The notes below the pieces were generated by a model. The model saw nothing but the letters and a program-made list of their open reading frames with translations, searched no databases and was not told the DNA's origin. Source: Candidatus Omnitrophota bacterium (GTDB lineage: Bacteria; Omnitrophota; Gorgyraeia; Zapsychrales; Fredricksoniimonadaceae). Taken from it: 64,000 nucleotides of DNA. Location of the stretch: positions 216,949 to 280,948 of the forward strand of contig JBGAJA010000002.1 of the NCBI GenBank assembly GCA_044225175.1. Reading direction: 5' to 3'. Shown piece by piece: positions 1 through 64,000 of the stretch (within the stretch, counting starts at the first letter, position 1; every line of letters starts with the position of its first letter). A program made the position numbers and the translations under genes.

Positions 1-3000
1 GAAGTCATTGCTGGCATTAGAAAGAAATACAATTTAGCCGACCACAAGGTCCATCCAACTGTGGAACGCATGATCAAAGGTGCCCAAGAAGAGGCCCAAA
101 AGCATTTAGCGTTAAAAGCAGAAATTGAACGTGCCCTTGGTGAAGACAAATTAAGTGAAGTCAAAACATTGATCGAAAGCATGGATGACCCAACCAGAGC
201 TCAACCTATTGTCATGGCTGGAGGAGTACCTTTATTCAAAGCCATTAAAGAGGTATTAGCTACAGGTGGAAGTGATGAGATTCTTTTAAAGGATATTAAA
301 GCTAAGGTTGCACAATCTACCATTTCACCCCAATTTGAGAACATGGATGAAACAATCAGTCAAATGTCCCAAGACCCCATGATTTCTTCTGTCATAAGAG
401 CTTTAGAAAAAGCAAGACCAAATGAAACGGCGGGCGCCAAAGCAGAAACCAAGGACAAGCAAAAATCATCTACTTCTGGCGCTGCTATGGGTATTATAGC
501 TGCTATTTTAGGCTTTATCGGAGCAGAGAAGGTGATGCCTCCACAACAAGCCAAGGCAGATACGCCAACAACCATTTCAACTCAATATGAAGACATTCAT
601 ACAGAAACTATGGATGTGCAGCCTGCATCTTCTCAAGATTCTAAAGATAACGATCAGGGACCGGATGGAAATCATACGAAGGATACGGGGCCATTGGCAC
701 CTCCACCCCAGCCCATAAGCACGGCACCGGTAGTACCGAGTCATAATCCAACTCCTCCGGCCCCTGGTCCAGTACCTTTACCTGTGCAAATGCCTGTTCC
801 AAATACAGCTGCGGGAAACAGTCCGCCACCGTTTAACGGCCATATCATTTTATATCAGCCTATAACCTACCCTGAAAGAATGGGCTTAGTGGGGCCAAGT
901 GTAGGCTATAGACATGTATTAGATTCCTTAAAAACCGAAGGAGCTGTATGGAGGGTTCTACATCCAGGTATTAAACCATCTGCCCTGACTTTCTCCAAGT
1001 CAGCAGGCAGAGGAAATGCAGAAAACGGAGAAAATAATGCAGAAGCACAAGTAGGACAAGCAGTTAGAGTAGAAGTACCAGTTTCACAAAAGTTAAGTGA
1101 AAAGTTGGGTAGCGCGAGCTCTGTGCTCGTGAATGAAACAGAAACAGAAGTAAATGCAGTCAACGAAGTAAGTAGCAATGACAGTAACACAGTAGCAAGA
1201 TTAAATGATGTAGGGAACGGTTTGAAACCGTTCCGTACCACAGTAAGTGAAGTTCAGTCTGGAAATGCAGTACGCAGCATGCAACAAGCCCAAGTAGTTG
1301 ATGGGTCTATAAGCGATGGTACAAATGCAGTAGAAGTAGGCAAGACTCGTTCTGGTGACAGCAATGATGTCACTGTAAGAAGTGCTAACAATGAAAATGG
1401 TGTGCCTAGCCCAATCGTGCCTGGATCAGAAGGTGTGATCAAAGACGAAGAAGGTATAAGCGATCCGACTGTTTGGATTGGCGACGTAGACACTGCAGCA
1501 AATATAAGTTCAAGTAGTCTGTTATCTCGTGATACTCGCTCTCATACCGGTTCCATAGGTATGTCAAATGTTGAAGAAGCAGATGGAATACATAATAGTG
1601 ATGAAAATAGTGTGTCCAATGGTGCAAGAAGTACGCCAAAAGACACTGAAAATATTTCCGAAGTCAGAAGTTCTGTAGGTGCGTCGACTGATAACCAATC
1701 TCCCGTAGTTCCTCAAGGAGATGAAAAATCAGAGGCGCAACAAGTACGTTCAACCACAGCTGTTAGAAATGACAATAACGGCGGTGGAAATTCTCTGTTC
1801 CCCAATACTAATTCCCAATTATTACCCATTGATTTAGGCGCAACCCTAAGCGCTACCGATACCAGTGCTCTCAACATTGGTGGAGGCGAGTCCATTCTTA
1901 ATTTAGTCCATGCTCAAACAATTGAATTCATGCAAAACAATGGAGGTTTACCATGGTCAGCCAAACACTCAGCATCAAGCATTTTGTTACCTTCCCTCAG
2001 ATCAATTCCAGAATTGCAACAGCCCGTGACCACCTTAACAGGATCCACATCTATCTCATTGAATCTAGTGGCAAGATCTACAAGCGAGACGGTCTTTGCG
2101 ATGCCTGGCAGCCGCTTGGAGACAGTGATCGAGGCAGATTCAGTGACATCCTTGAACATCCAGACACTCTCAAGTGTCCCAGCTACAGCACCAACAACAT
2201 CAGTCTCCTTAACTAATACCAATAGCGTTACAGATAAACTCAGCCACACCCTTGGGGCTGCTCCAGTTGTACCGGCATCTTTAACTTCTCCAGTTAAAGA
2301 TGCCGTTGCTTCACAATTAACCACAGCCCAATTGCAACAATTGGTGGCTGAAGGTGCCAAGAGATTCTCTGGTAGAAATATTTTCAATGTGCTTGATATA
2401 CAAAAGATGGAAATGAATGCTTTCGATATCATGTTCGGTGAAGAACCTAACAGCACACAATTGATGTACGTAGGTAAAGATGACAGAGGCTATTTCATCG
2501 CTACATCTAAGGGAGTCAAAGACGGCTTAGCAAAAGAACAATTGCCTCAAGGTATTTCTGATAGGGCCTTTGAATTATTAGATTCCGCTATTGAAAGACC
2601 AGTCATTCAAATCGTTTCTGAGAACATTTTAAATGGCCGTTCATTTGCCATCACCAAAGATTTCAACTCAATTAACAATGAAGCCTTAGGCCATGTCAGC
2701 AAAGCTTTCTTTGGTAAACCATACGATTATGTCGCACTCAAAGTCTCCAAAGTCTCAGCGACACCATTTATGAATAAAGACCGTGCAGGAAAAGCAACTG
2801 GTGGAGCTGATATTCAAGGCCTAACATTGACTAACTTGGCCGATCGTCCAATGGCTAACAAAGAACAAGTTCAAAAACAAGCCCAAGATATTGATGAGAA
2901 AATTACTAAAGAACCACAAGAAAAAGCCAAGAACATCGTTGCCATCAATCAAGTGCAGCAACGTGTAGAAGCTGCTAAAAACACCAGAAATAACGGCGAA

Positions 3001-6000
3001 ATTAATACTGCTGCAACTTATGCCTTAGAACATTCAGCACCATTGAGATTTGAACAATTGCCAGAAAACTGGAAGAAGTATTTTGCTAAACAAATTAATC
3101 ATGAACTTGCCGTTGGTCTTCAGTTCACCATGTTTAACAATACCGTTCCTAATTCCATTGCATCAAACGCCATCTGGGGTAATTTGAACTTTGGCGGAGG
3201 ATTTGGAATTGCTCCAATCTTACCTAGCGGAATGACTACATGGGTTGAAATTGCTCAAATTGCAACCAACCTTGGAGAAACAAACCCCATTGGATTTGTA
3301 ATCCTAGGCGATCGTATCTTACAAGTGAAAAATGCTTGGATTAAAGACCAGCATGATGGATATGGTCATTTGATTCTAATCCGCCAAGGCACAGATGTAC
3401 AAAAAGTCATTGCAACCGCCTTAGTTGACCATAAGCCAGTTGCATTTGACCAAACATTAGTCTCTGATAGCAAAGATGCCTCCATCCTTAACTGGAGCTC
3501 TTTAGACACGTCCTCATTTGACCGTCTTGGTTTGGCTGAAGCTATGGAAATCATCCCGGGCCGTTTGGTCCACTTGATCACCCAAAGCGAAGACTTTGCC
3601 AGGATCTTTGGTTATGATCCAAACCGTTTAGCTCCATGGGAACAAGAAAAGAGCCCCACGGCCCGTATTCCAAGCACCCAAGAAATTCGCTTCTTCCGTT
3701 CTGGTTTATTAAACCAAAAAGAGAATTTGTTATTCATCACAGTCACAGAACGTTTAGAAGATACGAAGCTCAAGGATGGCAGCGCAATCATCAATGACGA
3801 AGACTTAGGTGCATTTAAAGATATTAAGAACAAGTTAGTCTTAACACGCGGTTTTGTGGTGGATTTATCCAAACGTAAGGGTGGGGAAGACAAGACAGCT
3901 GGTATCTATGAAGCTTACCGCGCCTTAGATTACGATGAAGATGGAAGCAAGGTCGGCATTCAATATGTGCCTTCCTTATTAAACATCGAAAACTTAAAGA
4001 AGACCATTGATGTCAACCGTGGATCTGATGACAAAGGCGAATCGGTTAGTTCAAGCTTTATTAATCCTATGACAGGAATTAATCAAGATATGTTCTATGG
4101 CAATGAATTGCCATATGCCATCCCACAATATTCCAGAAACATTGATGGCAGCTTATCTTTGAAACCTGTAGGTGGAGCATCCATTGGTTATCAAGATGGG
4201 CAACAAGTTATGTTTACGGCCATGTATTCACCGAAAGCCAATGAATTCCAAATGGCCTTTAATCAAAAGGACAACACATCTGTCATCACAAGCCAAGTAT
4301 GGTCTAAAGATTCTGGCGCCTTTGGTACGGTTGAAATTAAGGGAACAGAAGCATTGAATGGAATGGTCAAAACAGTCTTAGATGAAAACACGGACGTTTC
4401 TTTATTAAGCACAAGCGACATTCAAAATGGCAATGGCCAAAGCGTCCTTTATAATCCTAAGACCTTAAGTCACGAGAAGACATCTGATTATTTATCTCAA
4501 ATCATCAAAGTTCTACCCGCTGGAATTGCCCAAAAAGCAGATGTGATTCTAGTGGATACAACCAACAAACTGACCCAAAACATGGTGGTTGAACACAGCG
4601 GACACACCGTTGTTGTCTTAGCGCAAAATACAGTTGCAGCCATTGCTAAAGCTTTAGAAGCCAACAGCAGCTTAGAGACAATTGTAGTTGTGGAACAATC
4701 TTTGGATGAAAACTTAGCCAATACCATCAGAGCTTCTTCCGTAACTCAATTATTCAAAGGTTCTGAAGTCTATTACAACATTCATTCCAAGACCGTTGCC
4801 GTTGAAGTTGTGACCAAACCAGTTTATGGCCGTGTTATTATCCCTGGAAGAAACGTCATTTATTTAACAGACAAGCAATTGGTCAACCAAACAATCGCTG
4901 CTGCTCATGAAGTTCAAACAGGGGAAGAATTTGTCAGCCAAATCAAAGCTGGTAATGTGACTATCGGAAACCCAATTCGCTTAGTCAATGAAGCTGGAAA
5001 ACCAGCTCCAATCATTGTGACACGCGGGTTTAATTTGAAACCTGGTGAATTTGGTATCTTAGAACTTGGTAAACAATTTAGAGATCCTGTTGCTGAAAAT
5101 CCAAATGCCTATGCTGTTTTGTATGACACCAAGACCAATGAGTTCATTATCATCAATCATCCTCAAGACATTCCTTTAACAGAACAAAGAAAGCTTGTAT
5201 CCATCAATCGATTCATGTCCAAGGCGACTACAACAGTAGCTGATTCATTGGCATCAAGAAATCAAACCCTTATTCAAGTAGCTTCCAAAGTTTTTGCTAA
5301 CAATCCTCAACGATTAGCTGAATTTAAAGCTGTTATTGATCAAGACGTGAAACGCACATTGGATCGCAACATCACAGAAGCTGCTAAGGCTTACAAAGAC
5401 AAATTGACCAGCTTAGAAAAAGCCCAAAGAGAATTATGGGCCGCTCAAGACAGACAATCCAGCGTCGATTCTTTATCTAAGAAGGGTATGTTCGAAATCT
5501 TCCAAGCCCATGCATCATTACAAGCTAAGGGCAGCGCAGAATTGTTTATCAAGAGTGTGGTATGGAACCAAGCTTATATTGAAGCAGCAAGTTCCCAAAT
5601 CAATCCAGATGCTAAATACAAGACACCAGAAGAGTATTATCAACATTTCGTGGATGATATGGGTGAGAATGGTTTGGATGCAGCTGTGGAACATGTGATG
5701 GATGATTTCAAGGCTTCTTTGGCTAACCAAGGTCCATTCAATGCCAAAGTCCTTTCAGATTTACAAAAACAAATCAGCAACAATGATGACAAAAATCCTG
5801 GTTTATCCCAACAAATTTCTTATATTCAAGGATTACCTAACACACTCTTACATGTCACGATCCCAGAAACATATAAATTTACGCCAAAAGACAGAAGCAA
5901 TGTCTTAGATCTAAAGAACAAATCTGAAGAGGATGCCCGTCAACTTCAAGCTAAATTAGATGAATGGAACAGAACACAGAATGCTGATGTTGTTAAAGAC

Positions 6001-9000
6001 CTTTATTATTCTAAAGAAGAGATTGCAACCGGACTAAACTATTGGTTAAACGATGATGGGGCCACACAAGTTGATCCAAATGTACCTGTGACTGTCAGAG
6101 GTCGTTTAAACCGCTTGGAAACAGAAGTGATCACATTCTGGCAAACACAAAAGAAACTTCACGCTAATGACGGCCCAGATGTTCAAAGAGTGATTGATCA
6201 AGAGATTGCTAACACACAAGATGAAATTAAATTAGCTAAGAGAACTGTTCAAAGATTACTTGATGATCAATTCGCCTATGTCGCAGAACTTGAACATCCA
6301 GAACAAGTCTTACAAACTAAGATAGACATTGCCCGTGACCAAGCCAAATTGTATGGCCAATATGGCGACACATTAGGTTTAGCTTTAGATAGTAAAGAAA
6401 CCCTCGTTGATTGGACCAACAAAGTCCCTGTCGTTGAGAAAGATAAAATTGCTGCTGGAAAAGAATATTTGACAAATAAAGTCAAAAATACAATTCCAGC
6501 ACAAATTGTTTATCTTCAAATGGTCAAAGATAATCCTAAGACCCCCGATCATTTCAAAGGACAGATTGATGCCTTTATCAATAGTTTGAATGAAGAATCT
6601 AACTTTATCCAAAACCGTCAAATCCCTGACTTAGCTAAAGACAGCCAATATTATGAAGATGCAACGGGTGAAACTCCTCAACAAGTAGTTGACCGTAAAG
6701 TCCAATTATTAAGTGAACAAAAAGCCATTCTTGATCAAAGAGCATTGATCTTGAAATCTTTAGGATCATTTGCTGATGAATTCTTAGGAGATTCAACCCA
6801 ACGCTATGCTCAATTTGTCCAAAATGGCATTGATAAAGCCCTGCAGATTTATGGTGCACGTACATTGCTTAAAGATCCTGCTACAGACTTTGCAACAGGA
6901 CTAGCTGATTACAACCAAGGTTTAATTGCTCAAAGTTTGAAAAATGGCGATGTTCAAGCCAAGGCTGCTCGTGAACAAACCGCTTACGAAGAAACCGTAA
7001 AAGCAGCTCGTGATGTTCAAAAAGATGCTATTGAATATAACCAAAAGATCCAATCTCTTCTTCAAGAAGTATTAGCTGAAATTAGAAATAATCCTGCCTT
7101 TGCCGGCCAAAGAGATCAATTAGAAAATGAAGTCAAAGGTGCCTTAAGAGCGTATGAACAACCTGTTCCTGCTGTATTAGTTGGACGCACCGATGTGTTA
7201 TTACCAGATGGACAAGTGACCAATCTTTTTGCATACCAAGATAATCAACAAATCAGAAATTCACTTCGCATGGATATCCGCAAGACCAACACAGGCATGG
7301 TCAACTCGGACTATCTCTATGCCAATAACTTGCCAAATGGTGTCAATCTTTATGCTGGTACATTACAAGCAGAAAGCATTAACCAACGTGTCTTTGCCAT
7401 CGACATGCTTTTAACTCCAGAACAAGCCACAGCCGTTGATCGTTTCATCGCAGGATTCATTCGCCAAGACCAATTCCAAGAAGCCTTCAATGCCCCAGGA
7501 CAAAGCGAGAAACATACATACATGGTCATTGGTAATGGTTTTGCAGCTGCCAATGACAAGGGTTATTTCGCAGTGACAGGAATTGTGATGAAGGACGTTT
7601 CTCATGCAGACAACAATTCAAGCAACACTCAAGGCGTTCGCGTAGACATGGCCCGTAATTTGGATCAAGATGGCAACATCAAATTGGTCTTTGCAGGAGA
7701 CTATGTCAATAGCCAACAAAAAGCCATGACCAACATTAAGATCATGGATGTATTTTCTAATACAACGGTCGTCTCTGCAGACCGCTTGCTTGTTGCCAGA
7801 AACTCTTTTGCTGACCTTCAATTCGGACCTGACTTTGTTGTTCCAGGCAGCCAACTTAAGGATGAAGAAGGCAATGTGATTAGACAAGCCACATTGAGTT
7901 TACGCGCTGTCCGTGAATATTCAAGATCATGGGACGGTTCTTGGACTGCAATCAACTTCCCAACTGTAGGTACAACCGTGCAATACCGTGACATCACCGT
8001 AGGTGTCAGCCGTGCTATTGGCCAACCACGATATGGATTTACGGCAGCATACAAGAATTTCAGCACATATTACAGCTACCAAGGCGGAGAAAAAGCTTAT
8101 GGAGCTGCTGCCAACTTCAAGGTATTTGAAGACTTACAAGCTAATGTTGAAGTCTATCACAGTGCAACAGCCAAATACGGGGTCAGATTTGACTTTGAAC
8201 AAAGAATTGCCCAAAAATGGGGTGTGAATGTTGGTTCTGATGTCAATGAAGGAGGACTTACCCCAGGAGTTGGAATCAAACGTTATTTAGGTGGCAATAC
8301 AGAAAACGATTTTGATGCCATTACAGATTTGACTAAATCTCCAGCTATTTTTGCTGACACATTTGCAGCTTTAAAGAAAAAGCAAGTCACTGAAAACGAA
8401 AACATATTGTATGTACCTGAAGAGATTTTTGATCAAGCCAAAGCCTTGTATGCTATCAACCAAGTGACAATTCCTAACGATGCTCCAGAGTTAACAGCAT
8501 TAGTGACATTAGATGGCCGCTATGTCATGCTTCCAGCTCTTGGCTTAATGCAAGCAGAACAAGACGCCCGCTTCGCTGATGATTCTCATGGGGTAGCTAG
8601 AATTGCCCAAAATATCCCAGCTAAAATCACCAAAGACCAATACACCAAGGCTGTTGCCGCTAAGTTAATTGAGACTATCAAAGACATTGACCAAAAAGAT
8701 TTAACAGAAGCTGGTATCTGGGGTAATGGCACCATCAACAAGTATTGGAGTGAAGTTGGCGGCCAAGAACTATTCTTAGGTACTCAAGATACTATGGTCG
8801 TTCTTCCAGCCAACACAGCTAAGATGGCTGAATTAACTGGTAATCCAGGATTTGTTAGCGAATCTCCGGTTGTTATCGAGTTGGCATACAACGCCTTAGT
8901 TGAAGCCCACAATGGTCTAGAGATAGTCAAGTCCATGCCAACTGTCCAAGGAAACTTGAAAGATCTCTCTCTTGATACAATCGTTGCCACAGGCGTTCTT

Positions 9001-12000
9001 ACTATCGATGCTAAAGATTTAGCCACAGTTGAAACAACTCATCCTCAAGGATTAGCCAAAACAAATTTAACGAATGAACAATTGCAACAAGCCATCAAAG
9101 AAGGCCGTGTTCAATATGTCCAATTGTTCGATAAAGCCAATGGCGGATATCCTTATGCTAAGCTCGGCGTTGATGGACAACCAGATTATGATCAAAAGAA
9201 ATACTTTGCAGACACCCAAGATCATGAAGGCTATGAACCTGTTAGAACATTATTAGTCACAACCCCATCTAATTTCTCCATGATGAAAGCTGATGAACCT
9301 CCAGCAGCAGATCAAACAGTGTTAAGCCCGGCTGCTAAACAATTTATAGAAACTCAAATGAAAGATAAATCCATCGTATGGCTTCCTACTGGTGAAATGA
9401 AATATGTAACAGAAAAGCAACTGGTCGAAATGATCAAAGCAGGTACGGTTGTGGCTAATGAAGTTGTTAATAACAAAGGCGAAAAAGAGTGGCACTTACA
9501 GGTTAAAGTTAATGGAACATGGAAAAGCATTCAGTTGTCCAAAGAGATACTCGATACCGATGACAAACAAGCAGTTGCTAAAACATCGGATTTAGAAAAC
9601 GGAAAAATTGCTGTATCTATTTCAGAGAGTGAACTCAGAGCTCTAGTGAGTAAGGAAGGATTAAACGGACAGCATTTAACAACAAAGCATATCGAAGTAG
9701 AAAGCAAAGGTTACCCATATTTCTTAGACGCTAATTCTAATGGATTAAAAGATAAAAATGAGACAACGATCATTTACGGTTCTAAACCTAATGAATATAA
9801 AGAACGCTATCTTCCTCTTTTAACATTAAAACTTAAGGACATCGTCAGATTAAACAACGATGGTGAGAATCTTATCAGAGGCATTCAAGCCAACAGCTTC
9901 TTGGTCAACACCAAAAATGATTCGTACTATGTCTCTCTAGAGCAATTAAAAGCACAATACAATACCATCCGTCAAGAAGCTAAAGACTATCAAGTAACCA
10001 AGTTTGGTGTCAGTGGCTCACCGCTGATGAGAGTTTACTTAGGCTATAGTCAATTAGCTTCTCGTGTGGAAGTTGTGGAAAATTCAACTAGTTCAAAGAT
10101 TTATGCTTGGGACCAATTAACAAAAGAAAAAGGTTCTATTACAGTAAAAGGTCAACCTATCGGTCAAGTAACAGTGTCCAAAGATGCCCAAGGTAACAAA
10201 CGAGTCACAACCACAGATTTTAGGGCCAACAACACACAACGTATTGATATTTACAACGCTCAAAACAAACTCGAACGCAGTGAAAGACCATTGTCACAAG
10301 AAATTATTTATTTTGATACTGCGACTGGCCATGAAATTTATTCTGTGTCCATGGATACGGCTAAAGAACCAGGAGTTTCCTTAACAATCAATAACATCAA
10401 GGTAGAACATGTGACAGGCGTTTATGATTTTGAACCAAATGGTAACGGCCATAAAGTGGTCACATTCATTAACTTAAGAAATCTTTCAGATAATCGTGGA
10501 TACACTTCTGTTAGGAGATCCACATATAACAACGGTGTTGTCACAGAAGATTTAACAGGTTTTATTGAATTACCAGAACAGATCACAAGTAAAGAAGAAT
10601 TGTTCTTAAAAGTGACAGACAACTTTAAATTCAAAGATGCTTACGTTTATGATGAAGCTGGCAGTCATAAACTATTAAGAAGAGATGTTTCCTTCAAACC
10701 AAATGGCAATTGGATTAATGCCTGGTCTATTGTTGGAGGAGCTGAAGCAAAAGCACAGAAAACAGATGTTGTTAATTTCAATAAGATTATAGAGCATCGA
10801 GAAATTAAAGAAGCTTTAGCAGCCATCGATGTAACGGGCGATACATTATTAGAGCAATCCAGGGTCACCACAGATGATCAAACGGTCATATCCATCGATT
10901 TAAGACGTCCTTATGACCCTATTCAAAGAAAGATCATCACTGTTCGTAAAGAAGCAGATATCCTCCATAAAGATGTAACAAGAGTGATCGAAATCATTGT
11001 TGGTGTAGAGTTTGATCAAAGAACAGGAGAGGTTACAAAGTCCTACAAGCTGACACCAGATTATCAAATCAAAGGAGAATTCGAGACACTAACAGATTCG
11101 CAAATCACCTCCGCAGGATTAAATGTCAAAGCTCAAGGCCTATTGGCAAAGATCGCACCAATTTTGAAGAATATCCCTGAAGTCAAAGACCAAGACCTAT
11201 TCACAGCATTAAGACAAGTCGGTATTAACGAGAATACAAAGTTAACTGTACTGCGCGAAACTCCTAAAGCTTTAGAGGACGGTCAATATAAAGACAAGAA
11301 CTTAAACACCATTTATCACTTCTTAATTCCAAATGACAGTCGTGGACGTGATATTGCTGTGTTATATCCCAATAAAGATCTCGTGCTTAATTTGTGGTGG
11401 TTAGAAGGGCAAGATCTCAAGATCCGTGATAATGGAACAGTGAAATTAAAAGTTGGCGTTATCCCAGCTATGGTTGTTATAGATCAACAAGGTAACTTGA
11501 AAGAAACATTGGTTTATAAACCATCCAATGAAAAAGAACCAGCCTATAGCGTGTCTTTAGTAGACCGTAAAGAAGGCAAAGTAGTTGAGGGTGGACGTGA
11601 ACTAGCAACAGTTTCTAACGGTGCTGGACGATTATTAAAGGTTGAATACAAGAATGCAGATGGATCCACAGACTTAACAGCCGAAGGCTATGAGTATACC
11701 GTGCTTGATTCCAAGGTCAAGATGAGCGCATTTTATACCAATGGGGGTCAATTATTAGCTGAGAAGTATAGATACATTATTGCTCAACCAATGTTAAGAC
11801 AATTAGGGATGGTTTACAAAGGACAAGAAACAGTCATCTTTGATATTCGTTCCCCGTTCCGTAAGCCAATACAGTCTTTCTGGGATTTAGGCAAAACCAT
11901 TGAAGAAAAACAAATTGATTCTCAAAGAGTGATTGTCAAATCTTTTGAAACTGATCCTCAATTCTCAGCGATCAATAAGCGTGTGGTTGACGGCAATGAA

Positions 12001-15000
12001 GTCTATGATCAGTCGACAGTGATTGACTCCTATGAAGCTGAAGGGTTTGACTACCGCAAGTTCAAGAAACAAAGAACCCCGTATATCAATGATCAAATCG
12101 ATCAGAACGCAGGTGGTAAACACGTTCCCGATGTTTTACAGACATGGGGATCTGATTATCCTGCATGGGCCAACATAATTTCTGTTTTGATTGGTTTAAT
12201 TTCCTTTATCCTTATCTTTGGTAAACCTTTAGCATGGATAGGCCAGATCGTTCGATTCTTTACAAGCGAGAACAAACAAGCAGCCAGAAATGTTGCCCAA
12301 AGAATTGCTCCAAAAACGATTCAACAAATGGTCCTCGATTTAAATGCTTATCGTCATAGCGGCTATGGATTCCAAAAGGGCGCTCTGAATGAAGCCTACG
12401 GGGCCTTGGTTCGTGAATTAAAAGATCGTTTGTATGCAGGCGAAACATTAAACGGCATCACCACAGAATATTTCAGACGCTACCTTGAGAATTTCTTTAA
12501 ACCTGTCATGTCAAGAGTGTTGAACAAAGCTGAGTATCAAAGACAATTACAATTGATTGCAGGATATGGATTAGAAGAAATGTTCATCATGGAAGCAATT
12601 AATCGCGTTTCTGATAAAACAGCTAATGTAACTGCATCGGTTGATTTCTATCGATTCTATATAGCTATGCAAGAAAAGACGCATAATCCACTATTTGGTA
12701 TCAATGTTGAAGCTGATGCTAGATTATGGTCTTCTCTCTTATGGTTGCATCAATCTGGTCCAATTGTTAATCCAGCAAATAAGAAAAAATCAGACACCAT
12801 TCATCATGATGATGTCGATGGCATGTTTAGAACACCTGGCTTTATTAAATTTTATTCTACAGCTCAAGCTGAACAGGGTGGACTAACTGGTCGAGATTTG
12901 ATTGAAGAAGAATTAATGAAAGTCATTCGCTCAATTCCTGGAAAAGAAACAGTCACCATAGTTGAAGGATATGAATTCATCAGAAAAGCTTTGCCAAAGG
13001 ATATTCCTGCTGATGTCGCTCGAAAGGGGATCACGGTCAATCAAATAATAATGAAGGTTTATCCTGATATTAAAACCAGTGTATTTGGTATTTTAGGGTG
13101 GATCCGTATGATCATGAACGCCACCCCGCAATTTGTTGTAGCACTTGGAGTTTCAGCTTTAGCTTCCATCGGTTTAATTTGGATGAAGAAATCAGATATT
13201 GAAACATTGCAGATGTTGAGTTCTGGATATTTTGTTGCCGCTATCCTTGCTGTAACAGTCCTTACATTCTTTATGTACAAGGGAGCTAAATACGTTATCC
13301 GCAAAGCTTCCCCTGCAGCCTTCCACTTATTGTTAAGTATCTCAATGTTGGTCTTGATAGCCTTAGGCTGGTTTGCTCATGGATCCCTTGCGGCCATGAC
13401 AACAGCTGCCTATGCTGGATGGTTTACAGGGCTGACGATTTTCATCGCAGGTGTCGGTTTTATTTATCAGGCTTTGAAAGGGATTGACCGAAGATATTCT
13501 CAAAAAGTTTTAAAAGATAAGAATAAAGATAATTCAGATGAATGGACCATGGTTAATTTGGATGAACATGATCGCACACCAAAGGGGACATTGGGTCGTC
13601 AAGCAAGAGCTGCTGGGGTGATGATGGCCACATTATTGGCTAAATTTGTGGCTAATGTGTTTATTTGGAAATGGATCGCCGTACCGATATTAATCACATT
13701 AAACAGTCAATGGCAAATGGCAGATCTTTTTGGAGTGTTCCATGGCTTCACAGTACCCATGGGAGATAAGATTATCCTTGGGTTGACTCTTTCTGTATTC
13801 GCTGCCATTTTTATTTTGGACATATTTGCTTATTTCTATCTTATCGAAGGTGCTTTAGGGTATTGGATTGCTAAATTCAACGGTAATAATCGTATTAATT
13901 TCTGGAAACGCAATCAGGTTGTCTCCTATGGAGTTTTTGCGATAGCCGTTCTTGGCTTGGCAGGACTACTAGGAGTTCCTTATTTAAGCACAGGATTAAC
14001 AACAGCACTTACTTACATAGCTTCATTTAAAACTGTTGCAGTGATCTTGAATATTTTGAGTCACGTGCCTTTTGTGGGTACCACCCTCGTCAGTATGACA
14101 GGGCTTAAGATAGCAGTATGGATGGGCGTATTACTTAAACCAATCAATTTAATCTTAGGTTTCTTGAGCATTGAGAAAATTGGCGGTGACTCAGTGGTCG
14201 AGAAATTCGGTGTCAAAATGCACAAGGATACGGTTAAGATTGATCCCAATGGCGCAGCTCATCAATTCATGATCAAGAATCTTCCTCCAACGTATTTTAA
14301 TGATCAAGGCCAGCGCGAGGATTTAACTTTAGCACAACGTACAGTTGCCTTCGCCAAAGCCTTTAACATGATCATCTTGACCCTCTATGAAGATGATCTT
14401 ATTAATATGGATGAAGCTAGGGGCATGATTTTCGTATTTAGCTATGCAAACAAAACACGCCAAGAATCAGAGCTTGCAAGTCTCTTTGGTGAAGATCCAG
14501 ATGAAAACAATTTCTTAAACGGAACTATTATTAGAACACCACAGCTTCAAATAAGACCTGAAACATATCGCGTTCAAGACAGATTACAGAAATTTTTCTC
14601 AAGCATTTATATGGATATGTACCACATGCCGATTTATGAAATGATTAAAACGCACAGCACGATATTACCGTTTTTAGCTGAACCTGTTTTATATCCTTTT
14701 GCAGACCAAGATGTTAATGAATTTGAAGGGATTAATTCTCCCTACAAGCTCAATGAAAGAAAGGGCCACACAATTGCTAAGTATGGCACATTCTTAACTC
14801 ACATTATCAGAAGATCTCCAAATCAATGGGATAATTTCAAAGCTCGTCTCAGACGTGAGACAGAAATCGCCAGAGCTAATGGGACAATTGATCAAGAGAT
14901 CTACAATAGACGAATAGCAGATCTACAAATGATGGAGGATTTGAAATTTGGTCAACGCTTAGGAAAGAAGGAATTGGATCCTGCTGGCAAAAGGCATGCT

Positions 15001-18000
15001 TTAAATGATCCAGAGATGGAATTACAAATTCGTTTGTTTGCTTCATACCGCTTCCAGCCAATGGCCCGCTCAGCTCGCGGTATTATGAGATTTAGACAAA
15101 TGTATCAATTTCAGGCCAAGGTGAATTTCCCAACGAGACAATCCTTACTGGCTTTTGAGCAGTACAAAGAAGAAGGGTTAATGAACAGAAATGGCCTGCC
15201 AACCAATGGATATCAAGACAAGATTGATGCCTTGGCTGATGCGAAGTTTGAATTTATTGTTGGACCTCAAAGCTATGGAGAATATCTGGGTCATGTGACT
15301 AGGGATACATGGCAAGGATTGGCTGTAAGAGATATGAATCTCTTACTGAAATTATTCCCAGCGATGCAAATCGCCTATTTGCATAATCCTGATCGTGCCA
15401 TCGATTCTTATGCAGGTGTATCAGCTGTTTATTTAACCAGCCAAGAGTATGGGTCACTAGAAGAACAAATGCTGGTTTCCATCCAAGAACAATTGGATAA
15501 CAAGGAAAATATTACAAATCCAGACGTAAGAAATAGACTAAAAAATTCTCTTCAATTGTATCGATTTACAACAAGTGTAAATGGTGTGGAAACAGTGGTT
15601 GGTTATGTGGTCCGTAAGAATATTATTAAGTTGAACTCTCACTATTTTGCGGGTCAAGGTAAACCGGTTAACCAAAACAATTTGCTTAAATTTGTTCATG
15701 GGGAAATTGCCCAGTTAATGGATATCAACCAAGACTTCTATCTTGAAGAAACATTCAAAGGGCCAAATTTAGCGGAAGAGTTTAGATATGATCGAGATAC
15801 TGCCATTGTAGGATTCCCAGAAGACATCTTTACAGATGAGTTTTCACCAGCAGGTGAAGTTCATGCCTTTGGAGACCACACATTTACAACAATCACACAG
15901 CGTGTTTTAAACTTTATGGGAATTCGTTATCACTATGGTCATCCGGATTTTATCCGAACAATCTCCTTTAGACAATTAGGACTCTTTAGTGCTCCATGGG
16001 TCAATGAAGACATTTATGGTGCTTATAAGGCTACACTTTACGGTGAAAAAGTTATATTCAAGGAATTTATTCAAGCTGCTAAGGCTCGTGAAGTTGTTTA
16101 CATCGGCCTTGTCGGTATCTCAGATAAATTTGGCGCAGGCGCAGGTGAGCAAGCCATTGATCATAAGATGCAAGTTCTTAATCGATCTTCGATAATTGGA
16201 TTTTCCAGAGCATTCATGCACATAGTAGCTTCGATAGGATATTTCTTACGTAAACCAATTATCGTGATTGCAAGTGTCTTGTATTTATTAAATGTGGTGT
16301 TGTTTGGGTTAAGTTTCTTTGTCTCTTTCCCAGATGAATTAACATACGGAATGATAGGATTATTCTTATCTCAAGCGATAGGGTTGCCGGGTTATCTTCA
16401 ACTTGTCTTAGAGCGTATGATCATACCTAGTACGGTCAGATTCTTGAAACTATTACCCGTATTAGCTTTAACGTATATTTCTGTTCTTTTTAGCGCCTTC
16501 CAAGTTGGTGTAAAGAAGGCTTATGTCAATAGTGCAGATTATGTTGCAACAGGTCGTCGTGCTGGTCGACAACACATGGTGCCTTTTAAAGATACTCTAG
16601 GGTTAACTGGAGTGCATTTATATAACAAAGGAGATCTTTATGGGCAAGTCAATCTTCCTGGTATCGGCTGGCTTATCCCAGGAATAATGATTGTGACATC
16701 AGGACTCAAGTTATGGGCAAGTCCAGGATCGATTTGGTCTGCGATGCCTGTCTTCATGATTTTAGCCGGCATACTTGCGGTATTTATTATGAACCCCGGT
16801 TCCACACCGATTACATTTGGTATTCGTAAATTCTTTACGCAATATTTTGGAGAAAACCTCCCTCACTTCTTTGCTAAATTTGGGGCAGAAGCGCTTTACT
16901 TGAAAAACAAAAATTTAAAAACGACCGTATATGATCATCAAGGAATTGAATTTGGTCAAATCAATGAAAGAGCTAATACAAATGATATCAAGCTCGACAT
17001 GAAGAGATTCAAATTAGGTGTGGTTGTGTATACTGGCGCACTCGCCTTGACGATTTTGATTCTTATGAACGGCATTCCTTATCAAGGTTTATTGCTATTC
17101 CTCCTGTTGTATCCATTGTTAGGATTGGCTGGAAACAAGCAGTTAGAACGCCTATTAAAGAGTAAATACACCTTTAAAGAAATCTATAACGATAAAAAGG
17201 TCGAAATTCGAAATAATCATAGATTTGGACAGGGCAAAGAAGTATTTAAGAAAGTAGTTTTTGAATTTGGGTTAAAGATAAGAGAGTTTATTAATTTGTT
17301 CTTTGCAGGAACATTTGTCATGGGTTCTTTATTGATCATCGGCATTGTGACAGCAATTTTGATTAGTCTGCCTTATCAAATGGGAGTTCTCTTAAGAGCG
17401 TTGGTACCTAGCAAGATTGTTCCAAGATTTATAAGAATTTCTGGGTGGGTAGGTATGGCTTGGGTGGTTAATATCATAGCTTCCAATGTCGCTATGGGAC
17501 CATTAGGTATGGTAGCTATGTTAGTCTTTACTGGTGCCTTGTCTATAGGACTATTCACAGGCTCTCGCAGATCCGCTATAGAAAATATTAATGCCATGGA
17601 TTTTAGTTTCATCTCTCATCCAACTCAAGCTGGTCCAAGCAGAAAAATTAATCGAAGAGTTGCCATGGGGACTATTTCAGTTTTTGTGATTGCCCTTGGC
17701 ATTGCCAGTGTCAAAACAGGAATTGTTAACTTAAATCTATTTAATCGTGCTCCTGAGCAAACTACCCAATTAGAATCCAATACTTCTAAAGATATTCCAA
17801 ACGTTCAATCTCAAACTGAAGCTGTCACACCTTCTCCTGAACAATTGCAAACTACCGCAGCCCAAGAAGCCCAAAGACTTTCCAACGAAGTGATTAACAC
17901 CATTGATCCTCAAACCGTTCCAGGAATTGAAATTACTCCTATAGAAAAGGATTCAAAAGAATCTGTTGGCCCAACACCTGAAGAAGTGAAAGCCGCCGCT

Positions 18001-21000
18001 GACAAAGTGGAATCAGACAGAATCGCTGCTGAAAAGAAGCTGGCTAATGAAAAAGCTGAAGAAGAGATAAAGAAGGACATTGAAATCTTAAGAACAGGAA
18101 CTGCAGAGCAAAGACTAGGGGTGATCACCAGTTCATTACAAATGTCTGATGAGGCTATTAGAAAATTATTACCTGAAATCTTAGTTCTAGCTTATGACAA
18201 GGATGAACAAGTACGCACACAGGCCATTCTTTATCCTACAAAGATCCGCTTTCCAATTCTAACTGTTTATGGTGAAGAGCATGTCAATATACTTCATAAA
18301 CTAAATAAAAATACTTTAATTAAGAATGCTGAAAAGATGAATTTCTATTTAGGTTTGGAAAGCAGATTGTGGTCGGAACACTTCACAGATCATATGTTTG
18401 GGTATGAAGACGAATATCCTTTAATCTACACCTATACAATGACGACTCTTTATTTTTCTAATCTGACCGCTATCACTAATGATATTGCTATTCAAGAAGG
18501 CAACGAAGATCTTCTGCAAGCAAGAGAAGAAATGAGAGACGTGTATAGAGCTAGCATTGCTCAAATCCTCAATCTTTTGATCGATTCTCATGTCTATCTT
18601 CAAGAAACATTAGATCAATTTGAACTTGTTTTAAAAGACCATCCAGATTCACAAAGAGCCCATGAATATATTAAAGAAATCATCAGCTCGGTCAATCAAG
18701 ACAAGCAAAAGGCCATTGAAGATTATCTGAAACAGGAAGATTTAACCATCTGGAGAGAATGGATTCATATTTTTGCCGGAGTATTGACCGATAAAATTGA
18801 GCAGCTATATCCAGATAGAGGATTAGATTTCCATAAGATTAGAACATGGATAGCCAAGAAAGAAATGACTCGAGATGATATCCATGAGTTAAATAACGAT
18901 ATATCCATCGAATTTAGAAATCAAGCCTTTGCCCCGCATATGACAGATATCGCAGACAAAGGCATTAGTAACAATAGACCAACCTATATTATCACTGGTA
19001 AAGAGCATGTGCAGGGTCTGGCAGAGTTATTAGGTAGCAATTATCGAGGAATGAACATTTATTACCTTCTTGATCCTGCCGCACGCAAGGAAGCTGAAGA
19101 AGCTGCAAGAGCAAAAGCTGCAGAGGATAAAGCTCAAGCTGATAGAATTGCCGCTGAGAATAAACTTGCTGAAGAAAAAGCTGCAGAGACAACACGCATT
19201 CTTCAAGAACAAGAGGCTGCAAATAAAGCCGCCGCTGACAAAGCTGCCGCAGACAAGGCAGAAGCTGACAGAGTAGCTGAAGCTAAGAGGCTTGCAGATG
19301 AAAAGGCCGCTCAAGATAAAAAAGCCGCCGATCAAGCTGCCAAAGATGCAGCCTTTATCCAAACAATATTAGGAATCCTTTTGATTGTTCTTGGATCAGC
19401 GGGAGGATTACTCGCAATTATGTGGGGTATAAGACAGTTGTTTGAATTAAGAACGGCAAAGAAAAATCCTAAAGTGGAACCATTGCCAGGTGCTGTAAAG
19501 ACATCATCTGAAAAAGATAATCCTGTTTCAACTGTAAGTTCAAAAGCCCCTGATTATATTGTTGAAGATGGCGCTCCACGTCCTCGTGGCAATGGCAATA
19601 TTTCAGTTGCACCTCCAATAGCTGTTCCTCAAGTAATGCAGTCACCAAATGTTCCAGCTGTTCAACCACCAACTAGAGCTGGACCAAGTTGGTTACACAT
19701 AAATGTTCCAGCCACTCAATCACCAACTAGAGCTGGACCACGCAGGTTACAAATCATCGGTTTAATGGCAAGTATTGTAGTTCTTGGATTGATGTCGTTG
19801 TATGCCTTTAGTCCTTCGGAAAAAACACAGCACAATGTTCCAAATCCTTCTACAAAGATTACAGAGTCTGAACAATCCAAAGTCACAGATTCCAACACTG
19901 CAGAACAATCTCAGCCTAAGGCTGATCAGCCTACGGCTGAAGCTCTCGGTTCTGATGATCCAAAAGAAGTTTCTACACCTGAACCAGCAAGTGAAGCCAA
20001 AGAATCAACACCTGTAGTAGTATCACAACCTGAAGAACCTGCACAAGCTAAAGAAAATGAGTTTGATACAGCGACAGAGGAAGCTAAGAAACGAGAAGAG
20101 CAAGTTGAAGCGTTAAATCCAGATAATGTGAGAAGCTCTTTAGAAAAACGAGAATCTCCAGTTCAAGAGCCAATACCTCAAGAAATAGAAGCTAAAGTGC
20201 TACAAGATGCTCAAGCTGAAGCTGATCGTCAAGCTAGGGAAGAACAGCGTCTGTTGGATGAAAAGAAAGCTGCTGAAGAAAAGGAAGCCAAAGAGAAAGC
20301 AGAACAGGCTGCCCTCGCAAGAAGATTAGAAGAAGAACAAAAAGCCGCCGCCGATCAAGCTGCCAAAGAAGAGCAAATGCAGAAGCCTCCTGAAATAGAT
20401 CGTAAGAAATTAGAAGATGGTGTTATGAAACCAACTGAAGCAGACTATAAGGAAATTGCAGATAAGTTGGAGCGCATCAAAGAATGGCTTAAGAATAGAC
20501 CAGCTGATCAAAAAGATTCTCCCAAACGTTTTCCAGGCATCGTCGCAACAACAGATGCTCCAGCCCATATTTTAGTCAGTGAACCAAGTGGTATTGTAAG
20601 GGAAGCTACAGACATTCAAGAACGCGTGATGAGCGATGAGGAAAGAAACACATGGATCCGTTTAGTAAGTCCATACCCACAATTAGATAAAGACATTCGT
20701 TTTGTGATTATTGAAGATCCAGCCTTGCCGATAGCCATGCATCCTGTTGTGAAGAAATTCAAGCAAGCAGATGGAAGCACAGTCGTGATTTTCTTTGAAT
20801 TCATTAATCCTATGTTCTGGGGTATCAAAGATCCTGCTCGACAAGAAGACATGTTTTTCCATGAGATGCAAGATGTGATGAATTATGGTATGGAAGAACA
20901 AGCGATTTGGGAGATAGAAGCTAAAGCATGGACAGATTTAGATCGATTGGCTAAGTATATTGAATGGCTCAATGACAAGACCAAAGGAATCACAGTTGAT

Positions 21001-24000
21001 CCAAGATATATCAAGGCCTTAGCAAAAGCATTTCCTATTTCAGAGCCTGTAGAAGCACCTAAGGGTGATGGGACAATCATCAATGCTCCTCTTGATCAAA
21101 AGCAAGCTGCTTTAAAAGAACTCAAAGCAGAAGCTGAGAAATATAACACTGAGCACCCAGAACCAACTCCTCCTACAGAATATGATCACAATCAACGCTG
21201 GCTTGAAGGAAGAACAGAAGTAGTCCCTGCTGATGCACCAGCTCTTGTAGTGGAACAACAAGTAGAGGGTGTCATTGCGTCCGCCAAAGGCGGATCCGCC
21301 TTGGACGGAAGCGAAAAAGTGAAGCAGTCTGAAACCGAAGAAAAGATTGCCGCGTCGCCTACGGCTCCTCGCAATGACACGGTTGAAACATCACCCCTTA
21401 AGATCACATTAGATTTCTATACAGACATCAGCCAGCCTCTTGATGATACTAAAGCCACATTTGGATTTACCACATTAGATTTAGGTTTTGAAAAAGATGA
21501 GTGGCAATTTGGAGGATTGATTGAAGTTAATTCATTACGTTTAGATAATGACATCGACCATGCCGCGACATTCAAATGGAGAACATTCTACAATTTCAAT
21601 GAAAATATTGGCTTGGGGGTTCGTAAAACATTTACAACAGATAGTGATATTTCCGATCCTGTGTCATTTGGGGCGAAGTTCTTGATTAAAGATGTTGTGA
21701 GTGGGGAAGCATGGGTGTCCTATGCTGATGGTAAGACAGCCTGGCTCGGATTTATCAATAAAGACATTGGACCTGCTAGTTTGAGCTTAGGCTTGTTCCA
21801 TGCTGATCAGTGGGACGTTCAATTGACTGGCAGCCTCAAGTTAGACGAAGAAGGAACATGGAAAATATTTGGGGCCTATGACTTTGATGATCCACAGGTC
21901 GCTGCCTTGACCCATTTTACTCCTGACACTGGCCTTGTTCGCTTAGGAGGCACCTACTCATGGCAAGGACATGCGGTCAGCATCTACGTCTTTACCAGCT
22001 CCATTGATCAAGATGATCTCAAACCAGGCATTGGAATTATGTTTAGCTGGAATGCGCTGACAACCCAGCTTACAGAGGCAAATAACAGCGCTAATGGTAT
22101 GTTAGGGGATTGGTTTGAAAAATTAAGAACATTACCACTAACTCTAAGTGTCTATAACGACTTTACAACCAATAAGAACAGCCAGACTGGTCTTTTTGGT
22201 GTGACAGAGTTGAAATATAACGGAGAGCTCTTTAAGGCAGGTATTCAAGTAGAGTACACCAAAGGCTTTGAAGATCGTTATAACCTGACAGAAGGGATTG
22301 TGGATTTAAATCTCTTTGGAGAGTTTAAGCTGGTCAATGGATTAAGCGCATGGTTTGGACAGACAGTCAATGTTGGCAATGCTAATGACACCAAGGCTGC
22401 AGAGCCAACCAGTGTTGGGGTCAAGTATGAAAATGGGCCAGTCAGCGGGATCACCACATATTCATTTAATAAGGGTGATTATGAGAATGCTTGGTTAACA
22501 TTAAATACTCTTAAATTAACCGATGATCTGGCGATCGATTCAGGTTTATTCACCGATGGAAAACATACAGGCTGGCAATTAGGCGCAACATATAAATGGG
22601 TCTTTGTGAGAAGAAATTTCCGAGATGATTTATCTGGCACATGGTATGCCCCTGACACTGATACAAGAGTTGGATTAAACCTGATTCTGGGTCCTGTGAC
22701 AATCACCCCTTATGTTGGCATGTCAGATGATTTAAGTGAAATGAACAGTTTTGGAGTTGCCATTTTAGTCAATGTATTGACCGGTGAAGTAGTGGACACC
22801 AAGCCTATGTTTGAAAGTGAATTTTTGGACATGACGAAATTCAAGGCAGAAGTCTATACCGATGTAACGATCTTTGATGAATCAACAGCCATATTCTCTT
22901 ATTTAGATCTAAGTACCACAATCAAAGACATTGATGTGGGTGTTAACGTTGAAGTTAATGGATACATCGACAACTTGAATGATAATGGCTTGAATTTACC
23001 AGGAGCAACCGTGGCTGCCAAATTCAGGTTATTTGTTCCAACCGAGTGGGGTAAGTTAGGGTTAAGATACACAGCTCCATTGACCCATGGCTTGAGCAAT
23101 CCTATCTCTATTGGGGCCCTGAAAGAATTCAACTTTGGAGAAGACGCATGGATTAAGAAACTATCCAGTGAATTATGGGCCTCCTATAACCCAACGGATG
23201 AAAGGGCCAGCTTGTGGAGCATCAATAATACATCCATAGGCAATTTAGATTTGGGATTGGATATATTCCTTGGAGAAGGCGGCGATACAGGAATAGTCAC
23301 ACGAGCAGCATACTATTTTAATGATGAGAAGACATTTGGATGGATGTTCAATACGCAGCCCGTCAAAGAAGCAGGACAGATAGCTAGAGATTCATTCTTG
23401 ACGCTGGATTCAGGAGGCTTGCGCACTGGGCCGACCTTTAAATTAAGAGATAATATCATTGGGACGATCTATTTAGGGCTTGAAGAAAGAGAAGATGCCT
23501 TGCATCCACAAGATTGGAAAGACAAAGGATTGGTAGGCGCATCAATTAAGATCTCATTCTACAGCGACCTTCCTGTTCCACAGAAAGATCAAGACAAGGC
23601 CAAGGATGATTTTGGGGCCAATAAGACAATTGCTTTATCAAAAATCACGATCGTTAATGGAAATATAACATTCAAGATCATTACTGATGATACTCAAAGG
23701 AAACTTGGGCTATGGAATCAAGTGGTCTTTAAGCAAATCAAAGAGATTTTAAAAGCTGGCCGATCTCCTCCAAGTGAATTTACAGTGGAAATCACAACCG
23801 CAATTGATCATGTGGCAGCTTCCGACATTAACAACTCTAAAGTTTTCCTTCACCCATTCTATTTTGACCCATCCAATAAAGATCAACATTATAAAATGTT
23901 CTACCATGAACTGATCAGTCATATAGCAAATCACGAGAATGATGAACAAAAAGCAATGGCAGATACCAAGAAAGCTGTTGAACGAAAGACAGGAATTTTT

Positions 24001-27000
24001 GAAACCGTATTACTTGGAATAATCTTCGTTTGGGGGGCAATAATTATCATTAGAAGTATATTTAAAGGTTCTTTTGTATCGAATATTCAGAAATTTCCGC
24101 CTACAGATTATGCGTTAGACAAGCAAACAGAACGAGCATACCTTTCTGGTGAAGAAGATGCAGGTGACATTAAGGCCCGGGGATTCACAAGAGTCCATAC
24201 ACTTGTATTAGTCATAGCCGTCATAGGCACAATACTAGCACTGATTCTTACGAAAAATAGGTTCAACTCCCTATTTATGAACAGCAGACCCCAAGAAAAT
24301 AGGGAGTTGACCCTCATTTCTTATAAGCAAGATCATGGACAGCCTAGTGTGGAGTCTAAGGCAGATGCGTGGAAGATTTTAGATGAGAAGAATACAACCC
24401 CTCAACAATGGGCCCTTATACTTAAATGGAAAGAGGAACATAAAGCAGAATTAGCTAAAACAGGAAGTAACAAGCTGGTGTTTATTCTTCGTCCACAGCT
24501 TCCTACATTAGAATACTCAGAAGTAAAGAATTATACAGTCAATGGTAAGCCTTATAATATCTATTATCAAGTGATTAGCCCAAAGTGGTTTGATCAAACT
24601 AGTGATAAGAGTCCAGCGCCAAAAGCATCACAACCAGCCCCAAGAGTTAAGGTGGAGATTTCAAAATCAAAGCCATCGGAAAATAGGCAGTTGACCCCAA
24701 TTATTCCAGTGCCTCAAGCAAAGGCAGAGGTAAGTACAAGTCCTTCAGTTATGAGTCCGAAGACTGAAAATAGGGAGTTGACCCTCATTTCTAAGATTAC
24801 ACGTAAAGAACTTGGGGATGTTCCCGGGATTAAAGATTCTGTTGATCTTGTTATTTGGAATAATACTCAGGAAAGTCCTTTGGCTCGTTATGTGGGGACA
24901 ATTAAGCTGAGCTTAGATCAAGAGAATAAATATTTAAGCATTGTTAATGATCGTACTAAATCGGTAGAAGAGCGAGTGGAAGCATTGTTGGTCTTGACTA
25001 TGGCAGGCCATGAAGAAGTCCCTGAGATTGCTCGTAAGCTTATGGTTTACTATGATCCAGGCGCTAAATACTTTGGTTCTTATGTTAGCTTAACGGATAA
25101 AGTGGTTGGAAAAGTTGGGGCAGATGGTTTAACGCTTGGCGAAGAGGTGAACCTCAATAACATTATTAGCGGGCTCTTTGAGATGATGTATGACAATTAC
25201 ATGGTGGAACGCAATGCAGATGGTGATTTACGATTTGTCGCTGCTTTAACCATGGCTGCCTATGCCGAGCGTGGATATTTAGATAAACGTGAAAAGGTGT
25301 TCTTCATTTTTGATGGTGACAAGCTGGCCTTAAAGTATGCCAAGGAAGTTGAAGAGTCCTTAGGTAAATATTATAAGGAAAAACGCGAACCTAATGACCA
25401 AGTAGCCTTAGGCAAATTATTGGCTTCAGAAAAATTAAATGGACGATTGACCAAGGACGATGATATTAACGCTCAAAATACTTTAAGCGTCCTTCGCATG
25501 ATGGCAGACAGAGGCAATAAAGACATTTCCTATATGGCCTTAAGGGCGGCTCAAGCATTCCCTGATCCAGGTGTTTTTAAAGCACTTAAAGAGGAAATGA
25601 AAGTTAAACCAACAGATTTAGATGTCATGAAAATCCAAAGCGTTTCAGAAGGAAGCATAGATAGACAATTAGGGCTCATGGAAAATTTAGTACAAGGCAA
25701 GATGAATGGTGATGAACTTGGAAACACAAGCTGGAAAAATGAAATTGAGTTTATGGTCAATTCATTGGCAGCTAGATACAAAGGACAATCTAGAGAATGG
25801 AAAGAACATTTTGCTGCATACCTCGTTGCCAAATCTCAGGACATCCGACAAGGTAAGGTTGAAGAGATCAAGAATCTTATTTATGAACCTTTAGCCCGCA
25901 TCGTGTTATCAGATCAGTCAGATATTTTGGAAAGCACTATTCAGGGAATCAGACAGGTCCACCTCCAAGGGGAAACCAAAGACGAAGACCAGTTGCTGCA
26001 CGGAACACGACAAAGCCAAAAAGAAGCTGCCCAAAGATTATTAGAAAATCTTAACCCAAGAACGATTGCGGCCTTGGCTAAAACTATTCAAGAATCAGAA
26101 AACACAGATCTAGTTCAAATGATCTGGACTAAGACCCAAGAACAATTAAATAGCATTGGCGCTCAATTCGGAGAATATGATCCTTTGATTGTGGCGACCC
26201 GACAAAGAATTTTAAGTGAAACGGATGACAAAACAGTCTTAGCTGGGGTGAAATGGTTATTGGCCCGCCATGAAACAGTTGGTTCATCGACGGTTGCAAG
26301 AGTGTATGCCCATACCAAACAAAGAGACATCAAGCTTGCTATTTTAGAACAAGTCAACTCTAACCATGCCTTTAGTCCTGAGTTTGTTCTTCCTATCATC
26401 GAAGATTTAGCCAATGTCATTTTAGAACGTCTTCAAGGCAAATCAGCTCATCAAGAAGAACGCGCTTATGAAGCCTATCAAGACTATCTAAAAGTTCTCC
26501 ATGATTTATATCCCCAAGCTGTGCAAGAACGACTAAAAATCCAAATGGATGCTGTAAATTCGGCAGATCAAATACGAGTATGGAGCAATATTCTTAAAGA
26601 ACATGGAATTGCAGTCCCCTCAGCAGTATCGTTAATCAATGCCATCACATCTAACAACACCACAGATATTTTAAAAGCGATCAATGTGCCGGGCGTTATT
26701 GAAGCTTCTGCGGAAGACATTGATAGGCTTATGGAGGTGGTTACAAGTCCTAACACCTTGGAGACTGCCAAAGTAAGCTTAGTCCAAAATTATTTAGGAC
26801 GATTAAAAGTCAAAGCAGATTTTCGTTCTAGTTTATGGGATGACCCTGTTAGAGGCGGACTAGTCAGGCTTTATGATGGGGCATCGATTGATTTAAAAAG
26901 AGCTGTTTTACAAGCTTTGGCTACTCGCGGTATGAGAGAACAAGAATCCGTTGATGCTTTTGCTAGATTGTTCTCTCGCGAAGATGATCCTCAAGTCCAA

Positions 27001-30000
27001 ATCCAAGGAGCCATTTATGCCGGCAAAATACTTAAAGGAAAAGGAAATAAACAGATTTACACCAAATTAGTGGATGTATTAGTCAAGAATGTTGGCAGCG
27101 GAAGGACACAGGCAGACATTGATTTAGCAGATCAATTGGTCGATCAAGTTGGAGGAGCGCTTTATCTGCATTTAGAAGGTAACGCTCAAGAAGTGCAACT
27201 CAAAGAAGATGTAAAAGCGATTTTTGAAGCACGTCGAAGTTTAATTGACAATCCAATCAAACGATTGGTTATCAACGATGTTAAGTATATGCTTTATGGC
27301 ATCCCAGATCCTCATTCCCGTAATGGTGCTTGGGTTATTTCCCAAGCAGCGTTGGATCAAAATATTTCACGATCCGTTCAAACAATTAAATCTGTCATTA
27401 TTCCATCGGATGATTTGACCGTCCAAAGTCCAGAAGACAGTCTTTATTTATCAACGATCAAGAAAATCATTTTCAACACCAATACATCTCCAGACATTGT
27501 GAAAATACTGATCCAAAAGTTGTTTGATTTGGATTATCCAGCTGCCCAAGATTTAGCCCAACAAGGCTTTGATTATCTAATTTCCAGTGATATCCGCGAT
27601 GCAGAGTTCAAAAAGAATTTGATGAGTGTACGTGCAGGGACCAATACAGAAAAAGCTGCCAAGACAATAGCCCAAAGATTGAAAGACCATGATCCACGTA
27701 TCCGTTCTCATGCAGCATTATTAGTAGGCCAGATGAAAGATGCCCAGCAGAGGACCATTGTCCAAGATGTGCTGAGTGCTTATTTAATTGAAACAGAAGA
27801 GGCGATCAAGACCCAATACATGCCATTCTTTGTCAATCCTGCCAACGCAGAAGGTCTTATTAATGAAATTGTTGCAATCCGAAGAGATGCATCTAGCCGA
27901 AGGATCATTAAAGAAGCCAATGATCTAGAGGTTTTGATCCAACGCCCACAAAAGATAGTTTCAAAGAAGGATGTTTTAGTATCAGCGCCTGCAGGACCAT
28001 TTAAATTCTCATTAGATCCTTATATTGATTTACCACATTGGATCCGCGGCAGCTGGTTTGATTCCAACACCCATGAACAATATACAAAGCTGCAAAGACA
28101 CATGAATACTCTGTTTAATAACCCTTATGGTTCTTTATTAAATGGAGATCCAAAATTATCAGAAGCCATCTCAGGCTATAGTGAAGAACAGATGTTAGAT
28201 ATTCTTTTTGGAAATCACTCTTCTTTGGAACGAGCTACAGCAGCCATTGAGTTGGGTAAGAGTCAAGGGGATGTTCGCAAGAAGATCCAAAAGTTATTGA
28301 TGATTGTGGGTACTCCCAAAGAAGGTGAACCTGTTGTTGATGAGGATGCTCAAGTGGTGGATGCAGCATTGTGGGCTATTGCAACACTTCCGAAAGATCC
28401 GCAAGGAGGAAACTATCTACCAGCCAATATTTTTAAAGATTTGGTTTTAAATAAACATACTGATCAAACACGAATCTTAGCCCTATTGGCTTTACGACAG
28501 TCGACTGATATTCAAAAAGACCAGAAATTAGCAGAAATCATTGATTTATTAGCTAAAGATACAAGAAGTGTATTGACTTTGACAGCAGCGCTTGAAGTTG
28601 CCAGCCAATCCAATAGCACAGATGTTGCAGGTGCAGTGATTAATGTGTATAGCCACAGCGTGCGTAATCCATGGGCATTGGTACATCCAACTTTCATGCA
28701 TTTGACACAATTGCGAGACATTGTAGGAGTACCTGGAGCAATGGCCTATCAGGCAATTATGAAGATGGCTCAAGTTAACCATAATGAAGCTGAGATTGCC
28801 AATATCATTAAGACTCAAATTAGTAATAAAGTCATTGAAAGTGATTTTGCCACTATCTCCCGACAACTGTTACCTTTATTAAGAACAGTATCACTAAAAG
28901 ATGCATCTGTAGTTTATGACAATGGAGCTGCTACCCAGGAACAAGGGGTTTTATACAACCACTGGTTTGATGTTGAAATTGCCGATCCATTCTTAAGAAA
29001 TTTACACTGGTTTTTTGTGATGATTGGATTAGGCATATGGTCGTTTAAATACTTTAAAAATCGAAGAGTGCAGAACTTAGAAAGTGATGATTTTGACCAA
29101 CCCACTCCTCAACTAATTCCTAATGTTTCAACTAGTGAAGAGAATACAAAACTTCTGGGTAGGGCCAATGGAAAACCAAAAACATCGATCCAAATTCTTA
29201 ATGATAAACTTAAACTATGGCGGGAGATTTTAAATGCCCGACGCCAACTATGGAAAGCTGGACATCATCAACAAGCCCTTCTTACCGAATATAAGTTGGG
29301 GGTCATTTTAAATCAGATCTATCGTATTTTAGACATAACCTACCCAGATGAAGTTCAGGAAATTGTGGTTAATGAAAAGAAAATAGGCAACGTTTATGGC
29401 AGGATCATTGTTTTAATCGGCGAGACATTGAAGTTTTTGGATGAACAGCTTGATCCCAAGCATAAACATCTTTGGGATGACAATACTCGTTTAAGAATCC
29501 GTATGCTGGTAGCCGAATTCAAAGTCTTAGAAGAACAGATTATTCCTTATCGTGAAGCCATGATGTCTTTGCACAAAGTGCTTCTTTTGAAAGAAAGGAG
29601 ATTTTCTGTTTATAAAGGTGAAGGATGGATGAGTGTATGGAAGAATTTTGCAGAAGGCATTGTTTTAAAGTTTCCAGGATTTCAGTATAAAAGACAGATT
29701 GAAATGAGCATCAGAGAATTTATGAAAAGATTGGACATATTACTTGGAGACAATGACAGAAAACCAGAAATAATATCTAAATGGAGAGGTTTTTTTGAAA
29801 ACGGTATGTACCGCGAACAAATTTCAGAAGGTGATCCTAGGATTGCGGATCCTTTTGAAGAAACATGGAAAGATCAAAGGATTATCAGACATATTTTTAC
29901 AATTGCAGCTGTAGTTCTGCTTGGTTATCGTTGGTTTATTGTCAAAGAGTTTGCTTGGTGGGACACCGCCGTCATCGCCACATTGTATTTCAACGTTTCC

Positions 30001-33000
30001 GCCTATCGTTCCAAAGGGTTTTTGGTCCGCACCATGAAACGTGTGAAAGAACTAAACAGGGACATTCAACAGAGAAATCAGAAACAGTTCGAATTAGAGT
30101 TTGGAATGTCCATGAAGGATTGCAAGCTCGATCAACTGGAATACGAAAAAATTCAAAGCCGTACGTCTCAAGCTGTGGCCATAGGCAATGGTCCTCAACC
30201 TGTTGTCCATATGTTCTTTGTGGTACTTGAGAAGAATCAAATAGGAATAGCTTCCCAATTATTAGCTCAAAGTATGAAGACTGATCAGTTCTCTGGTCTT
30301 TGGTCTGTTCCTATTGTTTTCATTCCACAAACTATTCCAGGCAAGGGTGGAGCTTATTTGAATGCCCAAAGTTATTTTGAGGGGGTCAATACTATTGGCG
30401 AATTATGGCACAAATTATTGTCTTCGGACGAAGTGTATATTTTAGGCAGAAATCTTTACAATGAAACTTGGTCTAATGTTTCTGTTGAACTTTTACGACA
30501 TTCAACAATTATCAACTCCAGTGAGAAGACAGATGCCATGATGCAAGGCATCACACCTGTCGTGGATAAACTCGGTCTAACATTGTTGCCTGCCACTGAG
30601 AATATGATCAGCTCCTTAAGACGCGACATCACCTTCTTAGAAGATAAAATGATGTATACCTACAATGAAGTCTGGACAGATAGTAAAGAAGGCAAAGGCG
30701 TCAAGCTTTTCTTGCATGCAGATGGTTTTCGTGTAGGGCGAGTAGGGCGTCGCGGCAAAATAGACTTTGGTTCCATGTTCCTGACACTAGATGAGATCAT
30801 GGCTATGGGATTAGGGTTTCTTAATTATGATATTTTGACAGGGGTCATTAATACCATCTATGAAAAAACAGGAGAAGCTTTAACTCAGGAAGACATCGAG
30901 GGCTGGAAAAACGAATTCATTAAAAGAGGGCTAAATGCTCGTTTTGATATTGAAGATAAAAGAAGACTATTTCCTGCTTACATAGGGGCCTGGCGAGAAC
31001 AATTAGATTCTCATAATCGTCAAATCTTTATTACAGGCTTGATGGACTTAGTTCGTTTTATTGAGAAGTACGAATTTCAAGACAAAGCTGATCAATATAT
31101 TGATGAGAAGAAGTGGATGAAGAGTTCATCCGAGAGAGAAACATTGGAAGAGTTTATCAAATCAAAATTAAATGTTTCAAAGGAGGATGCATCTCGTCTC
31201 TTAGGGGAATGGACCATACAAGAAGATTGGGCGACACTTAGAAAGATTTTATCGGACTGGAATTTTAAAATCATTGCGGACCTTTTTATTCCTATGATCA
31301 TGGCTTCTCATGAAAAAAGTCCTCATTCTTGGAATGATGCTAGAGGTCTTCGTGAAAAGTATCCAATCATCTATGACGATTTCTATTGGGAGGTCTTTTC
31401 GATCCTCAACAAAGCATTTGCCAACAGTGGAATTTCATTCCATGCTCCATTTGCCCCTTACTTTAAAAAGGCCCATTTTTATAAAGTATCTAGCTATGCA
31501 CTACCCACAATGATTTTAATGGCGCTCGCCATACCCCAAATGGTTCCAGCGCTCTATTTGCTTTTAGCATTATCTCTAGCTGGTGTTGCGGGTTACTTTT
31601 TGAAAATCCCAACAGTAAAAATATTTCATTGGCTTTTTGGTGCCCGGGGTGCGGTATTTAGAGCGATTTCATTTTTATTTGCAGCAAGAAAAATCATCAC
31701 ACCATTCTTAGAAATCCATTTCATAGATAAACTTTTAGCAGCCAGCAGAATCCTCCTCTTACCATTTTCAGGCACAACCCTTGGCTTATTGTATTTTAAA
31801 GGAAACCATTACTCTTGGATTGAACCAGTAACACATATCGCTTCTGTTGCACTGACAGGGTTGTTTTTGATCGAAGCAGTGATTGAATTGGGGTACATTG
31901 CATACAATCGGTTCTTTCACGCTAAGAGCAAGAATAAAAACCAGCCCTTGAAATCTTCTAAATCACCTCATACCTTGATCAAAACTTTAAAGAAGTGGAT
32001 CAAAGCAATCATGTTTATTGTTGGTGGTTTTATATTATTGGGAGCTAGTGTTCTTTTTAACAGTCCTGCCTTAGCTCATGCCGGGGAAGTTCTGATTAAT
32101 ACGGGTCACTTCATCGAAGCCGGTAAAGCGGCATCAGATGAACATAAAATGTATCGCAAAGTAGGGTCCATCTTTGCAGGGTTAGGCGCTTTAACAGGGT
32201 TTTATTTGGCGGTCATGGAATTCGTATTTAGATTTACAGTTCACCTAGAATCATTAAAAGAAATATTCCATCACCAGCATGCAGCGATTATTCACTTAAG
32301 TATTTTATTTTGGGCAACTTCTTCCATCTTTGGTTTGGTTGAAATGATAGGAGAAACAAAGGCCGAGAAAATTTTGGCGGGTAAGTCATCAAGAAACAGC
32401 TTTGATAGACCTTTGCACGCCGTAGCAGCCTTAAGCGTAGATGAACAAGTGGCTTTAACTCCCTCAGCTCGTACGATCAATAAAGCTGCAAAGAAATTCA
32501 CTCCAGGTTTGAAGTTCGTGGTTTTAGCCCTGCCAGCCCAATCCTACATGGATTTTCATGGTAAGACGCACGCTCCCAATGTGTTTGATCCTGTTGATGC
32601 AAGAGGAGTAAAACAAGAGAAAAAACGTTTGTACACATTAAGCAAAGTAACAAAGAAAATATTTGGGCTGGCTCCAGGTAAGGTCTTTAAGAATGTGTAC
32701 TCGTCTAATGAGGAATCAACCGATCATGCAGTTGCAAGCTTAGGTGTAGAGGGGGCGCTTATTGGCGCGAATCGTTATGATGTTCCTCGTTTTTATCACT
32801 TTGGAGGTATTTTAAGAAAAGATGCGAGGCGAATTGCTCAAAATCAGTGGAGAAGATATCTTCAAGACCCAGTCCATTTTAATAATGGCCATTTAAACGG
32901 TCCTGACAGTATCAGAGCTGTTGAACGATTGATCGAAGATTGCGTCCGAGTTGACCATACCTTTATTGCAACTCATGAACTTCATGCGAAGCTGATTTTG

Positions 33001-36000
33001 GCTCGGATGTTAGGCATCCCTTATGAGAAATTGGCCCATCTTCACGAACGTCTAGGTGCTTTGTCTACAGGCACCCTCATTATGGTGGCTTTTAATCCTC
33101 AAACCAATAAAGGGGAGCTTTTATATGTGGATAATTCTTATTTGGGTAAAGGACTTAAAGAAAGATCGCCGTATACATTATGGGATGTTGTCATCAATTA
33201 TTGGCGCTATTATGGGTTAGTCCTACAGCGATATTTAGAAATCATCCACACAAAGATCCAACAAAGCTCTCGATTTCGTCGAGAGGAAATATGGGCGGTA
33301 CAACCTCCTTATTATGCACCAGAGCCTCCTAGCTTGCCTGAACCCATGAGCATCCAAATCGCCAGATTCACAGTTTCTATGACCAGACCCTCAGTGGCCC
33401 TATTTTCTTCAGATCCTGCTCGGCATGTGCCGGGGTATAGGGCGCCGACGATGAAAGAGGTTATAGATGAAGTACAGCGGGTGAGATCAAGTCAGCCTGG
33501 TTACTCACATCATCCTGAACAGTGGCCAGGAATTAATAAGGTCACGGAAAAAGAGAGTATTCAACGTGCCAGGGATAATATCCAACAGAATATTGATTTG
33601 ATTATAAAAAAAGAAGAGCATTGGCTTAAAAAGCGATATAAAACCAAGAAAGAAAAAATAGCAGCCATATTAGAGATATTTGACATCATGATCGACAATT
33701 GGCGTGATGGGCCTTTTGTAGGATTCTTAGGGACTATTTTTATAGAGAATGATGGAAATAAACGCCCGCTTGGGTCCAACCATTATCCTTACTATATGAC
33801 ATCCCTCCAACGAAGTGCCACATTTATCCATGAATTTGGTAATTATTTAGGCTGGTCTCATCAAGAAAATCAAGATTTGGAAATGCGTTTCTGGTCAGAA
33901 CATATGGGTGAGCTTTTTTCTACCACAGACCAGTCTTCTTATTCCTTTACATACCAGGATTTAGAATTTCTAGACAGCATTTTAAGTGAGATTGTCTTTA
34001 AGATTTCAAAAGATAAGAAATATCAAAAAGACATAGATACTCTTGGGATTAAAGAATCCATTGCTAACAGAGAGGTTCTAAGATCAAGAAGTTTGACTGT
34101 AGAAATTCTTTCAGGGCTGATTGCAATTAATAAGAAACGAAAAGATGGCGAAGACAATTCTACATTTAATGCAGTGTTATATAGAGCTAAAGAGGCTTAC
34201 TTTAGCCTAGCTGAAGCTCAAGAATCCGAATCAGGACGAAAGCCCTACTATGCCAAGGTATTGGTCATTCTTAACGTACTATTACATGCCGAGGATTCTT
34301 CTGAAGAATTGCTTAAGCTGAAGTACCAAATATTGAGTCGTTTAGGTCATCAAGCAGAAGCGTTAGATACCATTATGAAACTAATCAAGAAGCCAAGTAA
34401 GCGTCGACAAAAATCAACTGAAGCGATGCTTAGAGTAGATTTGATTGAGGCAACTAGGCGATTGTATTTAGGAGAAATTAGCGAACGTTTAAGACGCAGG
34501 AAGTATGCCATTGCTTCAAGGTTATTTTCTTTTGCCAAGCAAAGTGTGAATGACATTGAACAGCAGTCTTTGGGGATAGTTGAAGAATATAGAAGAAAGG
34601 GTAAAGAAACGGGAGGGATAGCTACCGAATCAGAAATTGGAGCATGGATCCATTTGGCAGACATACAGACGTTGATATCTCAAGTAGAGTATGAGTTCGC
34701 GAGCAATAAAGACTACGAACATCCGTTGCCAGACCAGATCTTAGAGTCTCTGGAGCAAGCGATTAAATCTTTGGAATATATAGCACAAGCTCTTACTGCA
34801 GCTCAAGAATCAGAAATTAAAAAAATAGGCGATAAGACCTTGGAGAAGAACTTAGATCAGTTGAAATTGATCTTAACCTTTATTTTTAATAACCCACTGG
34901 GCATGTTAAATATCCCAAGACTTGGAACATATTTAGAAGAGCTCAATAAAATTTTAAGCGCAGATATTTTCTTAACACTAGAGAAACAGCAGACCTCGAT
35001 CAGAGCCATTCGTGAGCTTAGAACAGATATTTTGACAAATATGGATGGGTATGGACATATTCAAGAAACAGTCCTTGGGTTTATGTGCGCCATGCCTCAA
35101 GAATCGTTTGCCTCCAAGGACGCTTTACGAGCTCAATTGCTCAGGGATGTTACAGAATATATGGGAACATCCTTATCTTCGGACATACACCTTTATGTGG
35201 ATGAAATGATGGAACATTTGCAAGACGACTTAGATCTACTGATTCTTAAAGCTTTCTTCTTTGATACAAAAGCAAAAGAAAAGAATCCCAAGGAATTAGC
35301 CGTGTTGATTCGTGCAGAAATGGAAGCTCGAGCAGAACAGAAGACAAAAGTTAACATGCTTCCTGAACATGAAATTTCCACTCTACTTGAACAACGTGCA
35401 AGCGAGGGAAGATATGAAGGGCTTGGTATCACTGTTGAACAAGCTAAAGAAGCGGAGGGTACAACACACATTCAGCAAGCTTCGCAGGACAAAAAGGCAG
35501 CAGAAGAGAAGGTCAAAAGTGAGGCCACTCTTCAGAGAAACGTTTATAAAGATCCCCGTATTAATGAATTTATAGAAGAAGATAAAGAGGAAATTGATTT
35601 CATCATTGTGATCTTGAATCTTATTAAGTCCTGGATGCCTAAGGAGGTATACGAAAGCTTTAAGGAAGATCTCAGAAAGATTGTAGATAGTTACAATATA
35701 TTCTGTGCAAACGCAAGAGAGTTAACAAGAATGAAATCTCAAGGATATCAAGAGGCAAGACAAAAGGCCAAAGCAGATAAAGATGAAGACGACCCTCTCT
35801 TAAAATTGCGAAGAGAGCTAAAAGACATACGAGTAGGTCTGATAGGTGCTAATGGATACCTCAGCGCCTACAAAGTTTTAAAAATGGTCTTAGAAAGCTA
35901 TAAGACTAGAGTCGAAGGATGGATCCGTCAGGGATTCAGACAGGTCCTTCAATACCAAGTTAAAATGGATGAGTTATATAAAAAACATCACTTCACATGG

Positions 36001-39000
36001 CTGCTTGAAGATGCTCACAATAGTCCATTACAAAAGATTGCCCTACAAATGGAACGACTCGTAAATGTTCACCCCTCAGATCCTTCTTATTTATCTTATG
36101 ACATGTTTGTGATGCTAGAAAAAGATGCCGAGAATTACTATCAACTCAAAACAGCCGCTATCGAACACCATCAAGGTCTCATTGACGAAGTCTCAACAGA
36201 TTTAAATAAAGCTGCACAAAGGCTGTATGAACTTAAGGGCCTACTTTTAGAGTTAAAAGATGTTTCTTTAATCAGAGAAATTGAAAATAAGATTGAAGGA
36301 ATTAGAGAGACTTTAGGAGATTTAATTTTTAGCAAAGCACTCGATGAAGAGGCTATGCACACAGAAATGAAAAAGAGGACTGCGCAGCTTATAGAGACAA
36401 TTGAGCTATGGATTTCAATGGTCAAGAGATTAAGAACACTAACAGAAATGATTCCAGAACTAACTAAGCCCATTAGAAGGGCCCATGTCTTATTGATTAA
36501 TAGGGTAGATATTGAAAGCCCGGCTGCTCATGCCATTAATGATGCTTATCAAACAGCTGTGTTTGTTGGACCTTTGTATCAGTTATTGTTTAAAGAACAT
36601 ATAGAAGCTTCTGTCTTTGAAACAAAATTAGCTGACATGGAAGGACGATTGTCGCAAGTGCCGGATCAAATTACCAAGTCCCTTGAGCCTGCGACCCAGA
36701 AGATTAATGAACTCCTGGCGGACAGTCTTATGGAAGTACAAAAGCTGATTGAAGCATTAGAACAATGGTGCAAAACAAATTTATGTGTCTATAGAGGATG
36801 GCATGATGAGCGTCCTTTAGAAAGAATGTTGGATAAATTTGCATCTACAAAAAAGATGGTGGAAGTACTCAGAGAACAGATTACAACTAACGGAGCAATG
36901 GTTAATAGGGGAAATGCTGCACCTACAGAAAATCCTACAACCGTTGCTTGTGACTTTAATGATTTCAGACTTTTATCCGATGCGGCGTATGAATTGATGG
37001 CATTCGAAGAAAGATTCTGGCTGGACCAATTGCGCGGGTGGGTCGATAGACATGGGGCTGAACTGGTTTCTTTAGTCGATAAACCGATTTTATCAAAAGG
37101 ATACACATGGCAATCGATCATTCTAAGAGACGCGTTTAATCAAGTAAGGGAGATTGAAATTGATTTCGTTCCAAATACTAATAGAGCGGAACACAATTAT
37201 TTGGATTTAGATAAAGATCTTGTTACTGCTTCAGAAAGATTAGTAAGCGAGTATAGGGAAATCTATAATGGCCTGACCCGAGTTTATCGTCAAATTAAAG
37301 ATCCATTAGCCATTACTGATATTCTTCCAGTCCTAGGTCCAATTGCAGGTTTCTATATTCAGATATTTCTGAAGGAACAAGATACGCCAATCTTTGATGT
37401 GACGGTACTCCTCCAGAACATTTTTTCAGCTAATTTTTATAAGCAATCAGAAGTAAGAAAAGTAACTGAAGGAGCTCATGATACGAGCTGGCAGGCAACG
37501 TTAGCATTCATTGCCCCTCTTAATTTTGTGAAACCTATTGCCCCATGGCCACAAGGCATGATCATTGGACAGAATAAGTTGGAAAGTAAAAAAGAGAAAC
37601 AGCCAGCCTCACTCAGCGATTCACGAGTTTTGCCTGCACTGTCTCAACTGGTTTCCTATCCTCACGCAAGAGGAAGCACACTTCAAATGGTATTAGCTCT
37701 GATTGTCGCAGGTGTCATCGTCGTTGGCTTGGGAATTCTGGCATGGCCGCTGGCGAAAGTTCATTGGAAAGGTTTGCCAGATATTTCAAAGATGCCTAAT
37801 TTAAAAATAATTATAGAAATCTTTTCTGAAGTCATTCTCATTACAGCGGTCATTGTCAGCATGCTCATTGCAAGCACAGATACCAGGGCAGATTGGTGGA
37901 AAAGACAAAAAATTAGAGTGCGTCCATGGCTATTGTATGCGCAGAGCATTGAACAAAGAGTATTTAAGGTAATTAAAACGATAGTCGATTCCCGCTTCAC
38001 AAGACCTATCCTCAAGATTTTGCTTTATGCAGGAAGCCTTGGCCTTTTGACCATAGTATTCAAATCCATAGAAGTGGCACTGGGCATCACAGCAAAGGGC
38101 ATAAGTTCTCAGGTTTATTTGTTCTGTGCCACAATCTTAGGCATCATTATTATGATGGCATGGAACATACGTAGGGCCTTGCGTATTCATCAACAGAACA
38201 TACAAGCCGTTGGAGAAGAGCTTTCAAGCTATGATAGTTTATGGTGGATGGCTGGCCTGGGGACGGCCGGATTGATGGCACTCCAGGGCTTTTTTATATT
38301 TATTCTCCCTGGATCTTTTAAACAGCTCTTTGCAATAGAGCATTCGGTTGCCAATAGTTTGCTTATCATGCATACAGCTTTTAGTCTGGTTTTTTTGATG
38401 GCTATTGGTGTGGCCCAACACAAACGTTTAGAACAGTACATCACCCCAAGGCAGGTGGGTGTGGCGGTTTTGAAATTGATCATGGCTTTAAGCATAATTT
38501 ATCCAATGGTTCAACAGCCATGGAATCGTTTTGCCATGATGGTAGTTCCTGCCATCATCATGGTGGTATGGCTTGGCTTGAGCTCCATGACCACGTTATG
38601 GAAAGCCCATGTTCAAAGAAAGACTGTATGGAAAGATAACACGTATCCATGGGCCTTAGGGCAGGTGATCTTGACAAGCACCTTCATGGTCCCGGGGTAT
38701 ATCATTGGGGGTTGTACAGACATTGAGACATTTTTATATAAGCAATTTGATGTATCGATGCCATGGATGGCATGGTCATTTGTAGTGCTTGGAATGATCG
38801 TTGTCAGTTCGACAGTCATCTTTATTCCTTACATATTAGATCTGGCCAAATTCAGCTACCATAGGATAGGAGACTCTTTGGCTGATCACATCAGTCATCA
38901 GCCTCGTGTAGCGATGGTCTACGGTCATGTGATATTAGGTATCATTTATTTGTATTTATGGACTATGCGCCCAAGTCCATTGCCCATGTTTGGTATGAGG

Positions 39001-42000
39001 GACTATGTGTCTAAAAGCTTTTCTGTGAGTTCCACAGCCTTCCCTCTAGGGATTAGGCAGGCCATTGTGGCTGTATTTATCATGGGTGTTGGGGGGGCAG
39101 TACTATGGCCATTGATATTAGCCCTCGTGCGCGTGTGGCAAACCCCATTTGTCCAAAGGCACATCCACAAAATTTTCGTTGTTGTGGTTGCTATCATCAC
39201 CATTGTGTTGATGACAGGTTGCAGGAGCCAAGAGTATTCTAAGAAAGAGAAACTATTAGCAGATCGGATCCTAGAGAAACACTTCATGGAGCAGGCCATT
39301 GAAAAAAAGAACCTTACAATTGCTACGGAAGTCCAACCAGTCGAAAACGATCCTCAATTCTCACCATCAAATGTAGATTTTTTGAAAAAAACCCAAGAGC
39401 TATTGAATCGCCAAACCCTTAACCGCATGCCCGATGGGTCTCAATATAAAACAGGTAAACCAAGGGTAACTGCATCAGTTGATTTCATCATTGAGCCTGT
39501 TGGGCTAGAGGATGCTTCGGAGAATACAAAAGCAAAACAAGCTCCAATTATTCATACACAAAAAGTTTTCAGCCAATTTAAAGTAAGCGTAGTGACTATA
39601 TCTAAAGAATTAAGAAAAGTTCAAGAATCTACATCCCAGATCATTAGACAATCGTTCCTATCTTGGAAATCCCAACTCCAAAACCAAATCGGCCAACCAC
39701 GTCAAGAAGTTGTTTTACAGGTGATACCTGAACAATCAAGGATTTCATTATATGTGCAGATGTATTTTTACGTGGCACCTACGCTCAAAATGGTCGTAGG
39801 AATGATTCTTGCAGCTTGGGACACAGTATTCCGGCGGGCACCCATAGGTGTTGTGAGTGTGACAAGTTTGGCAACATCCTCCAGTAACTCAGAAAATTCC
39901 CTAAACATATTTTGGTCAGCTGTTAGTTTATCAAGCGTTTTTTATTTAGGTGTTCTTGTCCTATCTACGGTTATTCTCATCACTACTCTTTCCAAGGGAT
40001 TAAATTCTAAAAATGTTCGAGGTGTTAATAAGGACTATGCAGGATTGCGTCAGCATAAATCGGTTCTCTTCACATTTTTAGCTGTGACAGCTGGCCTACT
40101 TTTTGTTTTTCGTCATGGGATCAATAACTATTTAGCATGGACCAGTAAGCTCGATCAAATGTTCTTAGCAAATACAGCGGATTGGATTCTATTTGGAAAG
40201 GTGTTTGGTATTGGGGCTTTACAGGGATACGGAACGGGCATCATTGGGGCTGCTTTGGCGCAGACCATTAAGAAAAAAAGCAACATTAGACAATTTGAAT
40301 GGAAGAACATTTTTGTTGATGTCGGGATGTCTCAATTACTTGGGGGAATTCTTTTAAAAGCATGGTTTTTCATTGTAGGACCATTAACGGCACGGGCAGG
40401 GGACTATGATTTTCTTGTTGGGTTCTGGGCTTTTGTAACATTGTTTATTCTTCTTTATATTGTTCTTGTCATTGGCAGCATGCTTGTTTTATCTAATATA
40501 GGTATTCCTGGAAAGAACCCGCTGACAGAAGCTCGAAAAGTCCTTTTTAATTGCGAAAACTTTGCCGTAACCTTTTATAGAAATATTCTTTGTTTTGGCG
40601 TGCTTGTGGATTTGGCATTCTTCATTGTTTTTCCTTTGCTTGTCAAAAATAATGTCTTTGGCTTTGCCTCATATACCCTTCAGTTAAACAATATTCAATC
40701 CATCGCCAGTCTGCTGGTCGGCATTCTTTACGCAATGATTCTGGCTTTGTTTGAAATTAATCAAAATATAATTCAACCAAAAAGAAGTGAAGTTGTCGCC
40801 GTAAAGAATTCTCAACCAGGGTCACCCACAATGGATGTGTTGAAGTTGTTTTCAGGGGTTGTTGTTCTTGGGGGTATTGGAACGTTTGTGCTGTGTGTGC
40901 CTATGCCATCTTTGACCAGCTCAGGTCTTGTGGGAGTCATTTTTGTTGTAATGATGAAATGTGTTTCAGTATTAGCTGCATTCTTGATCAGTGTATTTTT
41001 TATATCACGGCTGATAAATCTAATTGCTCGTTGGAAGCACAGATTTCAGGAAGAAGTTTTCTTAAAAGACATGCAAGAAAAGAAAATCTTCTGGAAACTA
41101 GATGAAACCTCACTGTCATCGACAGACATTCCATGTGAAACAATCCAATTTGGTCCATTTCAAGAGCGTATTTCAAGATTGCCTTTGGAAGAATTAAAGA
41201 GTCGATTTATTAGGGATGCTGAGATCTTATTGGAATCAGATAAAGTCTCTGACAATGAGTTCTTTAGTGCAGTCATGGATTTGCTTGAATTTAAAAAGCG
41301 CATGCGGGACCCTAGATATTTACAGGCTTTCTTTGAAACCTCACATCAATGGTATTCACCTTATCAACTGGGAATTATTTATCGCGTTTTCATGTCTTTT
41401 ATCATTGTGTCAAAACATTATGCCCGTCGAAATTTAAAATATGAATTCTATGATTTAAAGAACCGTATACGAAGCATATTGGCGGCTAATTTAATGTTAA
41501 AACGTGAGTTTATTGATGGTGAAGAGAGACCTTGGGACAATGAAATAGATTTAGAACAACCAGAAAGCATTTGGCCGTTAGTCTGGGGGATGACTTTTAA
41601 TGGTCTTGGAGTCATTGAGTTTAGCTTAAAGAAAAAAGCTTCTCCTAAGTGGGACCCAGAATTCTTGTACCGATGGAGTCTTAGCTCTGGAATGGTCCAT
41701 TTACCCGTTATAATCCAAGTATCTCAAGAAGAAAGCTTAAGAGGAGACATAACAGCTTTTAGAGAATCATTTTATGTTTTTATTACACGATATTTTGACG
41801 ATGCTGCCCAGGCAGTGTTTTATTTTAGTTTATGGTCTATAGGTCTCATCCAAAGCGCCTTCTCGAAAATTCAGGCCCTAAAACAAAATAAGAAAACAAG
41901 CCAGATTCATCAGTCATGGAAGACCCGAACGACAACGAGAGGATGGGCACTGACAAAGCTGCTTGGCACTATTGTCGGCATTAGTATGCTGGCGGTTGCA

Positions 42001-45000
42001 GTAGTTTTATTCTCTTCGCAGCGTCCGCAAGGCTTCAATAATCGCCCGACACCGCATAGTCAAACAGCAACTCAATCATCTAACAGTGAGTCGTACAAGG
42101 ATTGGAGGCTGTATGAAAGTAAGCCAACCCTAGAAAGTGTTAAAGAGATATTTGCATTAGCAGCCGATTTCTTAAGAAAGCACAATGACCCCAACATGAA
42201 TCTTGTAGATGAATATTTGGAGTATGTCCGGTCTGCTCGCGCAACAGATGGCATATATCTAGGTAAGATATTTGATCCGGACAAGAATGATATTCAAATT
42301 TATATTAATCCAGAAGCAGTTCAGCAGAGTTTTGTGGAAGCGCAAGATCATCAATCGGAATCCTTATTTGTTCAAAATATAGTTTCTCAAGTCGAACGTG
42401 AAGCCATAGGCCTTAGATTTTATAAAGATTTTCCTGAAGTATTGAAAATCAGCGCTCCTGTTGAAGAGGTCATGCTGCACGGAAGTGAAATTCTCCCAAA
42501 TATCGAAGCTTTACAGGAATTTTCTTATGACAATCGAGACATTATTCGAGGTGCTGTAACTCTAAAGTATGCTTTGGAATTCTTTGAACTGACCCACAAA
42601 TTAGATATGCTTGCTTGGGCAGAAAAGCAAGGCTTCTATTCTCCTGTCCAGACAGAGGAGAGTCATACATTTTATGACCATTATGTCATGAGGGACCAGA
42701 AGAAGGACTTATTTGCCCGCCAAACCAGTCAATATTTCAAAGAGGACATAGAGCTTCTATTAAGAAGGAAGAACTCTTTTGACCAAAGTAATTTTATCTT
42801 AATGGAATATGCTTTAGCCCAGCAGATGAGGTATGAAAAGACAAATGGCCAGGAAGGCTTCAATCCTCATTTAGAACAAGTATTACTAGGCAATGCAAAA
42901 GAAACAGAGCAGGATAAAAAAGATTTAAGAAAAGCCTGGGATGAAATTTATCCGGAAGTTCAAAACTTAGTAGATCAATGGAATGCAAAGATCAATCAAC
43001 CTACACCCAAACCCTCAGGTCATGGAATGTTAATGAACTTTACAGGCATGAGGTCCTGGATATTTGGATTAGGCTTGATCATTGTACTGTCTTTGTGGGT
43101 ATTTGGCACTCGGGGAGCATTGTTTAGGGAGTCAGACTTCAAGCCAATCAAAGTTTTATTAAGTGCAGCAGTTACACCAGGTTTTTTATTAATTATCTTA
43201 ACTACAACCGCTTCTTTCATTGCTTCCTTCTTAGGCTTTCAACGCGCCTATCTTGCAATTTTTATCATCCCAGGCGTAATGTATTTTTTACCTAAAATCT
43301 ATTTCTTTATGATGGGATATTATGTCCTAAAAGGTGAGGACCAAGGAGACATCAGAATTAGGTTTAGAAAACTAAATAAGGATCAATACCAACCGCAAAG
43401 CCCCAATAAGTTAGTTTCTTTAGCCATAAAAGATACCCATCTTAGAAACAGAAGCAGGATGACTGTGGTTGTTCCAAGCAGTATGGCGACGCAAGCAGAG
43501 TTGGAGACCATTCCAGAGGCCATATCTTCAGGACTAAAAGTCAAAGTTGTGCCTCATCGTCCAGGTTTATTAAAATGGAGTGTGTTTGGTTTGATAACAG
43601 CGTTCTTTTTAACTCTAGGCTCCTATATGTATTATCAAGGTCAATTATGGAGTGTGCTTCAACTGCGGATTCTGCAAGCCCAGACACAAGTTTACATGGA
43701 TGGTAGAGTTGAAGATAATTTGCGAAGACAAATCAGATACGAGTTTAAAGCCTACAGATCATTGAATTCTTCAAATAGAGAAGGGCAAGAACAAATCACA
43801 TTAATTAAGAATATATTAAGACTCAACGACGTATATTTAATTTGCAATATCTTGGCAGAGATTTCTTCTTCTGACCGTCGTCATTATCAAAAAGAACTGG
43901 AATGTTTACTGGATGATGATCGACATACGGCAAATACCTCTTTGCTTCATCTACGCATAAGAGACTTGGCTTTACAAAAAATGGCATATAACCAAACTGC
44001 AGCAGCGGTCATTATTGCTCATCTTCCAGAATGGAATGACCCTCAAAAAGATTGGCATACCCGTTTATTGGCTTTCCATATCCTATCAACGACCATGTCC
44101 GCCACGGATACTCAAACCATCGAAATTATGGCAGGTATGATTAATACAGGGTTAAAAGAAAACTATCCAGAAGGTTATATAACCCAAGGTCGAAATCTTA
44201 ATTTTAATGGCCATCCGTATCTTCCTGTGAATGAACCCTCCGTCATACTCTTAGAGGCGGTATTACATAAGAATCCGCAGCTTTTATATGATTCATCCAA
44301 TGATGTTCCTGAGGAATTAAAGGGAATCTGGAGGATTAATCGTCAGGACGATAGCTTACAGCCATACATTGTTCAATCCATATCCCGGCTTTTCGAACAT
44401 TTTCTAAAAGAAGGAAATGATCGAGCTATCAATGCTCTTGTAGATATTCTCAAAGGCCGTCAAGACCTAGTTAACGCTATGCTTGAGAACATTCAAGACC
44501 AGAAGAACCAAAGAATTATCAGAGAGAAATTTGATGCTACACAAGAAAAGGCCGCTAGGGTGGGTATGGCATTTATGTCTGCCAGTGGCGCACCTATTCT
44601 TCTAGCACAGGCCCCTTCCACCAATGCCTTCACTGCTTTTTCTTGGCTAGATATAGTTGCTGCTATAGGAGCCGTGATGTTATTGGGCCTCATCATTAAA
44701 GTCTTGTATGAAAACTATCACCTGCGGACGGTCAAAGTCGATGCATTTCAATTCAGTGCCTATATGGGTGAAAGTATAAGTGAAAGCGTGATTTTAATGA
44801 TGGTAGGGATTGTTTTATGGCTGATTAATGTGTCTCAACTATTACTGGTTTTCTTAGGCATCTTAAACAGTATTTTATTGGGTAATCTATTTCCTCTCAT
44901 TCAGGCTTATGGCGTGATATTAGGAGGTTCTTTTGTGGGACGAATCATTATTACCTGGTTCGAATACCAAATTAAACATACTACTGGAATTGATAAATTA

Positions 45001-48000
45001 TTTGCGATGTATAGAGAACAAGGGATTATTTCAGCCCAAGACAGACCGCAGGCATTTGTGTATTCAAGAAACTTTACAAAAGTCCGATTATATTTAAATA
45101 ACCCAAGCTTTCTCTTTAAAGTTTTTGCATTTCTTTCTGTCCCACCTTTATATGTAGGAACGATTAGATGTAAGAAAGAAGAACCGGCTGTTAGGTTGAT
45201 GGATCCAACAGATAAACTCAGCATGAGACGGGGAGCAAGTCCTTCTCTATTTATAGTTTTCATGGCAGGAATATTTTCTGTTGGAATGATGGGCACGATC
45301 GGAGTAATCATTATATGTTCGCTGATTCTAGCTGGGATTGGGATTTTGATAGTCAAGAGGATCAAAAGAAATGTTCTTCCCGCGCAAGGTTCCAACATCC
45401 TAGTATTTAATCCCCACGGAATCAATCCTATCGGCTTAGAGTTTACGGATTGGCTCATTAAAATCAAAAAGGATAGAAGCACAGTTAGCTTAAGCCCTGG
45501 CCATTTGGGTCTTTTTGATTTGGGCGGACTTGTTGTCCGAAGACCAGGAAGGTTTGAAAGTTTCAAAAAGATTAAGTTTATAACTCACAAATTTCTTCCC
45601 AAGCCTCAACTCCAGGGGTTGACAGGAAAGATGACAAGTAAGCCTGAGGAAATCGTCTATTTTTCAAGTTTGACAGGAGAAGAGCAAGAAGAGAGAGCCA
45701 TTGATATATTTGCGGATATTGCCAATATTGCTTATCTAGCTGACATTGCCAAGAGATTTGGGATTAAGAAATTCTATTATTATGTTCCTGTCATCAAACA
45801 ATCAACATTGTTGACAAGGCAAGTGATAGCTTTAGCTGCCGGTATTATTAAACATGATCGTTCTGTCCATATTGTTGAATTTAATCGTCTAGAAAAGTCC
45901 TTGGCGTCCCAAGGCTATCATCTTAAGCCAGTCACCAAAAAAAGGTATCCTGCCGATATAAAACATGATTCTGAAAAGGAACGTGTATTTGATTTCTTGG
46001 CAAGGATATCTACGATCGGATTAGATGAGCGCTTAGTCCAGCGTATCACTAAGGCACTTTTGGATGCAAAGATTAAAGAAGACTTTGGCTCAAGACATGC
46101 TCTTAATAAAGATAAGATCAAATGGTTTTCCCTTGAAAGCTATTTACCTGTCTTTGCTTTTTTAAAGAAGGCAGACCAAAACCTCCTTGATCTTCTTTTC
46201 AAACGCTGGATGCAATTCCATCAAAGTCATGGCAACCTCTTTGCAGAAACATCCCGTGGGTTCGATCTGCATAATATTCTAGATAAATCTGTGTTTAGCT
46301 GGATCAGTAAAGACCCTCCAGCAAACTCTTTTGTCTATCTTTATAAAGGGATCGACAGTGCAAGCAGGTATCAAATCCGTCCTCTCAGAGAACAGTCTCC
46401 TGTAAGTATGGATGATATGAAGTTTGTTGATGAAAGGGCAAAAGTAAAGAAAGCCATGGCCTTGATTGAACGAAGGATTAGGACAAAGATGAGGGAAGTC
46501 AATCGAATTGAAGGAGACAATGAAAGGCAAAGTAGGTTAAGAAGATACTATGGTGCCCATCATTTAATCTTGGATCAATTGACGATTATTGGAATTGATA
46601 GTCCTTTGCCATTGGTCTTTTGTGACATGGACCGTATGGTGGCCCGCATCATTCACTTAGGCCGTCATCGTTTAGTCACATATTTTCCTCTTAAGTTTAT
46701 TCAAAACAGCTCTATTGAAGAACTAGCAGACATGATTTATTACAGCATTGATTGGTTGACCACATTTCATAGACATAGACAAGATCAGCATTTCTTTGAA
46801 CAAACAGGAATAAAACCATCCGGTCATATGGATCCTATTATTTGGGACCCAGAACCCATTGCTGACATTAGATTACAGGAAATACTAAGTAAGCGAGGGG
46901 AAGTTTTTTATGGTCCTAAGAAAAGCAATCGATTTGGTGTTTCTTTTGAGCACCTCCAGGCTAAGATCTATAGCTTAATGGAAGACCATTTGAAGCAAAG
47001 ATACACATTGTTGCGCCGCCTCGTGGAACAATATAAGGAATCTCAAAATGGCATGCAGAGATATTTCCTTGAATTCGCTCAAGAAGGTCTATTCAGCGAT
47101 CAATTCCAGAATAGATCCAAATCAATCGCTACTCAAAATCGAGATGTTGCCAATGCTCTTTTAGGGCTAGGATATGTGACAACCGCAGATCGTTTGTACA
47201 CCAATGCACTGGCCATTGATAATTATTTAGTGATGGGAGCTAATGGTATCCAACCCACCGATACGCTTATCAGACATTTGTTTCACTTTTTGTATCACGG
47301 ACAATGGCAGAAATGTCTCAATACGTTTGAAACGTTATATTGGGGAAAGAATTATCTTGTCCGTTTTAATGGGCAGATTGTGAAAATCAACCTTCGCTGT
47401 CCTCCCACAAGTATTAATGGAGTACCCGTGGATGAAAAAATGAGGGAAGACTGGTATGCGCAGCTGGGGTATTCGATCTTTAGTAATAGAGATATTTTGG
47501 ATACTTTCTTAAGAAAGGCATATGACGTTTTAGACACATTTGGTTATATTTACTCGGATGATCCAAAACAATTGAAATTGATGGATGATTTTAAAATACA
47601 GTTACTCGAAAGTATTAAGCGTTGGATGTTATTAGCGCAAAGAGGGGAACTGGTGGGTGATAAACCTACAGAATCCGATCCTAATGTCACTATCATGCCC
47701 CCCCCTGTTGTTAAAAGATTACACGATCTTAAGAATGGTAAATCAAAAAAGGTATCCCATAGAAGAGGTCATGTATTGACCCCATGGTTGATGGGAAGTT
47801 TAATTGCTGCATTGGTTTTAGTGATTGTCCGTGCCGTTGTTCAAAAACGACGTTTATTAAACCATTTGAATCTTGCTCGTAATGAAGCTCTCCTGCGTGA
47901 ACAATTAGTTTTCAAATTACGCTCTCAAATCAGCCAAGAAGAAGCCTTCAAGTTAGGACCTATCTTAAAATCCTGGAATTTCTGGGATGATCCATCACCT

Positions 48001-51000
48001 TTAGAACACCATGTGTATTGGTGGAACTACTCTATGCGAGACGCTGTACTAGTGTTTTTACATGGAGATCTAGTTGGAGCATATTCTTTTAGATATGACA
48101 CAGCGGATTCCCCTGAAGATGCGTATGGGGAAGGTATTTTTGTGGTGGATTATTTAAGAGAGATGGGCATAGGGCGAATGCTAAGATGGCATCTTTTAAA
48201 TTATTTGAAAGAAAATAGCATTAAATATTTCAATATCCGAAGACCAAGACAAACTTTGGAAGCACAAGGTTTTCACTCCGCTTTAATTAAAGAATTAAAC
48301 TCTCATGAACGAGGTGTTAATTATGATGCGGACGCCCAGCCTCAGGAAATCAAAGTCCTTTTAGAACAATATGCTTTAAGGGATGTGTCGACTATACAAC
48401 CATATTTCCCTCCACGAAAACAATATAAAGATAACCCCATGGAACGTGTAATTCTCAGCACTCCGTCGTTTTATCATGAAGCCGTGGCCAGAGAATTTGC
48501 CCAAAGCCGTCGTTATCCAGCTTGGATTGCCAGTGCTGCAGTTTGCAACCATCCTTATATTTACCTGCCCTTGGTCCAAAAGATGTATGAGCGATTGGGA
48601 AATTTACGAGGTCGGACAGTGGCTGAGCTTGGCTGTGGTTCCGCCGTGGGAGTTGAAATCTTTAGAAGGATTGCGGATGCCTATGTGGTTGGGTTTGACT
48701 CTTATGAACCCTTTGTCAATTTTGCTCAATCCCATGGTTTGCCCGTCGTCCATAGTGACTTGATCTCTATGCCCGCGGATTCCGAAGAAAAATTTGAAGT
48801 AACATTCTCAGCTCGTCTTTTGGATGTGTTGTGTGTTTTTATCGATGGTGAACCAATAGAACTATTGCATCCACAGAAATTACGAACGCTTAAAACGATT
48901 GAGCGCATGACCAAAGGAAATGGACTCAGCATCCATCAAACCGAATACCCGATTCCTTTTAGCGATTCTGAAATAGAATCTACAGGTTTTCGCATCGAAG
49001 AAATCAATGAAGAACGAACATTAATGGTCCTTTACAAGCCTCTTGTTTCTACACACTGCATATTTATTTGTTCTTGTGGGATGTTAGTGTTAGCTGGAAT
49101 CACCCAAGATACTTGGCTGGCCAAGATTTCTCTTCTAGTCATGGTCGTGGGAGGGTTATTCGCCTATGTATTTTCAGCCCCCTCATCTTTCCAAACACCT
49201 ACTTCTGTTCAAGATTCAACAGAGCAGTTAATCAATGATTTAAATGGATTTAATGCAGAAAACTATTGGCAGCAAGCCAAAGATCTCCTCCAGCGACAAG
49301 AAATTTCATCAGAGACGAATAAAATACAAAAAATATATAAATCTATTCTAAGAGTCATGGTCATCATGGGAGTGGGTATTGGATTTGCTTTTTTATACGG
49401 AGGAATAATGATTTTTGTTGGTCCAATACCTGCACATAAGACAGCCTATATTCTTTTTACTCTTCTTTATGCGGCATTGATGGTTGTCCTTATTTCTAGG
49501 TTCTATATATGGATGGACATATGGGAATCCAGCATATCTCGATACCCTAATAATAAATTAAAAGCAATTCAAGAGCATAATCTTATCGTGATTAGAGAGT
49601 TGCAAGGTCGATTTGAAATAATCAGTACATTTTTGGATAATCCAAAAAACAGAGAGGTTTTAGAAGCCTTTAGGCTTTTATTGCAACGTGTAAATTTGAT
49701 CATTCGGCAGGATAAAGAATATGGAACTGCAACGATTTCAGAATACATAAGAAACATGCTGTCACAAGTAGAGGCTTTAGAAATAGTAATCCAAACTAAA
49801 CGTGCATGTGGCAAGGGAAATGATCGAAAGAGCGGGGTAGACCCTCAACCTTCGGAGTTTGTCAAACAGATGCATCAAGCATTAAATTCAATAGGCGCCA
49901 CAGTCCAGCTTAGTGATTTGAATGAAAGTCCTGAGGTCATTAGTTTTGTTGGAAGGCTTTTGTTGGACTACTTGGCAAATCTTTCAAAATACAGCGCTCT
50001 ACCCCCTGATTTAGTAAAATATGGCACGCTGCGTACAGTTTTGACTACACTTTTTAATCATTCCTCTGACTACCCAGATTTTCAGGATCTTCTCAAAGAA
50101 TTAAAGCAGTTAATCGATTCTCATTTAAAATCCATCAGCTTTTTAAACCTTTTTGGGTTACCTAGAGAAGAATTACTCAGAATCGTAAAATTGAGTATTT
50201 CTACCCATGAGCTTCGAAAAGAACTAGGGGTCCAGGATATGGAGGAAACAAAGCTTTGGCAAATGTTTGCTGGGATTATTCAAGAAATTCTAAGAGATAC
50301 CTTTCCAGTGCTGTATGTCACCAATAAGCAATTAAAAGATTTGTTACTTCAGATACAGGAGAACAAACCTCTAGAGCAACCGGTTGCCTTTGACACCCGC
50401 CTAGAGAATTTGCTGAAAGATCGCTTGAGTCCTTTGACTATCTTGAATACAAGTTTCCTAAGGACCATTCGTGAAACACTAGTCCAATATGGTTATCTTC
50501 CTGAGCCATATGGCGTGGTAAATATGCTTAGAACGAACTGTTTTTATAAGCTTCCACAATTGGGGAATAGTAATCAGCAAAAATTGTTACGGTCATTAGA
50601 AGGAAAAGGATTTGGAAAGATACGTATTTCATTCAAATTTCAAAATCAACCGGTTAATAACATTGGTCTTCTTTGGGAGAAATTAGAAAACATACAAAAC
50701 ATTTGGCTCGTTTGGGTGGGCCAAGATGAACAAGGGGACATTTATCATGCCCCAAGTGCGGAGGAATTAAATGAGATTCCTACCGATAGACTGATTTTAT
50801 TAAAAGATGTACCCAATAAAGAAAAAGCATGGGTAGGTGCAAAATCAGAGGAAAAACCATTATTACCTCCTCAAGGCAGAGCAGTAGCAGTGTCCGAGGA
50901 CGTTGTCAAAATCGGCTTTGAAATGGAAGTTCCTGAGCGATTAAAGAAGGTTTGGGAAGCTATTCGAGATCTCTTGGTCCAAAACCCTAGACGAGATATT

Positions 51001-54000
51001 ACAGTGCAATTGATTTCCCAGAGAATGACAGAGTTGGGAGAGTCAATGACTGAAGAAGCCCTTCAACTGTGGCTGCATCAATCGAAGGGAGCTCCAGCCG
51101 TAGCCCAAGTTGTTTCACTCATTAATTCCATCAAAGACAAAGAAGGACGTTTAAGACTCTTTATTGCTCTCAACGAAGAGTTTCTGCAATTATCGGATTC
51201 ACACATCACAAGTCTTTTGGCTGATAGTGAGGATGCAACCCTATCAATGGACAGTCTGCGTAAGCAAATAAAGGCCAAGCTTTCAAATCACCCTATTACT
51301 TCGGAAGACAAGAAGTTAGCAAAGATATTTCTGAGATTGAGCTGGGCGGCCAGATTGGAATTTATGGGGCATAACAATAACGGAGCTGTATCAGGTATAT
51401 CTGCAACTAAAGATCCCTTGGCGCTTCTTCGCAGTGAAGTAGAAGTCTTACAAAGCAGTGGATTAAATGATTCTGGAAGACTAATGAATGTCCTCCATAG
51501 GCTTATTTCTTTGGTTGGCGAGAATAGTGTCATCGACATGATTGGAACGGTAGCGGAATTATTAATCAAAGAATATGAAGAACATGATTTTGACAGCTTA
51601 ATTGATGTTTTAAGGAAGGCCCATGGAAAAACTGCGGGTAAAATCATTGCTTTGATTCTCCTGAGAGGGACAGCTTTGAATCAAATACGCATGATAGACA
51701 CCCTTAAAGAATCGAACTCTCAAATTAATGGCTTGGTCTTTTTGGTAGGGAAATTAAGAGAATTACAGAGTTATATTGAGCTTAAGTCATCTAAGTTTAT
51801 TGTAAAGAATGAGGGACATGCAGATTGTACAAGACCGGGGGTATATAAATTTGGACAAACAACTGCTCAACAGGCAGAAAGCCTTTTTGGTAGAGCTCAT
51901 CGTGCGGCAGAGATAGGTCATAAGGAAAACATTGCAGAAGCTAAGAGTATTGAAGATGCTTTGATTAATCGAGGTCTTGAAGATATTAAGAAGATATTGA
52001 AATATGTTCAGGTCATTTTAGAGACAATCGTTGATCAAGAAGCAAGGGTAACACAGACATCTTTAGTTTTGGAGTCATATATTGGATTTGCTGTTTTGTT
52101 TCAGAAATTAGAACGTCCCCTTCAAGAAATCAATGATATTTTGAAAATTGCCTTTGAACTTATTAACCATTCGCATCACAGCTTGTATCAATCAAGTGCA
52201 AACCCCATTTTTAACCAACATACGGATCTTGCAAGCAAGGCTTTTGAAGATGATGGACCTTTAGCAAAAGAGATAGTCATTCGTTGTTATTTGCTAACGC
52301 AAAAATATACATTCTTGCCTGTGGAACAAAAGATATTGGGAAGTTTATTGATTAAGGCCGGATTGACCCAGGAAGCTTTACAGTTAATGGCAGTTATATC
52401 TCCAACACCGCAGCCTGAAGACCCAAGATCTATTATTAGAAGAAAAATAGGAAAACTTAAGAGTGCCTTGGAAGAAATAGATTTAAGAAATTTCTCTACC
52501 CCAGACACGTTTGATGCGCATGTTCATTCCTTAGTTCAAAAATTATTGTCAGATGTTCATTGGAACCCGGGGTTTGATGAGGCTAAAGAATTTTCTACTT
52601 GGCTAGAGGAATTTCAGCGCCAAGGACGGGAACTAATTAGAAAGCGCAATGACCACCATAAGACCGGAAAAATCCAAGAATTAATCAGAAGTGGCCAAGA
52701 AAGAATAGATAGGGCTTCCAGAAGAACTCAGAACATGGATGAGTTTATCACAATCGTGGATGCTATCAGGGCAGAGTTCGTTTCAGACCTAGAACGCACT
52801 GAGATCCAAGAATTTCTACAAAAGATCCCAACTATTAAAGTCGATAAAGCTATCACAGAAAGCCGAAGAAGAATCCAAGAAATTCGTCCTGGAAGATTTA
52901 AGAGTCCGGTTGAATTTGAACAAGCAGTTAGAGGAAGAGTTTTACCTTTTGTTGGTGCTAATTTGGAACATCCTCATGTCATTATATTTACTGGGGAAGT
53001 TGAGCAATACATCATTCAAGGAAAAGATAGGATCACAACTCATCAAGAGACGGCAAAGCGTTTACATTTAGAAGGACAAATTAGAGCTTCTTCTCAAAGG
53101 GCTAGAAATATTAATCCTAAGAATTTTGAATTTATAGCACAGTATGAAAGAAAAATGATTTATGTCATATCGTCGCGGGTCCGAGAAGAATCTCAGATTA
53201 AAGAATTAATTCAAAAGCTTTTAGAACAAGCGAGACCCCATTTCGAAGAGATCTATCGGGCTAAACAACAGAAACAAATTAGAAATACTCATGTTTTGCA
53301 AGAAACCAGCCGGCGTCTGTTAAATGCTGCCCGGGAGAATATAATTCGGGCCAGAGAAAGACTGGAATCTTTGGCCCAGAAACTGGAAGAAAGAAAAAGT
53401 CATCAAGAGAAAGTGTCTTTGGCATTTCAACGCCTGCATGAGAATGCTTCAAAGATTATCGAGAATAAATTGATGAATACTATGGAGTCGATGGATGTGC
53501 TTAAGGCCGCTATGGAAGAAGGTATTTCTGAGGAAGTCCGTATACTTCCCGCATTTGCAGATGTATCCAACCAAAAAATGCAAGAGATCAAAGACAAAGT
53601 TGTCTCAGACACATTGATTGTCATTGCAAATTTTGATCCTAGAAGATATATCAACACAGATGATTATCAAAAGGCCTTAGAAGCAAATGTTCCAAAGATT
53701 GTTTGGGACGTTCCTCATTTGTACGCAGCATGGGAAGAAAAATTAGAAAATGGAGCACGGTTAATTGAACAAAACACCAAAGGAACCATAGAAAGTGTTT
53801 TAAGATTTGTATGGAAAGATTTAATTAGTGGAAATTTCAGAGGTGAACCAAGGAGCTTTATAGAAAACAAACTTCAATTATTAATGTGGCATCCAGATAC
53901 TCAAAGACTAATCGGGGAGACTTTAGAGAGCTATTACACACGTCAAGGGCAGCAAACTCAGCCTAATTCCCAAGCTCCACCTTTTGAACAAATTGAAGAA

Positions 54001-57000
54001 ATATCTGTAACTTCACCTGCTGAACAACTACCTCAAGAGACCAGCCGAGATCCAGATCAATCGATAGATGAAGCTATCATCTGTGACAAAATTAAAGAGA
54101 TGGAATCGCTAAGAAAAATTGCTAAAAACCATCGAGATATTGAATTTATTAAAGGAATGTTACGAGATCTTACAGCACAGACCAGTTCAATGTCTCTTTC
54201 TAAGAAAACAAGAAAGCTCATTCATATGCTTCGAAAAAAAATTGATTCAGCTCGAGGGATTCCTGGTCAACAACATCCAAGTAGGAATGATGTGGATTAT
54301 GAGATATGGCGCATTGACACTGAAATCCCCGCCAGCGTAAGCATCATTAGGTTAGATGCACAAGATAAGTTTGCCCAAGGGGCAATTAAGGCGATTGCAT
54401 GGCTTAGGACTAATGGATTTATCGCGATGGCAGAAGTATTGGAACAGATATTGAAAGAAAATAATGTGGAGCGAGGCCCCTATAAAGGTTTCTTAGCAAC
54501 GACCCATTCTGTAGAAGCTCCTCGAGGCAATAGAGAGCTTTTCATCATGAAAATAAAATTATCAGATGCAGAAGAATATGCTCAATACTTAACTGTGGAT
54601 GAAATCGCCGCGAGTTTGATTCATGAAGTAGGTGCCCTTCCTCAGTTTGGTTTCTCGGATAGAGTCAATACCCAACGCCATCAAGATTTCTTAATGGAAA
54701 TTCGTCAAGGACGCTCTTTTTCTCTTTCACGAGCTTCAAGGAAAGAAGAATTACTCAAGAGCCTGCACTTCTTGTGGAGATATGTGGTTGCAGATAATGA
54801 AGCAGCGATCCAAAATGTTTTAAGTCAATGGAAAGAAAAGGGCTACAAAGTTGGGACATTCTGGCTGACAGGACGTGATGCAACGATGAACAAAGGCCAT
54901 GAAGGGACATTCTTTGCACATCCTAATAAGATCCTTCATGATTTAATCGTTTCAACATTGGATGCCCATTATGATCCAGCTCAAAAACCTTTAGCTCATT
55001 TTGCGCTTGCCATTGATGAGGTATTACGACGACCCAGAAATGTAAAATCCAGTTTTGCCTTGTGTGTTCTTGTGTTCGATGATCATGATGTGATCGTAGC
55101 TGTGATTGACAGTGAACAAGGCCTTAATATTAGCGATGAAATACAAAAAGAACGATCCAATGATGTTATTCAAAGTGCAGGACTAGGTATGGAACGGTTT
55201 TTAGAGCCCCATAGTAATAACGTGACAACGAGAATATCTTCTCAACTTCAAGTCTGGAAATCAGATCAAAATCGAACCTTCAACCGTTCTCAACAACAGC
55301 ACAATTTAATCTCTCAAGGTGTGTTATGGGACATGCAGCTTCTTTATGATTCTTTAATATTAAAAGTTGCTCTTACGCCACTGATCTTAGGATTTGGTAT
55401 TGCATGGATTGGTTTTGTTAAACTCATAAGCCTTAAGAGTCTTCTTATATCCATAGGTGGCGCTCTTTTTGTCCGTGCCGGAGGTGGAGTAGAACACCTG
55501 CATTTGTCTGCATCACTTCCTTCTATATTTACAATCGTTGTAATTGCTTTTGCTGCTTTTATGCTCATGGTCCTACCAGGCGACCAAGCCCCCGGGGCAA
55601 AACTTAAAAACAAACAAAACACTTTAAACAACCTCTTTGCAAAATCGAAACGTGATCTTGAGGCAATTTCAATGGATGATCCAAAGGAATTGATCAAAGA
55701 CCAGAATTGCTTAAAGATATTCCAAGAATTCATAGAAAAGATCCGATGGTCTTATTTATTGAGCTTAGCAAGAAAACCAGAAAACAAGGCCGCCCACTTT
55801 GAAGTCAACCAATACATGGCAGAATTAGTTTTAGAGATGCGAAAGGCTTTGATTAGTAGGTATCAAGAAGTGTTAAATAATTTAGATACTCAAAATTCAC
55901 TAGATAAAGAAGCTAGAAGGTCGATAGCCAGTGCCCTCGAATTGCAGATAAGAAAGCAAATGCATTTGATTGTGCCTGAACACATCGAGATTGCCGTTGC
56001 AGGAGATGAGGTGTTCTTCTTTTATAAAAAGATCATGGTTCGAGTATATTCAAAAGAGAAAGAACATCATCAAGAGCTGATTGAGCTTTTATTTGAGAAT
56101 AACAAGATTGAGTCTATTGCTGATGCAACGGATGCGATCAATGGGTATCAAATAAAAGTTTATGACATAGACCTTCAAATTAAAGTTGGGCTGCAATTAT
56201 TCTTAAAAACAAAGCTAGAAAGTTTCGAACAACAGATTTTAGATCAGTTGGAAAAATCTCAAAGTGAACCTAGGACAGAATCACCAGATCGGCATGATTT
56301 TGCTATCCAGGGATTTGCCTCGCTGCTTTTGACCAATCAAAATCTCAGAGTATTCTTTAAGAAAGCCTTAGGCAAATATTTTAAGCCATTGTTCCAGTGC
56401 ACCTTAAACATGAAAAGTATTTCACCTGAATTAAGAAAGAAAGCCTTAGCTGCAATTGGTGCTTATTTTCTTTTAAAGCCAGAGCAAGTACGACTTTCAG
56501 ATATGGATTCTGCAGAACATCTAGTATTTGATGGCTTTGCAGGGCAGGATGTTCCAGGACGATGGCAAGCCATGCCAGGACATGAAAAGGATAAATTGCC
56601 TGTTATCATCGTGATTACCCCTCAGATACCTGAAGGATTAACACAAACTATCCAAAGACATTTTAAGACCCATATTTTATATCTGAACATCACAGCAGTG
56701 ACTACCCAAGGAGTTGAATACAATAGCCTGGGGCACATAGAAAGTACTAATCTTCAATATGTGTTTAATCAATTAAAGCAACGTTTAGATGTTTTAAAAG
56801 ATGACAATGTTGTTATTGCTTCTGGACAATCAGCGGCATCTGCTCTTTTATGCATAAGAAAGGCATGGGACATTCTTCCTATGGCAATGAGATACAATGA
56901 TAGTTCGCTTATCTTGGATAATTTTATTGATGACTATCATACGTATCTAAGAAGAAAATTAAGAGAACTTGATGGGCTCATAGATGAAGAAACTGCAACG

Positions 57001-60000
57001 GACGCAATGTCTATAGTTCAAGAAGTTATTTGGGCCAATAGGCCAAACCAAACACTAAAAAGAGTTAGATTAAAGAGTTCTACCCCATTTAGAAACGTAC
57101 AAAGAACGGACATCCTTTGGTCTCCTCAACATTTAATTGGAGCTGAATCGTGGTCCACCCCTGCTTTATTTGCTTTTGATCAAAGAATGTATGAAGAAAA
57201 TCATAATGATTATCGAAGGTTATTATTAAGAATATTGAATTTAGATAAGTATCAGAATTCAAGAGGTCTTATCCATGCCGTCCTTGAATATCAAAGTACA
57301 CAAGAGCCAGGAGTTAATAACTATAAAAGCCGCATTCTAGGTTTTCTTAATCGGAATAATGTCCTTGGTCGCTACAGAATAACTGCGGTTCCACCTGTAG
57401 AACAAAACATAAAGGTGTATTCTAGGAAAGACTTTAAAAGCCTTCCAACGATGTTACCACCCCAGGAGCCTACCAAGAAACGAGAGCATTGGGACACAAG
57501 CTGGCCTGAACCAACGGCCGTCGAAATAGAGGATGCCAAAGCAGTTCTAAAAAAATTATCAAATCAACCACGACCAGATTGGGGTACCAAGTTTATCCAA
57601 AGTCCCTATGGAGATCTAAAATCATCTAAATCAAGAATATTAAGAGCTCTCTATTTTGAATATCCGGATATTGCAGCAGCTATTCTAGCTAGTGCCGGCG
57701 TTAATGTGCATGGAAACCTAAACAAGATCCTTTGCCCCAATAGAGATGAGGAGCGCATTGAATATATTCTTCTCATTAATCTGTTTAACATGTCTTTAAC
57801 TTTTTGCCTTCTGGATCCTCCAACGGTTATCAAGGATCCCAATAAGACTACAGGTGAATCCTTAAATATTAAGTTTGATGTCAGAGGCATGGCAGGAGTT
57901 TTTGAACACCTTCCTTCACACATTGCCTCAAGTATTTTGTACCGTGTTTCAGAACCTAATTTTATCCTGCTTGTTAAAAGAACGATTGCTCATGTTATTA
58001 AAAAACAAGGAATTACAACTGGGGCAATAGAGAGATTACTTTTTGCAATGCCGCAATCTAAAAGAGATCTGATTTGGGAGAAGTTACTGCCAAAAGAAAG
58101 AGAATTCTTTGGGGATCAGCCTTCTTTACCTGCCCCTGTGCATCATACAGCCCGTGTTGATAAGCCAATCCCACGCGTTGCAGGAAAAGGAGAGGGAAGG
58201 CTGGTCGTAATACGCTCCGAGCATCCTACAGTAGATGAAATACGAAATATTCAACCAGGTTCGATTGTAGCGGTTGAATATTTACCTACCTCAGACACCC
58301 ATGTAGGAACATTTCAAGGTATTATCACATTTCGTCCAGAAGGAAAAACATGCCACGCCCAAGCTCAAGCCAAGCAATGGGAAATTCCCCATGCTTTAAT
58401 ACCTGGCCCAGAATTTTTGATCGAATGGGAGGGCAGATTTATTCGGATGACTGTTGAAAGAGACAAGGTCAGTTTTGCAGGAATTAAAGAGCATGCGATC
58501 AAAGACAAAGAGGTTTCAACGGCTATTGTCTTACCTACTGTGGACCTTTCCCCAGAAGCTCCATTAATACTTCCTTCTGGAGACATCAGACTTTCTCGAC
58601 CTACGTTGATGGGTTATAAGCCAGCATCCCTTAATCTTTTTTCGCAGTATCCTATCCAATTATCTAATACATCTATTACAGCAAGTGTTGAGCAGGGCAT
58701 GGGTCTGACATTTAAAATGTTTCTTTATTTATTAGAGAAAGAAAAGAATAAAGATACCTTTTGGAAATATAGAGATGACGTTATTAAATCTAAGAATGAT
58801 AAGGATTTACAAATAGCTTTGGAAACTCTAAGAAACTTTATCGAAAGGGCCTTTATTTCTTTACATTATGAGCCTGAATTTGAAGAGCTTTTCAAAGATC
58901 TAATTGCCATGGTAGAAAGTTCTGGGGCATTTATTCGCCTGGCAACTAACGCAGAAAGTTTGCCGGATTTTCCTGGATTTGGATCAGGTAAATATCTGAC
59001 TATTGCACATGTTACCTCTCGAGAGGAGCTTTGGGAGGCAATCCCAAAAGTCTATGCCTCTCTTTGGAGCTGGGAAGCCTATATGGAAAGACAACAGCGG
59101 GGTGTGGACCAGTCCAAAGTATTTTCTGCTATATGGGTCGTGCCTTCACAGCCTTCTATCTATGCCGTCAATATCCACACCTCAGACGTATATCTGCAAG
59201 ACCCCAATAGAATGGTCATTGAAATAGTTTCCGGTCAAGGTCAAAGCCTGGTCAGCAGTGATGAGGAATTTGCAGGACTGCCGACATTGATTGTGTTAAA
59301 CAAGGCAACAGGTGAAATTATTGAACAAAGCCCTGGAACAAAACAAAATAAGATCATTCTAAATGACAAGGGAGGCACTCAAAGAGTACCCATTGAGGAA
59401 ACAGAGGAATTTCTAAACTTAAATGATGCTCCTGAATTAATCAAATCACTTTGGGAAATAGGAATGGCAGCAGAAGGATTCTTTAGAAAGCAATTAGGAG
59501 ATGATCTGAGTCACCAAGAAATAGAAGCTGCGATCATTAAGAAAGAAGGACGTTGGCATATTCCTTTATTGCAGACCCGCTCTGCTGGCAATATTAACCA
59601 TGTTTCTGCTATGCATGCCTGGTTATTTATACCCATTGTTCCTATGATGATGTCCACAATAGGTATGGACGGTTCCATGATCATCCCTGCAACTCTGCTT
59701 GTGCTGGGTGTTTTGATGATTTCGACTTTCCGTCGATGGTTTTCTTATAAAAAGCTCATCGAAATGACCCATACCATGTGGTTTAAAGTTTCTTCCATGC
59801 TGGCAAGCATTACCCTCCTTGGCTGGATCAATTTAGAATTCGTAGCCCCACAATTTCCCAAAGACATATCTCTTCCTTTAAAAGTCTTACTTAATTCTTT
59901 GATTTTTATGGTCTTTACACTTGATTTGGATTTTTTTGCCCAGCGTATGTCGAAACAGGGAGTTTTGTTCAAACAAACTCTTGCAATAATTCCGACTGGA

Positions 60001-63000
60001 CTTGTGATGGGGGTCATTTCTACTTTAAGTTTTTGGTACTTTAATAAATTTGTAGCTCTCAATGAACATGTGGGTTGGAATAATATTTCATCTGCATTTA
60101 TGTTTATAGTGCCCTATATGATTTTGACCTACTTATTAGTGATCGTTCTTAAGGCTAAGGGAAAGAACTTAAAAGAGGCCATTCAATGGAAGATATTTAA
60201 ACAAGATCTACTCTTTGTGGTGCTGGGAGGAATACTTATATTGGTTTTGATGATACCTGTGACTACTCTATTTATGAAAACTGATCATGCGGTGCCTTAC
60301 GCCATCATCAATACCCTAAGAATTGTTAGTCTTATGTCCACAGTAAAATGGAGAACATCTGTTTATTCTGCTATTGTTGAGATCATTCGTGGTAAGGATG
60401 GTCAGGAGAAGCAGAAGGAAGCATTCTTGTTAACACGAGGTCATTCTGTAATACGAAGCTTTATTGTCGTTTTTCCGGAATTTGCGCCATACGCAGAGAT
60501 AATTGATGGATTCACTACCCAGTATTTCAGCGCACTCTATACATGGGCCACCAATAAAGAAGGGTTTATTGTTAAAAATGAACAGTTGCGCAATAAAAGG
60601 GCGTATTTAATTTTCTACGGCGTCTTTGGGCCGATTATTTGGTTAGTTAAGAAATCTATTGAAAGAAATAAAGCAAGTCCTCAGTTAACCAATCATACGC
60701 TGATAACACCTGTTCAAGCTATTGAACCACCACTTGCTCAGGACAATTTAGTTGAAAAGCCCCCCATTATTTTTTCCTTAACGGATATCCAGTTTGAATC
60801 TGCTAACCAACCTTTGATGCATCAGCCTGAAAGAGCAGCCCCACAGCCTCCATTAGGGATTGTGTCATTGGATCCTGTTCCAGCAGACGTATTTGCAGTT
60901 AGGCAGGGAGCATATTTCCAGGACCAAACGAATATTCTAGAAGGCTTTTTGAATGACACAGATTATGAAAACTTAAGAAGCCAGGTACGGACCCAAATGC
61001 AAAAAGATCCAAAGCGTTTTACAATTCGTCTATCCTTGGATCGTTTGAACTGGAAAGAAGATTTTGTTCTTGTGAATTATGAAGGCTGGAGATTTTTATT
61101 CCCCAAGGCATGGGTGAAAAGAGAGCAGAATGGCCATCTTTTAAGGTCTGCGATTGAGCGTGCCTTAGTCTTTGAAGATCCTGGTATGCGTTTGGGCAAA
61201 GGGGAACCATTTATCTTTTTTCCTGTTAAACATAATTTGAGTTTTAGCGCTAATAAAGGAGCTGCAGATCATTTTGTGGCAGATTATGAGAAGGATAGAT
61301 TCATTTTGGTTAATCGCTCCCTGATTCCATTGATCTCCCGACTAGAACATAGATTCCGAAGTGCTGGTTTAATTCTTCTTCAAGTCCTTATTGGCCACGA
61401 ATTACGAAGAAAAATCTACCATACTAACGATGATGCTACTGAGAGAGAATATGCGTTATTGAGTCAGGAAATCTTTGCAGGATTGGCAGATATTAATATT
61501 GAAGAAATTTTTAATGCCTTTCAGAATGAGGGGCTTATTAATGACTCTACAAGAAAAGTCCTGATGCCTGCAGAAGTTAGCCGTTTTGGGGCCAAGGACC
61601 ATCGGTTGGTTAGAATGTTAAACCGTGCTTTTGTAGGTGGGAGTGTGATCAAAGAAGGAAGTCAAGTTCTTGAAGTAGGTGCAAATCATGGAATTCTAAC
61701 CAGAAGCTTAGTCGAGGCCGTACGGGCCCAAGGTATTCAACATGTTTCATTTGTGACGACCGATGATTCTCAAAAGGCTTTGGTGGATACGGCACGTCTC
61801 TTAAAAGTCAGAATGGGAGGGTATGATGAGGTGCAGGTACGCCAGCCTTTTGCCAAGAACGAGCAAGAACTCTTTGATGTAATTTTTTGGAACCCCTCAT
61901 GGCTGCTTAATAATCTGGCAGAAGGAAAATTAGGAGAGTATTTAGAATTCTTCTCTACTCGATTATCTGAGACCGGAAGGATTTTTATTATTTTTCATGA
62001 AACTAATGCTCAAGAATTAGATCTTCGTTCTATTGCTTTGAATCAAGGCATGAATCCTACAGAAATTGATGTGTACAAGACCAAGCATGGACGGATTGGA
62101 TTATTTGAGTTTGTTTCCATAGAAAAATTAATGAAAGCAGATCAAGAAGATTTTCATATTACGGCCTATGATTACCGAAGGGAATCTGAAAATTGTAAGA
62201 AGACTAATCTGGCTGTTTTAAAATATTATAGATTTATGGCTGAAGTTGTTGAAAGGACTGCCAAGCATTTCATTAAACCAGAAGGTGATTTCGAGAAGAC
62301 AAGACGAGAAATTTCTTTCTTCAATCAAAAAAGGTCTGGTTCTCACTGGAACCCTCTTATTGAGAATGAAGAACGCCTAGCCCAATTCTTAAAACGAAAC
62401 CTTCGTCTAAGTAAGATGCAAGTAAACATTGTCTTGGATCTTGTCAGTCTTTCGATGAGAGCAATAAATAAAGAAAGGGCCTTTTTCTCGCAATATCAAT
62501 ATGTGATGAGTGCTATAGCCCCTAAAAGAATCAGCACCAAAATTCCAAAGTCATTTGACGAGCAAATTAATTATTTTAAGAAGACCCCAGAAATTTACGG
62601 TGTCTTCTTATTAGGCACTGTACTGCTTTATCTAGGGTGTAGACCACTCATTAATGAGTATCGAATATTTACGGATGCTCTCAATGCTGTTTGTGTGGCA
62701 ATCATCATGTTGATCTTTTCAGACCCCTGGTTAAATAAACTTGCAGAATCAATTTATAAAAGAGTTTTTCATTCCTCTAAAGTAAGTAAGAAGATTAGAA
62801 TCTCTGCTTCCAAGCCCACATTTACATGTGCAATTAAGGATATTGCAAAACACACACTGGTCGTTAATTTCGTTGATGCCACAAAACTGGAGATATATCT
62901 GGATCACCGTGGCAATGTTCTCGTGATGCCCACAGAATCCCATTTAGATAATCAACACTTTCAGTATGGCAGAGAAAAACCAACACAATTATTGGCTGAT

Positions 63001-63999
63001 GAGGAGTTGATTGTTTCAGGGAAAAATTATATATCGGGGCATCAATCAGGAGATTATCGTAAAACACATCGTTTATATTATGAAAGAGCTGATTTAGGGG
63101 ATGTATTTAGAATCATAGTCACTCAAAAAGGAACATTAAAGATTCAATTGATGGATCAAAAAACAAGTCTCGATATTCACTGGGATTATTACCAAACATT
63201 TTTTGAAAGAGAAGAAGTAATTATATTTGCATTGACCTGCCTGACTGTGTTACCTGCAAGTCTAATATTTTATTCTCACTATAAAAAGGTATTTCTTGCC
63301 GATAGTTTTCTGGCAATGATATTTGAAGTTTGGTTGGTTCTTATTCCATTTGTTTTAGCTTACAAAGTCATTCCATTAGATCGTTTAGATGGGACAAAAA
63401 GAATATTTCTTAAGACTTTTTCTTCTAAACAAGCGGCTAAAGAAATCAAATATTTACATTCTTTCAGGACAAAGGAAAAGAAAGTTTCTCAACGTATATT
63501 ACGTAAGCTTCAAATATTGGCTAGAACTGTCTCAAAGGATAATAATTTAACTGAGGCACAGAATAGAATTTTAAACGACGCAATCCGCGATGAATTAACA
63601 TCGTGGTTGAGAGAATATCCAAGTCTTGAAACAGTATCGAGTATTATTGCTGGCTGGGCACAATCTACTGATTTCGATTTTACAAAAAAGATTGCGATGA
63701 ATGCAGTGTCGGAAGTCTTTTCGGTACAGAAAAAGCCCATAGAAAGACTTCTTAATCTAGGTCGTTTTGAAGGAGACCACCATGTTTCTCATAAAGAGAT
63801 GGAGGGAGATATTATACCTCTAGAATCTGCACCTTCTTATGAGGAACAGTTAAGTGACCGTCATCTTTGCGGGTTAAAGTCTACGAAAGATATTCAGGAG
63901 ATATTAGGTCATTTGGAATCTATTGATGTGGATGTTCTAAAAGAGTGGCTGGAGATCAAACTAGATATTCTTTCCCAGCGCAATGATTTGAAGATTCTA
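1..63999 (+). CDS. Internal fragment, partial at both ends, of a giant ORF of about 21,330 codons encoding a multidomain polytopic membrane protein. No start or stop codon falls in the window.
   Basis: Codon-by-codon manual translation of the frame starting at nt 1 met no TAA, TAG or TGA across the whole window. Other frames hit stops about every 20-70 codons. The ORF track lists no closed + ORF in this frame. Codon bias is consistent, and the translated sequence contains recognisable protein motifs. Confidence 0.85.
691..836 (+). other. Proline-rich linker (PLAPPPQPISTAPVVPSHNPTPPAPGPVPLPVQMPVPNTAAGNSPPPF)
   Basis: Direct translation. Pro content is above 35% over about 48 aa. Confidence 0.7.
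1000..2290 (+). other. Acidic low-complexity region rich in Ser/Asn/Thr/Val/Glu, probably disordered or surface-exposed
   Basis: The translation is dominated by S, N, T, V, E, G and A, for example NAENGENNAEAQVGQAVRVEVPVSQ and SNDSNTVARLNDVGNG. It has no hydrophobic core pattern. Confidence 0.5.
7500..8290 (+). other. Beta-strand-rich porin-like segment with alternating aromatic and polar residues
   Basis: The translation includes TTVQYRDITVGVSRAIGQPRYGFTAAYKNFSTYYSYQGGEKAYGAAANFKVFEDLQANVEVYHSATAKYGVRFDFEQRIAQKWGVNVG. This shows the alternating hydrophobic/aromatic pattern typical of membrane beta-strands. Confidence 0.35.
12150..12260 (+). other. Single predicted transmembrane helix (AWANIISVLIGLISFILIFGKPLAWIGQIV)
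   Basis: Uninterrupted hydrophobic stretch of about 25 aa in the translation. Confidence 0.6.
13080..14180 (+). other. Cluster of predicted transmembrane helices, about 10
   Basis: Successive hydrophobic stretches of 20-30 aa, for example FVVALGVSALASIGLIWM, YFVAAILAVTVLTFFMY, LLLSISMLVLIALGWFA, AGWFTGLTIFIAGVGFIY and VFAIAVLGLAGLLGVPYL. They are separated by short charged loops. Confidence 0.65.
16185..17715 (+). other. Cluster of predicted transmembrane helices, about 12-14
   Basis: Hydrophobic stretches such as IIVIASVLYLLNVVLFGLSFFV, LLPVLALTYISVLFSAF, MPVFMILAGILAVFIM, VVVYTGALALTILILM, LLLFLLLYPLLGLAG and FVMGSLLIIGIVTAILISL. Confidence 0.65.
17983..18085 (+). other. Ala/Glu/Lys-rich coiled-coil-like segment (AADKVESDRIAAEKKLANEKAEEEIKKDIEIL)
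   Basis: Direct translation. Composition and heptad-like pattern. Confidence 0.5.
19078..19352 (+). other. Ala/Glu/Lys/Asp-rich coiled-coil or low-complexity segment (AARKEAEEAARAKAAEDKAQADRIAAENKLAEEKAAE...KAAADKAAADKAEADRVAEAKRLADEKAAQDKKAADQAAKDAA). It resembles TolA or IF2 linker composition.
   Basis: Direct translation. About 90 aa with more than 45% Ala and the remainder E, K and D. Confidence 0.55.
19355..19432 (+). other. Predicted transmembrane helix (FIQTILGILLIVLGSAGGLLAIMWGI)
   Basis: Hydrophobic stretch immediately after the coiled-coil segment. Confidence 0.6.
19648..19755 (+). repeat. Imperfect tandem repeat, 2 x 54 bp, encoding NVPAVQPPTRAGPSWLHI and NVPATQSPTRAGPRRLQI
   Basis: The two adjacent 54-nt units are aligned by eye. 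They begin aatgttccagctgttcaaccaccaactagagctggacca and aatgttccagccactcaatcaccaactagagctggacca. Confidence 0.7.
20205..20385 (+). other. Third Ala/Glu/Lys-rich coiled-coil-like segment (QDAQAEADRQAREEQRLLDEKKAAEEKEAKEKAEQAALARRLEEEQKAAADQAAKEEQ)
   Basis: Direct translation. Confidence 0.5.
21400..23690 (+). other. Large beta-strand-rich domain with outer-membrane beta-barrel-like periodicity, about 760 aa
   Basis: The translation shows dozens of short alternating hydrophobic/polar strands with aromatic girdle residues and Gly/Asn/Asp turns. Examples are TFGFTTLDLGFEKDEWQFGGLIEVNSLRL, AWVSYADGKTAWLGFINK, GTYSWQGHAVSIYVFTS, LFGVTELKYNGELFKAGIQVEYTKGF and TGWQLGATYKWVFVRRNF. Confidence 0.45.
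23905..23940 (+). other. HExxH motif (FYHELISHIANHEN), a possible zincin-type metal-binding site
   Basis: Codons cat gaa ctg atc agt cat at 23905-23922 encode H-E-L-I-S-H. A further HE follows 4 residues later, and several Glu residues lie 15-25 residues downstream. Confidence 0.3.
23990..24265 (+). other. Two predicted transmembrane helices (IFETVLLGIIFVWGAIIIIRSIF and VHTLVLVIAVIGTILALILT)
   Basis: Hydrophobic stretches in the translation. Confidence 0.6.
24295..24321 (+). repeat. Copy 1 of a perfect 27-bp direct repeat gaaaatagggagttgaccctcatttct, encoding ENRELTLIS
   Basis: Identical 27-mer found at 24766-24792. A degenerate copy gaaaataggcagttgacccc lies at 24679-24698. Confidence 0.8.
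24766..24792 (+). repeat. Copy 2 of the perfect 27-bp direct repeat, encoding ENRELTLIS
   Basis: Identical to 24295-24321. Spacing is 471 bp, a multiple of 3, so both copies are in the same frame. Confidence 0.8.
24860..28900 (+). other. HEAT/Armadillo-like alpha-helical repeat array
   Basis: Recurrent helix-turn-helix repeat signatures. Examples are GNKDISYMALRAAQAFPDPGVFKAL, DDPQVQIQGAIYAGKIL, DHDPRIRSHAALLVGQMKD, TDQTRILALLALRQSTD and TRSVLTLTAALEVASQS. They resemble PBS-lyase HEAT-like repeats. Confidence 0.45.
29880..30010 (+). other. Two predicted transmembrane helices (IFTIAAVVLLGYRWFIV and WWDTAVIATLYFNVSAY)
   Basis: Hydrophobic stretches. Confidence 0.5.
31495..32350 (+). other. 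Cluster of predicted transmembrane helices, about 8
   Basis: Hydrophobic stretches such as LPTMILMALAIPQMVPALYLLLALSLAGVAGYFL, AVFRAISFLFAA, ILLLPFSGTTLGLLYF, IASVALTGLFLIEAVIELGYIAY, IMFIVGGFILLGASVLF, IFAGLGALTGFYLAVMEFVF and AAIIHLSILFWATSSIFGLV. Confidence 0.65.
33829..33864 (+). other. Matrixin/metzincin-like motif HEFGNYLGWSHQ, with the second zinc-ligand His replaced by Asn, and a possible Met-turn Met 8 residues after the last His
   Basis: Codons cat gaa ttt ggt aat tat tta ggc tgg tct cat caa. The matrixin consensus HEFGHSLGLSHS matches at 8 of 12 positions (H, E, F, G, L, G, S, H). The downstream sequence is QENQDLEMRFW. Confidence 0.4.
37685..41030 (+). other. Very large transmembrane region, about 25-30 predicted helices, interrupted by a soluble insert at about 39200-39740
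   Basis: The translation is almost continuously hydrophobic. Examples are MVLALIVAGVIVVGLGILAWPL, ILLYAGSLGLLTIVF, LFCATILGIIIMMAW, FAMMVVPAIIMVVWLGL, VAVFIMGVGGAVLWPLILALV, IFVVVVAIITIVLMTG, LGVLVLSTVILITTL, LVGFWAFVTLFILLYIVLVIGSMLVL and LVGVIFVVMMKCVSVLAAFLISVFFI. Confidence 0.7.
39091..39097 (+). repeat. G7 homopolymer tract within the coding sequence, encoding GVGGAV
   Basis: ggggggg read directly. A run this long is unusual in a sequence of about 39% GC. Confidence 0.6.
43050..43335 (+). other. Cluster of about 4 predicted transmembrane helices
   Basis: WIFGLGLIIVLSLWVFG, PGFLLIILTTTASFIASFLGF and AIFIIPGVMYFLPKIYFFMMGYYVL. Confidence 0.6.
44565..45360 (+). other. Cluster of about 8 predicted transmembrane helices
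   Basis: IVAAIGAVMLLGLIIKVL, VILMMVGIVLWLINVSQLLLVFLGILNSILLGNLF, VILGGSFVGRIIITWF, FLFKVFAFLSVPPLYV and LFIVFMAGIFSVGMMGTIGVIIICSLILAGIGILIV. Confidence 0.65.
47698..47705 (+). repeat. C8 homopolymer tract within the coding sequence (atg ccc ccc cct, MPPP)
   Basis: cccccccc read directly across the line break 47700/47701. Confidence 0.6.
47980..48240 (+). other. GNAT acetyltransferase-like motif region (GIFVVDYLREMGIGRMLRWHLLNYLKE)
   Basis: Resembles GNAT motif A (h-V-x-x-x-x-R-x-x-G-I-G-x-x-L), preceded by beta-strand-like segments VLVFLHGDLVGAYSF. Confidence 0.25.
48430..48960 (+). other. Class I SAM-dependent methyltransferase-like Rossmann-fold region, with motif I VAELGCGSAVG at about 48619-48654
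   Basis: Translation RTVAELGCGSAVGVEIFRRIADAYVVGFDSYEPFVNFAQSHGLPVVHSDLISMPADSEEKFEVTFSARLL. This matches motif I (hh-E-h-G-x-G-x-x-x-G), an acidic post-I residue (VVGFD) and a motif II-like FEVTFSA. Confidence 0.4.
49055..49525 (+). other. Cluster of about 6 predicted transmembrane helices
   Basis: CIFICSCGMLVLAGI, ISLLVMVVGGLFAYVF, VMVIMGVGIGFAFLYGGIMIFVGPI and ILFTLLYAALMVVLISRFYIWM. Confidence 0.6.
55350..55585 (+). other. Cluster of about 3 predicted transmembrane helices
   Basis: VALTPLILGFGIAWIGFV, LLISIGGALFV and IFTIVVIAFAAFMLMVL. Confidence 0.55.
58180..58480 (+). other. Phospho-histidine swivel domain of the PEP-utilising enzyme family (PEP-utilizers-like). The candidate catalytic His codon is at 58354-58356.
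   Basis: Translation GKGEGRLVVIRSEHPTVDEIRNIQPGSIVAVEYLPTSDTHVGTFQGIITFRPEGKTCHAQAQAKQWEIPHALIPGPEFLIEWEGRFIRMTVERDKV. This aligns by eye to the family pattern G-x-a-x-G-x-x-x-v-i ... GdILVtxxtxPxw ... GIvTxxGGxTSHAAIxARExGIPaVvG ... G-x-x-v-x-v-D-g. Confidence 0.5.
58700..59580 (+). other. PPDK_N-type ATP-grasp domain (PEP/pyruvate-binding domain of PEP synthase, pyruvate phosphate dikinase or rifampin phosphotransferase), located downstream of the His domain in a permuted order
   Basis: AFIRLATNAESLPDFPGFGSGKY matches [35 protein letters not shown] matches [60 protein letters not shown] matches [47 protein letters not shown]. The terminal HQEIEAAIIKKEGRWHIPLLQTRS matches the DIEWA...LQARP signature. 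Confidence 0.5.
59600..60345 (+). other. Cluster of about 8 predicted transmembrane helices immediately after the ATP-grasp domain
   Basis: AWLFIPIVPMMMSTIGM, MIIPATLLVLGVLMISTF, VSSMLASITLLGWINL, LLNSLIFMVFTLDL, IPTGLVMGVISTLSFWYF, FMFIVPYMILTYLLVIVL and LLFVVLGGILILVLMIPV. Confidence 0.65.
61560..61930 (+). other. Second class I methyltransferase-like Rossmann motif region, with a degenerate motif I VLEVGANHGILT at about 61666-61701. It is possibly catalytically inactive.
   Basis: Translation GSQVLEVGANHGILTRSLVEAVRAQGIQHVSFVTTDDSQKALVDTARLLKVRMGGYDEVQVRQPFAKNEQELFDVIFWNPSW. It parallels PRMT-type VLDVGSGTGILS ... FDIIISE. A-N-H replaces the canonical G-x-G. Confidence 0.3.
62590..63375 (+). 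other. Two clusters of predicted transmembrane helices
   Basis: IYGVFLLGTVLLYLGC, AVCVAIIMLIF, VIIFALTCLTVLPASLIF and FLAMIFEVWLVLIPFVLAY. Confidence 0.55.
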
Positions 64000-64000
64000 A

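Follow-up and report, generated by a model that had tools for sequence, protein, structure and literature searches.

Giant genes are common among the Omnitrophota. Of 116 Velamenicoccia genomes, 77 have ORFs above 20 kb (PMC10066038); among complete Omnitrophota genomes, 93.8% encode one or more proteins of 10 kaa or longer; and the published maxima stand at 85,804 aa (10.1101/2023.11.21.568195) and 147,155 aa (10.64898/2026.06.07.730766). The Archaeovorins are typified by a protein of Velamenicoccus archaeovorus LiM that is 39,678 aa long (West-Roberts et al. 2023; Seymour et al. 2023) and of which peptides were detected according to work cited in PMC10066038. Their genes exceed 90,000 bp (> 30,000 aa), and their domains include HEAT repeats, glycosyltransferases, methyltransferases, PPDK_N, GNAT, peptidases, glycoside hydrolases and NUDIX; the N-terminal region is domain-poor, with a C39 or S8 peptidase and a signal peptide near the start, transmembrane helices are numerous, and most full-length members carry a divergent SecA DEAD-helicase or preprotein-binding domain (West-Roberts 2023). 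The giants of the phylum have been proposed to serve attachment to prey or hosts, and the published stress lies on adhesion and wall degradation, not on polysaccharide synthesis. The Class 1 ‘multi-enzyme metabolic cluster’ giants, which reach 147,155 aa and 147 transmembrane (TM) helices, are membrane-anchored proteins in which several Pfam families occur and none dominates (Nielsen and Lui 2026).

The stretch of DNA analysed here, which we call the window, comprises 64,000 nt (39.7% GC) and consists of a single genuine coding frame without stops, an interior segment of a giant gene. Programmed re-translation of all six frames finds not a single TAA, TAG or TGA among the 21,333 codons of frame +1 (nt 1–63,999), and the remaining frames contain 1,499, 1,838, 1,556, 1,241 and 927 stops and stay open for at most 103–225 codons. 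Given the stop frequency expected from base composition (0.067 per codon), the chance of such a frame is about 1e-646 (log10 P = -646). A leave-one-out codon-usage test, repeated with stop codons excluded, chooses frame +1 as coding in 32 of 32 segments of 2 kb, and the codon positions keep the order GC1 (~0.49) > GC2 (~0.35) > GC3 (~0.33) evenly along the window, with uniform composition and codon usage over the 64 kb. Only four ORFs of at least 120 aa lie outside frame +1, all of them shadow ORFs; the longest repeat is a 54-nt tandem duplication, and neither tRNA genes nor Rfam matches occur in the window. The sequence-only reading had claimed a single uninterrupted frame with both ends outside the window, frequent stops in the other five frames and a place in the bacterial giant-gene class, and all of this holds, including the per-frame stop count on which it had staked its claim. 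The features discussed below are collected in Table 1.

Table 1. Features of the 64-kb window and of its predicted product
Feature	Residues (aa)	Nucleotides	Strand	Evidence
Single ORF in frame +1, open at both window ends	21,333 codons	1..63999	+	0 stops; codon usage, 32/32 segments
TM-poor, domain-poor region	1-4054	1..12162	+	Hydropathy; one weak hydrophobic segment, aa 161-179
Conserved collinear core (~2,660 aa)	~3200-5860	9598..17580	+	tblastn, 28-48% identity, E down to 0
Beta-rich conserved block, directly upstream of the first TM cluster	3360-4054	10078..12162	+	Alignment A4, 15 species
TM cluster A, ~9-11 helices, before the GT domain	4055-4722	12163..14166	+	Hydropathy
GT48 (FKS1/callose-synthase-type) domain	~4750-5433	14248..16299	+	PF02364, E 1.8e-51, 172-176 bits (cutoff 37.2)
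TM cluster B, ~9-10 helices; putative glucan channel and C-terminal membrane domain	5412-5905	16234..17715	+	Hydropathy
Ala/Lys/Asp-rich low-complexity linker with short degenerate repeats		17989..20370	+	Repeat analysis
HEAT repeats	9204-9258	27610..27774	+	Pfam HEAT_2, E 1.3e-09, 38.6 bits (cutoff 27.7)
Recurring ~180-aa domain, second copy	11138-11324	33412..33972	+	Self-BLAST
Orphan TM-rich module, ~22 hydrophobic helices	12520-13700	37558..41100	+	Hydropathy
GNAT acetyltransferase-like stretch, borderline	15994-16076	47980..48228	+	PF00583, E 6e-4, 20.5 bits (cutoff 20.7)
Recurring ~180-aa domain, first copy	18082-18258	54244..54774	+	Self-BLAST
PEP-synthase/PPDK-type ATP-grasp nucleotide-binding domain	19558-19863	58672..59589	+	Pfam PPDK_N, E 6e-16, 59 bits (cutoff 27)
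Methyltransferase-like stretch, sub-threshold	20557-20631	61669..61893	+	Methyltransf_12, E 0.0086, 17 bits (cutoff 30)

The product is non-repetitive, self-BLAST returning only two weak internal similarities, and about 93% of it is without a detectable family. Depending on the Kyte–Doolittle threshold it contains 49–79 hydrophobic helices in about a dozen clusters, or about one helix per 270–430 aa, with soluble stretches of 1,400–4,000 aa between the clusters. A protein search, which the sequence-only reading had suggested, found relatives in Omnitrophota MAG proteins and identified the GT48 glucan synthase, HEAT and PEP-synthase-type ATP-grasp (PPDK_N) domains firmly, with GNAT and methyltransferase borderline. 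The ATP-grasp domain is also matched by the NCBIfam PEP synthase (E 2.6e-14) and by PDB entry 8a8e (E 2e-6), and no swivel or PEP-binding domain was detected beside it. The first 4,054 residues have no match in Pfam, PDB or NCBIfam, and aa 1213-2969 are homologous to one of the relative loci (L043, tblastn). The orphan TM-rich module (1,181 aa) found 0 matches at E <= 1e-3 in an exhaustive phmmer search of 1.84 billion representative proteins. The recurring domain of about 180 aa is present in a further relative (L014, tblastn); its alignment (A5) shows the invariant motifs GP..GFL.T, Y..Y.T and HE.G, and its sole family signal is a faint match to Zincin_1 (E 0.098).

This architecture shares with the Archaeovorins a non-repetitive ORF that runs for tens of kb without a stop, TM helices by the dozen, few and divergent domains (HEAT and PPDK_N firmly, GNAT and methyltransferase at borderline strength, and a glycosyltransferase), poor conservation between species and nearest homologues in the Omnitrophota, and agrees with the published giants (10.1101/2023.11.21.568195; PMC10066038; 10.64898/2026.06.07.730766). 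There are also differences: SecA_DEAD, peptidase, NUDIX, GT5/GT1 and glycoside hydrolase domains are missing from the 21,333 aa, and the glycosyltransferase of the window belongs to GT48, a family absent from those papers. SecA_DEAD gives no Pfam match in the window even at E <= 1, and may lie beyond it. The open length is at least 63,999 nt with both ends outside, as against more than 90,000 bp for an Archaeovorin gene. A GT48 scan of GTDB species genomes returned no Velamenicoccus locus among the matches listed. The window also resembles the Class 1 giants in that five families (three firm, two borderline) occur once each with TM clusters throughout, and its helix density is of similar order to that of their most TM-rich protein (about one per 370 aa). 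The largest Class 1 examples, however, contain 25–50 distinct Pfam families, and no sugar-metabolism cluster (starch synthase, PGM, ROK kinase) was detected in the window. With giants of 39,678, 85,804 and 147,155 aa known, the present gene is no record; the statement of the sequence-only reading that it falls in the size range of the largest bacterial proteins is right in that a piece of 21 kaa or more lies inside the known Omnitrophota range, though not demonstrably near its top. Similarly, ‘extremely rare in any organism’ is fair across life as a whole but fails for the lineage that this gene resembles.

The core of the window harbours a complete FKS1-like unit consisting of TM helices, a GT-A-type GT48 catalytic domain and further TM helices. 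Its homology to FKS1 follows from three lines of evidence, namely sequence match, conserved catalytic residues and predicted fold. The strongest Pfam stretch of the GT48 domain spans aa 5201-5433, and a sequence search of the PDB retrieves the FKS1 structure 7xe4 (E 1e-22). Among the published FKS1 active-site residues (PMC10499315), ten (K1082, D1102, N1104, E1155, H1195, N1220, E1221, D1222, K1246 and R1248) are identical in a pairwise alignment, Q, G and D stand in place of D1080, K1172 and E1173, respectively, and E851 lies where the alignment is weak; an alignment of 29 sequences (A3) lists the same ten minus N1220 as invariant or nearly so. The AlphaFold model of aa 4581-5780 (pTM 0.77, core pLDDT > 85) yields in a Foldseek search of the PDB thirteen top hits that are all FKS1 or FKS2 (E 4e-25 to 7e-16, ~1,000-1,200 columns), followed by BcsA, CesA, HAS and Chs (E 2.5e-8 to 1e-6).

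Fungal FKS1/FKS2 and plant callose synthases, the beta-1,3-glucan synthases of CAZy family GT48, have in common with the window PF02364; FKS1 shares the ten active-site residues, and FKS1/FKS2 align with the predicted fold, the TM helices flanking the GT domain included. Eukaryote-type GT48 sequences derived from transcriptomes and metagenomes align over ~1,030-1,090 aa, beginning at aa ~4570 within TM cluster A. In contrast to these parallels, identity to the eukaryotic enzymes in the GT core is 28–34%, the bacterial sequences form a separate clade in the tree, FKS1_dom1 (PF14288), which eukaryotic GT48 relatives carry, has no match in the window, and the protein around the unit has more than 11 times its length. 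Control by Rho1 is not expected. BcsA and other membrane-integrated processive GT2 synthases likewise couple a cytoplasmic GT-A domain to a TM polysaccharide channel, as the predicted fold suggests for the window; they belong, however, to another CAZy family, and the window has neither a PilZ/c-di-GMP domain nor a sequence-level match to them. The literature searched holds nothing that links GT48 or an FKS-like core with Omnitrophota or Endomicrobiia.

The FKS1-like unit is part of a larger collinear core that recurs in the loci of 46 GTDB species, almost all Omnitrophota; one relative (L003), for example, aligns with aa 3229-5859 of the window. Outside the core there is almost no collinearity between species and the order of modules is mosaic (tblastn). 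The best protein matches are exclusively partial Omnitrophota MAG proteins (40–71% identity in the GT core), Endomicrobiia relatives being more distant; the window contains no marker gene, and these nearest homologues suggest that the source bacterium belongs to the phylum Omnitrophota or very close to it. The ORFs around the core run past both ends of the fetched locus in 38 of the 46 species, and 11 of the 17 loci of at least 20 kb, including the complete chromosome OY759724.1, are open throughout. In some relatives (L047, L012, L014) the core is a gene of its own (2,376-2,776 aa) that lies between other very large genes on the same strand, and in some the core frame is interrupted by single in-frame stops. 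Upstream of the synthase, the beta-rich block has no Pfam and no PDB match, and a single-sequence AlphaFold run produced no usable fold (pLDDT 33.6); its residues invariant in alignment A4 include R276, R290, P418, D420 and R422-G-R424.

Whether the frame could be a product of the assembly has to be considered, since metagenome assemblies can be chimeric. That the contig is a chimera or a collapse, with an open frame absent from any one genome, is nevertheless very improbable: the frame would survive a mis-join only by luck, and chance cannot produce 21,333 codons free of stops; the sequence is non-repetitive and uniform in composition and codon usage; and the long open frames around the homologous core in 46 independent species assemblies lend independent support to the reality of such frames. 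Repeat-type giant adhesins and NRPS/PKS megasynthases make up most bacterial proteins above 10,000 aa outside the Omnitrophota. Both can be rejected for these 64 kb and their probability is next to nil, as there are two weak self-similarities only, no Ig, cadherin, VCBS or RTX domain and no condensation, adenylation, KS, AT or carrier domain. Giant adhesins such as the large ORFs that PMC10066038 cites for Chlorobium chlorochromatii, and the ‘Dockerin-type’ giants of the Omnitrophota, share the extreme length and an association with host-attached lifestyles, but they are built of tandem dockerin, TSP3 and Ig-like repeats, of which this protein has none; PF00404 and PF18884 give no match in the window, and internal repeats are lacking.

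The frame is presumably translated as one polypeptide. An alternative that accepts the frame as real is a polyprotein or fused operon, in which the units would be co-expressed at a fixed ratio and arise as separate proteins by proteolysis, for instance through C39 or S8 peptidase domains in other parts of the gene, or by internal starts. The stand-alone core genes beside very large same-strand neighbours and the mosaic order of everything beyond the core fit this proposal, and West-Roberts et al. raised cleavage by N-terminal peptidase domains as a possibility; the separate or stop-broken cores of relatives indeed show that a single polypeptide is not obligatory for function. We nonetheless judge it rather unlikely, because the window contains neither a peptidase domain nor a recognisable cleavage motif, and because in 38 of 46 species the core lies in a frame free of stops across the entire fetched locus, which speaks for the preservation of continuity. 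An adhesion and lysis weapon, mostly extracellular, binding prey or host and degrading its wall while the GT-like parts remodel or salvage sugars, would follow the published model for Archaeovorins (10.1101/2023.11.21.568195). The three-fold greater abundance of the V. archaeovorus giant protein in attached cells (PMC10066038) and the very long soluble segments between the TM clusters speak in its favour. Pfam, however, reveals no glycoside hydrolase, lytic transglycosylase, peptidase, dockerin, lectin or adhesin domain in 21,333 aa, the firm enzymatic domains take cytoplasmic cofactors (UDP-sugar, ATP), and the one part that is widely conserved is a synthase whose active site is intact; such a weapon therefore appears unlikely.

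Our preferred account, which we consider very probable, is a genuine giant-gene segment from an uncultivated Omnitrophota or Omnitrophota-like bacterium that encodes a mosaic multi-TM protein with an FKS1-like core and would function in glucan export, a functional reading that draws on about 5% of the residues. The protein would be inserted into the inner membrane during translation, with its cofactor-using modules facing the cytoplasm (GT48 with UDP-sugar, ATP-grasp with ATP, GNAT with acetyl-CoA and the methyltransferase with SAM). The GT48 unit is predicted by homology to polymerise a beta-glucan, probably 1,3-linked, which would be threaded through the unit's own channel to the cell surface, while HEAT repeats and lineage-specific segments may provide a scaffold or contact surface. 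The whole would work as an assembly line, bound to the membrane, that makes a surface coat or a host-contact matrix in a host-dependent, ultra-small cell. More tentatively, and with a good deal of doubt, we suggest that the GT48 synthase and the beta-rich block may form the conserved heart of a subfamily of giant or very long ORFs in Omnitrophota and Endomicrobiia whose products would primarily build and export a beta-glucan coat or host-contact matrix and not be lytic weapons, and that the bacterial GT48 proteins may be a deep sister group of the FKS and callose synthases. Among the by-products of this analysis the conserved FKS-like core is the most interesting, and, if true, a deep bacterial sister clade would bear on the origin of the enzyme that makes the fungal wall and plant callose.

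The window consists of one open, coding frame. The sequence-only reading had claimed that a single frame runs uninterrupted through it, and re-translation fully bears this out: across 21,333 codons (nt 1–63,999) frame +1 is free of TAA, TAG and TGA, whereas the other five frames, in the per-frame count which that reading had proposed, hold 927–1,838 stops each with longest open runs of 103–225 codons. With a GC content of 39.7%, stops are expected at a rate of 0.067 per codon; a frame like this would arise by chance with a probability of about 1e-646, and a chance ORF was rejected on this ground. In 32 of 32 2-kb segments a leave-one-out test of codon usage chose frame +1, also with stop codons left unscored, the order GC1 > GC2 > GC3 is uniform over the whole window, and neither GC content nor the skews show a break along it. 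Outside frame +1, ORFs that reach 120 aa are limited to four shadow ORFs, and searches of the window for tRNAs and Rfam families found none. Its repeats are four tiny tandem ones; dispersed repeats longer than 55 nt are absent, which led us to reject repeat-mediated mis-assembly, and nothing in the sequence, judged without reads, suggests a collapsed or mis-joined assembly.

Genes of this class are already documented in the phylum. In V. archaeovorus a protein of 39,678 aa is backed by proteomics, and 77 of 116 Velamenicoccia genomes carry ORFs over 20 kb (PMC10066038). Genes over 90 kb number 46, encode up to 85,804 aa and are divided into Archaeovorin and Dockerin types (10.1101/2023.11.21.568195). 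A third study reports 916 proteins of 10 kaa or more, the longest with 147,155 aa; 94% of them are membrane-targeted and 80% are sequence singletons (10.64898/2026.06.07.730766). Type II secretion-like genes, pilZ and genes for sugar ABC transporters have been reported as neighbours of published giants. The earlier placement of the window gene among the giant genes therefore stands; the length shown, at least 21 kaa, falls in the middle of the phylum's range and is not demonstrably near its top. Length, non-repetitiveness, TM content, poor conservation and part of the domain repertoire (HEAT, PPDK_N and a glycosyltransferase, with GNAT and methyltransferase as borderline matches) are shared with the Omnitrophota giants, and the gene is therefore assigned to this known class. 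Unlike most full-length members it has no SecA_DEAD within the 64-kb window, and unlike the Dockerin type it carries neither dockerin nor TSP3 repeats, which, together with the non-repetitive product, also led us to reject a repeat adhesin; an NRPS/PKS was likewise rejected. It comes closest to the Archaeovorin or ‘multi-enzyme’ type, a membership assessed in part because both gene ends lie outside the window. That it is a genuine Omnitrophota-type giant membrane protein gene we regard as highly probable.

The 21,333-aa translation is non-repetitive, with two weak internal similarities only in a self-BLAST, and low in Cys (0.22%). Its architecture is polytopic: depending on the hydropathy threshold, 49–79 membrane-helix-like segments gather in roughly twelve clusters with 230–2,400 aa of soluble sequence between one and the next, and aa 1–4054 are nearly free of such segments. 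Domain searches over the entire product (Pfam, NCBIfam and PDB sequence) left about 93% of residues without any match. Besides the GT48 domain, an ATP-grasp domain and HEAT repeats are present; PDB sequence searches with all chunks returned FKS1 and PEP synthase and nothing else, NCBIfam gave PEP synthase only, and Pfam at E ≤ 1 gave no further credible match. An exact 43-mer taken from nt 1–43 had no match in IMG/VR or in JGI metagenome contigs, and no relative of aa 1–500 was found in metagenome contigs. Against 1.84 billion representative proteins, an orphan module of 1,181 aa that contains about 22 hydrophobic helices drew no homolog at E ≤ 1e-3. The window holds two copies of a domain of ~180 aa, and one more lies in Ca. 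Zapsychrus exili (locus L014, nt 12314–12718); the domain's invariant motifs are GP..GFL.T, Y..Y.T and HE.G, and searches for its family yielded no match in PDB and only a non-significant Zincin_1 in Pfam (E 0.098). The sole repetitive DNA of the window is an Ala/Lys/Asp-rich low-complexity linker made of degenerate 15-nt units and a 54-nt tandem repeat in two copies, and a GC-rich palindrome, GCGTCCGCCAAAGGCGGATCCGCC..., lies within the coding frame.

Features of the window and its frame +1 product
Feature	aa	nt	Remark
Beta-rich block	3360–4054	10078–12162	~700 aa
Cluster A membrane helices	4055–4722		before GT-A domain
GT48 Glucan_synthase, strongest stretch	5201–5433		firm; 172–176 bits vs cutoff 37
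Cluster B membrane helices	5412–5905		after GT-A domain
Low-complexity linker		17989–20370	
GC-rich palindrome		21277–21312	
HEAT_2	9204–9258		firm
~180-aa domain, one copy		33412–33972	
Orphan membrane module	12520–13700	37558–41100	
GNAT	15994–16076		borderline
~180-aa domain, other copy		54244–54774	
ATP-grasp nucleotide-binding domain of PEP synthase/PPDK	19558–19863		firm
Methyltransferase	20557–20631		borderline

Yeast FKS1 aligns to the GT48 core in three collinear stretches, and eukaryote-type GT48 sequences derived from transcriptomes and metagenomes align to it over ~1,030–1,090 aa (window aa ~4570–5605). When compared with the FKS1 active-site residue set (PMC10499315), the window is identical at K1082, D1102, N1104, E1155, H1195, N1220, E1221, D1222, K1246 and R1248 (FKS1 numbering) and has Q, G and D in place of D1080, K1172 and E1173, the counterparts of D1102 and D1222 being window aa 5241 and 5337; the identical positions, N1220 excepted, are invariant or nearly invariant columns in a 29-sequence bacterial-plus-eukaryotic alignment. 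An AlphaFold model of aa 4581–5780 reached a pTM of 0.77 with most of the catalytic core above pLDDT 85, and its 13 best PDB fold matches are all FKS1 or FKS2 (E 4e-25 to 7e-16 over ~1,000–1,200 aligned columns), the next being cellulose, hyaluronan and chitin synthases. Taken together, the active-site residues and the fold match argue that cluster A, the cytoplasmic GT-A domain and cluster B form what is predicted to be a full processive synthase–translocase design. The close protein relatives of the region are all partial ORFs on short contigs from Omnitrophota MAGs, 40–71% identical in the GT core as against 28–34% for eukaryotic sequences, and a eukaryotic or viral origin was rejected on this basis. 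A midpoint-rooted distance tree sets the bacterial sequences, as one clade, apart from the eukaryotic ones, and the GT48 profile found no match in viral contigs.

A scan with the same profile of one genome per GTDB species returned 46 loci with a best identity of 48%, none of them from the source genome; nearly all are titled Omnitrophota, some ‘uncultured Planctomycetales’ and a few Elusimicrobiota. The core is collinear with window aa ~3200–5860 at 28–48% identity and E values down to 0, and beyond it the relatives’ 10-kb flanks have almost nothing in common with the window (both tblastn); an intact FKS1-type unit is the conserved element of the locus across species. In 38 of the 46 loci the match-bearing frame extends past both ends of the retrieved DNA, and among the 17 loci that measure 20 kb or more, 11 are open from end to end, one of them on a complete chromosome; this gives independent evidence, from comparison, that frames of this kind are biological. 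Three carriers (L015, L017 on the complete chromosome OY762939.1, and L023) are Endomicrobiia (Elusimicrobiota) with the core in ORFs of at least 11–17.7 kb, and very long GT48-bearing genes are therefore not limited to Omnitrophota. The Omnitrophota-type core also occurs in MAGs titled ‘uncultured Planctomycetales/Planctomycetia’ (L001, L008, L009, L011, L018, L019, L021, L025, L034 and L041), titles that may reflect coarse labelling of PVC-group bins. One related protein (P0005), from a 4-kb contig of an NCBI MAG labelled Candidatus Njordarchaeales (Asgard), combines GT48 with a radical SAM and a B12-binding domain; it is 40% identical to the window and is probably a mis-binned fragment of an Omnitrophota giant gene.

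A beta-rich block directly precedes the first TM cluster of the GT48 unit in every case aligned (the window and 14 loci) and is conserved in at least 15 species. A word-indexed protein search, a PDB profile search and Pfam on 15 orthologs gave no match to a fold or family, and a single-sequence AlphaFold model was unusable (pLDDT 33.6). A possible counterpart of the block is the RHS-like antiparallel beta-helix that Omnitrophota giants are reported to have.

We propose that the chain would enter the inner membrane during its synthesis, with cofactor-dependent modules placed on the cytoplasmic side; the GT48 unit would polymerise and export beta-glucan, and the remaining lineage-specific segments may have scaffold or contact roles. 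For the predicted glucan export itself we see the chances as even. The main rival on mechanism holds that the frame yields a polyprotein or represents a fused operon instead of a single chain, and is favoured by relatives in which the core stands as a separate gene of 2,376–2,776 aa in the company of further very large genes on the same strand, as well as by the single in-frame stops that break long frames in three to four relatives. These stops have at least 500 and up to 4,346 open same-frame codons on either side and could mark tight gene boundaries, sequencing errors, pseudogenisation or readthrough. They were located in L010 (nt 13040, TAG; nt 17026, TAA), L012 (nt 6782, TAG) and L014 (nt 16682, TAA). 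The JGI contig Ga0366834_1016563 (L047) has a ‘split’ arrangement, in which a 2,376-aa GT48 gene is flanked by same-strand genes of 4,280 aa and more than 3,911 aa and the downstream one carries GT5, HPr and a faint GNAT match. The model published for these giants, in which they adhere to prey and degrade walls, finds no direct support here, as hydrolase, peptidase, lectin and dockerin domains are all absent from the window, although it may hold for the ~93% that is unannotated. Our reading of a GT48 synthase unit suggests a synthetic, coat-building role beside that degradative model.

The giant frame is real and no longer surprising to a specialist, being one more highly divergent example of a documented and functionally opaque class, and the homolog-less membrane module gives a measure of how much lineage-specific sequence such genes contain. 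The GT48 core may be the new part of the finding: three giant-gene papers (PMC10066038; 10.1101/2023.11.21.568195; 10.64898/2026.06.07.730766) make no mention of a glucan synthase, and the literature searched does not link GT48 or glucan synthase to Omnitrophota or Elusimicrobiota giant proteins, an absence that is not proof of novelty. A unit of ~1,300 aa with an intact FKS1-type active site and a predicted channel, which recurs in the long ORFs of no fewer than 46 species, offers a concrete functional handle that can be cloned and assayed alone, and gives GT48, studied as a fungal and plant family, a sizeable bacterial branch. Should the core turn out to be general and active, these proteins would gain a first testable biochemical function, and the beta-1,3-glucan synthases of fungi and plants a bacterial sister branch.

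Follow-up and report, generated by a model that had tools for sequence, protein, structure and literature searches.

A predicted GT48 glucan synthase module within a giant polytopic membrane protein of an Omnitrophota-type bacterium

The stretch of DNA analysed here (64,000 nucleotides, hereafter the window) very likely comes as a whole from the interior of a single giant gene, at least 21,333 codons long, of an Omnitrophota-type bacterium (PVC-group, ultra-small, host-dependent). Its product would be one of the giant, polytopic, multi-domain 'dark-matter' proteins, a class that has been described before. From its hydrophobic segments, the protein is predicted to span the membrane some 55-75 times, and its block of residues ~3430-5860 is, by homology, active-site residues and the positions of its transmembrane (TM) segments, a complete glucan synthase of the FKS1/callose synthase type (GT48) with predicted activity and product. 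A more far-reaching reading is put forward tentatively, as somewhat less than evenly probable: a GT48 synthase-exporter with an apparently intact catalytic site may constitute the core module that a clade of Omnitrophota giants has conserved, and form a bacterial GT48 branch apart from all eukaryotes, the giants may be at least partly membrane-embedded polysaccharide factories and not lytic weapons, and the other ~15 clusters may represent new membrane-protein families. If true, this would reveal a prokaryotic lineage of an enzyme family that has hitherto been treated as eukaryotic, as is the case for GT48 throughout the literature found, and it raises the evolutionary question of how the bacterial and the eukaryotic GT48 enzymes are related.

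Reading frame +1 contains no stop codon over bases 1..63999 of the + strand, on which all features described below are located as well. This corresponds to 21,333 codons, for which ~1,436 stops would be expected from base composition, and frames 2 and 3 of the same 64,000 bases hold 1,498 and 1,838 stops, respectively. The stop-free frame is open at both window ends, the gene being longer than the interval 12150-63375 given in the preliminary description, and the codon-position GC of ~0.50/0.35/0.34 is uniform over the window. An Rfam search of the window yielded no RNA elements, and no introns or large repeats were found either. An origin of the modules by internal duplication, a check of which the preliminary description had suggested, was rejected, as blastp of the protein against itself returned only two weak matches, all probabilities in cluster-versus-cluster hhalign comparisons were below 27%, and TRF detected only four tiny tandem arrays in the window.

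TM segments of 19 residues were counted based on hydrophobicity scales, either strictly with a summed Hessa-type dG or leniently according to Kyte-Doolittle. With dG ≤2 kcal/mol, 53 segments were obtained compared to 5.3 ± 2.4 in 30 residue shuffles (an about ten-fold excess), and the lenient scale gave 75 segments, of which number 35 are reached by the shuffled sequence alone. The TM density thus amounts to one per ~285-400 aa, with the TM clusters being spread over 17,000 aa. The polytopic giant sketched in the preliminary description, in which membrane clusters alternate with soluble enzyme-like and helical-repeat regions, is supported by the GT48, PPDK_N and marginal GNAT domains and the HEAT repeats described below, and its hydrophobic clusters were recovered at the same coordinates. 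Its estimate of roughly 100 helices is too high in view of the 53 (strict) to 72-75 (lenient) segments counted here, and its more than 15 clusters compare with ~20 groups when singletons are included and ~11 groups with at least two segments.

Downstream of the glucan synthase module, strong TM segments in two pairs (aa 6456-6474 and 6585-6603 at 19366..19809, dG -2.1 and -1.1; aa 7999-8017 and 8065-8083 at 23995..24249, dG -1.5 and -2.3) are followed by three clusters defined by hydrophobicity and devoid of any family match, namely cluster E with ~5 segments (31510..32340), cluster F with 9-12 segments separated by short loops (37687..39219), and cluster G with 6-8 segments (39934..40989). 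Further along the sequence come a single segment at aa 13987-14005 (41959..42015, dG -1.2), clusters I (43054..43308, 2-3 segments) and J (44653..45354, 3-5 segments), another single segment directly upstream of the GNAT-like domain (47773..47829, dG -0.4), and, again by hydrophobicity, clusters L (49045..49497, four segments), M (55354..55581, 2-3 segments), O (59674..60264, 3-5 segments, immediately following the ATP-grasp domain) and P (62593..63360, 2-4 segments, close to the window end). A full HMMER search of 1.84 billion representatives with the 20-TM block at nt 37621-41100 returned no match, and the TM clusters outside the glucan synthase module are altogether without detectable relatives. 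Single-sequence AlphaFold2 prediction for cluster F resulted in an all-helical but unusable model (pLDDT 48), and the model of the GT48 domain plus cluster B, computed with four eukaryotic homologues, was unusable as well (pLDDT 31). A topology derived from the parity of TM counts between the presumed cytoplasmic domains (GT48, GNAT, PPDK_N) was dropped because this parity shifts with the threshold.

The GT48 domain (14551..16257; 1,3-beta-glucan synthase / callose synthase type) was recognised by Pfam model PF02364 (Glucan_synthase) with an E-value of 1e-50 and 173.3 bits at a cut-off of 37.2 bits, and it matches FKS1/GSC2 in the PDB with 4e-22. It is collinear with eukaryotic GT48 proteins over aa 4851-5555 (~700 aa) and contains all signature motifs (GxGKxxNQN, DxNQDxYLEE, HYGHPD, NEDIY, GEQ, ATGR), the eukaryotic homology reaching into the first helices of cluster B including the invariant 'ATGR'. 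With respect to the active site, 11 of 14 Fks1 residues compared (E851, D1080, K1082, D1102, N1104, E1155, K1172, E1173, H1195, N1220, E1221, D1222, K1246 and R1248) are identical in the window, the exceptions being D1080, which is replaced by Q in the whole bacterial clade, K1172, which is replaced by G at a position that is variable in plants too, and E1173, which is replaced by D. Nine residues (E55, K382, D402, N404, E435, H475, D498, K522 and R524) are invariant in an alignment (A2) of 12 sequences, 11 of them Omnitrophota-type and one eukaryote-derived (L014).

According to published structures, the GT domain of Fks1 is situated between an N-terminal bundle of six TM helices and a C-terminal bundle comprising TM7-17 (PMC12715860, PMC10499315). 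In the window, hydrophobicity and conservation likewise place the GT48 domain between TM cluster A (13129..14166), with six positionally conserved segments (up to nine on the lenient scale) equivalent to Fks1 TM1-6, and TM cluster B (16258..17727), with at least seven conserved segments equivalent to the C-terminal TM/channel region of Fks1. Altogether, 14 hydrophobic segments occupy conserved positions in nine sequences sharing just 31-42% identity, and six of these segments precede and at least seven follow the GT domain. At least this pair of clusters can be shown to form a true membrane-enzyme module, an FKS1-like glucan synthase.

Upstream of cluster A lies a lone conserved TM anchor (aa 4055-4073; 12163..12219; dG -1.2), which also appears as a conserved segment in the family-averaged hydrophobicity of nine sequences, and by hydrophobicity there is no convincing TM segment in the N-terminal region of ~4,054 aa preceding it (1..12162). 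In the relatives, too, the ~2,500 aa leading up to the lone anchor have no TM-like segments, and aa 1213-2998 show weak collinear similarity to one of them (L018). The anchor has no K/R before it and two after it, and from this bias together with the Fks1 topology we infer that this TM-free region (at least 4,054 aa) would be located outside the cytoplasmic membrane. Its end is formed by a conserved pre-anchor domain (aa ~3430-4054; 10288..12162; alignment A3), which constitutes the first part of the supermodule and has 31-42% identity to eight relatives with many invariant residues; it had no match in the Pfam scan, including FKS1_dom1, or in a PDB profile search. An hhalign comparison of A3 with the eukaryotic FKS1_dom1 gave a probability of 35% (E 4e-4) with a common 'GFQ(K/R)' motif, which is suggestive only of the ~300-aa region from the anchor to cluster A (12220..13128) being a possible counterpart of this accessory domain of Fks1.

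The block of aa ~3430-5860 recurs collinearly, with 31-42% identity and in open frames of more than 7,000 aa, on at least 12 independent contigs, most of which are labelled Omnitrophota. This ~2,400-aa supermodule was found by scans of GTDB genomes as well as of JGI metagenomes, with the open frame running off both ends of the fetched locus (20-22 kb in most) at nine GTDB-genome and four metagenome loci. Eight of the 13 loci from the genome scan are titled Candidatus Omnitrophota, and four related MAGs are labelled otherwise, three as Planctomycetales or Planctomycetia and one as Elusimicrobia. A neighbour-joining tree of the core places the window within the bacterial clade beside L016 (68% core identity; GC 0.387 versus 0.39-0.40 in the window) and apart from all eukaryotes. 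As the window contains no taxonomic marker gene, its assignment to Omnitrophota is drawn from this one conserved module, for which the evidence is indirect but strong. In L008, L011, L012 and L015 the ORF stops shortly past cluster B, with the supermodule at its end, and in the window and its closest relatives the supermodule sits in the middle of the ORF; its position and size relative to the rest of the ORF vary among the relatives, in agreement with the string of fused modules pictured in the preliminary description.

The relatives also have a domain vocabulary in common, such as GT48 together with GNAT or with a long HEAT array, and in L018 the GT48 domain is followed downstream by an unambiguous GNAT domain (2.2e-08). 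In addition, a soluble module at aa 14035-14341 (42103..43023) was identified by sequence match in the Omnitrophota giant ORF L003 (q6901-7242; 25% identity, E 2e-13), where its distance to the GT48 module differs. A genome-contig scan with nt 58501-63999 and a metagenome-contig scan with nt 1-9000 returned no match, which indicates that those collections include neither the source organism nor any close relative. One sequence labelled Gammaproteobacteria (L014) was discarded as a candidate stand-alone bacterial GT48 enzyme, being probably a mis-binned eukaryotic contig with 71% identity to a gene of eukaryotic plankton and the same two-gene layout as at the eukaryotic P0002 locus.

Outside the supermodule, recognisable domains are few. 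HEAT repeats, a helical-repeat scaffold, were detected at 27610..27774 (Pfam HEAT_2, 6.2e-08, 33.3 bits at a cut-off of 27.7 bits, on a 3,500-aa tile, and again in a further scan), and a marginal GNAT acetyltransferase-like domain at 47980..48228 (PF00583, E 4.6e-4) scored 20.9 bits at a cut-off of 20.7 bits, and 19.5 bits on another tile. A PPDK_N-type ATP-grasp nucleotide-binding domain is located at 58672..59589 (PF01326, 7.7e-16; PDB PEP synthase 8a8e, 2.5e-06). Such a domain forms the N-terminal part of PEP synthase and pyruvate phosphate dikinase, and NCBIfam PEP-synthase models match over positions ~15-334 only, the swivel and PEP-binding domains being absent. Together with GT48, these are the only Pfam families in 21 kaa, and ~90% of the protein is without any match. 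In line with this, phmmer searches of the PDB with tiles covering nt 1-61500 found FKS1/GSC2 and PEP synthase only, and NCBIfam found only PEP-synthase N-domains over nt 1-60000. No member of the SecA family was detected with E ≤0.5 in nt 1-60000 or with E ≤1e-3 in nt 57001-63999; as the gene extends past both window ends, such a domain may be encoded beyond them.

The size of the open frame is by itself so improbable that one might suspect an assembly or processing chimera of many genes or the removal of in-frame stops, a case that the preliminary description had also considered, and the equivalent ORF of the relative L008 (a SAG) does have an in-frame TAG. However, the homologous module is carried by at least 12 contigs assembled independently in different studies, the frames running off the fetched loci as described above, the coding statistics are uniform, RNA genes, introns and large repeats were not found, and published complete, read-verified genomes contain such genes, so that an artefact is extremely improbable. 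The chance is hardly greater that the hydrophobic stretches are the buried cores of soluble domains and not membrane helices. Given the yield of the Kyte-Doolittle scale in shuffled sequence, some of the 75 lenient segments are doubtful, and aa 18351-18369 has a dG of +9.0, but 32 segments have a dG ≤0 where ~1 is expected from shuffles, the segments are at least 19 residues long, almost uncharged and clustered with short loops, and 13 of them map to the TM regions of a family whose membrane structures have been solved. As GT48 is a family of fungi, plants and protists, the window might also be conceived as a huge intron-less exon of a protist, and queries of a word-indexed protein database with nt 12901-17850, 49000-63999 and 24001-33000 indeed gave four eukaryotic GT48 proteins (22-25% identity) or nothing. 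Yet this database evidently lacks the Omnitrophota giant ORFs found by the genome scan, which explains the eukaryote-only result and makes its missing matches weak evidence for orphan status. The Omnitrophota-type MAG relatives, among which the window nests, are far closer, with 37-54% identity over 720 aa, rising to 60-68% in the core, and the sole 'bacterial' stand-alone match is the probably mis-binned L014; a eukaryotic origin is thus hardly credible.

With regard to function, the polypeptide would be inserted co-translationally into the cytoplasmic membrane, where each cluster of helices might act either as an integral-membrane machine of its own or as an anchor holding the next soluble module at the membrane. 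In this way, enzymes and scaffolds, with the HEAT repeats as putative scaffolds, would be strung out along the membrane and tethered to it. By analogy with Fks1 and BcsA, the GT48 module would build a polymer from a cytoplasmic UDP-sugar and export the glucan via its own TM channel, from where it may become part of a surface polysaccharide or 'coat' or of the zone of contact with the host cell. Since the ATP-grasp and GNAT-like domains need ATP and acetyl-CoA, respectively, they probably face the cytoplasm, and the TM-free stretch upstream of the anchor, if outside as in the Fks1 topology, could handle the polymer or bind the host. Giant polytopic proteins make up 3-10% of the tiny Omnitrophota genomes, and one ~2,400-aa module that is conserved over many giants with no other alignable part, and that can be interpreted from its sequence as a processive glucan synthase with an export channel, allows for a specific proposal, namely that part of the job of the giant may be the building of a surface polymer. 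Moreover, at least 50 TM helices over 17,000 residues challenge current ideas of Sec/YidC-dependent membrane insertion.

There are two other ways of accounting for such a gene. The giants of V. archaeovorus and the Archaeovorins have been interpreted by Kizina et al. and West-Roberts et al. as extracellular effectors or adhesins of predation, the bulk of which would be outside the cell, binding and digesting the wall of prey or host, with the TM helices as mere anchors. The presumably external location of the long TM-free N-terminal region would suit this interpretation. Against it, the only recognised enzymes use cytoplasmic UDP-sugar, ATP and acetyl-CoA and are biosynthetic, not lytic; Pfam/NCBIfam searches of the window yielded no domain of the glycoside hydrolase, lytic transglycosylase, dockerin, lectin or adhesin type; and clusters of 8-12 helices with short loops resemble integral membrane domains and not plain anchors. 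A role in predation is therefore considered rather unlikely. Alternatively, the gene might encode a polyprotein, i.e., one translated chain that is subsequently cleaved into many membrane and soluble proteins without any mature polytopic giant. This possibility was raised by West-Roberts et al., who report C39/S8 peptidase domains on some giants (bioRxiv 10.1101/2023.11.21.568195), and the modules do seem separable, as is evident from the ORF-terminal supermodule of four relatives. However, Pfam detected no peptidase domain in the window, no cleavage motifs are known, and the published proteomics of the V. archaeovorus giant ORF, while detecting peptides, gives no resolution of processing, which leaves the polyprotein an improbable option.

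Compared to known systems, the window does not represent a new category but fits the giant polytopic proteins of Omnitrophota described from 2022 to 2026 (PMC10066038; bioRxiv 10.1101/2023.11.21.568195; bioRxiv 10.64898/2026.06.07.730766). The earlier impression that it matches no described family has to be revised, since the giants described from this phylum are normally polytopic, their TM helices numbering tens to hundreds, and the only widely conserved block of the window has its nearest relatives within giant ORFs. Omnitrophota giant ORFs in general combine numerous TM helices with few annotated domains and poor conservation, HEAT, GT, GNAT and PPDK_N being recurrent. Amongst long Omnitrophota proteins, 147 TM helices have been reported in 147,155 aa and 331 in 122,534 aa, the latter corresponding to one per ~370 aa, and 80% of the clusters are sequence singletons, with GNAT among the common domains (Nielsen & Lui 2026, bioRxiv 10.64898/2026.06.07.730766). 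At 21,333 aa the window exceeds the 10,000 aa of a single-ORF criterion, the criterion of West-Roberts et al. (30,000 aa or more) being beyond the scale of 64 kb. 

Like the window, the giant ORFs of Velamenicoccus archaeovorus LiM and other Velamenicoccia/Omnitrophota have tens of thousands of codons, dozens of TM helices and few domains. For V. archaeovorus, 42 TM helices in 39,678 aa are given by Kizina et al. 2022 as cited in Seymour et al. 2023 (PMC10066038), in contrast to the denser 53-75 in 21,333 aa of the window, which is a fragment and is compared here by description. The 'Archaeovorin' giants (West-Roberts et al. 2023) share with the window numerous TM helices, HEAT repeats, glycosyltransferases, PPDK_N and a mostly unannotated sequence. 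However, SecA_DEAD, which is present in 'most' published giants, as well as TPR, GT5/GT1, C39 and S8 were not found in the window, and its glycosyltransferase is of the GT48 family, which does not appear in the main text of West-Roberts et al. The 'multi-enzyme metabolic cluster' class of Nielsen & Lui resembles the window in having many different domains and no dominant repeat, but the window, with a TM density that reaches or exceeds the upper end of the range in this class, has fewer Pfam matches (four families in 21 kaa) and contains PF02364, which is not mentioned in that text. Dockerin-type giants of Omnitrophota, which carry dockerin/TSP3/discoidin repeats and TM segments near the C-terminus only, differ from the window, which has none of these Pfam families and TM segments over 17,000 aa. 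With the classical bacterial giants (repeat adhesins, RTX/Bap-like proteins, NRPS/PKS megasynthases) the window shares only its size, as it has neither internal repeats nor adhesin, Ig-like, RTX, condensation, KS or AT domains, and many TM clusters instead of a single anchor.

On the level of the module, nt ~12163-17727 are alike to Fks1 and plant callose synthase (CAZy GT48; PDB 7xe4, 7yuy, 9lu8) in having a GT domain between two TM bundles, this being the only part of the window for which the comparison applies. The module differs from these enzymes by an identity of only 23-29%, by insertions in its GT domain and by its location inside a giant polypeptide, where it is preceded by a lone TM helix and an additional conserved domain of ~620 aa, and, being bacterial, it is not expected to be subject to the Rho1 regulation of Fks1. 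From BcsA (GT2) it is set apart by the absence of a detectable GT2-family sequence match and of a PilZ/c-di-GMP module in the window, but both would follow the same principle, as inferred from Fks1 structures, in which a GT-A domain in the cytoplasm is linked to a TM channel and the glucan is exported through this channel as it grows.

On direct translation, frame +1 is free of stop codons throughout bases 1-63999 (21,333 codons), and this sole real ORF of the window is open at both window ends; the whole window should therefore be regarded as an internal slice of one gene. The preliminary description had placed a giant ORF at 12150-63375, and a giant ORF is indeed found there, but this extent is too small. 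The other two forward frames contain 1,498 and 1,838 stops, about 1,436 being predicted from base composition, and the G + C content at the three codon positions (about 0.50/0.35/0.34) is equal in every 8-kb tile. No Rfam families were found in the window. Cysteine is extremely scarce (46 of the 21,333 residues, or 0.2%; window 1-63999), and among the 32 2-kb tiles 28 have a positive GC skew, the cumulative curve climbing near-steadily after a small dip at nt 2001-8000.

With respect to transmembrane (TM) segments, the numbers of which were derived from hydrophobicity scales, 74 were obtained by the Kyte-Doolittle method with a window of 19 and a threshold of 1.6. They fall into about 20 groups, which coincide in position with the hydrophobic clusters reported previously. 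Residue shuffles gave 35 ± 5 segments on this scale, the threshold being weak for so hydrophobic a protein. On the second scale, a Hessa-type insertion free energy summed over 19 residues with values that reportedly stem from Hessa et al. 2005, 53 segments were found at sums of ≤2 kcal/mol in contrast to 5.3 ± 2.4 in shuffles, and 32 at sums of ≤0 in contrast to about one. The excess of hydrophobic segments over chance is real. As the union of both scales comprises 75 segments and alternative thresholds give 42-72, the roughly 100 TM helices originally proposed are an overestimate, and about 55-75 (53 strict, 75 in the union) are defensible. The N-terminal ~4,054 residues are devoid of a convincing TM segment, and beyond them there is one segment per ~230-330 residues. 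AT skew is ≤0 exactly over the TM-rich stretches, which reflects T-rich hydrophobic codons and makes its fall a simple nucleotide-level mark of TM clusters. The only other stop-free run of at least 200 codons (44910-45584, minus strand, 225 aa) is antisense to a TM cluster at 44653-45354; it most likely arises from the codon composition of this hydrophobic region. Structure predictions were of low confidence, with a pLDDT of 48 for TM cluster F and of 31 for the GT48 domain together with the TM cluster following it.

Pfam searches, carried out with long tiles and subsequently, for nt 1-60000, with tiles of 1,000 aa at E ≤0.5, identified only four families in the window, all on the plus strand: Glucan_synthase (PF02364, nt ~14551-16300, 1e-50), HEAT_2 (nt 27610-27774), a marginal GNAT domain (nt 47980-48228) and PPDK_N (nt 58672-59589, 7.7e-16); SecA_DEAD was not found within the window by Pfam. 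According to both NCBIfam and PDB, the PPDK_N region corresponds to the ATP-grasp N-domain alone of PEP synthase/PPDK, and besides PEP synthase the PDB tiles matched FKS1/GSC2 only, with about 90% of the protein being without a match in domain and structure searches. Internal duplication, raised earlier as a possible source of the modules, was detected neither by BLAST of 300-aa tiles nor by hhalign among 11 TM clusters. Tandem repeats are confined to four tiny arrays with periods of 15 and 54 at 19100-19940, which flank and separate the TM segments 19366-19422 and 19753-19809, suggesting a low-complexity linker.

The region at aa ~4851-5555 is collinear with eukaryotic GT48 enzymes and contains all GT48 signature motifs (GxGKxxNQN, DxNQDxYLEE, HYGHPD, NEDIY, GEQ and ATGR). 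When the active-site residues of Saccharomyces cerevisiae Fks1 (PMC10499315) were transferred via the PDB-search alignment, 11 of 14 were identical (E851, K1082, D1102, N1104, E1155, H1195, N1220, E1221, D1222, K1246 and R1248), the substitutions being D1080 to Q, K1172 to G and E1173 to D. As in Fks1, where the order is accessory domain, TM1-6, GT domain and TM7-17 (PMC12715860), the GT domain of the window sits between one TM cluster before it (cluster A, 13129-14166) and another after it (cluster B, 16258-17727). Hydrophobicity averaged over nine homologues with only 31-42% identity shows conserved hydrophobic positions at a lone anchor upstream of cluster A (aa 4055), at six segments within cluster A and at seven or more within cluster B. 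For the ~300 aa linking this anchor to cluster A, a correspondence to FKS1_dom1 is hinted at by profile-profile comparison, with a probability of only 35%. The supermodule of ~2,400 aa (10288-17727) consists of an unknown ~620-aa domain, the lone TM segment, an accessory-like region, six TM segments, GT48 and at least seven TM segments.

In a word-indexed protein database only four GT48 matches were found, all eukaryotic and at 22-25% identity, one of them on a contig that its DHHC and Sec15 genes identify as eukaryotic. Scanning GTDB genome contigs with the GT48-core alignment gave 13 loci, eight of them titled Candidatus Omnitrophota, the closer ones having 37-54% identity over ~720 aa; in nine of the 13 the match-bearing frame is open over the entire fetched locus (mostly ~22 kb, >7,000 aa), and a metagenome scan added four loci with such open frames, one on a 1.17-Mb contig. 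An artefactual concatenation of separate genes is excluded by this homologous module in open frames of genome and metagenome loci. As to a eukaryotic origin, in a tree built by neighbour-joining from the 360-aa core, the window nests within a bacterial clade, adjoining L016 (68% core identity; G + C content 0.387, similar to that of the window) and L009, and this clade is separate from the ~60 eukaryotic sequences included. Taken together, relatives, open frames and tree exclude an assembly artefact as well as a eukaryotic origin. An apparent stand-alone GT48 gene pair (320 aa and 1,691 aa) in a Gammaproteobacteria-labelled MAG (L014, CALOCH010000001.1, 6783-12820) was rejected as a bacterial GT48, as it shares 71% identity and its layout with a eukaryotic plankton locus (L001, protein P0002) that is flanked by DHHC and Sec15 genes; a eukaryotic contig was probably mis-binned into this public MAG.

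The supermodule, the one module by which the window is assigned to Omnitrophota, is kept in giant ORFs of Omnitrophota-type contigs (L003-L013 and L015-L020), where collinearity with the window extends over aa ~3229-5860 at 31-42% identity, and in L018 a weak similarity reaches upstream as far as aa 1213. Outside this range no alignment of the flanks is seen, except for a displaced soluble module of ~300 aa (aa 14035-14341; window 42103-43023, L003 20702-21727; 25% identity, E 2e-13), which lies ~8,200 aa downstream of GT48 in the window versus ~2,600 aa in L003; this indicates that modules have been shuffled, or large indels have arisen, between giants. The relatives share the domain repertoire of the window, GT48 being followed by GNAT in L018 and by a long HEAT array in L016, and since the ORF stops shortly after cluster B in the distant relatives L008, L011, L012 and L015, the place of the module within the giant varies. 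These comparisons support a mosaic architecture, in line with the notion of a string of fused modules. In L008 (SAG AM-311-J02), an in-frame TAG at 7169-7171, directly upstream of the supermodule, divides an otherwise single ~4,800-aa frame into ORFs 113-7171 and 7196-14584; a sequencing error, read-through or a pseudogene could account for it. Other parts of the window (nt 24001-33000, 37621-41100 and 49000-63999) had no matches in the protein databases used, which is no proof of uniqueness, because these databases lack such giant ORFs: the Omnitrophota homologues found in GTDB contigs at 37-54% identity were all missed in searches of large protein collections, from which ORFs that are very long or truncated by contig ends seem to be absent, a bias for "orphan" calls of giant genes.

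The giant chain is probably inserted into the membrane co-translationally, and its TM clusters might be integral machines or anchors holding successive soluble modules at the membrane. By analogy with Fks1 and BcsA, for which glucan export through their own channel has been proposed (PMC10499315), the GT48 module would convert cytoplasmic UDP-sugar into glucan exported via its own channel. Assuming six helices in cluster A and, as in Fks1, a cytoplasmic location of the accessory-like region, the ≥4,054 aa upstream of the lone anchor (aa 4055-4073) would lie outside the membrane, in agreement with the K/R residues around this anchor (none before, two after). The ATP-grasp and GNAT domains would require cytoplasmic co-substrates; the parity of the TM count between the GT48, GNAT and ATP-grasp domains takes no settled value across thresholds.

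In Velamenicoccia, ORFs >20 kb occur in 77 of 116 genomes (Seymour et al. 2023, PMC10066038), and the V. archaeovorus ORF, which comprises 39,678 aa, is poorly conserved and has few annotated domains, contains 42 predicted TM helices; peptides from it were detected. The recurrent domains of "archaeovorins" include HEAT, glycosyltransferases and PPDK_N (West-Roberts et al., bioRxiv 10.1101/2023.11.21.568195). A catalogue of 916 long proteins, 94% of them with a signal peptide or TM helices, includes TM counts as high as 331 in a protein of 122,534 aa and 147 in one of 147,155 aa, 80% sequence singletons and a "multi-enzyme" class in which no repeat dominates (Nielsen & Lui 2026, bioRxiv 10.64898/2026.06.07.730766). 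The main texts of the latter two preprints do not mention glucan synthase, GT48 or PF02364, the 15 papers listed, of 20 that contain PF02364, all deal with eukaryotes, and no description of a bacterial GT48 was found in the literature searched, an absence that is no proof of novelty. The conserved bacterial GT48 supermodule is the most useful new detail of the window. The view that the protein matches no described family is not supported, as it agrees with the giant polytopic Omnitrophota proteins in every tested feature but SecA_DEAD, its TM density being among the highest in the range published for them; the object, real and remarkable, is already of a known kind.

Follow-up and report, generated by a model that had tools for sequence, protein, structure and literature searches.

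The window, i.e., the whole 64-kb stretch of DNA analysed here, is crossed from end to end by a single open reading frame. Frame 1 of the + strand runs for 21,333 codons without a stop (nt 1..63999), the other frames contain no open stretch of at least 300 codons, and the segment under study (nt 21400-23690) is open in this frame 1. The encoded polypeptide displays around 97 Kyte-Doolittle (KD) peaks above 1.6, i.e., candidate alpha-helical transmembrane (TM) segments, together with Pfam matches to HEAT_2, Glucan_synthase (2.5e-50), and PPDK_N (1.1e-15). Among the GTDB species genomes, the nearest relative of this giant ORF is a Ca. Omnitrophota MAG, whose own giant ORF is colinear with aa 3332-5859 at 27-48% identity. 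Archaeovorin-type giants (West-Roberts et al. 2023, 10.1101/2023.11.21.568195) also bring together many TM helices and HEAT, glycosyltransferase, and pyruvate-phosphate-dikinase domains. However, the glycosyltransferase is here of the GT48 glucan-synthase type and not the GT5 or GT1 of Archaeovorins, and over all 21,333 residues Pfam detects no C39 or S8 domain and no SecA_DEAD, the divergent DEAD-helicase domain carried by most Archaeovorins (10.1101/2023.11.21.568195), which could lie beyond the window. As far as its sequence can tell, the host protein is a giant polytopic membrane protein resembling Archaeovorins. The features discussed below are the following:

nt 1..63999, + strand: giant ORF, internal piece, host protein of the predicted barrels; both ends lie beyond the window
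nt 19366..19422, + strand: TM helix aa 6456-6474, KD 19-residue mean 2.53; first helix of the upstream hairpin
nt 19753..19809, + strand: TM helix aa 6585-6603, KD mean 2.29; predicted N-in/C-out
nt 19810..20502, + strand: low-complexity spacer aa 6604-6834 (231 aa), E/A/K/P/Q-rich
nt 20503..21090, + strand: orphan, mostly helical domain aa 6835-7030, motif MFFHEMQD read from the sequence; low-confidence model
nt 21091..21396, + strand: second linker aa 7031-7132, E/A/P/K/T-rich
nt 21397..22128, + strand: predicted barrel module A, aa 7133-7376; 14 strands predicted between aa 7134 and 7356
nt 22129..22833, + strand: predicted barrel module B, aa 7377-7611; from profile matches and full-length alignment with A
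nt 22834..23601, + strand: predicted barrel module C, aa 7612-7867; from phmmer and the foreign-only profile
nt 23602..23994, + strand: orphan domain aa 7868-7998, motif LHPxYF...HE[LI]ISHI; adjoins the next TM helix
nt 23995..24051, + strand: TM helix aa 7999-8017, KD mean 2.58; closes the barrel-bearing loop
nt 24193..24249, + strand: TM helix aa 8065-8083, KD mean 2.76; second helix of the downstream hairpin

Three tandem modules rich in beta-strand signal

The array (aa 7133-7867, nt 21397-23601) consists of three tandem homologous modules, full-length and non-overlapping, separated by linkers of about 21 and 16 aa. A profile built exclusively from four foreign modules (see below) matches all of them over nearly its full length (A at 4e-51, B at 5e-10, and C at 2e-11). 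Module A ends with the strand GIGIMFSW, followed by the linker of about 21 aa, which contains a short helix. Module B, the most divergent copy, ends with FGVAILVNVL; its match to the foreign-only profile covers positions 6-229 of 245, and a profile built without B recovers it at 1e-13. The last strand of module C is VGASIKISFY, and phmmer relates this module to A at 1e-5. We infer the folds of B and C from this homology with A. The original prediction had placed here one beta-barrel-like domain of about 760 aa, spanning nt 21400-23690: the barrel-like character stands, but the single domain gives way to three homologous modules of about 240 aa, and the span is right except for its last 90 nt or so, which belong to the next domain.

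The array is also the most beta-amphipathic stretch of the giant protein. The residues G, N, D, T, S, Y, W, and F together make up 51-54% of this region, versus a window mean of 36.5 +/- 5%, and its beta hydrophobic moment reaches 1.115 versus 0.789 +/- 0.099. We counted 19 runs of at least six strictly alternating hydrophobic and polar residues, a number attained by 7 of 2000 shuffles (10.3 +/- 2.9 runs), while windows of the same length elsewhere in the protein contain 8.3 +/- 2.9 of them and the eight best windows all overlap the array. The long beta-strand-like stretch initially described is therefore real in the sense that alternating runs, beta moment, and composition all exceed those of the rest of the protein.

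Predicted fold and surface of the module

Modelled by AF2, module A closes as a 14-stranded, OmpG-like barrel, and not as the sandwich or propeller that the original prediction had named as the opposite outcome. Its alignment has five rows, of which three come from the repeats of the window itself. The model (pLDDT 83.2, pTM 0.77) can be superposed on OmpG across 200 residues at 3.1 A, and the blocks containing the first and last strands reach a pLDDT of around 88. On the other hand, the whole loop (aa 6835-7998, i.e., the three barrels and their flanks) gives a mean pLDDT of 33.8, which leaves modules B and C and the arrangement of the barrels without a model; short helices separate the modules. 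We thus predict that each module closes into a transmembrane beta-barrel of 14 strands, as in monomeric porins such as OmpG and CymA, from the model for A and by homology for B and C.

The distribution of residues on the strands would fit a membrane barrel. In module A, hydrophobic residues occupy 70% of one face and charged ones 5%, 19 residues there being aromatic, and the other face is 24% charged and 36% G/S/T. This split is common to all seven known modules (67-70% hydrophobic and 4-7% charged on one side, 23-26% charged and 36% G/S/T on the other), the polar face being rich in S/G/T/D rather than K/E. The hydrophobic face would point outward. Compared with aliphatic residues, tryptophans and tyrosines are shifted towards strand ends (p 0.02-0.05), and D, N, or G account for 21 of the 48 short-turn residues of the module A model, so that both the aromatic residues at strand ends and the G/N/D-rich turns announced by the original prediction are found. 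The turns on the side of the termini are short (2, 4, 3, 2, 6, and 2 residues), and the loops on the opposite side count 5, 2, 8, 2, 3, 18, and 9 residues.

The last strand deserves attention for its likeness to the beta-signal read by the BAM machinery, whose consensus is GXXPhiXPhi (PMC13067283). An exact version is present in module A (GIMFSW) and in the first module of a metagenomic locus, L004 (GILFNY), whereas B (GVAILV) and C (GASIKI) have aliphatic versions only; the glycine is invariant in all seven modules. At the level of whole sequences, the module stands apart: Pfam and NCBIfam searches with the array segment and the module profile gave no significant match (the best being OMP_b-brl at E 0.23), so that the comparison with outer-membrane protein families suggested at the outset returned no described family, and phmmer and profile searches of the PDB found no structure with a significantly similar sequence. 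In the same way, the 14-stranded porins OmpG, CymA, and Omp33 (PDB 2f1c, 4d5b, and 6gie) are only 7-9% identical to the module, with no profile-level homology. These porins are free proteins, whereas the module is internal, triplicated, and embedded in a chain of more than 21,000 aa with no cleavable signal peptide. Moreover, its loops are much shorter than those of OmpG and CymA, since the strands use up nearly all of the 244 residues.

Topology, relatives, and known multi-barrel or dual-membrane proteins

Helices border the array on both flanks, and candidate alpha-helical TM segments thus coexist with it in one polypeptide, as first noted. Four K/R follow the helix aa 6456-6474, so that the next loop is predicted to be cytoplasmic. 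The helix aa 6585-6603 is preceded by 15 residues with 3 K/R and no D/E, and followed by a single K/R; it is predicted to act as a signal-anchor for the barrel-bearing loop, the array itself, internal to the chain, having no signal peptide. The spacer that comes next (E 18.6%, A 13%, K 11.3%, P 8.2%, and Q 8.2%) contains 14% of hydrophobic residues, versus 36% for the whole protein. It is probably disordered or a single alpha-helix and is a candidate periplasm-spanning tether. By the positive-inside rule, residues 6604-7998 are predicted to lie outside the cytoplasm: the loop begins after an N-in/C-out helix and a spacer and ends at another helix, and its export across the inner membrane is thus most likely. 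The flanking charges of this closing helix (aa 7999-8017) are compatible with either orientation, and published surveys stress that topology predictions for giant Omnitrophota proteins are unreliable. The existence of an outer membrane is plausible, since homologues of secretin components of the outer membrane occur in Omnitrophota (PMC10066038).

The two orphan domains on either side of the array are equally isolated. The upstream one (aa 6835-7030) has no Pfam, NCBIfam, or PDB sequence match. The downstream one (aa 7868-7998) has no Pfam or PDB match and finds a homologue in the L004 giant ORF (aa 635-731, 3.8e-14), where it is not beside the barrels. We considered that these domains, with their HE motifs, could be zinc peptidases; we did not retain this assignment, the motifs being non-canonical and without family match, and regard it as a lead only.

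Beyond the window, we found four homologous modules, all in giant-gene-like fragments (one in P0001, one in P0002, and two in L004). Two module matches were obtained among 1.84 billion representative proteins, and this exhaustive search returned no free-standing module with its own signal peptide. Word-indexed protein searches, either with the segment or with a five-module alignment, gave no match, also missing P0001 and P0002, and scans of the GTDB genomes and of IMG/VR with the barrel segment or the module alignment found none; a metagenome scan with a 3-row alignment gave a single locus, L004. On these searches, the module is a new, very rare family of around 240 residues without Pfam match, and as such a candidate for the definition of a family. 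An N-in helix also precedes the barrels in L004 and P0002, and in P0002 two GGDEF stretches (cytoplasmic signalling) lie ahead of the helices and the barrel. In L004, a histidine-kinase ATPase domain comes after the barrels, and no hydrophobic helix is present for around 2,000 residues past them. With no intervening helix, this ATP-dependent domain would share the side of the barrels; read from sequence, the L004 context argues against a simple topology and conflicts with the prediction of an extracytoplasmic loop. The TM-plus-barrel cassette of L004 is bracketed by a repeated peptide of around 45 aa, for which Rfam gives no family and which is absent from the window. A likeness to LysM in L004, seen by eye, was discarded, Pfam giving no support to it. 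We also rejected, as a general rule, the idea that the barrels are a polysaccharide export channel for the glucan synthase located around 1,200 residues upstream, since the Omnitrophota relative keeps the synthase with no barrel in the 3,300 residues that follow and since the module elsewhere adjoins GGDEF or histidine-kinase domains.

Two classes of known proteins are close to this organization. Multibarrel outer-membrane proteins (Solan, Pereira, Lupas, Kolodny, Ben-Tal, PNAS 2021; PMC8346858) resemble the array in having several complete barrels per chain, lineage-specific amplification, and short linkers (median 22 +/- 13 there, around 16-21 aa here). Their architectures are mostly composed of 8-stranded barrels, and those containing a minimum of three barrels are poly-8, all but one; 34 architectures are described, and the main text mentions neither a 14-stranded unit nor a transmembrane helix (PMC8346858). 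They differ in being outer-membrane proteins, while the array sits inside a polytopic inner-membrane giant, and their barrels match known OMBB families, whereas the modules of the array match none. The second class is represented by Dma1 of Bacteroides, which joins an alpha-helical inner-membrane anchor and an outer-membrane barrel in one chain (PMC10927553). The original statement that inner-membrane helices and an outer-membrane barrel do not normally occur in one polypeptide thus meets a published counterexample. Like Dma proteins, the host chain combines an inner-membrane helix and an outer-membrane-type barrel with a long periplasmic linker of low complexity, all predicted in our case. 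Nevertheless, Dma carries an anti-sigma domain at the N terminus and, at the C terminus, one 8-stranded barrel of the OMP_b-brl_2 family (PMC10927553), whereas the array host has three internal, predicted 14-stranded barrels and no Pfam anti-sigma or OMP_b-brl_2 domain. Moreover, its chain would return to the inner membrane after the barrels and, unlike Dma, be tethered on both sides.

Where the barrels would reside

Our best reading is that the array combines traits of multibarrel outer-membrane proteins with those of Dma-type dual-membrane proteins. We give about one chance in two to the following explanation: three tandem porin-type barrels in an exported loop of around 1,400 residues, inserted by BAM in the outer membrane of the cell itself. 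The loop would be threaded out across the inner membrane by Sec, and the BAM machinery would take up the barrels through their GxxPhixPhi-type last strand and insert them next to one another in the outer membrane of that cell, with their N and C termini towards the periplasm and their longer loops outward. The giant, anchored in the inner membrane, would in this way be covalently stapled to the outer membrane, or would carry three small pores fixed above it. The periplasmic location, the dependence on BAM, the outer-membrane insertion, and the chain staying uncut are all presumed steps of this scheme. Its strictest form, in which one uncut polypeptide with dozens of inner-membrane helices and three BAM-assembled outer-membrane barrels sits in both membranes as a covalent staple or contact site, is a more tentative proposal, which we find possible but rather doubtful. 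Several observations count against the best explanation. The module has no sequence-level link to an outer-membrane protein family in the searches above, the model of A comes from five alignment rows and that of the whole loop has a low pLDDT, the beta-signals of B and C are aliphatic only, and the L004 context would put an ATP-dependent domain on the side of the barrels. Two surveys of giant genes report no outer-membrane-type barrels, one of them making no credible beta-barrel calls in 916-947 proteins. Lastly, only around 143 residues, in an apparently folded domain, separate the last barrel strand from the next inner-membrane helix, and such a C-terminal tether is short for crossing the periplasm.

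This short tether, like the absence of a returning helix in L004, would be easier to understand if the chain were cleaved. Genuine outer-membrane barrels would then be released from a polyprotein, cut near the array, perhaps by the HE-motif domains on its flanks, perhaps by different peptidases, giving free porins or a tri-barrel and no bridge. Orphan domains bearing motifs of the HExx(x)[HD] type do bracket the array, one on each side, the repeated peptide around the L004 cassette could mark a site of processing, West-Roberts et al. have proposed that C39 and S8 peptidase domains cleave giant proteins (10.1101/2023.11.21.568195), and Dma1 also gives C-terminal barrel fragments in vesicles (PMC10927553). 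However, HEMQD and HELISH differ from the canonical HExxH, neither the flanking domains nor the rest of the window match a peptidase family in Pfam and PDB sequence searches, no cleavage site is known, and the exhaustive search gave no free-standing module bearing a signal peptide; we consider such a processing improbable. A little more weight, though still little, goes to barrels that would not be embedded in a membrane at all, i.e., a soluble or surface hollow beta structure such as a lipid- or glycan-binding barrel or a tubule of around 1,500 aa, AF2 closing an OmpG-like barrel only because one repeat was folded alone. Of the two alternatives initially offered, a soluble beta array or a protein in contact with both membranes, the barrel itself is upheld by the model of module A, contact with both membranes is a presumption of our scheme, and the soluble array is kept as this rival. 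Tubules have been described in Archaeovorin-type and Dockerin-type proteins (West-Roberts et al., 10.1101/2023.11.21.568195): as modelled by AlphaFold2, they are hollow helices of antiparallel sheets of around 1,500 aa, with regularly spaced exterior helices (Fig. 5 there). The short helices between the modules, the low pLDDT of the whole-loop model, the shallow alignment behind module A, the lack of sequence homology with outer-membrane proteins, and the L004 topology, which puts the barrels beside a kinase domain, are all in line with such a structure. But a tubule is one continuous hollow helix, whereas module A, as modelled, forms a closed unit whose first and last strands are confident and which superposes on OmpG over most of its length, and the occurrence of one (P0002, P0001), two (L004), or three modules (the window) indicates an autonomous unit rather than one turn of a long helix. 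On a soluble surface, a face with 67-70% hydrophobic and 4-7% charged residues over around 80 positions per module would also be very unfavourable; used as the lining of a 14-stranded barrel, it would leave the lumen wide, empty, and apolar. The polar face, rich in S/G/T/D and not in K/E, goes in the same direction.

Least probable of all, in our view, is that the barrels are inserted into the envelope of another cell, prey or host, where they open channels, as would fit the predatory role proposed for the giants. To our knowledge, the known beta pore-forming toxins build their barrels from hairpins of many subunits and not from preformed 14-stranded monomers, which speaks against it. It is true that attachment to hosts and pore formation in them have been suggested for giant ORFs in Omnitrophota and other episymbionts (PMC10066038), and that a long flexible spacer carries the barrels. 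Nonetheless, such barrels normally need the BAM of the same cell for their insertion (PMC13067283), both ends of the loop are predicted to be held in the membrane of the producing cell itself, and archaea, among the prey that have been suggested, lack an outer membrane.

The giant proteins of Omnitrophota count among the largest known. If our preferred explanation, insertion of the barrels in the cell's own outer membrane, is true, an exported loop with a porin-like module would give the first tangible sign that such a giant reaches the outer membrane, and the Dma class would be extended to internal, multiple, 14-stranded barrels. If, in addition, the chain stays uncut, BAM would be able to fold barrels from a loop without a free end, both ends of which are held in the inner membrane, and the giant proteins of Omnitrophota would organise the whole envelope and not the inner membrane alone. 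If, on the contrary, the barrels are cut out as ordinary porins, the finding would be that of a new family of outer-membrane proteins with an unusual precursor.

The giant open frame and its tandem array

Frame 1 of the + strand stays open through the entire window (nt 1-63999), a stop-free frame spanning 21,333 codons with both its ends lying outside, and no open stretch of 300 codons occurs in any other frame of the whole window. This explains the nearly empty ORF listing, and it follows that the window covers an interior part of a giant gene. In translation (residues are numbered as codons of this frame), it displays about 97 Kyte-Doolittle peaks above 1.6, clustered in bundles. A Pfam scan covering all 21,333 residues matched few domains, listed here with the three modules of the array described below.

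Domains and modules of the giant protein
nt 15598-16299, + strand, aa ~5200-5433: Glucan_synthase/GT48, eukaryote-type 1,3-beta-glucan synthase (Pfam E 2.5e-50)
nt 21397-22128, + strand, aa 7133-7376: module A
nt 22129-22833, + strand, aa 7377-7611: module B
nt 22834-23601, + strand, aa 7612-7867: module C
nt 27610-27774, + strand, aa ~9204-9258: HEAT_2 (Pfam 1.7e-8)
nt 47980-48228, + strand: GNAT acetyltransferase, weak match (5.9e-4, just below Pfam's cutoff)
nt 58672-59589, + strand, aa ~19558-19863: PPDK_N, ATP-grasp of pyruvate phosphate dikinase (Pfam E 1.1e-15)
nt 61669-61893, + strand: methyltransferase, weak match (Pfam 0.018)

The TM bundle accompanying the synthase domain extends to aa ~5909. 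No SecA-like domain was found by Pfam among the 21,333 residues of the window. Judged from predicted domains, the association of many TM helices, HEAT, a glycosyltransferase and PPDK matches the profile of giant proteins from Omnitrophota that belong to the Archaeovorin class (West-Roberts et al., 10.1101/2023.11.21.568195). By scanning GTDB species genomes with the synthase region, we found a relative in the Ca. Omnitrophota MAG JADGCU010000003 (L001), likewise one continuous open frame, with which aa 3332-5859 are colinear at 27-48% identity; the homology ends abruptly at aa ~5860, and the two proteins are unrelated beyond.

The original prediction placed one beta-barrel-like domain of about 760 aa at nt 21400-23690, in what proved to be the correct reading frame. 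Its beta/OMP-like character is real and not due to chance: no part of the protein is more beta/OMP-like in composition than aa 7133-7867 (G/N/D/T/S/Y/W/F 51-54% vs 36.5 +/- 5%), which have a beta hydrophobic moment of up to 1.115 vs 0.789 +/- 0.099. They hold 19 strictly alternating hydrophobic/polar runs of at least 6 residues, against 10.3 +/- 2.9 after shuffling the same residues (19 being reached in 7/2000 shuffles) and 8.3 +/- 2.9 in the remaining protein. In homology searches, the single domain gave way to three tandem modules. A and C match each other in phmmer (1e-5), B is a more divergent copy that a profile built without it finds at 1e-13, and a foreign-only profile of four modules from other contigs hits A (4e-51), B (5e-10) and C (2e-11), each over almost all of the profile. 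No further copy was detected in the window. G/N/D/T/S/Y/W/F is also raised (42-50%) at aa 251-750, 1251-1500 and 2501-2750 (nt ~751-2250, 3751-4500 and 7501-8250); alternating runs are not in excess there, nor do these stretches resemble the modules, and they may be other beta-rich extracytoplasmic domains.

Predicted fold of the modules

Module A was modelled with AlphaFold2 from a 5-row alignment of A, B, C and the modules of two homologous proteins, P0001 and P0002 (mean pLDDT 83.2, pTM 0.77). The structure prediction gave a barrel whose 14 strands, each 7-15 residues long, form an up-and-down meander, with one short helix in a long loop. A Foldseek search with this model returned 183 matches at E<=1e-3, the best 50 of the 183 being all outer-membrane barrels, and no sandwich, propeller, jelly-roll or solenoid fold appeared for module A in either analysis, so that the result named in the original prediction as its refutation did not arise. 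A model of the whole loop (3-row alignment) was uninformative, with a mean pLDDT of 33.8; B and C are taken to be barrels by homology to A.

Sequence-level tests on the DSSP strands of module A separate a hydrophobic face (79 residues, 4 charged, 19 aromatic; I12, L10, V9, F8, W7) from an opposite one (78 residues, 19 charged, rich in S/G/T/D). For all seven known modules, these faces are 67% vs 30% hydrophobic and 7% vs 23% charged, and W/Y on the hydrophobic face lie closer to strand ends than aliphatics (p 0.02-0.05). From the lumen size of 14 strands and the S/G/T/D-rich other face, we infer that the hydrophobic face points outward. In module A, the termini-side turns (2, 4, 3, 2, 6 and 2 residues) and the opposite-side loops (5, 2, 8, 2, 3, 18 and 9) differ in length as periplasmic turns and external loops usually do. 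Since 14 strands leave both termini on one side, tandem barrels are possible, and the inter-barrel linkers (about 21 and 16 aa) fall inside the 22 +/- 13 aa published for multibarrel outer-membrane proteins (PMC8346858). A glycine is invariant in the last strand, where module A (GIMFSW) and module 1 of the metagenome locus L004 (GILFNY) match exactly GXXPhiXPhi, the beta-signal consensus of the barrel assembly machinery, BAM (PMC13067283); B and C carry aliphatic versions. The predicted fold is shared with 14-stranded monomeric porins, but by sequence the modules belong to no described family, searches of Pfam, NCBIfam and PDB giving no significant match.

A rare cassette with variable neighbours

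A word-indexed search of 5.8 billion clusters gave no match, and exhaustive phmmer over 1.84 billion representatives yielded no more than two proteins. P0001 (393 aa, from an 18-kb contig at 1.2x coverage) has one module at 40% identity; P0002 (1,376 aa, running past the end of a 4.2-kb contig) has two GGDEF stretches, TM helices and one module. L004 (Ga0082335_1000071, a 309-kb metagenome contig) contains a continuous open frame of 6,886 codons with two tandem modules. Module scans of GTDB genomes and IMG/VR returned nothing, and in L001 the 3,300 residues that follow the conserved synthase region contain no module. Hence, the module is a rare cassette whose copy number varies (1, 2 or 3) and which has so far been found only in giant-gene-like contexts, with varying neighbours (glucan synthase, GGDEF, histidine kinase). 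Since module and synthase are unlinked in relatives, we rejected as a general rule that the barrels are a dedicated export channel for the upstream synthase.

A direct repeat of about 135 nt, at nt 8907-9037 (aa ~2965-3010) and nt 11580-11700 (aa ~3856-3898), brackets an 891-aa cassette (one TM helix and two barrels) in L004. The repeat, in which the perfectly identical blocks ATTTCATTGGGCCGTTGCAG, TCCCGTGGCGGGTTGAG and ACGGCCCTTTCTCATTCCAAGCG are separated by divergent spacers, is translated in frame as ..FIGPLQ..SRGGLR..LSHSKRHP. It has no Rfam match and was not found in the window; it could be a scar left by recombination of a mobile cassette, or else a processing site.

Topology and possible function of the array

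TM helices bound a loop of about 1,400 residues, and the array lies within it.

Elements around the array
aa 6456-6474 and 6585-6603: TM hairpin, positively charged connecting loop
231 aa after TM 6585-6603: spacer (E 18.6%, A 13%, K 11.3%, P 8.2%, Q 8.2%)
aa 6835-7030, nt 20503-21090: orphan domain, mostly helical, motif MFFHEMQD
aa 7031-7132: second linker, E/A/P-rich
aa 7868-7998, nt 23602-23994: orphan domain, motif LHPFYF...YHELISHI
aa 7999-8017 and 8065-8083: downstream TM helices

Four K/R follow TM 6456 and three precede TM 6585, so the positive-inside rule would make loop 6475-6584 cytoplasmic and leave aa 6604-7998 extracytoplasmic, as predicted from sequence. P0002 and L004 likewise have a helix, ~180-250 residues upstream of the module, whose N-flank is arginine-rich. 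The 231-aa spacer is 14% hydrophobic vs 36% overall. Seven degenerate copies of a 42-nt unit (nt 19116-19346 and 20253-20369; A/E/K/D-rich, heptad-like, AADKAAAD...) flank the hairpin on both sides, which thus has the same type of low-complexity spacer before and after it. A tandem 54-nt duplication (85% identity, nt 19647-19754), encoding NVPAVQPPTRAGPSWLHI / NVPATQSPTRAGPRRLQI, sits in the predicted cytoplasmic loop directly before TM 6585-6603. Neither orphan domain has a Pfam or PDB match; both share a beta-strand, P.F, then MF[FY]HE[ML] (motifs HEMQD and HELISH), and they could represent a module of metal-binding or peptidase-like type that has degenerated. The C-terminal one is kept in the unrelated giant ORF of L004 (nt 1904-2194, LHPQYF...HHEIISHI, 3.8e-14), there not adjoining the barrels.

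Whatever goes further than the anatomy of the repeats and the fold predicted for module A is inference. The best-supported reading is that the loop would be exported across the inner membrane, the E/A/K/P-rich spacer crossing the periplasm, and that BAM would insert the three barrels into the producer's own outer membrane, tying the inner-membrane-anchored giant protein to it and possibly providing three small pores. Two observations count against the predicted topology. First, only ~143 residues, apparently a folded domain, separate the last strand of barrel C from TM 7999. Second, in L004, HATPase_c (1.5e-23) and a histidine-kinase H-box (HEIIHELKN) directly follow the two barrels (aa ~3900-4210, nt ~11700-12630), with no predicted TM before the kinase and no hydrophobic helix until ~2,000 residues after the barrels, which would place an ATP-dependent domain on the barrel side. 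An implausible localisation of similar kind was noted for other giant-protein domains (West-Roberts et al., 10.1101/2023.11.21.568195): either such proteins defeat topology prediction, or they undergo processing. Among the competing readings, a non-membrane hollow beta structure, related to the tubules published for giant proteins (West-Roberts et al., 10.1101/2023.11.21.568195), is unlikely. Somewhat less probable still are ordinary porins released proteolytically from a polyprotein, and that the barrels insert into the envelope of prey seems very improbable.

For insertion into the producer's own outer membrane, Dma1 of Bacteroides thetaiotaomicron is the closest precedent in function: a disordered linker connects its inner-membrane helix to an 8-stranded barrel at the C terminus, and experiments showed that it is produced as one polypeptide and that its barrel occurs in vesicles (PMC10927553). 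P0002 shares this logic, with cytoplasmic GGDEF domains, then helices, then the barrel. Known dual-membrane proteins have just one barrel, C-terminal and 8-stranded. Chains with several barrels in tandem have been described as well, most of these barrels being 8-stranded, and the main text on them mentions no transmembrane helix (PMC8346858), whereas our array lies inside a polytopic giant protein. Neither of two giant-gene surveys (one being West-Roberts et al., 10.1101/2023.11.21.568195) reports such barrels, and one made no credible beta-barrel call in >900 long proteins. As known porins, multibarrel and dual-membrane proteins each differ from it, the array is new in combination: a new family of predicted barrels, present in three copies, lying within a polytopic giant protein and tethered on either side.

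Follow-up and report, generated by a model that had tools for sequence, protein, structure and literature searches.

The locus described here raises the question of whether a protease-like string within a very long bacterial reading frame marks a degenerate matrixin, a chance resemblance or a domain of another kind. The window, a 64,000-nucleotide stretch of DNA from a Candidatus Omnitrophota bacterium, encodes the sequence HEFGNYLGWSH (nt 33829-33861, + strand, frame 1, aa 11277-11287). A preliminary description interpreted it as the zinc-binding site of a degenerate metzincin, with the second His ligand of HExxHxxGxxH replaced by Asn and a Met-turn downstream. The local resemblance is real, as direct comparison of HEFGNYLGWSHQ (nt 33829-33864, aa 11277-11288) with the matrixin signature HEFGHSLGLSHS gives the 8 matches in 12 positions that had been reported, and the Met of EMRF (aa 11295) indeed lies 8 residues past the last His of the motif.

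Results

The motif resides in a giant multi-enzyme membrane protein

The window is spanned by a single stop-free frame of 21,333 codons (nt 1-63999, + strand) that is open at both window ends; frame 1 contains no stop codon, and each of the remaining five frames contains 927-1838. A Kyte-Doolittle scan yielded approximately 90 clustered, transmembrane (TM)-like hydrophobic segments across this ORF, and Pfam scans of the whole window in five chunks plus small segments (E<=10) identified embedded Glucan_synthase, HEAT_2 and PPDK_N domains as well as weak GNAT and methyltransferase matches. The ORF is an internal portion of a giant multi-enzyme protein that spans the membrane many times. With its length of more than 21,000 aa, its many TM segments and its tiled HEAT_2, PPDK_N, methyltransferase, GNAT and glycosyltransferase content, it resembles the giant multi-enzyme 'Archaeovorin'-type proteins of Omnitrophota (West-Roberts et al., 2023, bioRxiv 10.1101/2023.11.21.568195), with which it shares the very long single ORF, the abundance of TM segments and the tiling of enzyme domains; class 1 'multi-enzyme metabolic clusters' have been described in a further preprint (bioRxiv 10.64898/2026.06.07.730766). 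Most full-length 'Archaeovorin'-type giants are reported to contain a SecA_DEAD domain (10.1101/2023.11.21.568195; 10.64898/2026.06.07.730766). Neither SecA_DEAD nor C39 was found by the Pfam scans of the window, whose ORF is incomplete at both ends. The features relevant to the motif are the following:

nt 31498-32340 (+), aa 10500-10780: cluster of TM-like hydrophobic segments upstream of module copy 1 (Kyte-Doolittle scan)
nt 32482-33240 (+): divergent histidine-phosphatase-like domain directly upstream of copy 1 (phmmer)
nt 33301-33345 (+): Pro-rich linker after the histidine-phosphatase-like domain
nt 33403-33900 (+), aa 11135-11300: module copy 1, divergent, containing the reported motif (HMM, BLASTP)
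nt 33412-33435 (+): N-terminal boundary motif of copy 1, DPARHVPG (family consensus D-x-[AS]-R-P-L-P-G)
nt 33829-33870 (+): core motif of copy 1, HEFGNYLGWSHQEN (family consensus S-L-[IV]-H-E-I-G-A-x3-F-N-x-[ST]-[HD]-x-E-N)
nt 42037-42231 (+), aa 14013-14077: possible degenerate third copy, N-terminal half only, low confidence (HMM domain E 0.007)
nt 54202-54711 (+), aa 18068-18237: module copy 2, nearer the family consensus (HMM i-E 4e-32, 97.3 bits)
nt 54244-54267 (+): boundary motif of copy 2, DSARGIPG
nt 54622-54669 (+): core motif of copy 2, HEVGALPQFGFSDRVN, with Asp at the third-ligand position

The histidine-phosphatase-like assignment is based on phmmer matches to the proteins P0001, P0003 and P0007 over query positions 28-282, and the matched stretch of P0003 (522-648) was reported as lying inside its PF00300 His_Phos_1 hit at 439-632; the corresponding region of the window has no direct Pfam match of its own.

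The motif is the core of a recurring module

Taken by itself, the motif is only marginal evidence of a protease. HExxH does not occur anywhere in the 21,333 aa of the window ORF, and the relaxed pattern HExxXxxGxxH, of which the ORF contains a single instance, also arises in 3% of shuffled proteins of the same size and composition. A protease-like string emerging by chance in a very long protein would fit this frequency, all the more since many windows had been scanned before this one was singled out. However, an HMM built without any window sequence still matches aa 11135-11300 (i-E 7e-17, 47.7 bits), the window holds a second copy of the module, and 45 copies elsewhere carry the same core. 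A chance origin, whose probability we consider negligible, is already refuted by these data. BLASTP likewise connects copy 1 to modules from other genomes (L003, L008 and L018; E 1e-7 to 3e-10), and copy 2 reaches E values down to 5e-16. The motif thus forms the core of a domain not catalogued before, which is protease-like, has a zincin fold and measures about 135-165 aa; we named it the HExGA module. The putative third copy in the window covers only positions 21-81 of the model and has no HExG downstream.

The 45 module matches, 38 of which are included in our alignment (A3), are distributed over 27 genome loci, with 1-6 modules per giant ORF in about 20 MAGs, mostly of Candidatus Omnitrophota. 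Recovery of these loci required an alignment of canonical copies as the query; searches of genomes, metagenomes and viral contigs with the window segment itself returned no related loci, and a word-index protein search with a single segment and the alignments A1 and A3 gave 0, 1 and 0 matches, respectively, indicating that this index evidently misses these proteins. The module usually adjoins small-molecule enzymes, among them PRK/uridine kinase, NUDIX, HAD/PMM, UDPGP and GH77 domains, and in the window this place is taken by the histidine-phosphatase-like domain. At two positions of near-identical giant genes, 89% nucleotide identity is confined to the module and dN/dS is 0.32, which points to cassette behaviour and purifying selection. 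Collectively, these results establish the HExGA module as a discrete cassette that recurs in the giant multi-enzyme membrane proteins of bacteria of the Omnitrophota type. A stand-alone protein of 591 aa (L026) also carries it, at its N-terminus.

The boundary motif occurs twice in the 21,333 aa of the window ORF, each time at a module start, and D-x-x-R-x-[LIVF]-P-G is found nowhere outside modules in the window and essentially nowhere outside them in the related ORFs. The idea that it marks many separate cleavage sites for a trans-acting processing protease is therefore unsupported.

No family in Pfam, NCBIfam or PHROGs matches the HExGA module. Pfam searches of all 38 copies at E<=10 returned no peptidase family, and the single NCBIfam match, ZapA_metallo in one copy (E 0.045), is at noise level. 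Literature searches on HEIGA, HExGA and HEXXA and on Omnitrophota metallopeptidases yielded no description of the module, nor is it mentioned in the text on metallopeptidases, zincins, polyproteins or processing of the two giant-gene preprints (10.1101/2023.11.21.568195; 10.64898/2026.06.07.730766).

Conserved and variable positions of the core

Across the 38 aligned copies, the first His and the Gly at +3 are invariant and the Glu is present in 37. The column of the second His (+4) contains Ala in 36 copies, Asn in one and Thr in one, and His in none; the Asn that had been viewed as a substituted ligand does occur in copy 1, but in this copy alone. The third-ligand column is occupied by His (30 copies), Asp (5), Glu, Asn and Tyr (1 each) and lies at +12 in 30 of the 38 sequences. 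Two residues further on, a Glu is found in 22 copies, and the core also includes an invariant Asn (Asn129); an Arg is shared by 34 copies. In the boundary motif, the Asp and the Arg are each conserved in 36 copies and the Pro in 37. No invariant replacement for the lost second His was identified across the 38 copies. One copy (L010_4341) combines a Glu-to-Asp exchange with a His-to-Asn exchange in the third-ligand column.

Copy 1 is the most divergent member of the set. It deviates at 13 of the 28 columns conserved in at least 80% of the sequences, compared with a median of 1 for the other copies, and has insertions between its N-terminal helices, yet it retains the His, Glu, Gly, His and Asn of the core. 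Its matrixin-like spacing, with Gly at +7 and His at +10, is peculiar to this copy.

The module is predicted to adopt a minimal zincin fold

Structure prediction was performed for a canonical homologue (P0005, residues 2424-2569) rather than window copy 1, using AlphaFold2 with a 9-row alignment, and gave five concordant models (pLDDT 91.6, pTM 0.87); a single-sequence prediction of the copy 1 region (aa 11101-11400) was unusable (pLDDT 41). In the model, the N-terminal D-x-x-R-P-L-P-G segment is followed by helices and a sheet of three strands; next come a helix with S-L-x-H-E-I-G-A at its end and a final helix that starts with [ST]-[HD]-x-E-N-x-x-R-E. HEIGA thus closes the helix after the sheet, and the His/Asp of the third-ligand column opens the next one. 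The top seven Foldseek matches of this model in the PDB were all selecase, and the top matches in BFVD were IrrE-like, SprT-like and BepA-type proteins. With a sheet, a backing helix, an 'active-site' helix and a C-terminal helix, and with zincins as its nearest neighbours, the HExGA module is shown by modelling to have a minimal zincin fold. HExGA takes the place of an HExxH with two His ligands in 36 of 38 copies. Profile comparison (hhalign) of the family with canonical HExxH mini-modules of related giant ORFs aligned HEIGA with HELGH at a best E value of 0.029, a value that is suggestive but, given six comparisons, falls short of significance; the remaining five gave 0.16-0.53.

Discussion

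The module is a zincin variant distinct from metzincins

Several features had made a degenerate matrixin or metzincin an attractive assignment. Apart from the local identity to the MMP signature, copy 1 has the Gly at +7, the His at +10 and the Met at +18, its Asn codon (AAT) is one nucleotide from a His codon (CAT), and a genuine archaemetzincin-like motif, HEAGHMKGLGHC...C.M, is present near aa 2015 of a related giant ORF (L003), so that metzincins are not alien to these proteins. However, neither Peptidase_M10 nor any other metzincin or peptidase HMM matched the window segments or the 38 copies at E<=10, and comparison of the family profile with the archaemetzincin-like segment (hhalign) gave an E value of 0.16. 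The H-E...G...H spacing, whose absence in homologues had been named in advance as grounds for rejection, is not conserved: Gly occupies +7 in 3 of 38 copies, and Met is present in the presumed Met-turn column only in window copy 1, where the model of the canonical homologue predicts a regular helix (residues 126-143). The modelled sheet has three strands, as opposed to the five of the metzincin catalytic domain with its three helices, and the active-site helix is predicted to end at +4. The extended consensus HExxHxxGxxH/D is thus absent from both the window copy and the family, and the nearest structural neighbours are other zincins, leaving a metzincin affiliation highly improbable and, on the grounds of spacing named in advance, refuted. 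What stands of the earlier interpretation is the superfamily fold. The alternative it posed, an unusual ligand set or a dead scaffold, is an apt one because the first His, the Glu and the His/Asp are kept within a zincin fold, and the broader idea of a domain derived from a zinc protease, its ligand set departing from the canonical one, has support at the level of the modelled fold.

Other zincins also differ from the module. The minigluzincins (selecase MJ1213, projannalysin and proabylysin) and Wss1/SprT-type enzymes possess HExxH plus a third ligand instead of HExGA, show no detectable sequence similarity to the module and are small free proteins, whereas the module is repeated as a cassette inside giant proteins and has, in addition, two further helices and the D-x-x-R-P-L-P-G segment at its N-terminus. 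The aspzincins (M35; deuterolysin 1eb6, peptidyl-Lys metalloendopeptidase 1g12 and AsaP1), which are secreted fungal and bacterial proteases, are 10-15% identical to the module; the latter retains His/Asp at the presumed place of the aspzincin third ligand but lacks the second His and the GTxDxxYG motif. The HExGA family is apparently undescribed and different from metzincins.

Possible functions of the HExGA module

The conservation pattern and the modelled fold leave a close to even chance, roughly balanced against a pseudo-enzyme, that the module is a variant zincin that still binds metal and catalyses hydrolysis. We infer that it descends from a minimal HExxH metallopeptidase and lost the second His ligand family-wide in favour of Ala, with the first His, the general-base Glu, the His/Asp at the aspzincin/metzincin third-ligand position and the invariant Asn maintained under selection. 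Its cleft may still bind a metal ion through the His, the His/Asp and one further ligand, candidates being Asp5 of the N-terminal motif, a carboxylate of the last helix or Asn129; Asn is an uncommon zinc ligand. The Glu could drive hydrolysis, the likeliest substrate being a peptide in the giant protein itself or adjoining it. Copy 1 has kept precisely these residues while the rest of the domain drifted, and its Asn at +4 represents a copy-specific change at a position that would not serve as a ligand in the family. The catalytic reading is weakened by the fact that, to our knowledge, every characterised zincin requires both His residues of HExxH and His-to-Ala mutants are inactive. It is further weakened by the repetition of the module within single proteins, since multiple repeats of a domain within one protein more commonly indicate a scaffold than a protease, by the Tyr, Asn or Glu found in the third-ligand column of three copies and by the lack of a fully conserved replacement ligand, with Asp5 and the Glu past the third-ligand column falling short of invariance (36 and 22 of 38, respectively). 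A more specific version, in which a new type of catalytic zincin binds its metal through the first His and the His/Asp of the following helix, obtains a ligand in cis from its own D-x-x-R-P-L-P-G segment and cuts the giant polyprotein at or near that segment, appears unlikely.

The same data could well, with a probability somewhat short of even, reflect a pseudo-peptidase that has kept the zincin fold without a catalytic metal and acts as a docking element, or one that binds a peptide or ligand, to organise the neighbouring enzyme units; it might, for instance, hold on to a linker or to the D-x-x-R-P-L-P-G segment at its own N-terminus. Anthrax lethal factor, with its domain I, offers an analogy. 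In this case the conserved His, Glu, Asn and Arg would have their roles in binding or in salt bridges, and the many conserved Arg, Asp and Glu residues (D5, R8, R72 and R132) could form a structural network. The replacement of the second ligand by Ala without an invariant substitute, the presence of up to 4-6 copies per giant ORF and the strict coupling of the N-terminal motif to the module, which leaves no separate set of cleavage sites, are in line with this possibility. There is also precedent, since lethal factor domain I, a zincin-derived, non-catalytic domain that binds PA, retains the Glu (YEIGK), and in both this domain and the pseudo-protease ADAMs a zincin fold has lost zinc ligands and serves in binding. 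However, these domains have lost both His residues, whereas in the HExGA module the first His, the Glu and a His/Asp resembling the third ligand are strongly conserved. The near-complete retention of the His and Glu across copies that are 20-60% identical, including the most degenerate one, argues against a mere scaffold, as do the His/Asp alternation in the third-ligand column, which is typical of metal ligands, and the joint loss of the Glu and the third ligand in one copy. A final, improbable possibility is a metal-dependent enzyme other than a peptidase, built on a zincin-like scaffold and using a nucleotide or sugar phosphate linked to the enzymes on either side; a YbeY-like nuclease and an HExxH-type oxygenase with an Fe/2-His-1-carboxylate site would be examples. 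The module does have nucleotide and sugar-phosphate enzymes as neighbours, and in L026, an ORF without any Pfam family, the sequence after the module appears NUDIX-like by eye. Yet most of the structural neighbours, including the best ones, are peptidases, and the YbeY motif H-x3-H-x5-H is absent.

Giant Omnitrophota proteins of more than 20,000 aa are mostly unannotated, and the 2023 giant-gene preprint states that information on cleavage points is lacking (10.1101/2023.11.21.568195). For annotation, our analysis corrects a tempting but mistaken 'MMP-like' call and delimits a domain that Pfam, NCBIfam and PHROGs do not contain. As a cassette that recurs, has sharp boundaries, shows a protease fold and lies between enzyme units, the module is an obvious candidate for a role in processing or organisation, and with its His and Glu residues and its D-x-x-R-P-L-P-G boundary it offers a concrete experimental target. 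The uniform exchange of the second His for Ala, with the His, Glu and His/Asp kept under selection, would represent a new way of building the metal site or, alternatively, a clearly delimited family of pseudo-peptidases. If the module were indeed to cleave the giant protein at or near its own boundary segment, bacterial giant proteins would for the first time have a defined site of processing and a defined enzyme responsible for it.

Results

A repeated module in giant Omnitrophota proteins

An exhaustive phmmer search with residues 10801-11500 of the window protein against 1.84 billion representative proteins returned seven matches, four of which span the peptide HEFGNYLGWSH. Their alignment delineates a conserved module of ~135 aa, here called the HExGA module, which starts with D-x-[AS]-R-P-L-P-G, continues with '...MA.YLEYLAKAGLIRAGPLEGFLAT.Y....EYILLSN.YPEYN...' and ends with '...AASL[IV]HEIGA...FN.[ST][HD].EN..RE..F'. 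GTDB species-representative genomes, searched with back-translated patterns of four canonical copies, yielded 27 loci, of which nearly all are in Candidatus Omnitrophota MAGs and a few in bins labelled otherwise, and a metagenome search with canonical-copy patterns added one further locus. Six-frame translations of the loci contain 45 module matches (HMM, i-E <1e-10), with one to six modules per giant ORF (4-6 in locus L017, four in L009, three each in L010 and L021). A window-free HMM, built from the loci only, yielded two matches in the window protein, both independently confirmed by BLASTP. The window features are as follows.

1-63999, +: stop-free 21,333-codon ORF, extending past both ends
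~15598-16299, +: Glucan_synthase, 1,3-beta-glucan synthase family (GT48/FKS, PF02364), aa ~5200-5433, two stretches, E 2.4e-50
~27610-27774, +: HEAT_2, E 9e-8
32482-33240, +: divergent histidine-phosphatase-like domain, aa ~10828-11080, recognised via homologues only
33403-33900, +: module copy 1, aa 11135-11300, E 7e-17
33829-33861, +: HEFGNYLGWSH, aa 11277-11287, frame 1 translation
~47980-48230, +: weak GNAT match, E 6e-4
54202-54711, +: module copy 2, aa 18068-18237, E 4e-32
~58672-59589, +: PPDK_N, E 9e-16
~61620-61890, +: weak methyltransferase match, E 0.01

Frame 1 of the + strand lacks stop codons over the whole 64,000-nt window, each other frame containing 927-1838, and the ORF is open at both window ends, so that the gene exceeds 64 kb. 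The protein has ~90 clustered TM-like hydrophobic segments, very little Cys (0.2%) and few domains recognisable in a Pfam scan, with zero matches in the 5,000-aa chunk aa 9401-14400. In size, TM content and enzyme domains, it matches what has been published on giant proteins of Candidatus Omnitrophota with several enzymes and many TM segments (10.1101/2023.11.21.568195; 10.64898/2026.06.07.730766); a search of these two preprints for peptidase and processing terms revealed no mention of the module.

The GT48/FKS match is of a eukaryote type unusual for a bacterial protein and has TM clusters on either side (aa 4377-4722 and 5412-5905). A multi-TM region at aa 19923-20218 (~59767-60654, +) is kept in locus L023 (33% identity over 309 aa, E 4e-38), and a short segment, aa 7850-8008, is conserved in L024, L003 and L013; both are further conserved building blocks of Omnitrophota-type giant proteins. 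Directly after a TM segment, a doubtful partial module match (aa 14013-14077; 42037-42231, +; E 0.007) may be what is left, in degenerate form, of the N-terminal half of another, third copy; there is no HExG downstream of it.

The module behaves as a discrete cassette

Both occurrences of D-x-x-R-x-[LIVF]-P-G in the 21,333-aa window protein, and 31 of 38 loose matches in related ORFs, lie at module starts, indicating that this motif is an integral part of the domain rather than a dispersed site. The modules are flanked by small-molecule enzymes: PRK/uridine kinase directly upstream in the phmmer match P0004 and in L009, NUDIX upstream in L017, GH77 upstream in L023, PMM/HAD between two modules in P0002, and UDPGP with guanylate kinase near modules in L017. 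Copy 1 is preceded by a TM cluster (aa 10500-10780), the histidine-phosphatase-like domain and a Pro-rich linker; the phosphatase assignment is based on a matched stretch of P0003 that falls within the His_Phos_1 match of that protein.

L002 and L003 are offset parts of near-identical giant genes (97.8% identity where overlapping). Their module copies at L002 aa 2202-2337 and L003 aa 1533-1668, ~2,900 aa apart, are 87.5% identical in aa and 89% in nt sequence, strictly within the module boundaries; their 150-aa flanks are ~20% identical. This confinement, together with a dN/dS of 0.32, identifies the module as a discrete cassette under purifying selection, and the sequence comparison points to duplication or gene conversion of the module alone within giant genes.

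A stand-alone version is found in a Competibacteraceae MAG (L026; contig JAXMFU010000004.1, 9968-11743, +, 591 aa), with the module at the extreme N-terminus (DPARPLPG, 11 residues past the start codon). It may reflect horizontal transfer out of Omnitrophota and provides a small, experimentally tractable form. By eye, NUDIX-like sequence follows the module, which Pfam did not confirm, and the adjoining ORFs are conjugation-type in appearance.

Family-wide conservation contradicts a matrixin identity

Conservation among 38 module copies (alignment A3; offsets counted from the first His)
First His: 38/38
Glu: 37/38
Gly at +3: 38/38
+4, 'second His' of HExxH: Ala 36, Thr 1, Asn 1 (window copy 1), His 0
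+7, metzincin Gly column: Gly 3/38
Downstream His column: His 30, Asp 5, Tyr 1, Asn 1, Glu 1
Spacing to this column: +12 in 30/38, +10 in 5/38 (including window copy 1)
Asn three residues past this column: 38/38
Arg three residues past the invariant Asn: 34/38
'Met-turn' Met: 1/38 (window copy 1)

The preliminary description had read HEFGNYLGWSH as a matrixin signature whose second His was replaced by Asn. The claimed identity to the MMP signature HEFGHSLGLSHS at 8 of 12 positions is seen by direct comparison, and a Met indeed lies eight residues past the last His. HExxH itself does not occur in the whole 21,333-aa window protein, and 3% of shuffled proteins of equal size are expected to contain the looser pattern HExxXxxGxxH; taken without homologues, the motif is hardly more than chance. 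HMMs, conservation and structural neighbours together refute a matrixin or metzincin reading of the peptide. No family in Pfam, NCBIfam or PHROGs, Peptidase_M10 and other metzincin models included, is consistently matched by the 38 copies, noise-level single matches including Zincin_1 (E 0.07) and ZapA_metallo (E 0.045). The metzincin Gly and H-E...G...H spacing are not conserved, and both the Asn and the Met are peculiar to copy 1. Judged from the alignment, Ala is the usual family state at +4, the Asn is incidental to a single divergent copy, and the HExxHxxGxxH-like appearance of that copy is a coincidence arising because the loop is two residues shorter there.

No other member is nearly as divergent as copy 1, which differs at 13 of the 28 columns that are at least 80% conserved (median of copies, 1) and carries inserted residues between the N-terminal helices. 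It still retains the first His, the Glu and the Gly, together with the downstream His and invariant Asn. Copy 2 has a canonical HEVGA and Asp in the third-ligand column. One copy in the L010 ORF (aa 4341-4476) combines HDIGA, a Glu-to-Asp change, with Asn in that column, a paired loss suggesting that Glu and the third-ligand residue work as a unit.

Metzincin-type modules do exist in such giant proteins outside the window, given an archaemetzincin-like motif, ILHEAGHMKGLGHCRNDCIMNP, at aa ~2015 of the related Omnitrophota L003 ORF (contig DJVT01000010.1). Canonical HExxH mini-modules, 'RLFHELGH...' and 'VLYVNPNILRGPP..L..IFE.HE.LHL', also recur in related ORFs (L011 aa 1939 and 3537; L027 aa 219; L008 aa 3075; L022 aa 5505).

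A predicted minimal zincin fold

Single-sequence AlphaFold prediction of the window segment gave a pLDDT of 41. For a canonical copy (P0005 2424-2569), a 9-row alignment including both window copies gave pLDDT 91.6 and pTM 0.87 (all five models 87-92). The model comprises a short N-terminal strand or bridge (R8-P9), helices 18-26, 41-52 and 56-67, strands 71-74, 79-85 and 91-96, a helix (105-118) ending ...S-L-V-H114-E115-I-G-A118 and followed by a loop, and a helix (126-143) starting H126-Q-E-N129. Because the HEIGA helix directly follows the sheet and precedes the 'third-ligand' helix, it is probably equivalent to the zincin active-site helix.

The best structural neighbours are Deuterolysin (score 7.3, 100 residues aligned), Peptidyl-Lys metalloendopeptidase (6.9), the predicted zincin-like protease 3e11 (5.9), Wss1 (5.7), Selecase (5.6), Lugdulysin (5.4), YbeY-type AQ_1354 (5.2), and Projannalysin, AsaP1, ACE2 and an M3 peptidase (5.0 each). 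In Foldseek, selecase occupies the top seven places against the PDB (E 0.03-0.2, prob up to 0.95), and matches among viral models are IrrE-like, SprT-like and BepA-type proteins. These moderate scores all point in one direction, a minimal zincin fold, with aspzincins and minigluzincins closest. Module profiles searched against PDB sequences produced RNase PH as the sole result (46-residue local match, E 0.004), and the C-terminal half profile gave zero matches. The module appears to be uncatalogued.

Discussion

The 38 copies define a conserved, repeated module that lacks the second His family-wide and strongly conserves His, Glu, His/Asp and Asn, and modelling predicts a zincin fold for it. 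We infer descent from an HExxH minimal metallopeptidase; the weak hhalign alignment placing HELGH on HEIGA (E 0.029), obtained with the 'RLFHELGH' modules as the only aligning group, is only suggestive of this origin.

Tentatively, we slightly prefer an atypical yet functional metal/hydrolase site, in which His, His/Asp and one further candidate ligand would form the putative metal site and Glu would serve as the base. What the most degenerate copy retains are precisely the putative catalytic residues, the third-ligand column alternates between His and Asp, and Glu and the third-ligand residue are lost together in one copy. Nearly level with it, if a little less probable, is a pseudo-peptidase serving as a binding or docking element: to our knowledge, every studied zincin is inactive after a His-to-Ala change at the second-His ligand, no invariant substitute ligand is visible in the 38 copies, and the module is highly repeated. 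For a metal/hydrolase site, the default substrate would be a peptide, and the giant protein may itself be that substrate; a less likely but the most interesting reading is that the module would act in cis at its own N-terminus. Many separate trans-cleavage sites are unsupported, D-x-x-R-x-[LIVF]-P-G being mostly confined to module starts.

Thus, at the level of the fold, the model supports the earlier proposal of a zinc protease-derived domain with a non-canonical set of ligands; as a matrixin and as a His-to-Asn event, the proposal fails. The domain belongs to a new lineage-restricted family of zincin fold, and the finding would gain importance if the module were a processing enzyme of the giant proteins.

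Follow-up and report, generated by a model that had tools for sequence, protein, structure and literature searches.

A class I SAM-dependent methyltransferase domain and a second, probable methyltransferase-fold domain in a giant open reading frame of Candidatus Omnitrophota

The 64-kb window analysed here (the whole stretch of Candidatus Omnitrophota DNA) carries methyltransferase-like motifs at two distant sites of one reading frame, which raises the question of whether both encode SAM-dependent methyltransferases and whether the second site (MT2) is a degenerate duplicate of the first (MT1), as a first-pass annotation had proposed. All of the peptide strings that this annotation quoted for the two sites were found, once each, in frame +1, and a relaxed motif-I pattern matched at 2 sites (MT1 and MT2) in 21,333 residues compared with 0.25 expected in shuffles (P(≥2) = 0.03). 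The reading that we consider likely is that the window covers an internal part of one giant gene, whose product (>21,333 aa) is a multi-enzyme protein anchored in the membrane by many passes, of the kind known from Candidatus Omnitrophota, in which MT1 is an autonomous, probably active Methyltransf_11-type module and MT2 an independent, much more divergent methyltransferase-fold domain.

In a six-frame stop count of the 64-kb window, frame +1 showed zero stop codons over its 21,333 codons (nt 1-63999), compared with 927-1838 stops apiece in the five other frames, and is therefore the coding frame; at the MT1 and MT2 sites, the other strands and frames contained only short chance ORFs (≤95 aa). 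A hydropathy scan revealed ~80 hydrophobic transmembrane (TM)-like segments across the 21,333-residue translation. HMM searches identified GNAT, PPDK_N, glucan synthase and HEAT-repeat modules besides MT1, in agreement with the earlier proposal that several enzymatic modules are present in one protein; by domain type, HEAT_2, methyltransferase, GNAT, PPDK_N and a GT48-type glycosyl transferase occur within the 64-kb window. The PPDK_N domain (PF01326, 58.2 bits against a cut-off of 27, E 1.1e-15) accounts for what had been described as a “PEP-utilising module”; the HMM search found neither a PEP-mobile nor a C-terminal PEP-utilising domain. Domain searches of this 64-kb part of the gene showed no NUDIX, peptidase, GH, GT1, GT5 or SecA-like domains, and no recurring linker motif was found in the window's protein, the SSSPV and RSELR inter-module linkers of homologues being absent. 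The giant gene itself was not found in the genome, metagenome and protein collections searched, in which the best relatives were 40-54% identical. Specifically, the glucan-synthase module shared 54% identity with its counterpart in a Candidatus Omnitrophota MAG, likewise situated in a frame that is open throughout, and one relative is labelled Planctomycetales. The window itself contains no marker genes. Related-locus scans returned relatives for the glucan-synthase query only, at loci that stop short of both methyltransferase regions, while GNAT and MT1 together as a query gave no match in the word-index homologue search or in the genome and metagenome related-locus scans.

Table 1. Positions of the reading frame, domains, motifs and membrane segments within the 64-kb window.
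Feature	Position (nt)	Strand	Basis or remark
Single uninterrupted ORF, 21,333 codons, giant-gene interior	1..63999	+	Open past both window ends
Hydrophobic TM-like segment, aa 15925-15943, opening the ~400-aa loop with GNAT and MT1	47773..47829	+	Kyte-Doolittle 19-residue mean 2.42
GNAT acetyltransferase domain, aa 15993-16076, acetyl-CoA motif A R-E-M-G-I-G	47977..48228	+	Pfam Acetyltransf_1
MT1, complete class I SAM-dependent methyltransferase domain, aa 16150-16348	48448..49044	+	Homologues, profile, AF2, Foldseek
MT1 motif I VAELGCGSAVG, aa 16207-16217, predicted SAM-binding loop after strand 1	48619..48651	+	A1 columns; aligned with ToxA 5jdz motif I
MT1 post-I VVGFD, acidic D16233 ending strand 2	48685..48699	+	Aligned with VVGVD of ToxA
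MT1 strand 3 end VVHSD, D16253, usual adenine-contact position	48745..48759	+	Model strand residues 100-102; A1 column N/T/D/E
MT1 motif II (strand 4) FEVTFSA	48793..48813	+	Model strand residues 116-122; family consensus F-D-x-T-F-S, T 20/22
MT1 motif III (strand 5) GLSIHQT, family-conserved S-I-H	48922..48942	+	S 20/22, H 17/22; model strand residues 155-164
Two hydrophobic TM-like segments, aa ~16349-16367 and 16373-16391	49045..49173	+	Hydropathy scans
PPDK_N, ATP-grasp nucleotide-binding domain, pyruvate phosphate dikinase/PEP synthase type	58672..59589	+	Pfam PF01326
MT2, probable divergent class I methyltransferase-fold domain, aa ~20534-20705	61600..62115	+	Loop of ~780 aa, bounded by TM-like segments at aa 20070 and 20865
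MT2 motif I VLEVGANHG (E20558, G20560, N20562, G20564)	61666..61692	+	In register with MT1-family motif I
MT2 post-I TTDDS, D20588 aligned with MT1 D16233	61756..61770	+	hhalign
MT2 motif II (strand 4) FDVIFW, then NPSW	61873..61902	+	Aligned with MT1 FEVTFS; model strand residues 107-111

On the combined evidence of sequence profiles and structure prediction, MT1 is a genuine class I SAM-dependent methyltransferase domain, as had been proposed for the first site. An exhaustive phmmer search returned 28 MT1 homologues (best E 3.5e-30, 40% identity), the best being P0001 (NCBI MDD2680015.1) from Candidatus Omnitrophota, which shares 40% identity over MT1. The MT1 family alignment, A1, contains 22 members, to which all column counts given here refer. 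Searched against the PDB, the A1 profile matched solved SAM methyltransferases with a best E of 8.6e-12, and 59 of the 60 listed matches were methyltransferases, the remaining one being an unnamed “hypothetical protein”; single-sequence PDB searches with MT1 and with MT2 gave weak matches only. In the Pfam searches, 17/22, 16/22 and 15/22 family members matched Methyltransf_23, Methyltransf_11 and Methyltransf_25, respectively (best E 1e-8 to 8e-10), with the region of P0001 equivalent to MT1 reaching 40 bits on Methyltransf_11. MT1 alone was a near miss on Methyltransf_11 (20.7 bits, or 19.4 when the domain was delimited differently; gathering score 21.2) and gave 19.3 bits on Methyltransf_25 (cut-off 27). 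Elsewhere, the family is represented by a free-standing gene (P0009, 247 aa) and, in other giant proteins, by modules set between linkers.

The AF2 model of MT1 (pLDDT 94, pTM 0.91) predicts an N-terminal three-helix lid (nt 48448-48612) followed by a seven-strand core, with strands at query residues 57-61, 79-84, 100-102, 116-122, 155-164, 182-186 and 192-197. In the prediction, the strands are ordered as in class I enzymes, with the antiparallel hairpin at the C terminus, and a β-hairpin insert follows strand 4. Foldseek returned 1,167 PDB matches to this model at E≤1e-3 (E down to 1.7e-10), the best 50 of which were methyltransferase folds throughout (Bud23, BelI, TehB-like, NNMT, CypM, UbiG, PmtA and the methyltransferase-like cyclase SpnF). 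Methyltransferase HMM matches, here in the family rather than in MT1 by itself, and a predicted seven-strand Rossmann-like fold, the two properties by which the first-pass annotation had suggested judging its assignment, were both found at the first site.

MT1 also keeps its SAM-contact residues. In motif I, the key residues E16209, G16211 and G16213 fall in A1 columns with E in 21/22, the first G in 21/22 and G in 14/22 members. The G-x-G-x-x-x-G that had been described as intact is literally present, although MT1 has Ala in place of the last glycine of the canonical G-x-G-x-G loop (Gly in 19/22 family members); other loop variants inside the family are G-A-R-C-G in P0005 and P0006 and G-S-A-A-G in P0008. 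Class I enzymes contact the ribose hydroxyls through an acidic residue that closes strand 2, and the column of D16233 is occupied by E in 20/22 and D in 2/22 members, directly after an invariant G. The alignment also revealed family-specific blocks (F-D-x-T-F-S-x-x-L-D, L-T-x-x-G-G-x-S-I-H and P-F-T-x-x-E-x-x-x-A-G-F), and H16312 in motif III is a candidate catalytic or substrate-binding residue. SAM would be bound at the C-terminal ends of strands 1, 2 and 3 via E16209 and the G-C-G loop, D16233 and D16253, and its methyl group would be transferred to an O- or N-nucleophile held beneath the lid. MT1 is probably catalytically active; its substrate, which like its activity and membrane sidedness we infer, may be a small molecule, a lipid head-group, a sugar or the giant protein itself.

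MT1 shares its ~400-aa loop with a GNAT domain, located upstream of it, and a membrane helix follows MT1. The GNAT-like motif reported earlier at 47980-48240 could be assigned to Acetyltransf_1 (25.2 bits against a cut-off of 20.7, E 2.2e-5), with R-E-M-G-I-G at nt 48133-48207 fitting (Q/R)-x-x-G-x-(G/A). Homologues of the GNAT region were found in P0023, P0025, P0026 and P0028, with tandem copies in P0007 and P0021. The TM-like segment that opens the loop has K/R-rich flanks, and the first of the two that close it abuts the last MT1 strand, LMVLYKPL being followed directly by VSTHCIFICSCGMLVLAGI. As this strand runs straight into a transmembrane segment, the GNAT-MT1 pair would work at the membrane surface, presumably on its cytoplasmic side, as both cofactors, SAM and acetyl-CoA, are found in the cytoplasm. 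A crude positive-inside count of K/R residues around the segment at aa 15925 was ambiguous to contradictory on the side faced by the loop, and published TMHMM-based analyses placed some enzyme domains of such giant proteins outside the cell. A conserved GNAT-MT1 pairing was considered and rejected, since the homologues contain one or the other and the sole protein with both has them far apart; their adjacency not being conserved, functional coupling of the pair is only a guess.

MT2, at the second site, probably has a class I methyltransferase fold as well, in divergent form, on evidence that is sub-threshold or of low confidence. The MT1-family HMM run over the whole frame gave 212 bits for MT1, its sole other match being a weak one to MT2 (iE 0.044). 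In hhalign, MT2 aligned with the MT1 family over 81 columns, from motifs I to II only, with an E of 1e-4 and a probability of 58%; the score of 34.1 compared with 13.1 ± 2.4 for shuffles (maximum 22.9), none of 200 reaching 34.1. This alignment shows that the acidic residue of motif I, two of three loop glycines and the acidic positions following strands 2 and 3 are retained in MT2, which may therefore still bind SAM. The canonical G-x-G-x-G loop is absent and replaced by G-A-N-H-G, which the annotation had read as loss of the glycines; this is correct for the central one (Asn) and not for the other two. MT2 fell below all curated HMM cut-offs (Methyltransf_12, 18.4 against 30; Methyltransf_23, 17 against 27; PRK14968, 17.2 against 243), and no homologues were recovered by word-index search with MT2 or the whole MT2 loop or by a metagenome scan with a PPDK_N anchor. 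The MT2 model had an overall pLDDT of 57, dropping below 50 between strands 2 and 4, and with this low-confidence model Foldseek gave no match at E≤1e-3.

Motifs of known families provide two leads on MT2. The catechol O-methyltransferase (COMT)-type motif I, G-A-Y-C-G, which occurs in active enzymes, has a non-glycine residue at the central loop position as in MT2, whereas MT2 has no match to the Methyltransf_3 HMM. Amino-methyltransferases of the (D/N)PP(Y/F/W) type, such as PrmC/HemK and RsmC, have F-D-x-I-x-S-N-P-P-Y, with which F-D-V-I-F-W-N-P-S-W of MT2 is in register, with Ser replacing the second proline. An assignment of MT2 as an MTS/N6_MTase/PrmC-like amino-methyltransferase is retained as a lead only, since the motif reads N-P-S-W and MTS and N6_MTase gave no match even at E≤10. 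It may also be observed that, in an SDR-like reading, VGANHGI would mimic TGxxxGxG and FDVIFWN the NNAG strand.

Several other explanations have to be weighed for the two sites. MT2 could be a methyltransferase-fold remnant that has lost catalysis and serves as a structural or scaffolding module, as the first-pass annotation suggested; we regard this as possible although on the unlikely side. The G-A-N-H-G loop, HMM scores far under the cut-offs and the poorly modelled stretch between strands 2 and 4 are consistent with such a remnant; the central loop glycine being Asn, MT2 may be unable to bind SAM and, as no homologues were found, there is no conservation to back a functional site. However, E20558, D20588 and the D of GGYDEV keep three SAM-contact acidic positions in register with MT1, ~170 aa of MT2 are still open and foldable within the 64-kb frame, and substitution of the central glycine is shared with P0005, P0006 and P0008 of the MT1 family, and with the active catechol O-methyltransferases mentioned above. 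It is unlikely that MT2 is not a methyltransferase fold at all, being instead either a different Rossmann-type domain that binds nucleotides (an SDR-like one, for example) or an unrelated fold in which the motif arose by chance; this would fit with its failure to reach any curated HMM threshold, with the PDB sequence that its core matches best, a fatty-acid-synthase ketoreductase domain at a non-significant E of 0.057, and with the top global Foldseek matches of its weak model, which were GNAT folds (TM ~0.27).

Descent of MT2 from MT1 by internal duplication within the giant gene and later degeneration, the origin given for it in the first-pass annotation, appears very unlikely. The two are both class I-like, are the sole two such sites in the frame and can be placed in register over 81 columns, but they share no BLASTP similarity, and the hhalign probability of 58% is confined to motifs common to all class I enzymes, a generic resemblance. 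In addition, MT2 has no counterpart of the N-terminal lid motifs, F-D-x-T-F-S, L-T-x-x-G-G-x-S-I-H and A-G-F of MT1, and the closer relatives of MT1 (40% identity) are in other organisms and not within its own protein. BLAST of the whole frame revealed no further copies of MT1, MT2 or GNAT, and repeated methyltransferase modules, the duplicate among them, were therefore rejected; MT2 would be a methyltransferase-fold domain independent of MT1. For MT1, a SAM-binding or methyltransferase-fold module without methyl transfer (a regulatory SAM sensor or an SpnF-type cyclase-like non-methylating enzyme) is rather improbable. The presence of SpnF and other non-canonical methyltransferase-fold proteins among its structural matches and the Ala at the third loop glycine would be in line with such a role. 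Against this, the SAM-contact motifs are all conserved over the 22 members, most of which pass generic methyltransferase HMMs, the family includes a free-standing gene, and the conserved polar residues D16275 and H16312 near the expected methyl-acceptor site may point to catalysis.

A more far-reaching proposal, to which we give little credence, is that MT2 founds a methyltransferase-fold family not sampled so far, marked by its G-A-N-H-G loop and an N-P-S-W motif at strand 4, and/or that the GNAT-MT1 pair is a dedicated cassette acetylating and methylating a substrate close to the membrane, for instance a lipid head-group or nascent glucan from the FKS-type synthase of the same polypeptide. 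If true, the cassette would amount to an assembly line for envelope tailoring, of a new kind, within one giant protein. Under the preferred reading, of an autonomous MT1 and an independent, divergent MT2, the flagged motifs are settled as one solid and one probable SAM-methyltransferase module, and tailoring-type enzyme domains are placed between the membrane helices of a giant Omnitrophota-type protein. Since MT1 is a compact, well-modelled subfamily of ~200 aa that is also found free-standing or linker-bounded, it offers a tractable biochemical handle on these otherwise intractable proteins.

Among known systems, the giant proteins of Omnitrophota (“Archaeovorins”, West-Roberts et al. 2023) have methyltransferase, GNAT, PPDK_N and HEAT_2 as recurrent domains, and of 916 long proteins, PF08241 was present in 137 and PF00583 in 93, with PPDK_N and HEAT_2 among the most frequent domains (10.1101/2023.11.21.568195; 10.64898/2026.06.07.730766). 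The window protein resembles them in its giant single ORF, many TM segments, recurrent domain types and nearest relatives from Omnitrophota, and differs in having an FKS-type glucan synthase, which is mentioned in neither 10.1101/2023.11.21.568195 nor 10.64898/2026.06.07.730766. Of the domain set typical of such proteins (HEAT, glycosyl transferases, methyltransferases, GNAT, PPDK_N, NUDIX, peptidases and glycosyl hydrolases), the searches of this 64-kb part showed the first five and not the last three. As such modules are already known in Omnitrophota giant proteins, the finding of MT1 and MT2 is real but ordinary for this type of gene, and one more methyltransferase domain in such a protein would by itself be no surprise to specialists. 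At the domain level, MT1 is similar to the Methyltransf_11/_23/_25 class I enzymes in fold and in motif order (E-x-G-x-G, strand-2 acidic residue, II, III and C-terminal hairpin). The nearest solved structures are the phosphoethanolamine N-methyltransferases 5wp5/5wp4, LahSB 6uak, ToxA 5jdz, Bud23 4qtu and TehB-like 3cgg, and MT1 shares only 12-19% identity with any solved structure. In contrast to the soluble enzymes of this class, MT1 forms part of a membrane protein of >21,000 aa and has its own family blocks and strand-4 hairpin insert. Although the host is a multi-pass membrane protein and no carrier-protein, ketosynthase, condensation or adenylation domains were found in the window, unlike in PKS/NRPS megasynthases, MT1 resembles the C-, N- and O-methyltransferase domains of these systems in being a class I domain within a very large multi-enzyme polypeptide, beside other catalytic domains.

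Frame +1 of the window (nt 1-63999) contained no stop codon over 21,333 codons in a six-frame stop count, as against 927-1838 stops in each of the remaining five frames, so that the window represents the inside of a single giant gene. As the true ORF exceeds the window at both ends, the ORF listing of the window gave nothing but two short antisense ORFs. The frame +1 product is very low in Cys (0.2%), with an otherwise ordinary amino-acid composition, and a hydropathy scan detected ~80 strongly hydrophobic, TM-like segments of 19 residues, which were clustered. The cumulative GC skew climbed almost monotonically from ~8 kb to the window end and the AT skew was mostly positive, a pattern that fits a single long transcription unit on the leading strand. 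Scanning the full frame against Pfam gave the four domain matches listed in the table, together with weak methyltransferase matches, and no match at E ≤ 0.1 across 4,800 consecutive residues (nt 28801-43200, +).

Features of the frame +1 product, with window coordinates
Feature	nt	aa	Strand	Pfam match
FKS-type 1,3-beta-glucan synthase domain (PF02364)	~15598-16299		+	E 2.4e-50, 172 bits
HEAT_2 repeat	27610-27774		+	E 6e-8
GNAT (Acetyltransf_1)	47977-48228		+	25.2 bits (cut-off 20.7)
MT1, class I SAM-methyltransferase domain	48448-49044	16150-16348	+	
PPDK_N	58672-59589		+	E 1.1e-15
MT2, probable divergent methyltransferase fold	~61600-62115	~20534-20705	+	

The peptide strings quoted in the first-pass annotation, which proposed two methyltransferase motif sites (MT1 and MT2), each occurred once, in frame +1, where they had been placed, and a relaxed motif-I pattern picked out these two sites alone among 21,333 residues (0.25 expected in shuffles). 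This observation is confirmed and its interpretation partly supported. Taken alone, the MT1 segment scored 19.4-20.7 bits against Pfam Methyltransf_11, just under the threshold of 21.2, with weak matches to NCBIfam methyltransferases and to PDB sequences, and word-index and locus searches with MT1 found no relatives. With HMMER, an exhaustive search across 1.84 billion representatives gave 28 homologues (best E 3.5e-30, 40% identity), 22 of them covering the methyltransferase half and most being proteins of 1,000-5,500 aa. In a trimmed 22-sequence alignment of the family (A1), E and G of the motif I E-x-G were each kept in 21/22 members, strand 2 ended in an acidic residue (E in 20/22, D in MT1) preceded by an invariant Gly, and conserved blocks were present in strand 4 (F-D-x-T-F-S) and strand 5 (L-T-x-x-G-G-x-S-I-H), with a further block P-F-T-x-x-E-x-x-x-A-G-F. 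The A1 profile matched solved class I SAM methyltransferases in the PDB with E down to 8.6e-12; among the 60 profile matches listed, 59 were methyltransferases and one an unnamed “hypothetical protein”. Individually, 16-17 of the 22 members matched Methyltransf_11/23, the equivalent region of the homologue P0001 reaching 40 bits on Methyltransf_11. An AlphaFold2 model of MT1 with A1 as MSA (pLDDT 94, pTM 0.91) showed three N-terminal helices, then a seven-strand beta-alpha pattern with a terminal hairpin, and gave 1,167 PDB matches at E ≤ 1e-3 in Foldseek, the best 50 all being methyltransferase folds. The profile matches, model and Foldseek matches therefore uphold the assignment of MT1 as a methyltransferase domain. 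MT1 keeps the SAM-contact residues of the class (E16209, G16211, G16213, D16233 and D16253), with Ala at the third loop glycine position, and we infer that it binds SAM and is probably catalytically active. As its nearest solved relatives are methyltransferases of three substrate types (small molecules, lipid head-groups and peptides), they do not narrow its acceptor. MT1 is a further member of an already known kind, and the finding as stated is of modest interest.

The GNAT-like motif also noted in the first pass corresponds to a significant Pfam match, and MT1 follows it ~70 residues downstream, in a loop of ~400 aa that opens with a TM-like segment (aa 15925-15943). The last strand of MT1 (LMVLYKPL) continues directly into a hydrophobic segment, which puts the domain at the membrane surface. 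Because SAM and acetyl-CoA are cofactors of the cytoplasm, the cytoplasmic face is favored; we infer this placement from the cofactors, since crude hydropathy and K/R counts gave contradictory sidedness. The GNAT-MT1 pairing was not conserved among the homologues. One of these, P0009, is a free-standing 247-aa gene, and in P0001 and P0002 an MT1-type module of exactly 220 aa sits between two SSSPV linkers; MT1 is therefore an autonomous module. P0001 (NCBI MDD2680015.1, Candidatus Omnitrophota) also carries CheR and Peptidase_M23 domains.

Recurring short linker peptides set enzyme modules apart in P0001, P0002, P0007 and P0021, SSSP[VIL]/ASSP[VIL] occurring 14 times in P0002 and six times in P0001, and RSELR ten times in P0007. 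Such linkers could be processing sites; the window's protein contained no recurring linker motif. P0007 and P0021 each have four tandem copies of a GNAT homologous to that of the window. A further family member, P0004 (3,506 aa), is encoded on a chromosome-sized contig of 2.7 Mb (ENA ERZ25039459 contig_27029), adjoining two more very large genes (2,314 and 2,226 aa) with an rpsU-dnaG-rpoD operon nearby.

The reading of MT2 as a degenerate copy of MT1 did not hold, as the two shared no BLAST similarity and MT2 lacked every block specific to the MT1 family. Word-index searches with the MT2 domain and with its whole 800-aa loop gave no homologues, nor did a PPDK_N-anchored locus scan of metagenomes. 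Pfam matches on this stretch to Methyltransf_12 (E 0.0037), Methyltransf_23 (E 0.0051), Methyltransf_24, PCMT and MetW were all below cut-offs, the weak NCBIfam matches were methyltransferases in 4/4 cases, and MT2 was the sole secondary match of the MT1-family HMM over the entire frame. In an hhalign alignment of A1 with MT2 (E 1e-4), the two were in register at motif I and post-I, at the strand-3 acidic residue and along strand 4, with a score of 34.1 vs 13.1 ± 2.4 (maximum 22.9) in 200 shuffles. These lines, consistent and individually weak, point to a probable methyltransferase fold, divergent and orphan-like. The best PDB sequence match of MT2, a non-significant one to a ketoreductase, keeps a different Rossmann fold alive at low probability.

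The G-A-N-H-G loop of MT2, taken in the first pass as a sign of possible inactivity, is no evidence of it: in the hhalign alignment MT2 retains the three acidic contact positions, and some MT1-family members likewise lack the central loop glycine, as do active catechol O-methyltransferases. Strand 4 reads F-D-V-I-F-W-N-P-S-W, similar to the amino-methyltransferase motif N-P-P-Y; MT2 matched no HMM for that type, and the resemblance is a lead only. A weak tubulin-tyrosine-ligase (ATP-grasp) Pfam match (nt 62020-62200, +; aa ~20674-20734; E 0.029, below cut-off) runs across the C-terminal end of MT2 to just beyond it. Upstream, the proposed “PEP-utilising module” proved a real domain, its identity being a PPDK_N ATP-grasp. 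Between its loop and that of MT2 lie five hydrophobic segments (nt 59674-60264, +; aa 19892-20088); with an odd number, these two cofactor-dependent domains would face opposite sides of the membrane, and the likely explanation is a mis-called segment or a re-entrant loop among the five.

More striking than the methyltransferase finding are the giant frame, yet a known phenomenon, and with it the glucan synthase. The giant gene was absent from the collections searched, the best relatives being 40-54% identical. The Glucan_synthase match is of the FKS/callose-synthase type (GT48), a family regarded as mainly eukaryotic, and has a TM cluster at aa 5412-5887. Its relatives were on three MAG contigs (Omnitrophota, “Planctomycetales” and unclassified; 37-54% identity), the closest being from Candidatus Omnitrophota, and 3/3 loci lie in wholly open frames. 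Neither giant-gene paper mentions a glucan synthase (10.1101/2023.11.21.568195; 10.64898/2026.06.07.730766). The methyltransferase, GNAT, PPDK_N and HEAT_2 modules of the window agree with the published picture of Omnitrophota giant proteins, which consistently carry glycosyl transferases, methyltransferases, GNAT, PPDK_N and HEAT repeats, the methyltransferases being assigned no role and HEAT repeats being the most frequent domain type in Archaeovorin-type giants (West-Roberts et al., 10.1101/2023.11.21.568195). Among 916 long proteins in a 2026 preprint, PF08241 was present in 137 and PF00583 in 93, and the model favored there is that TM helices anchor cytoplasmic enzyme modules (10.64898/2026.06.07.730766).
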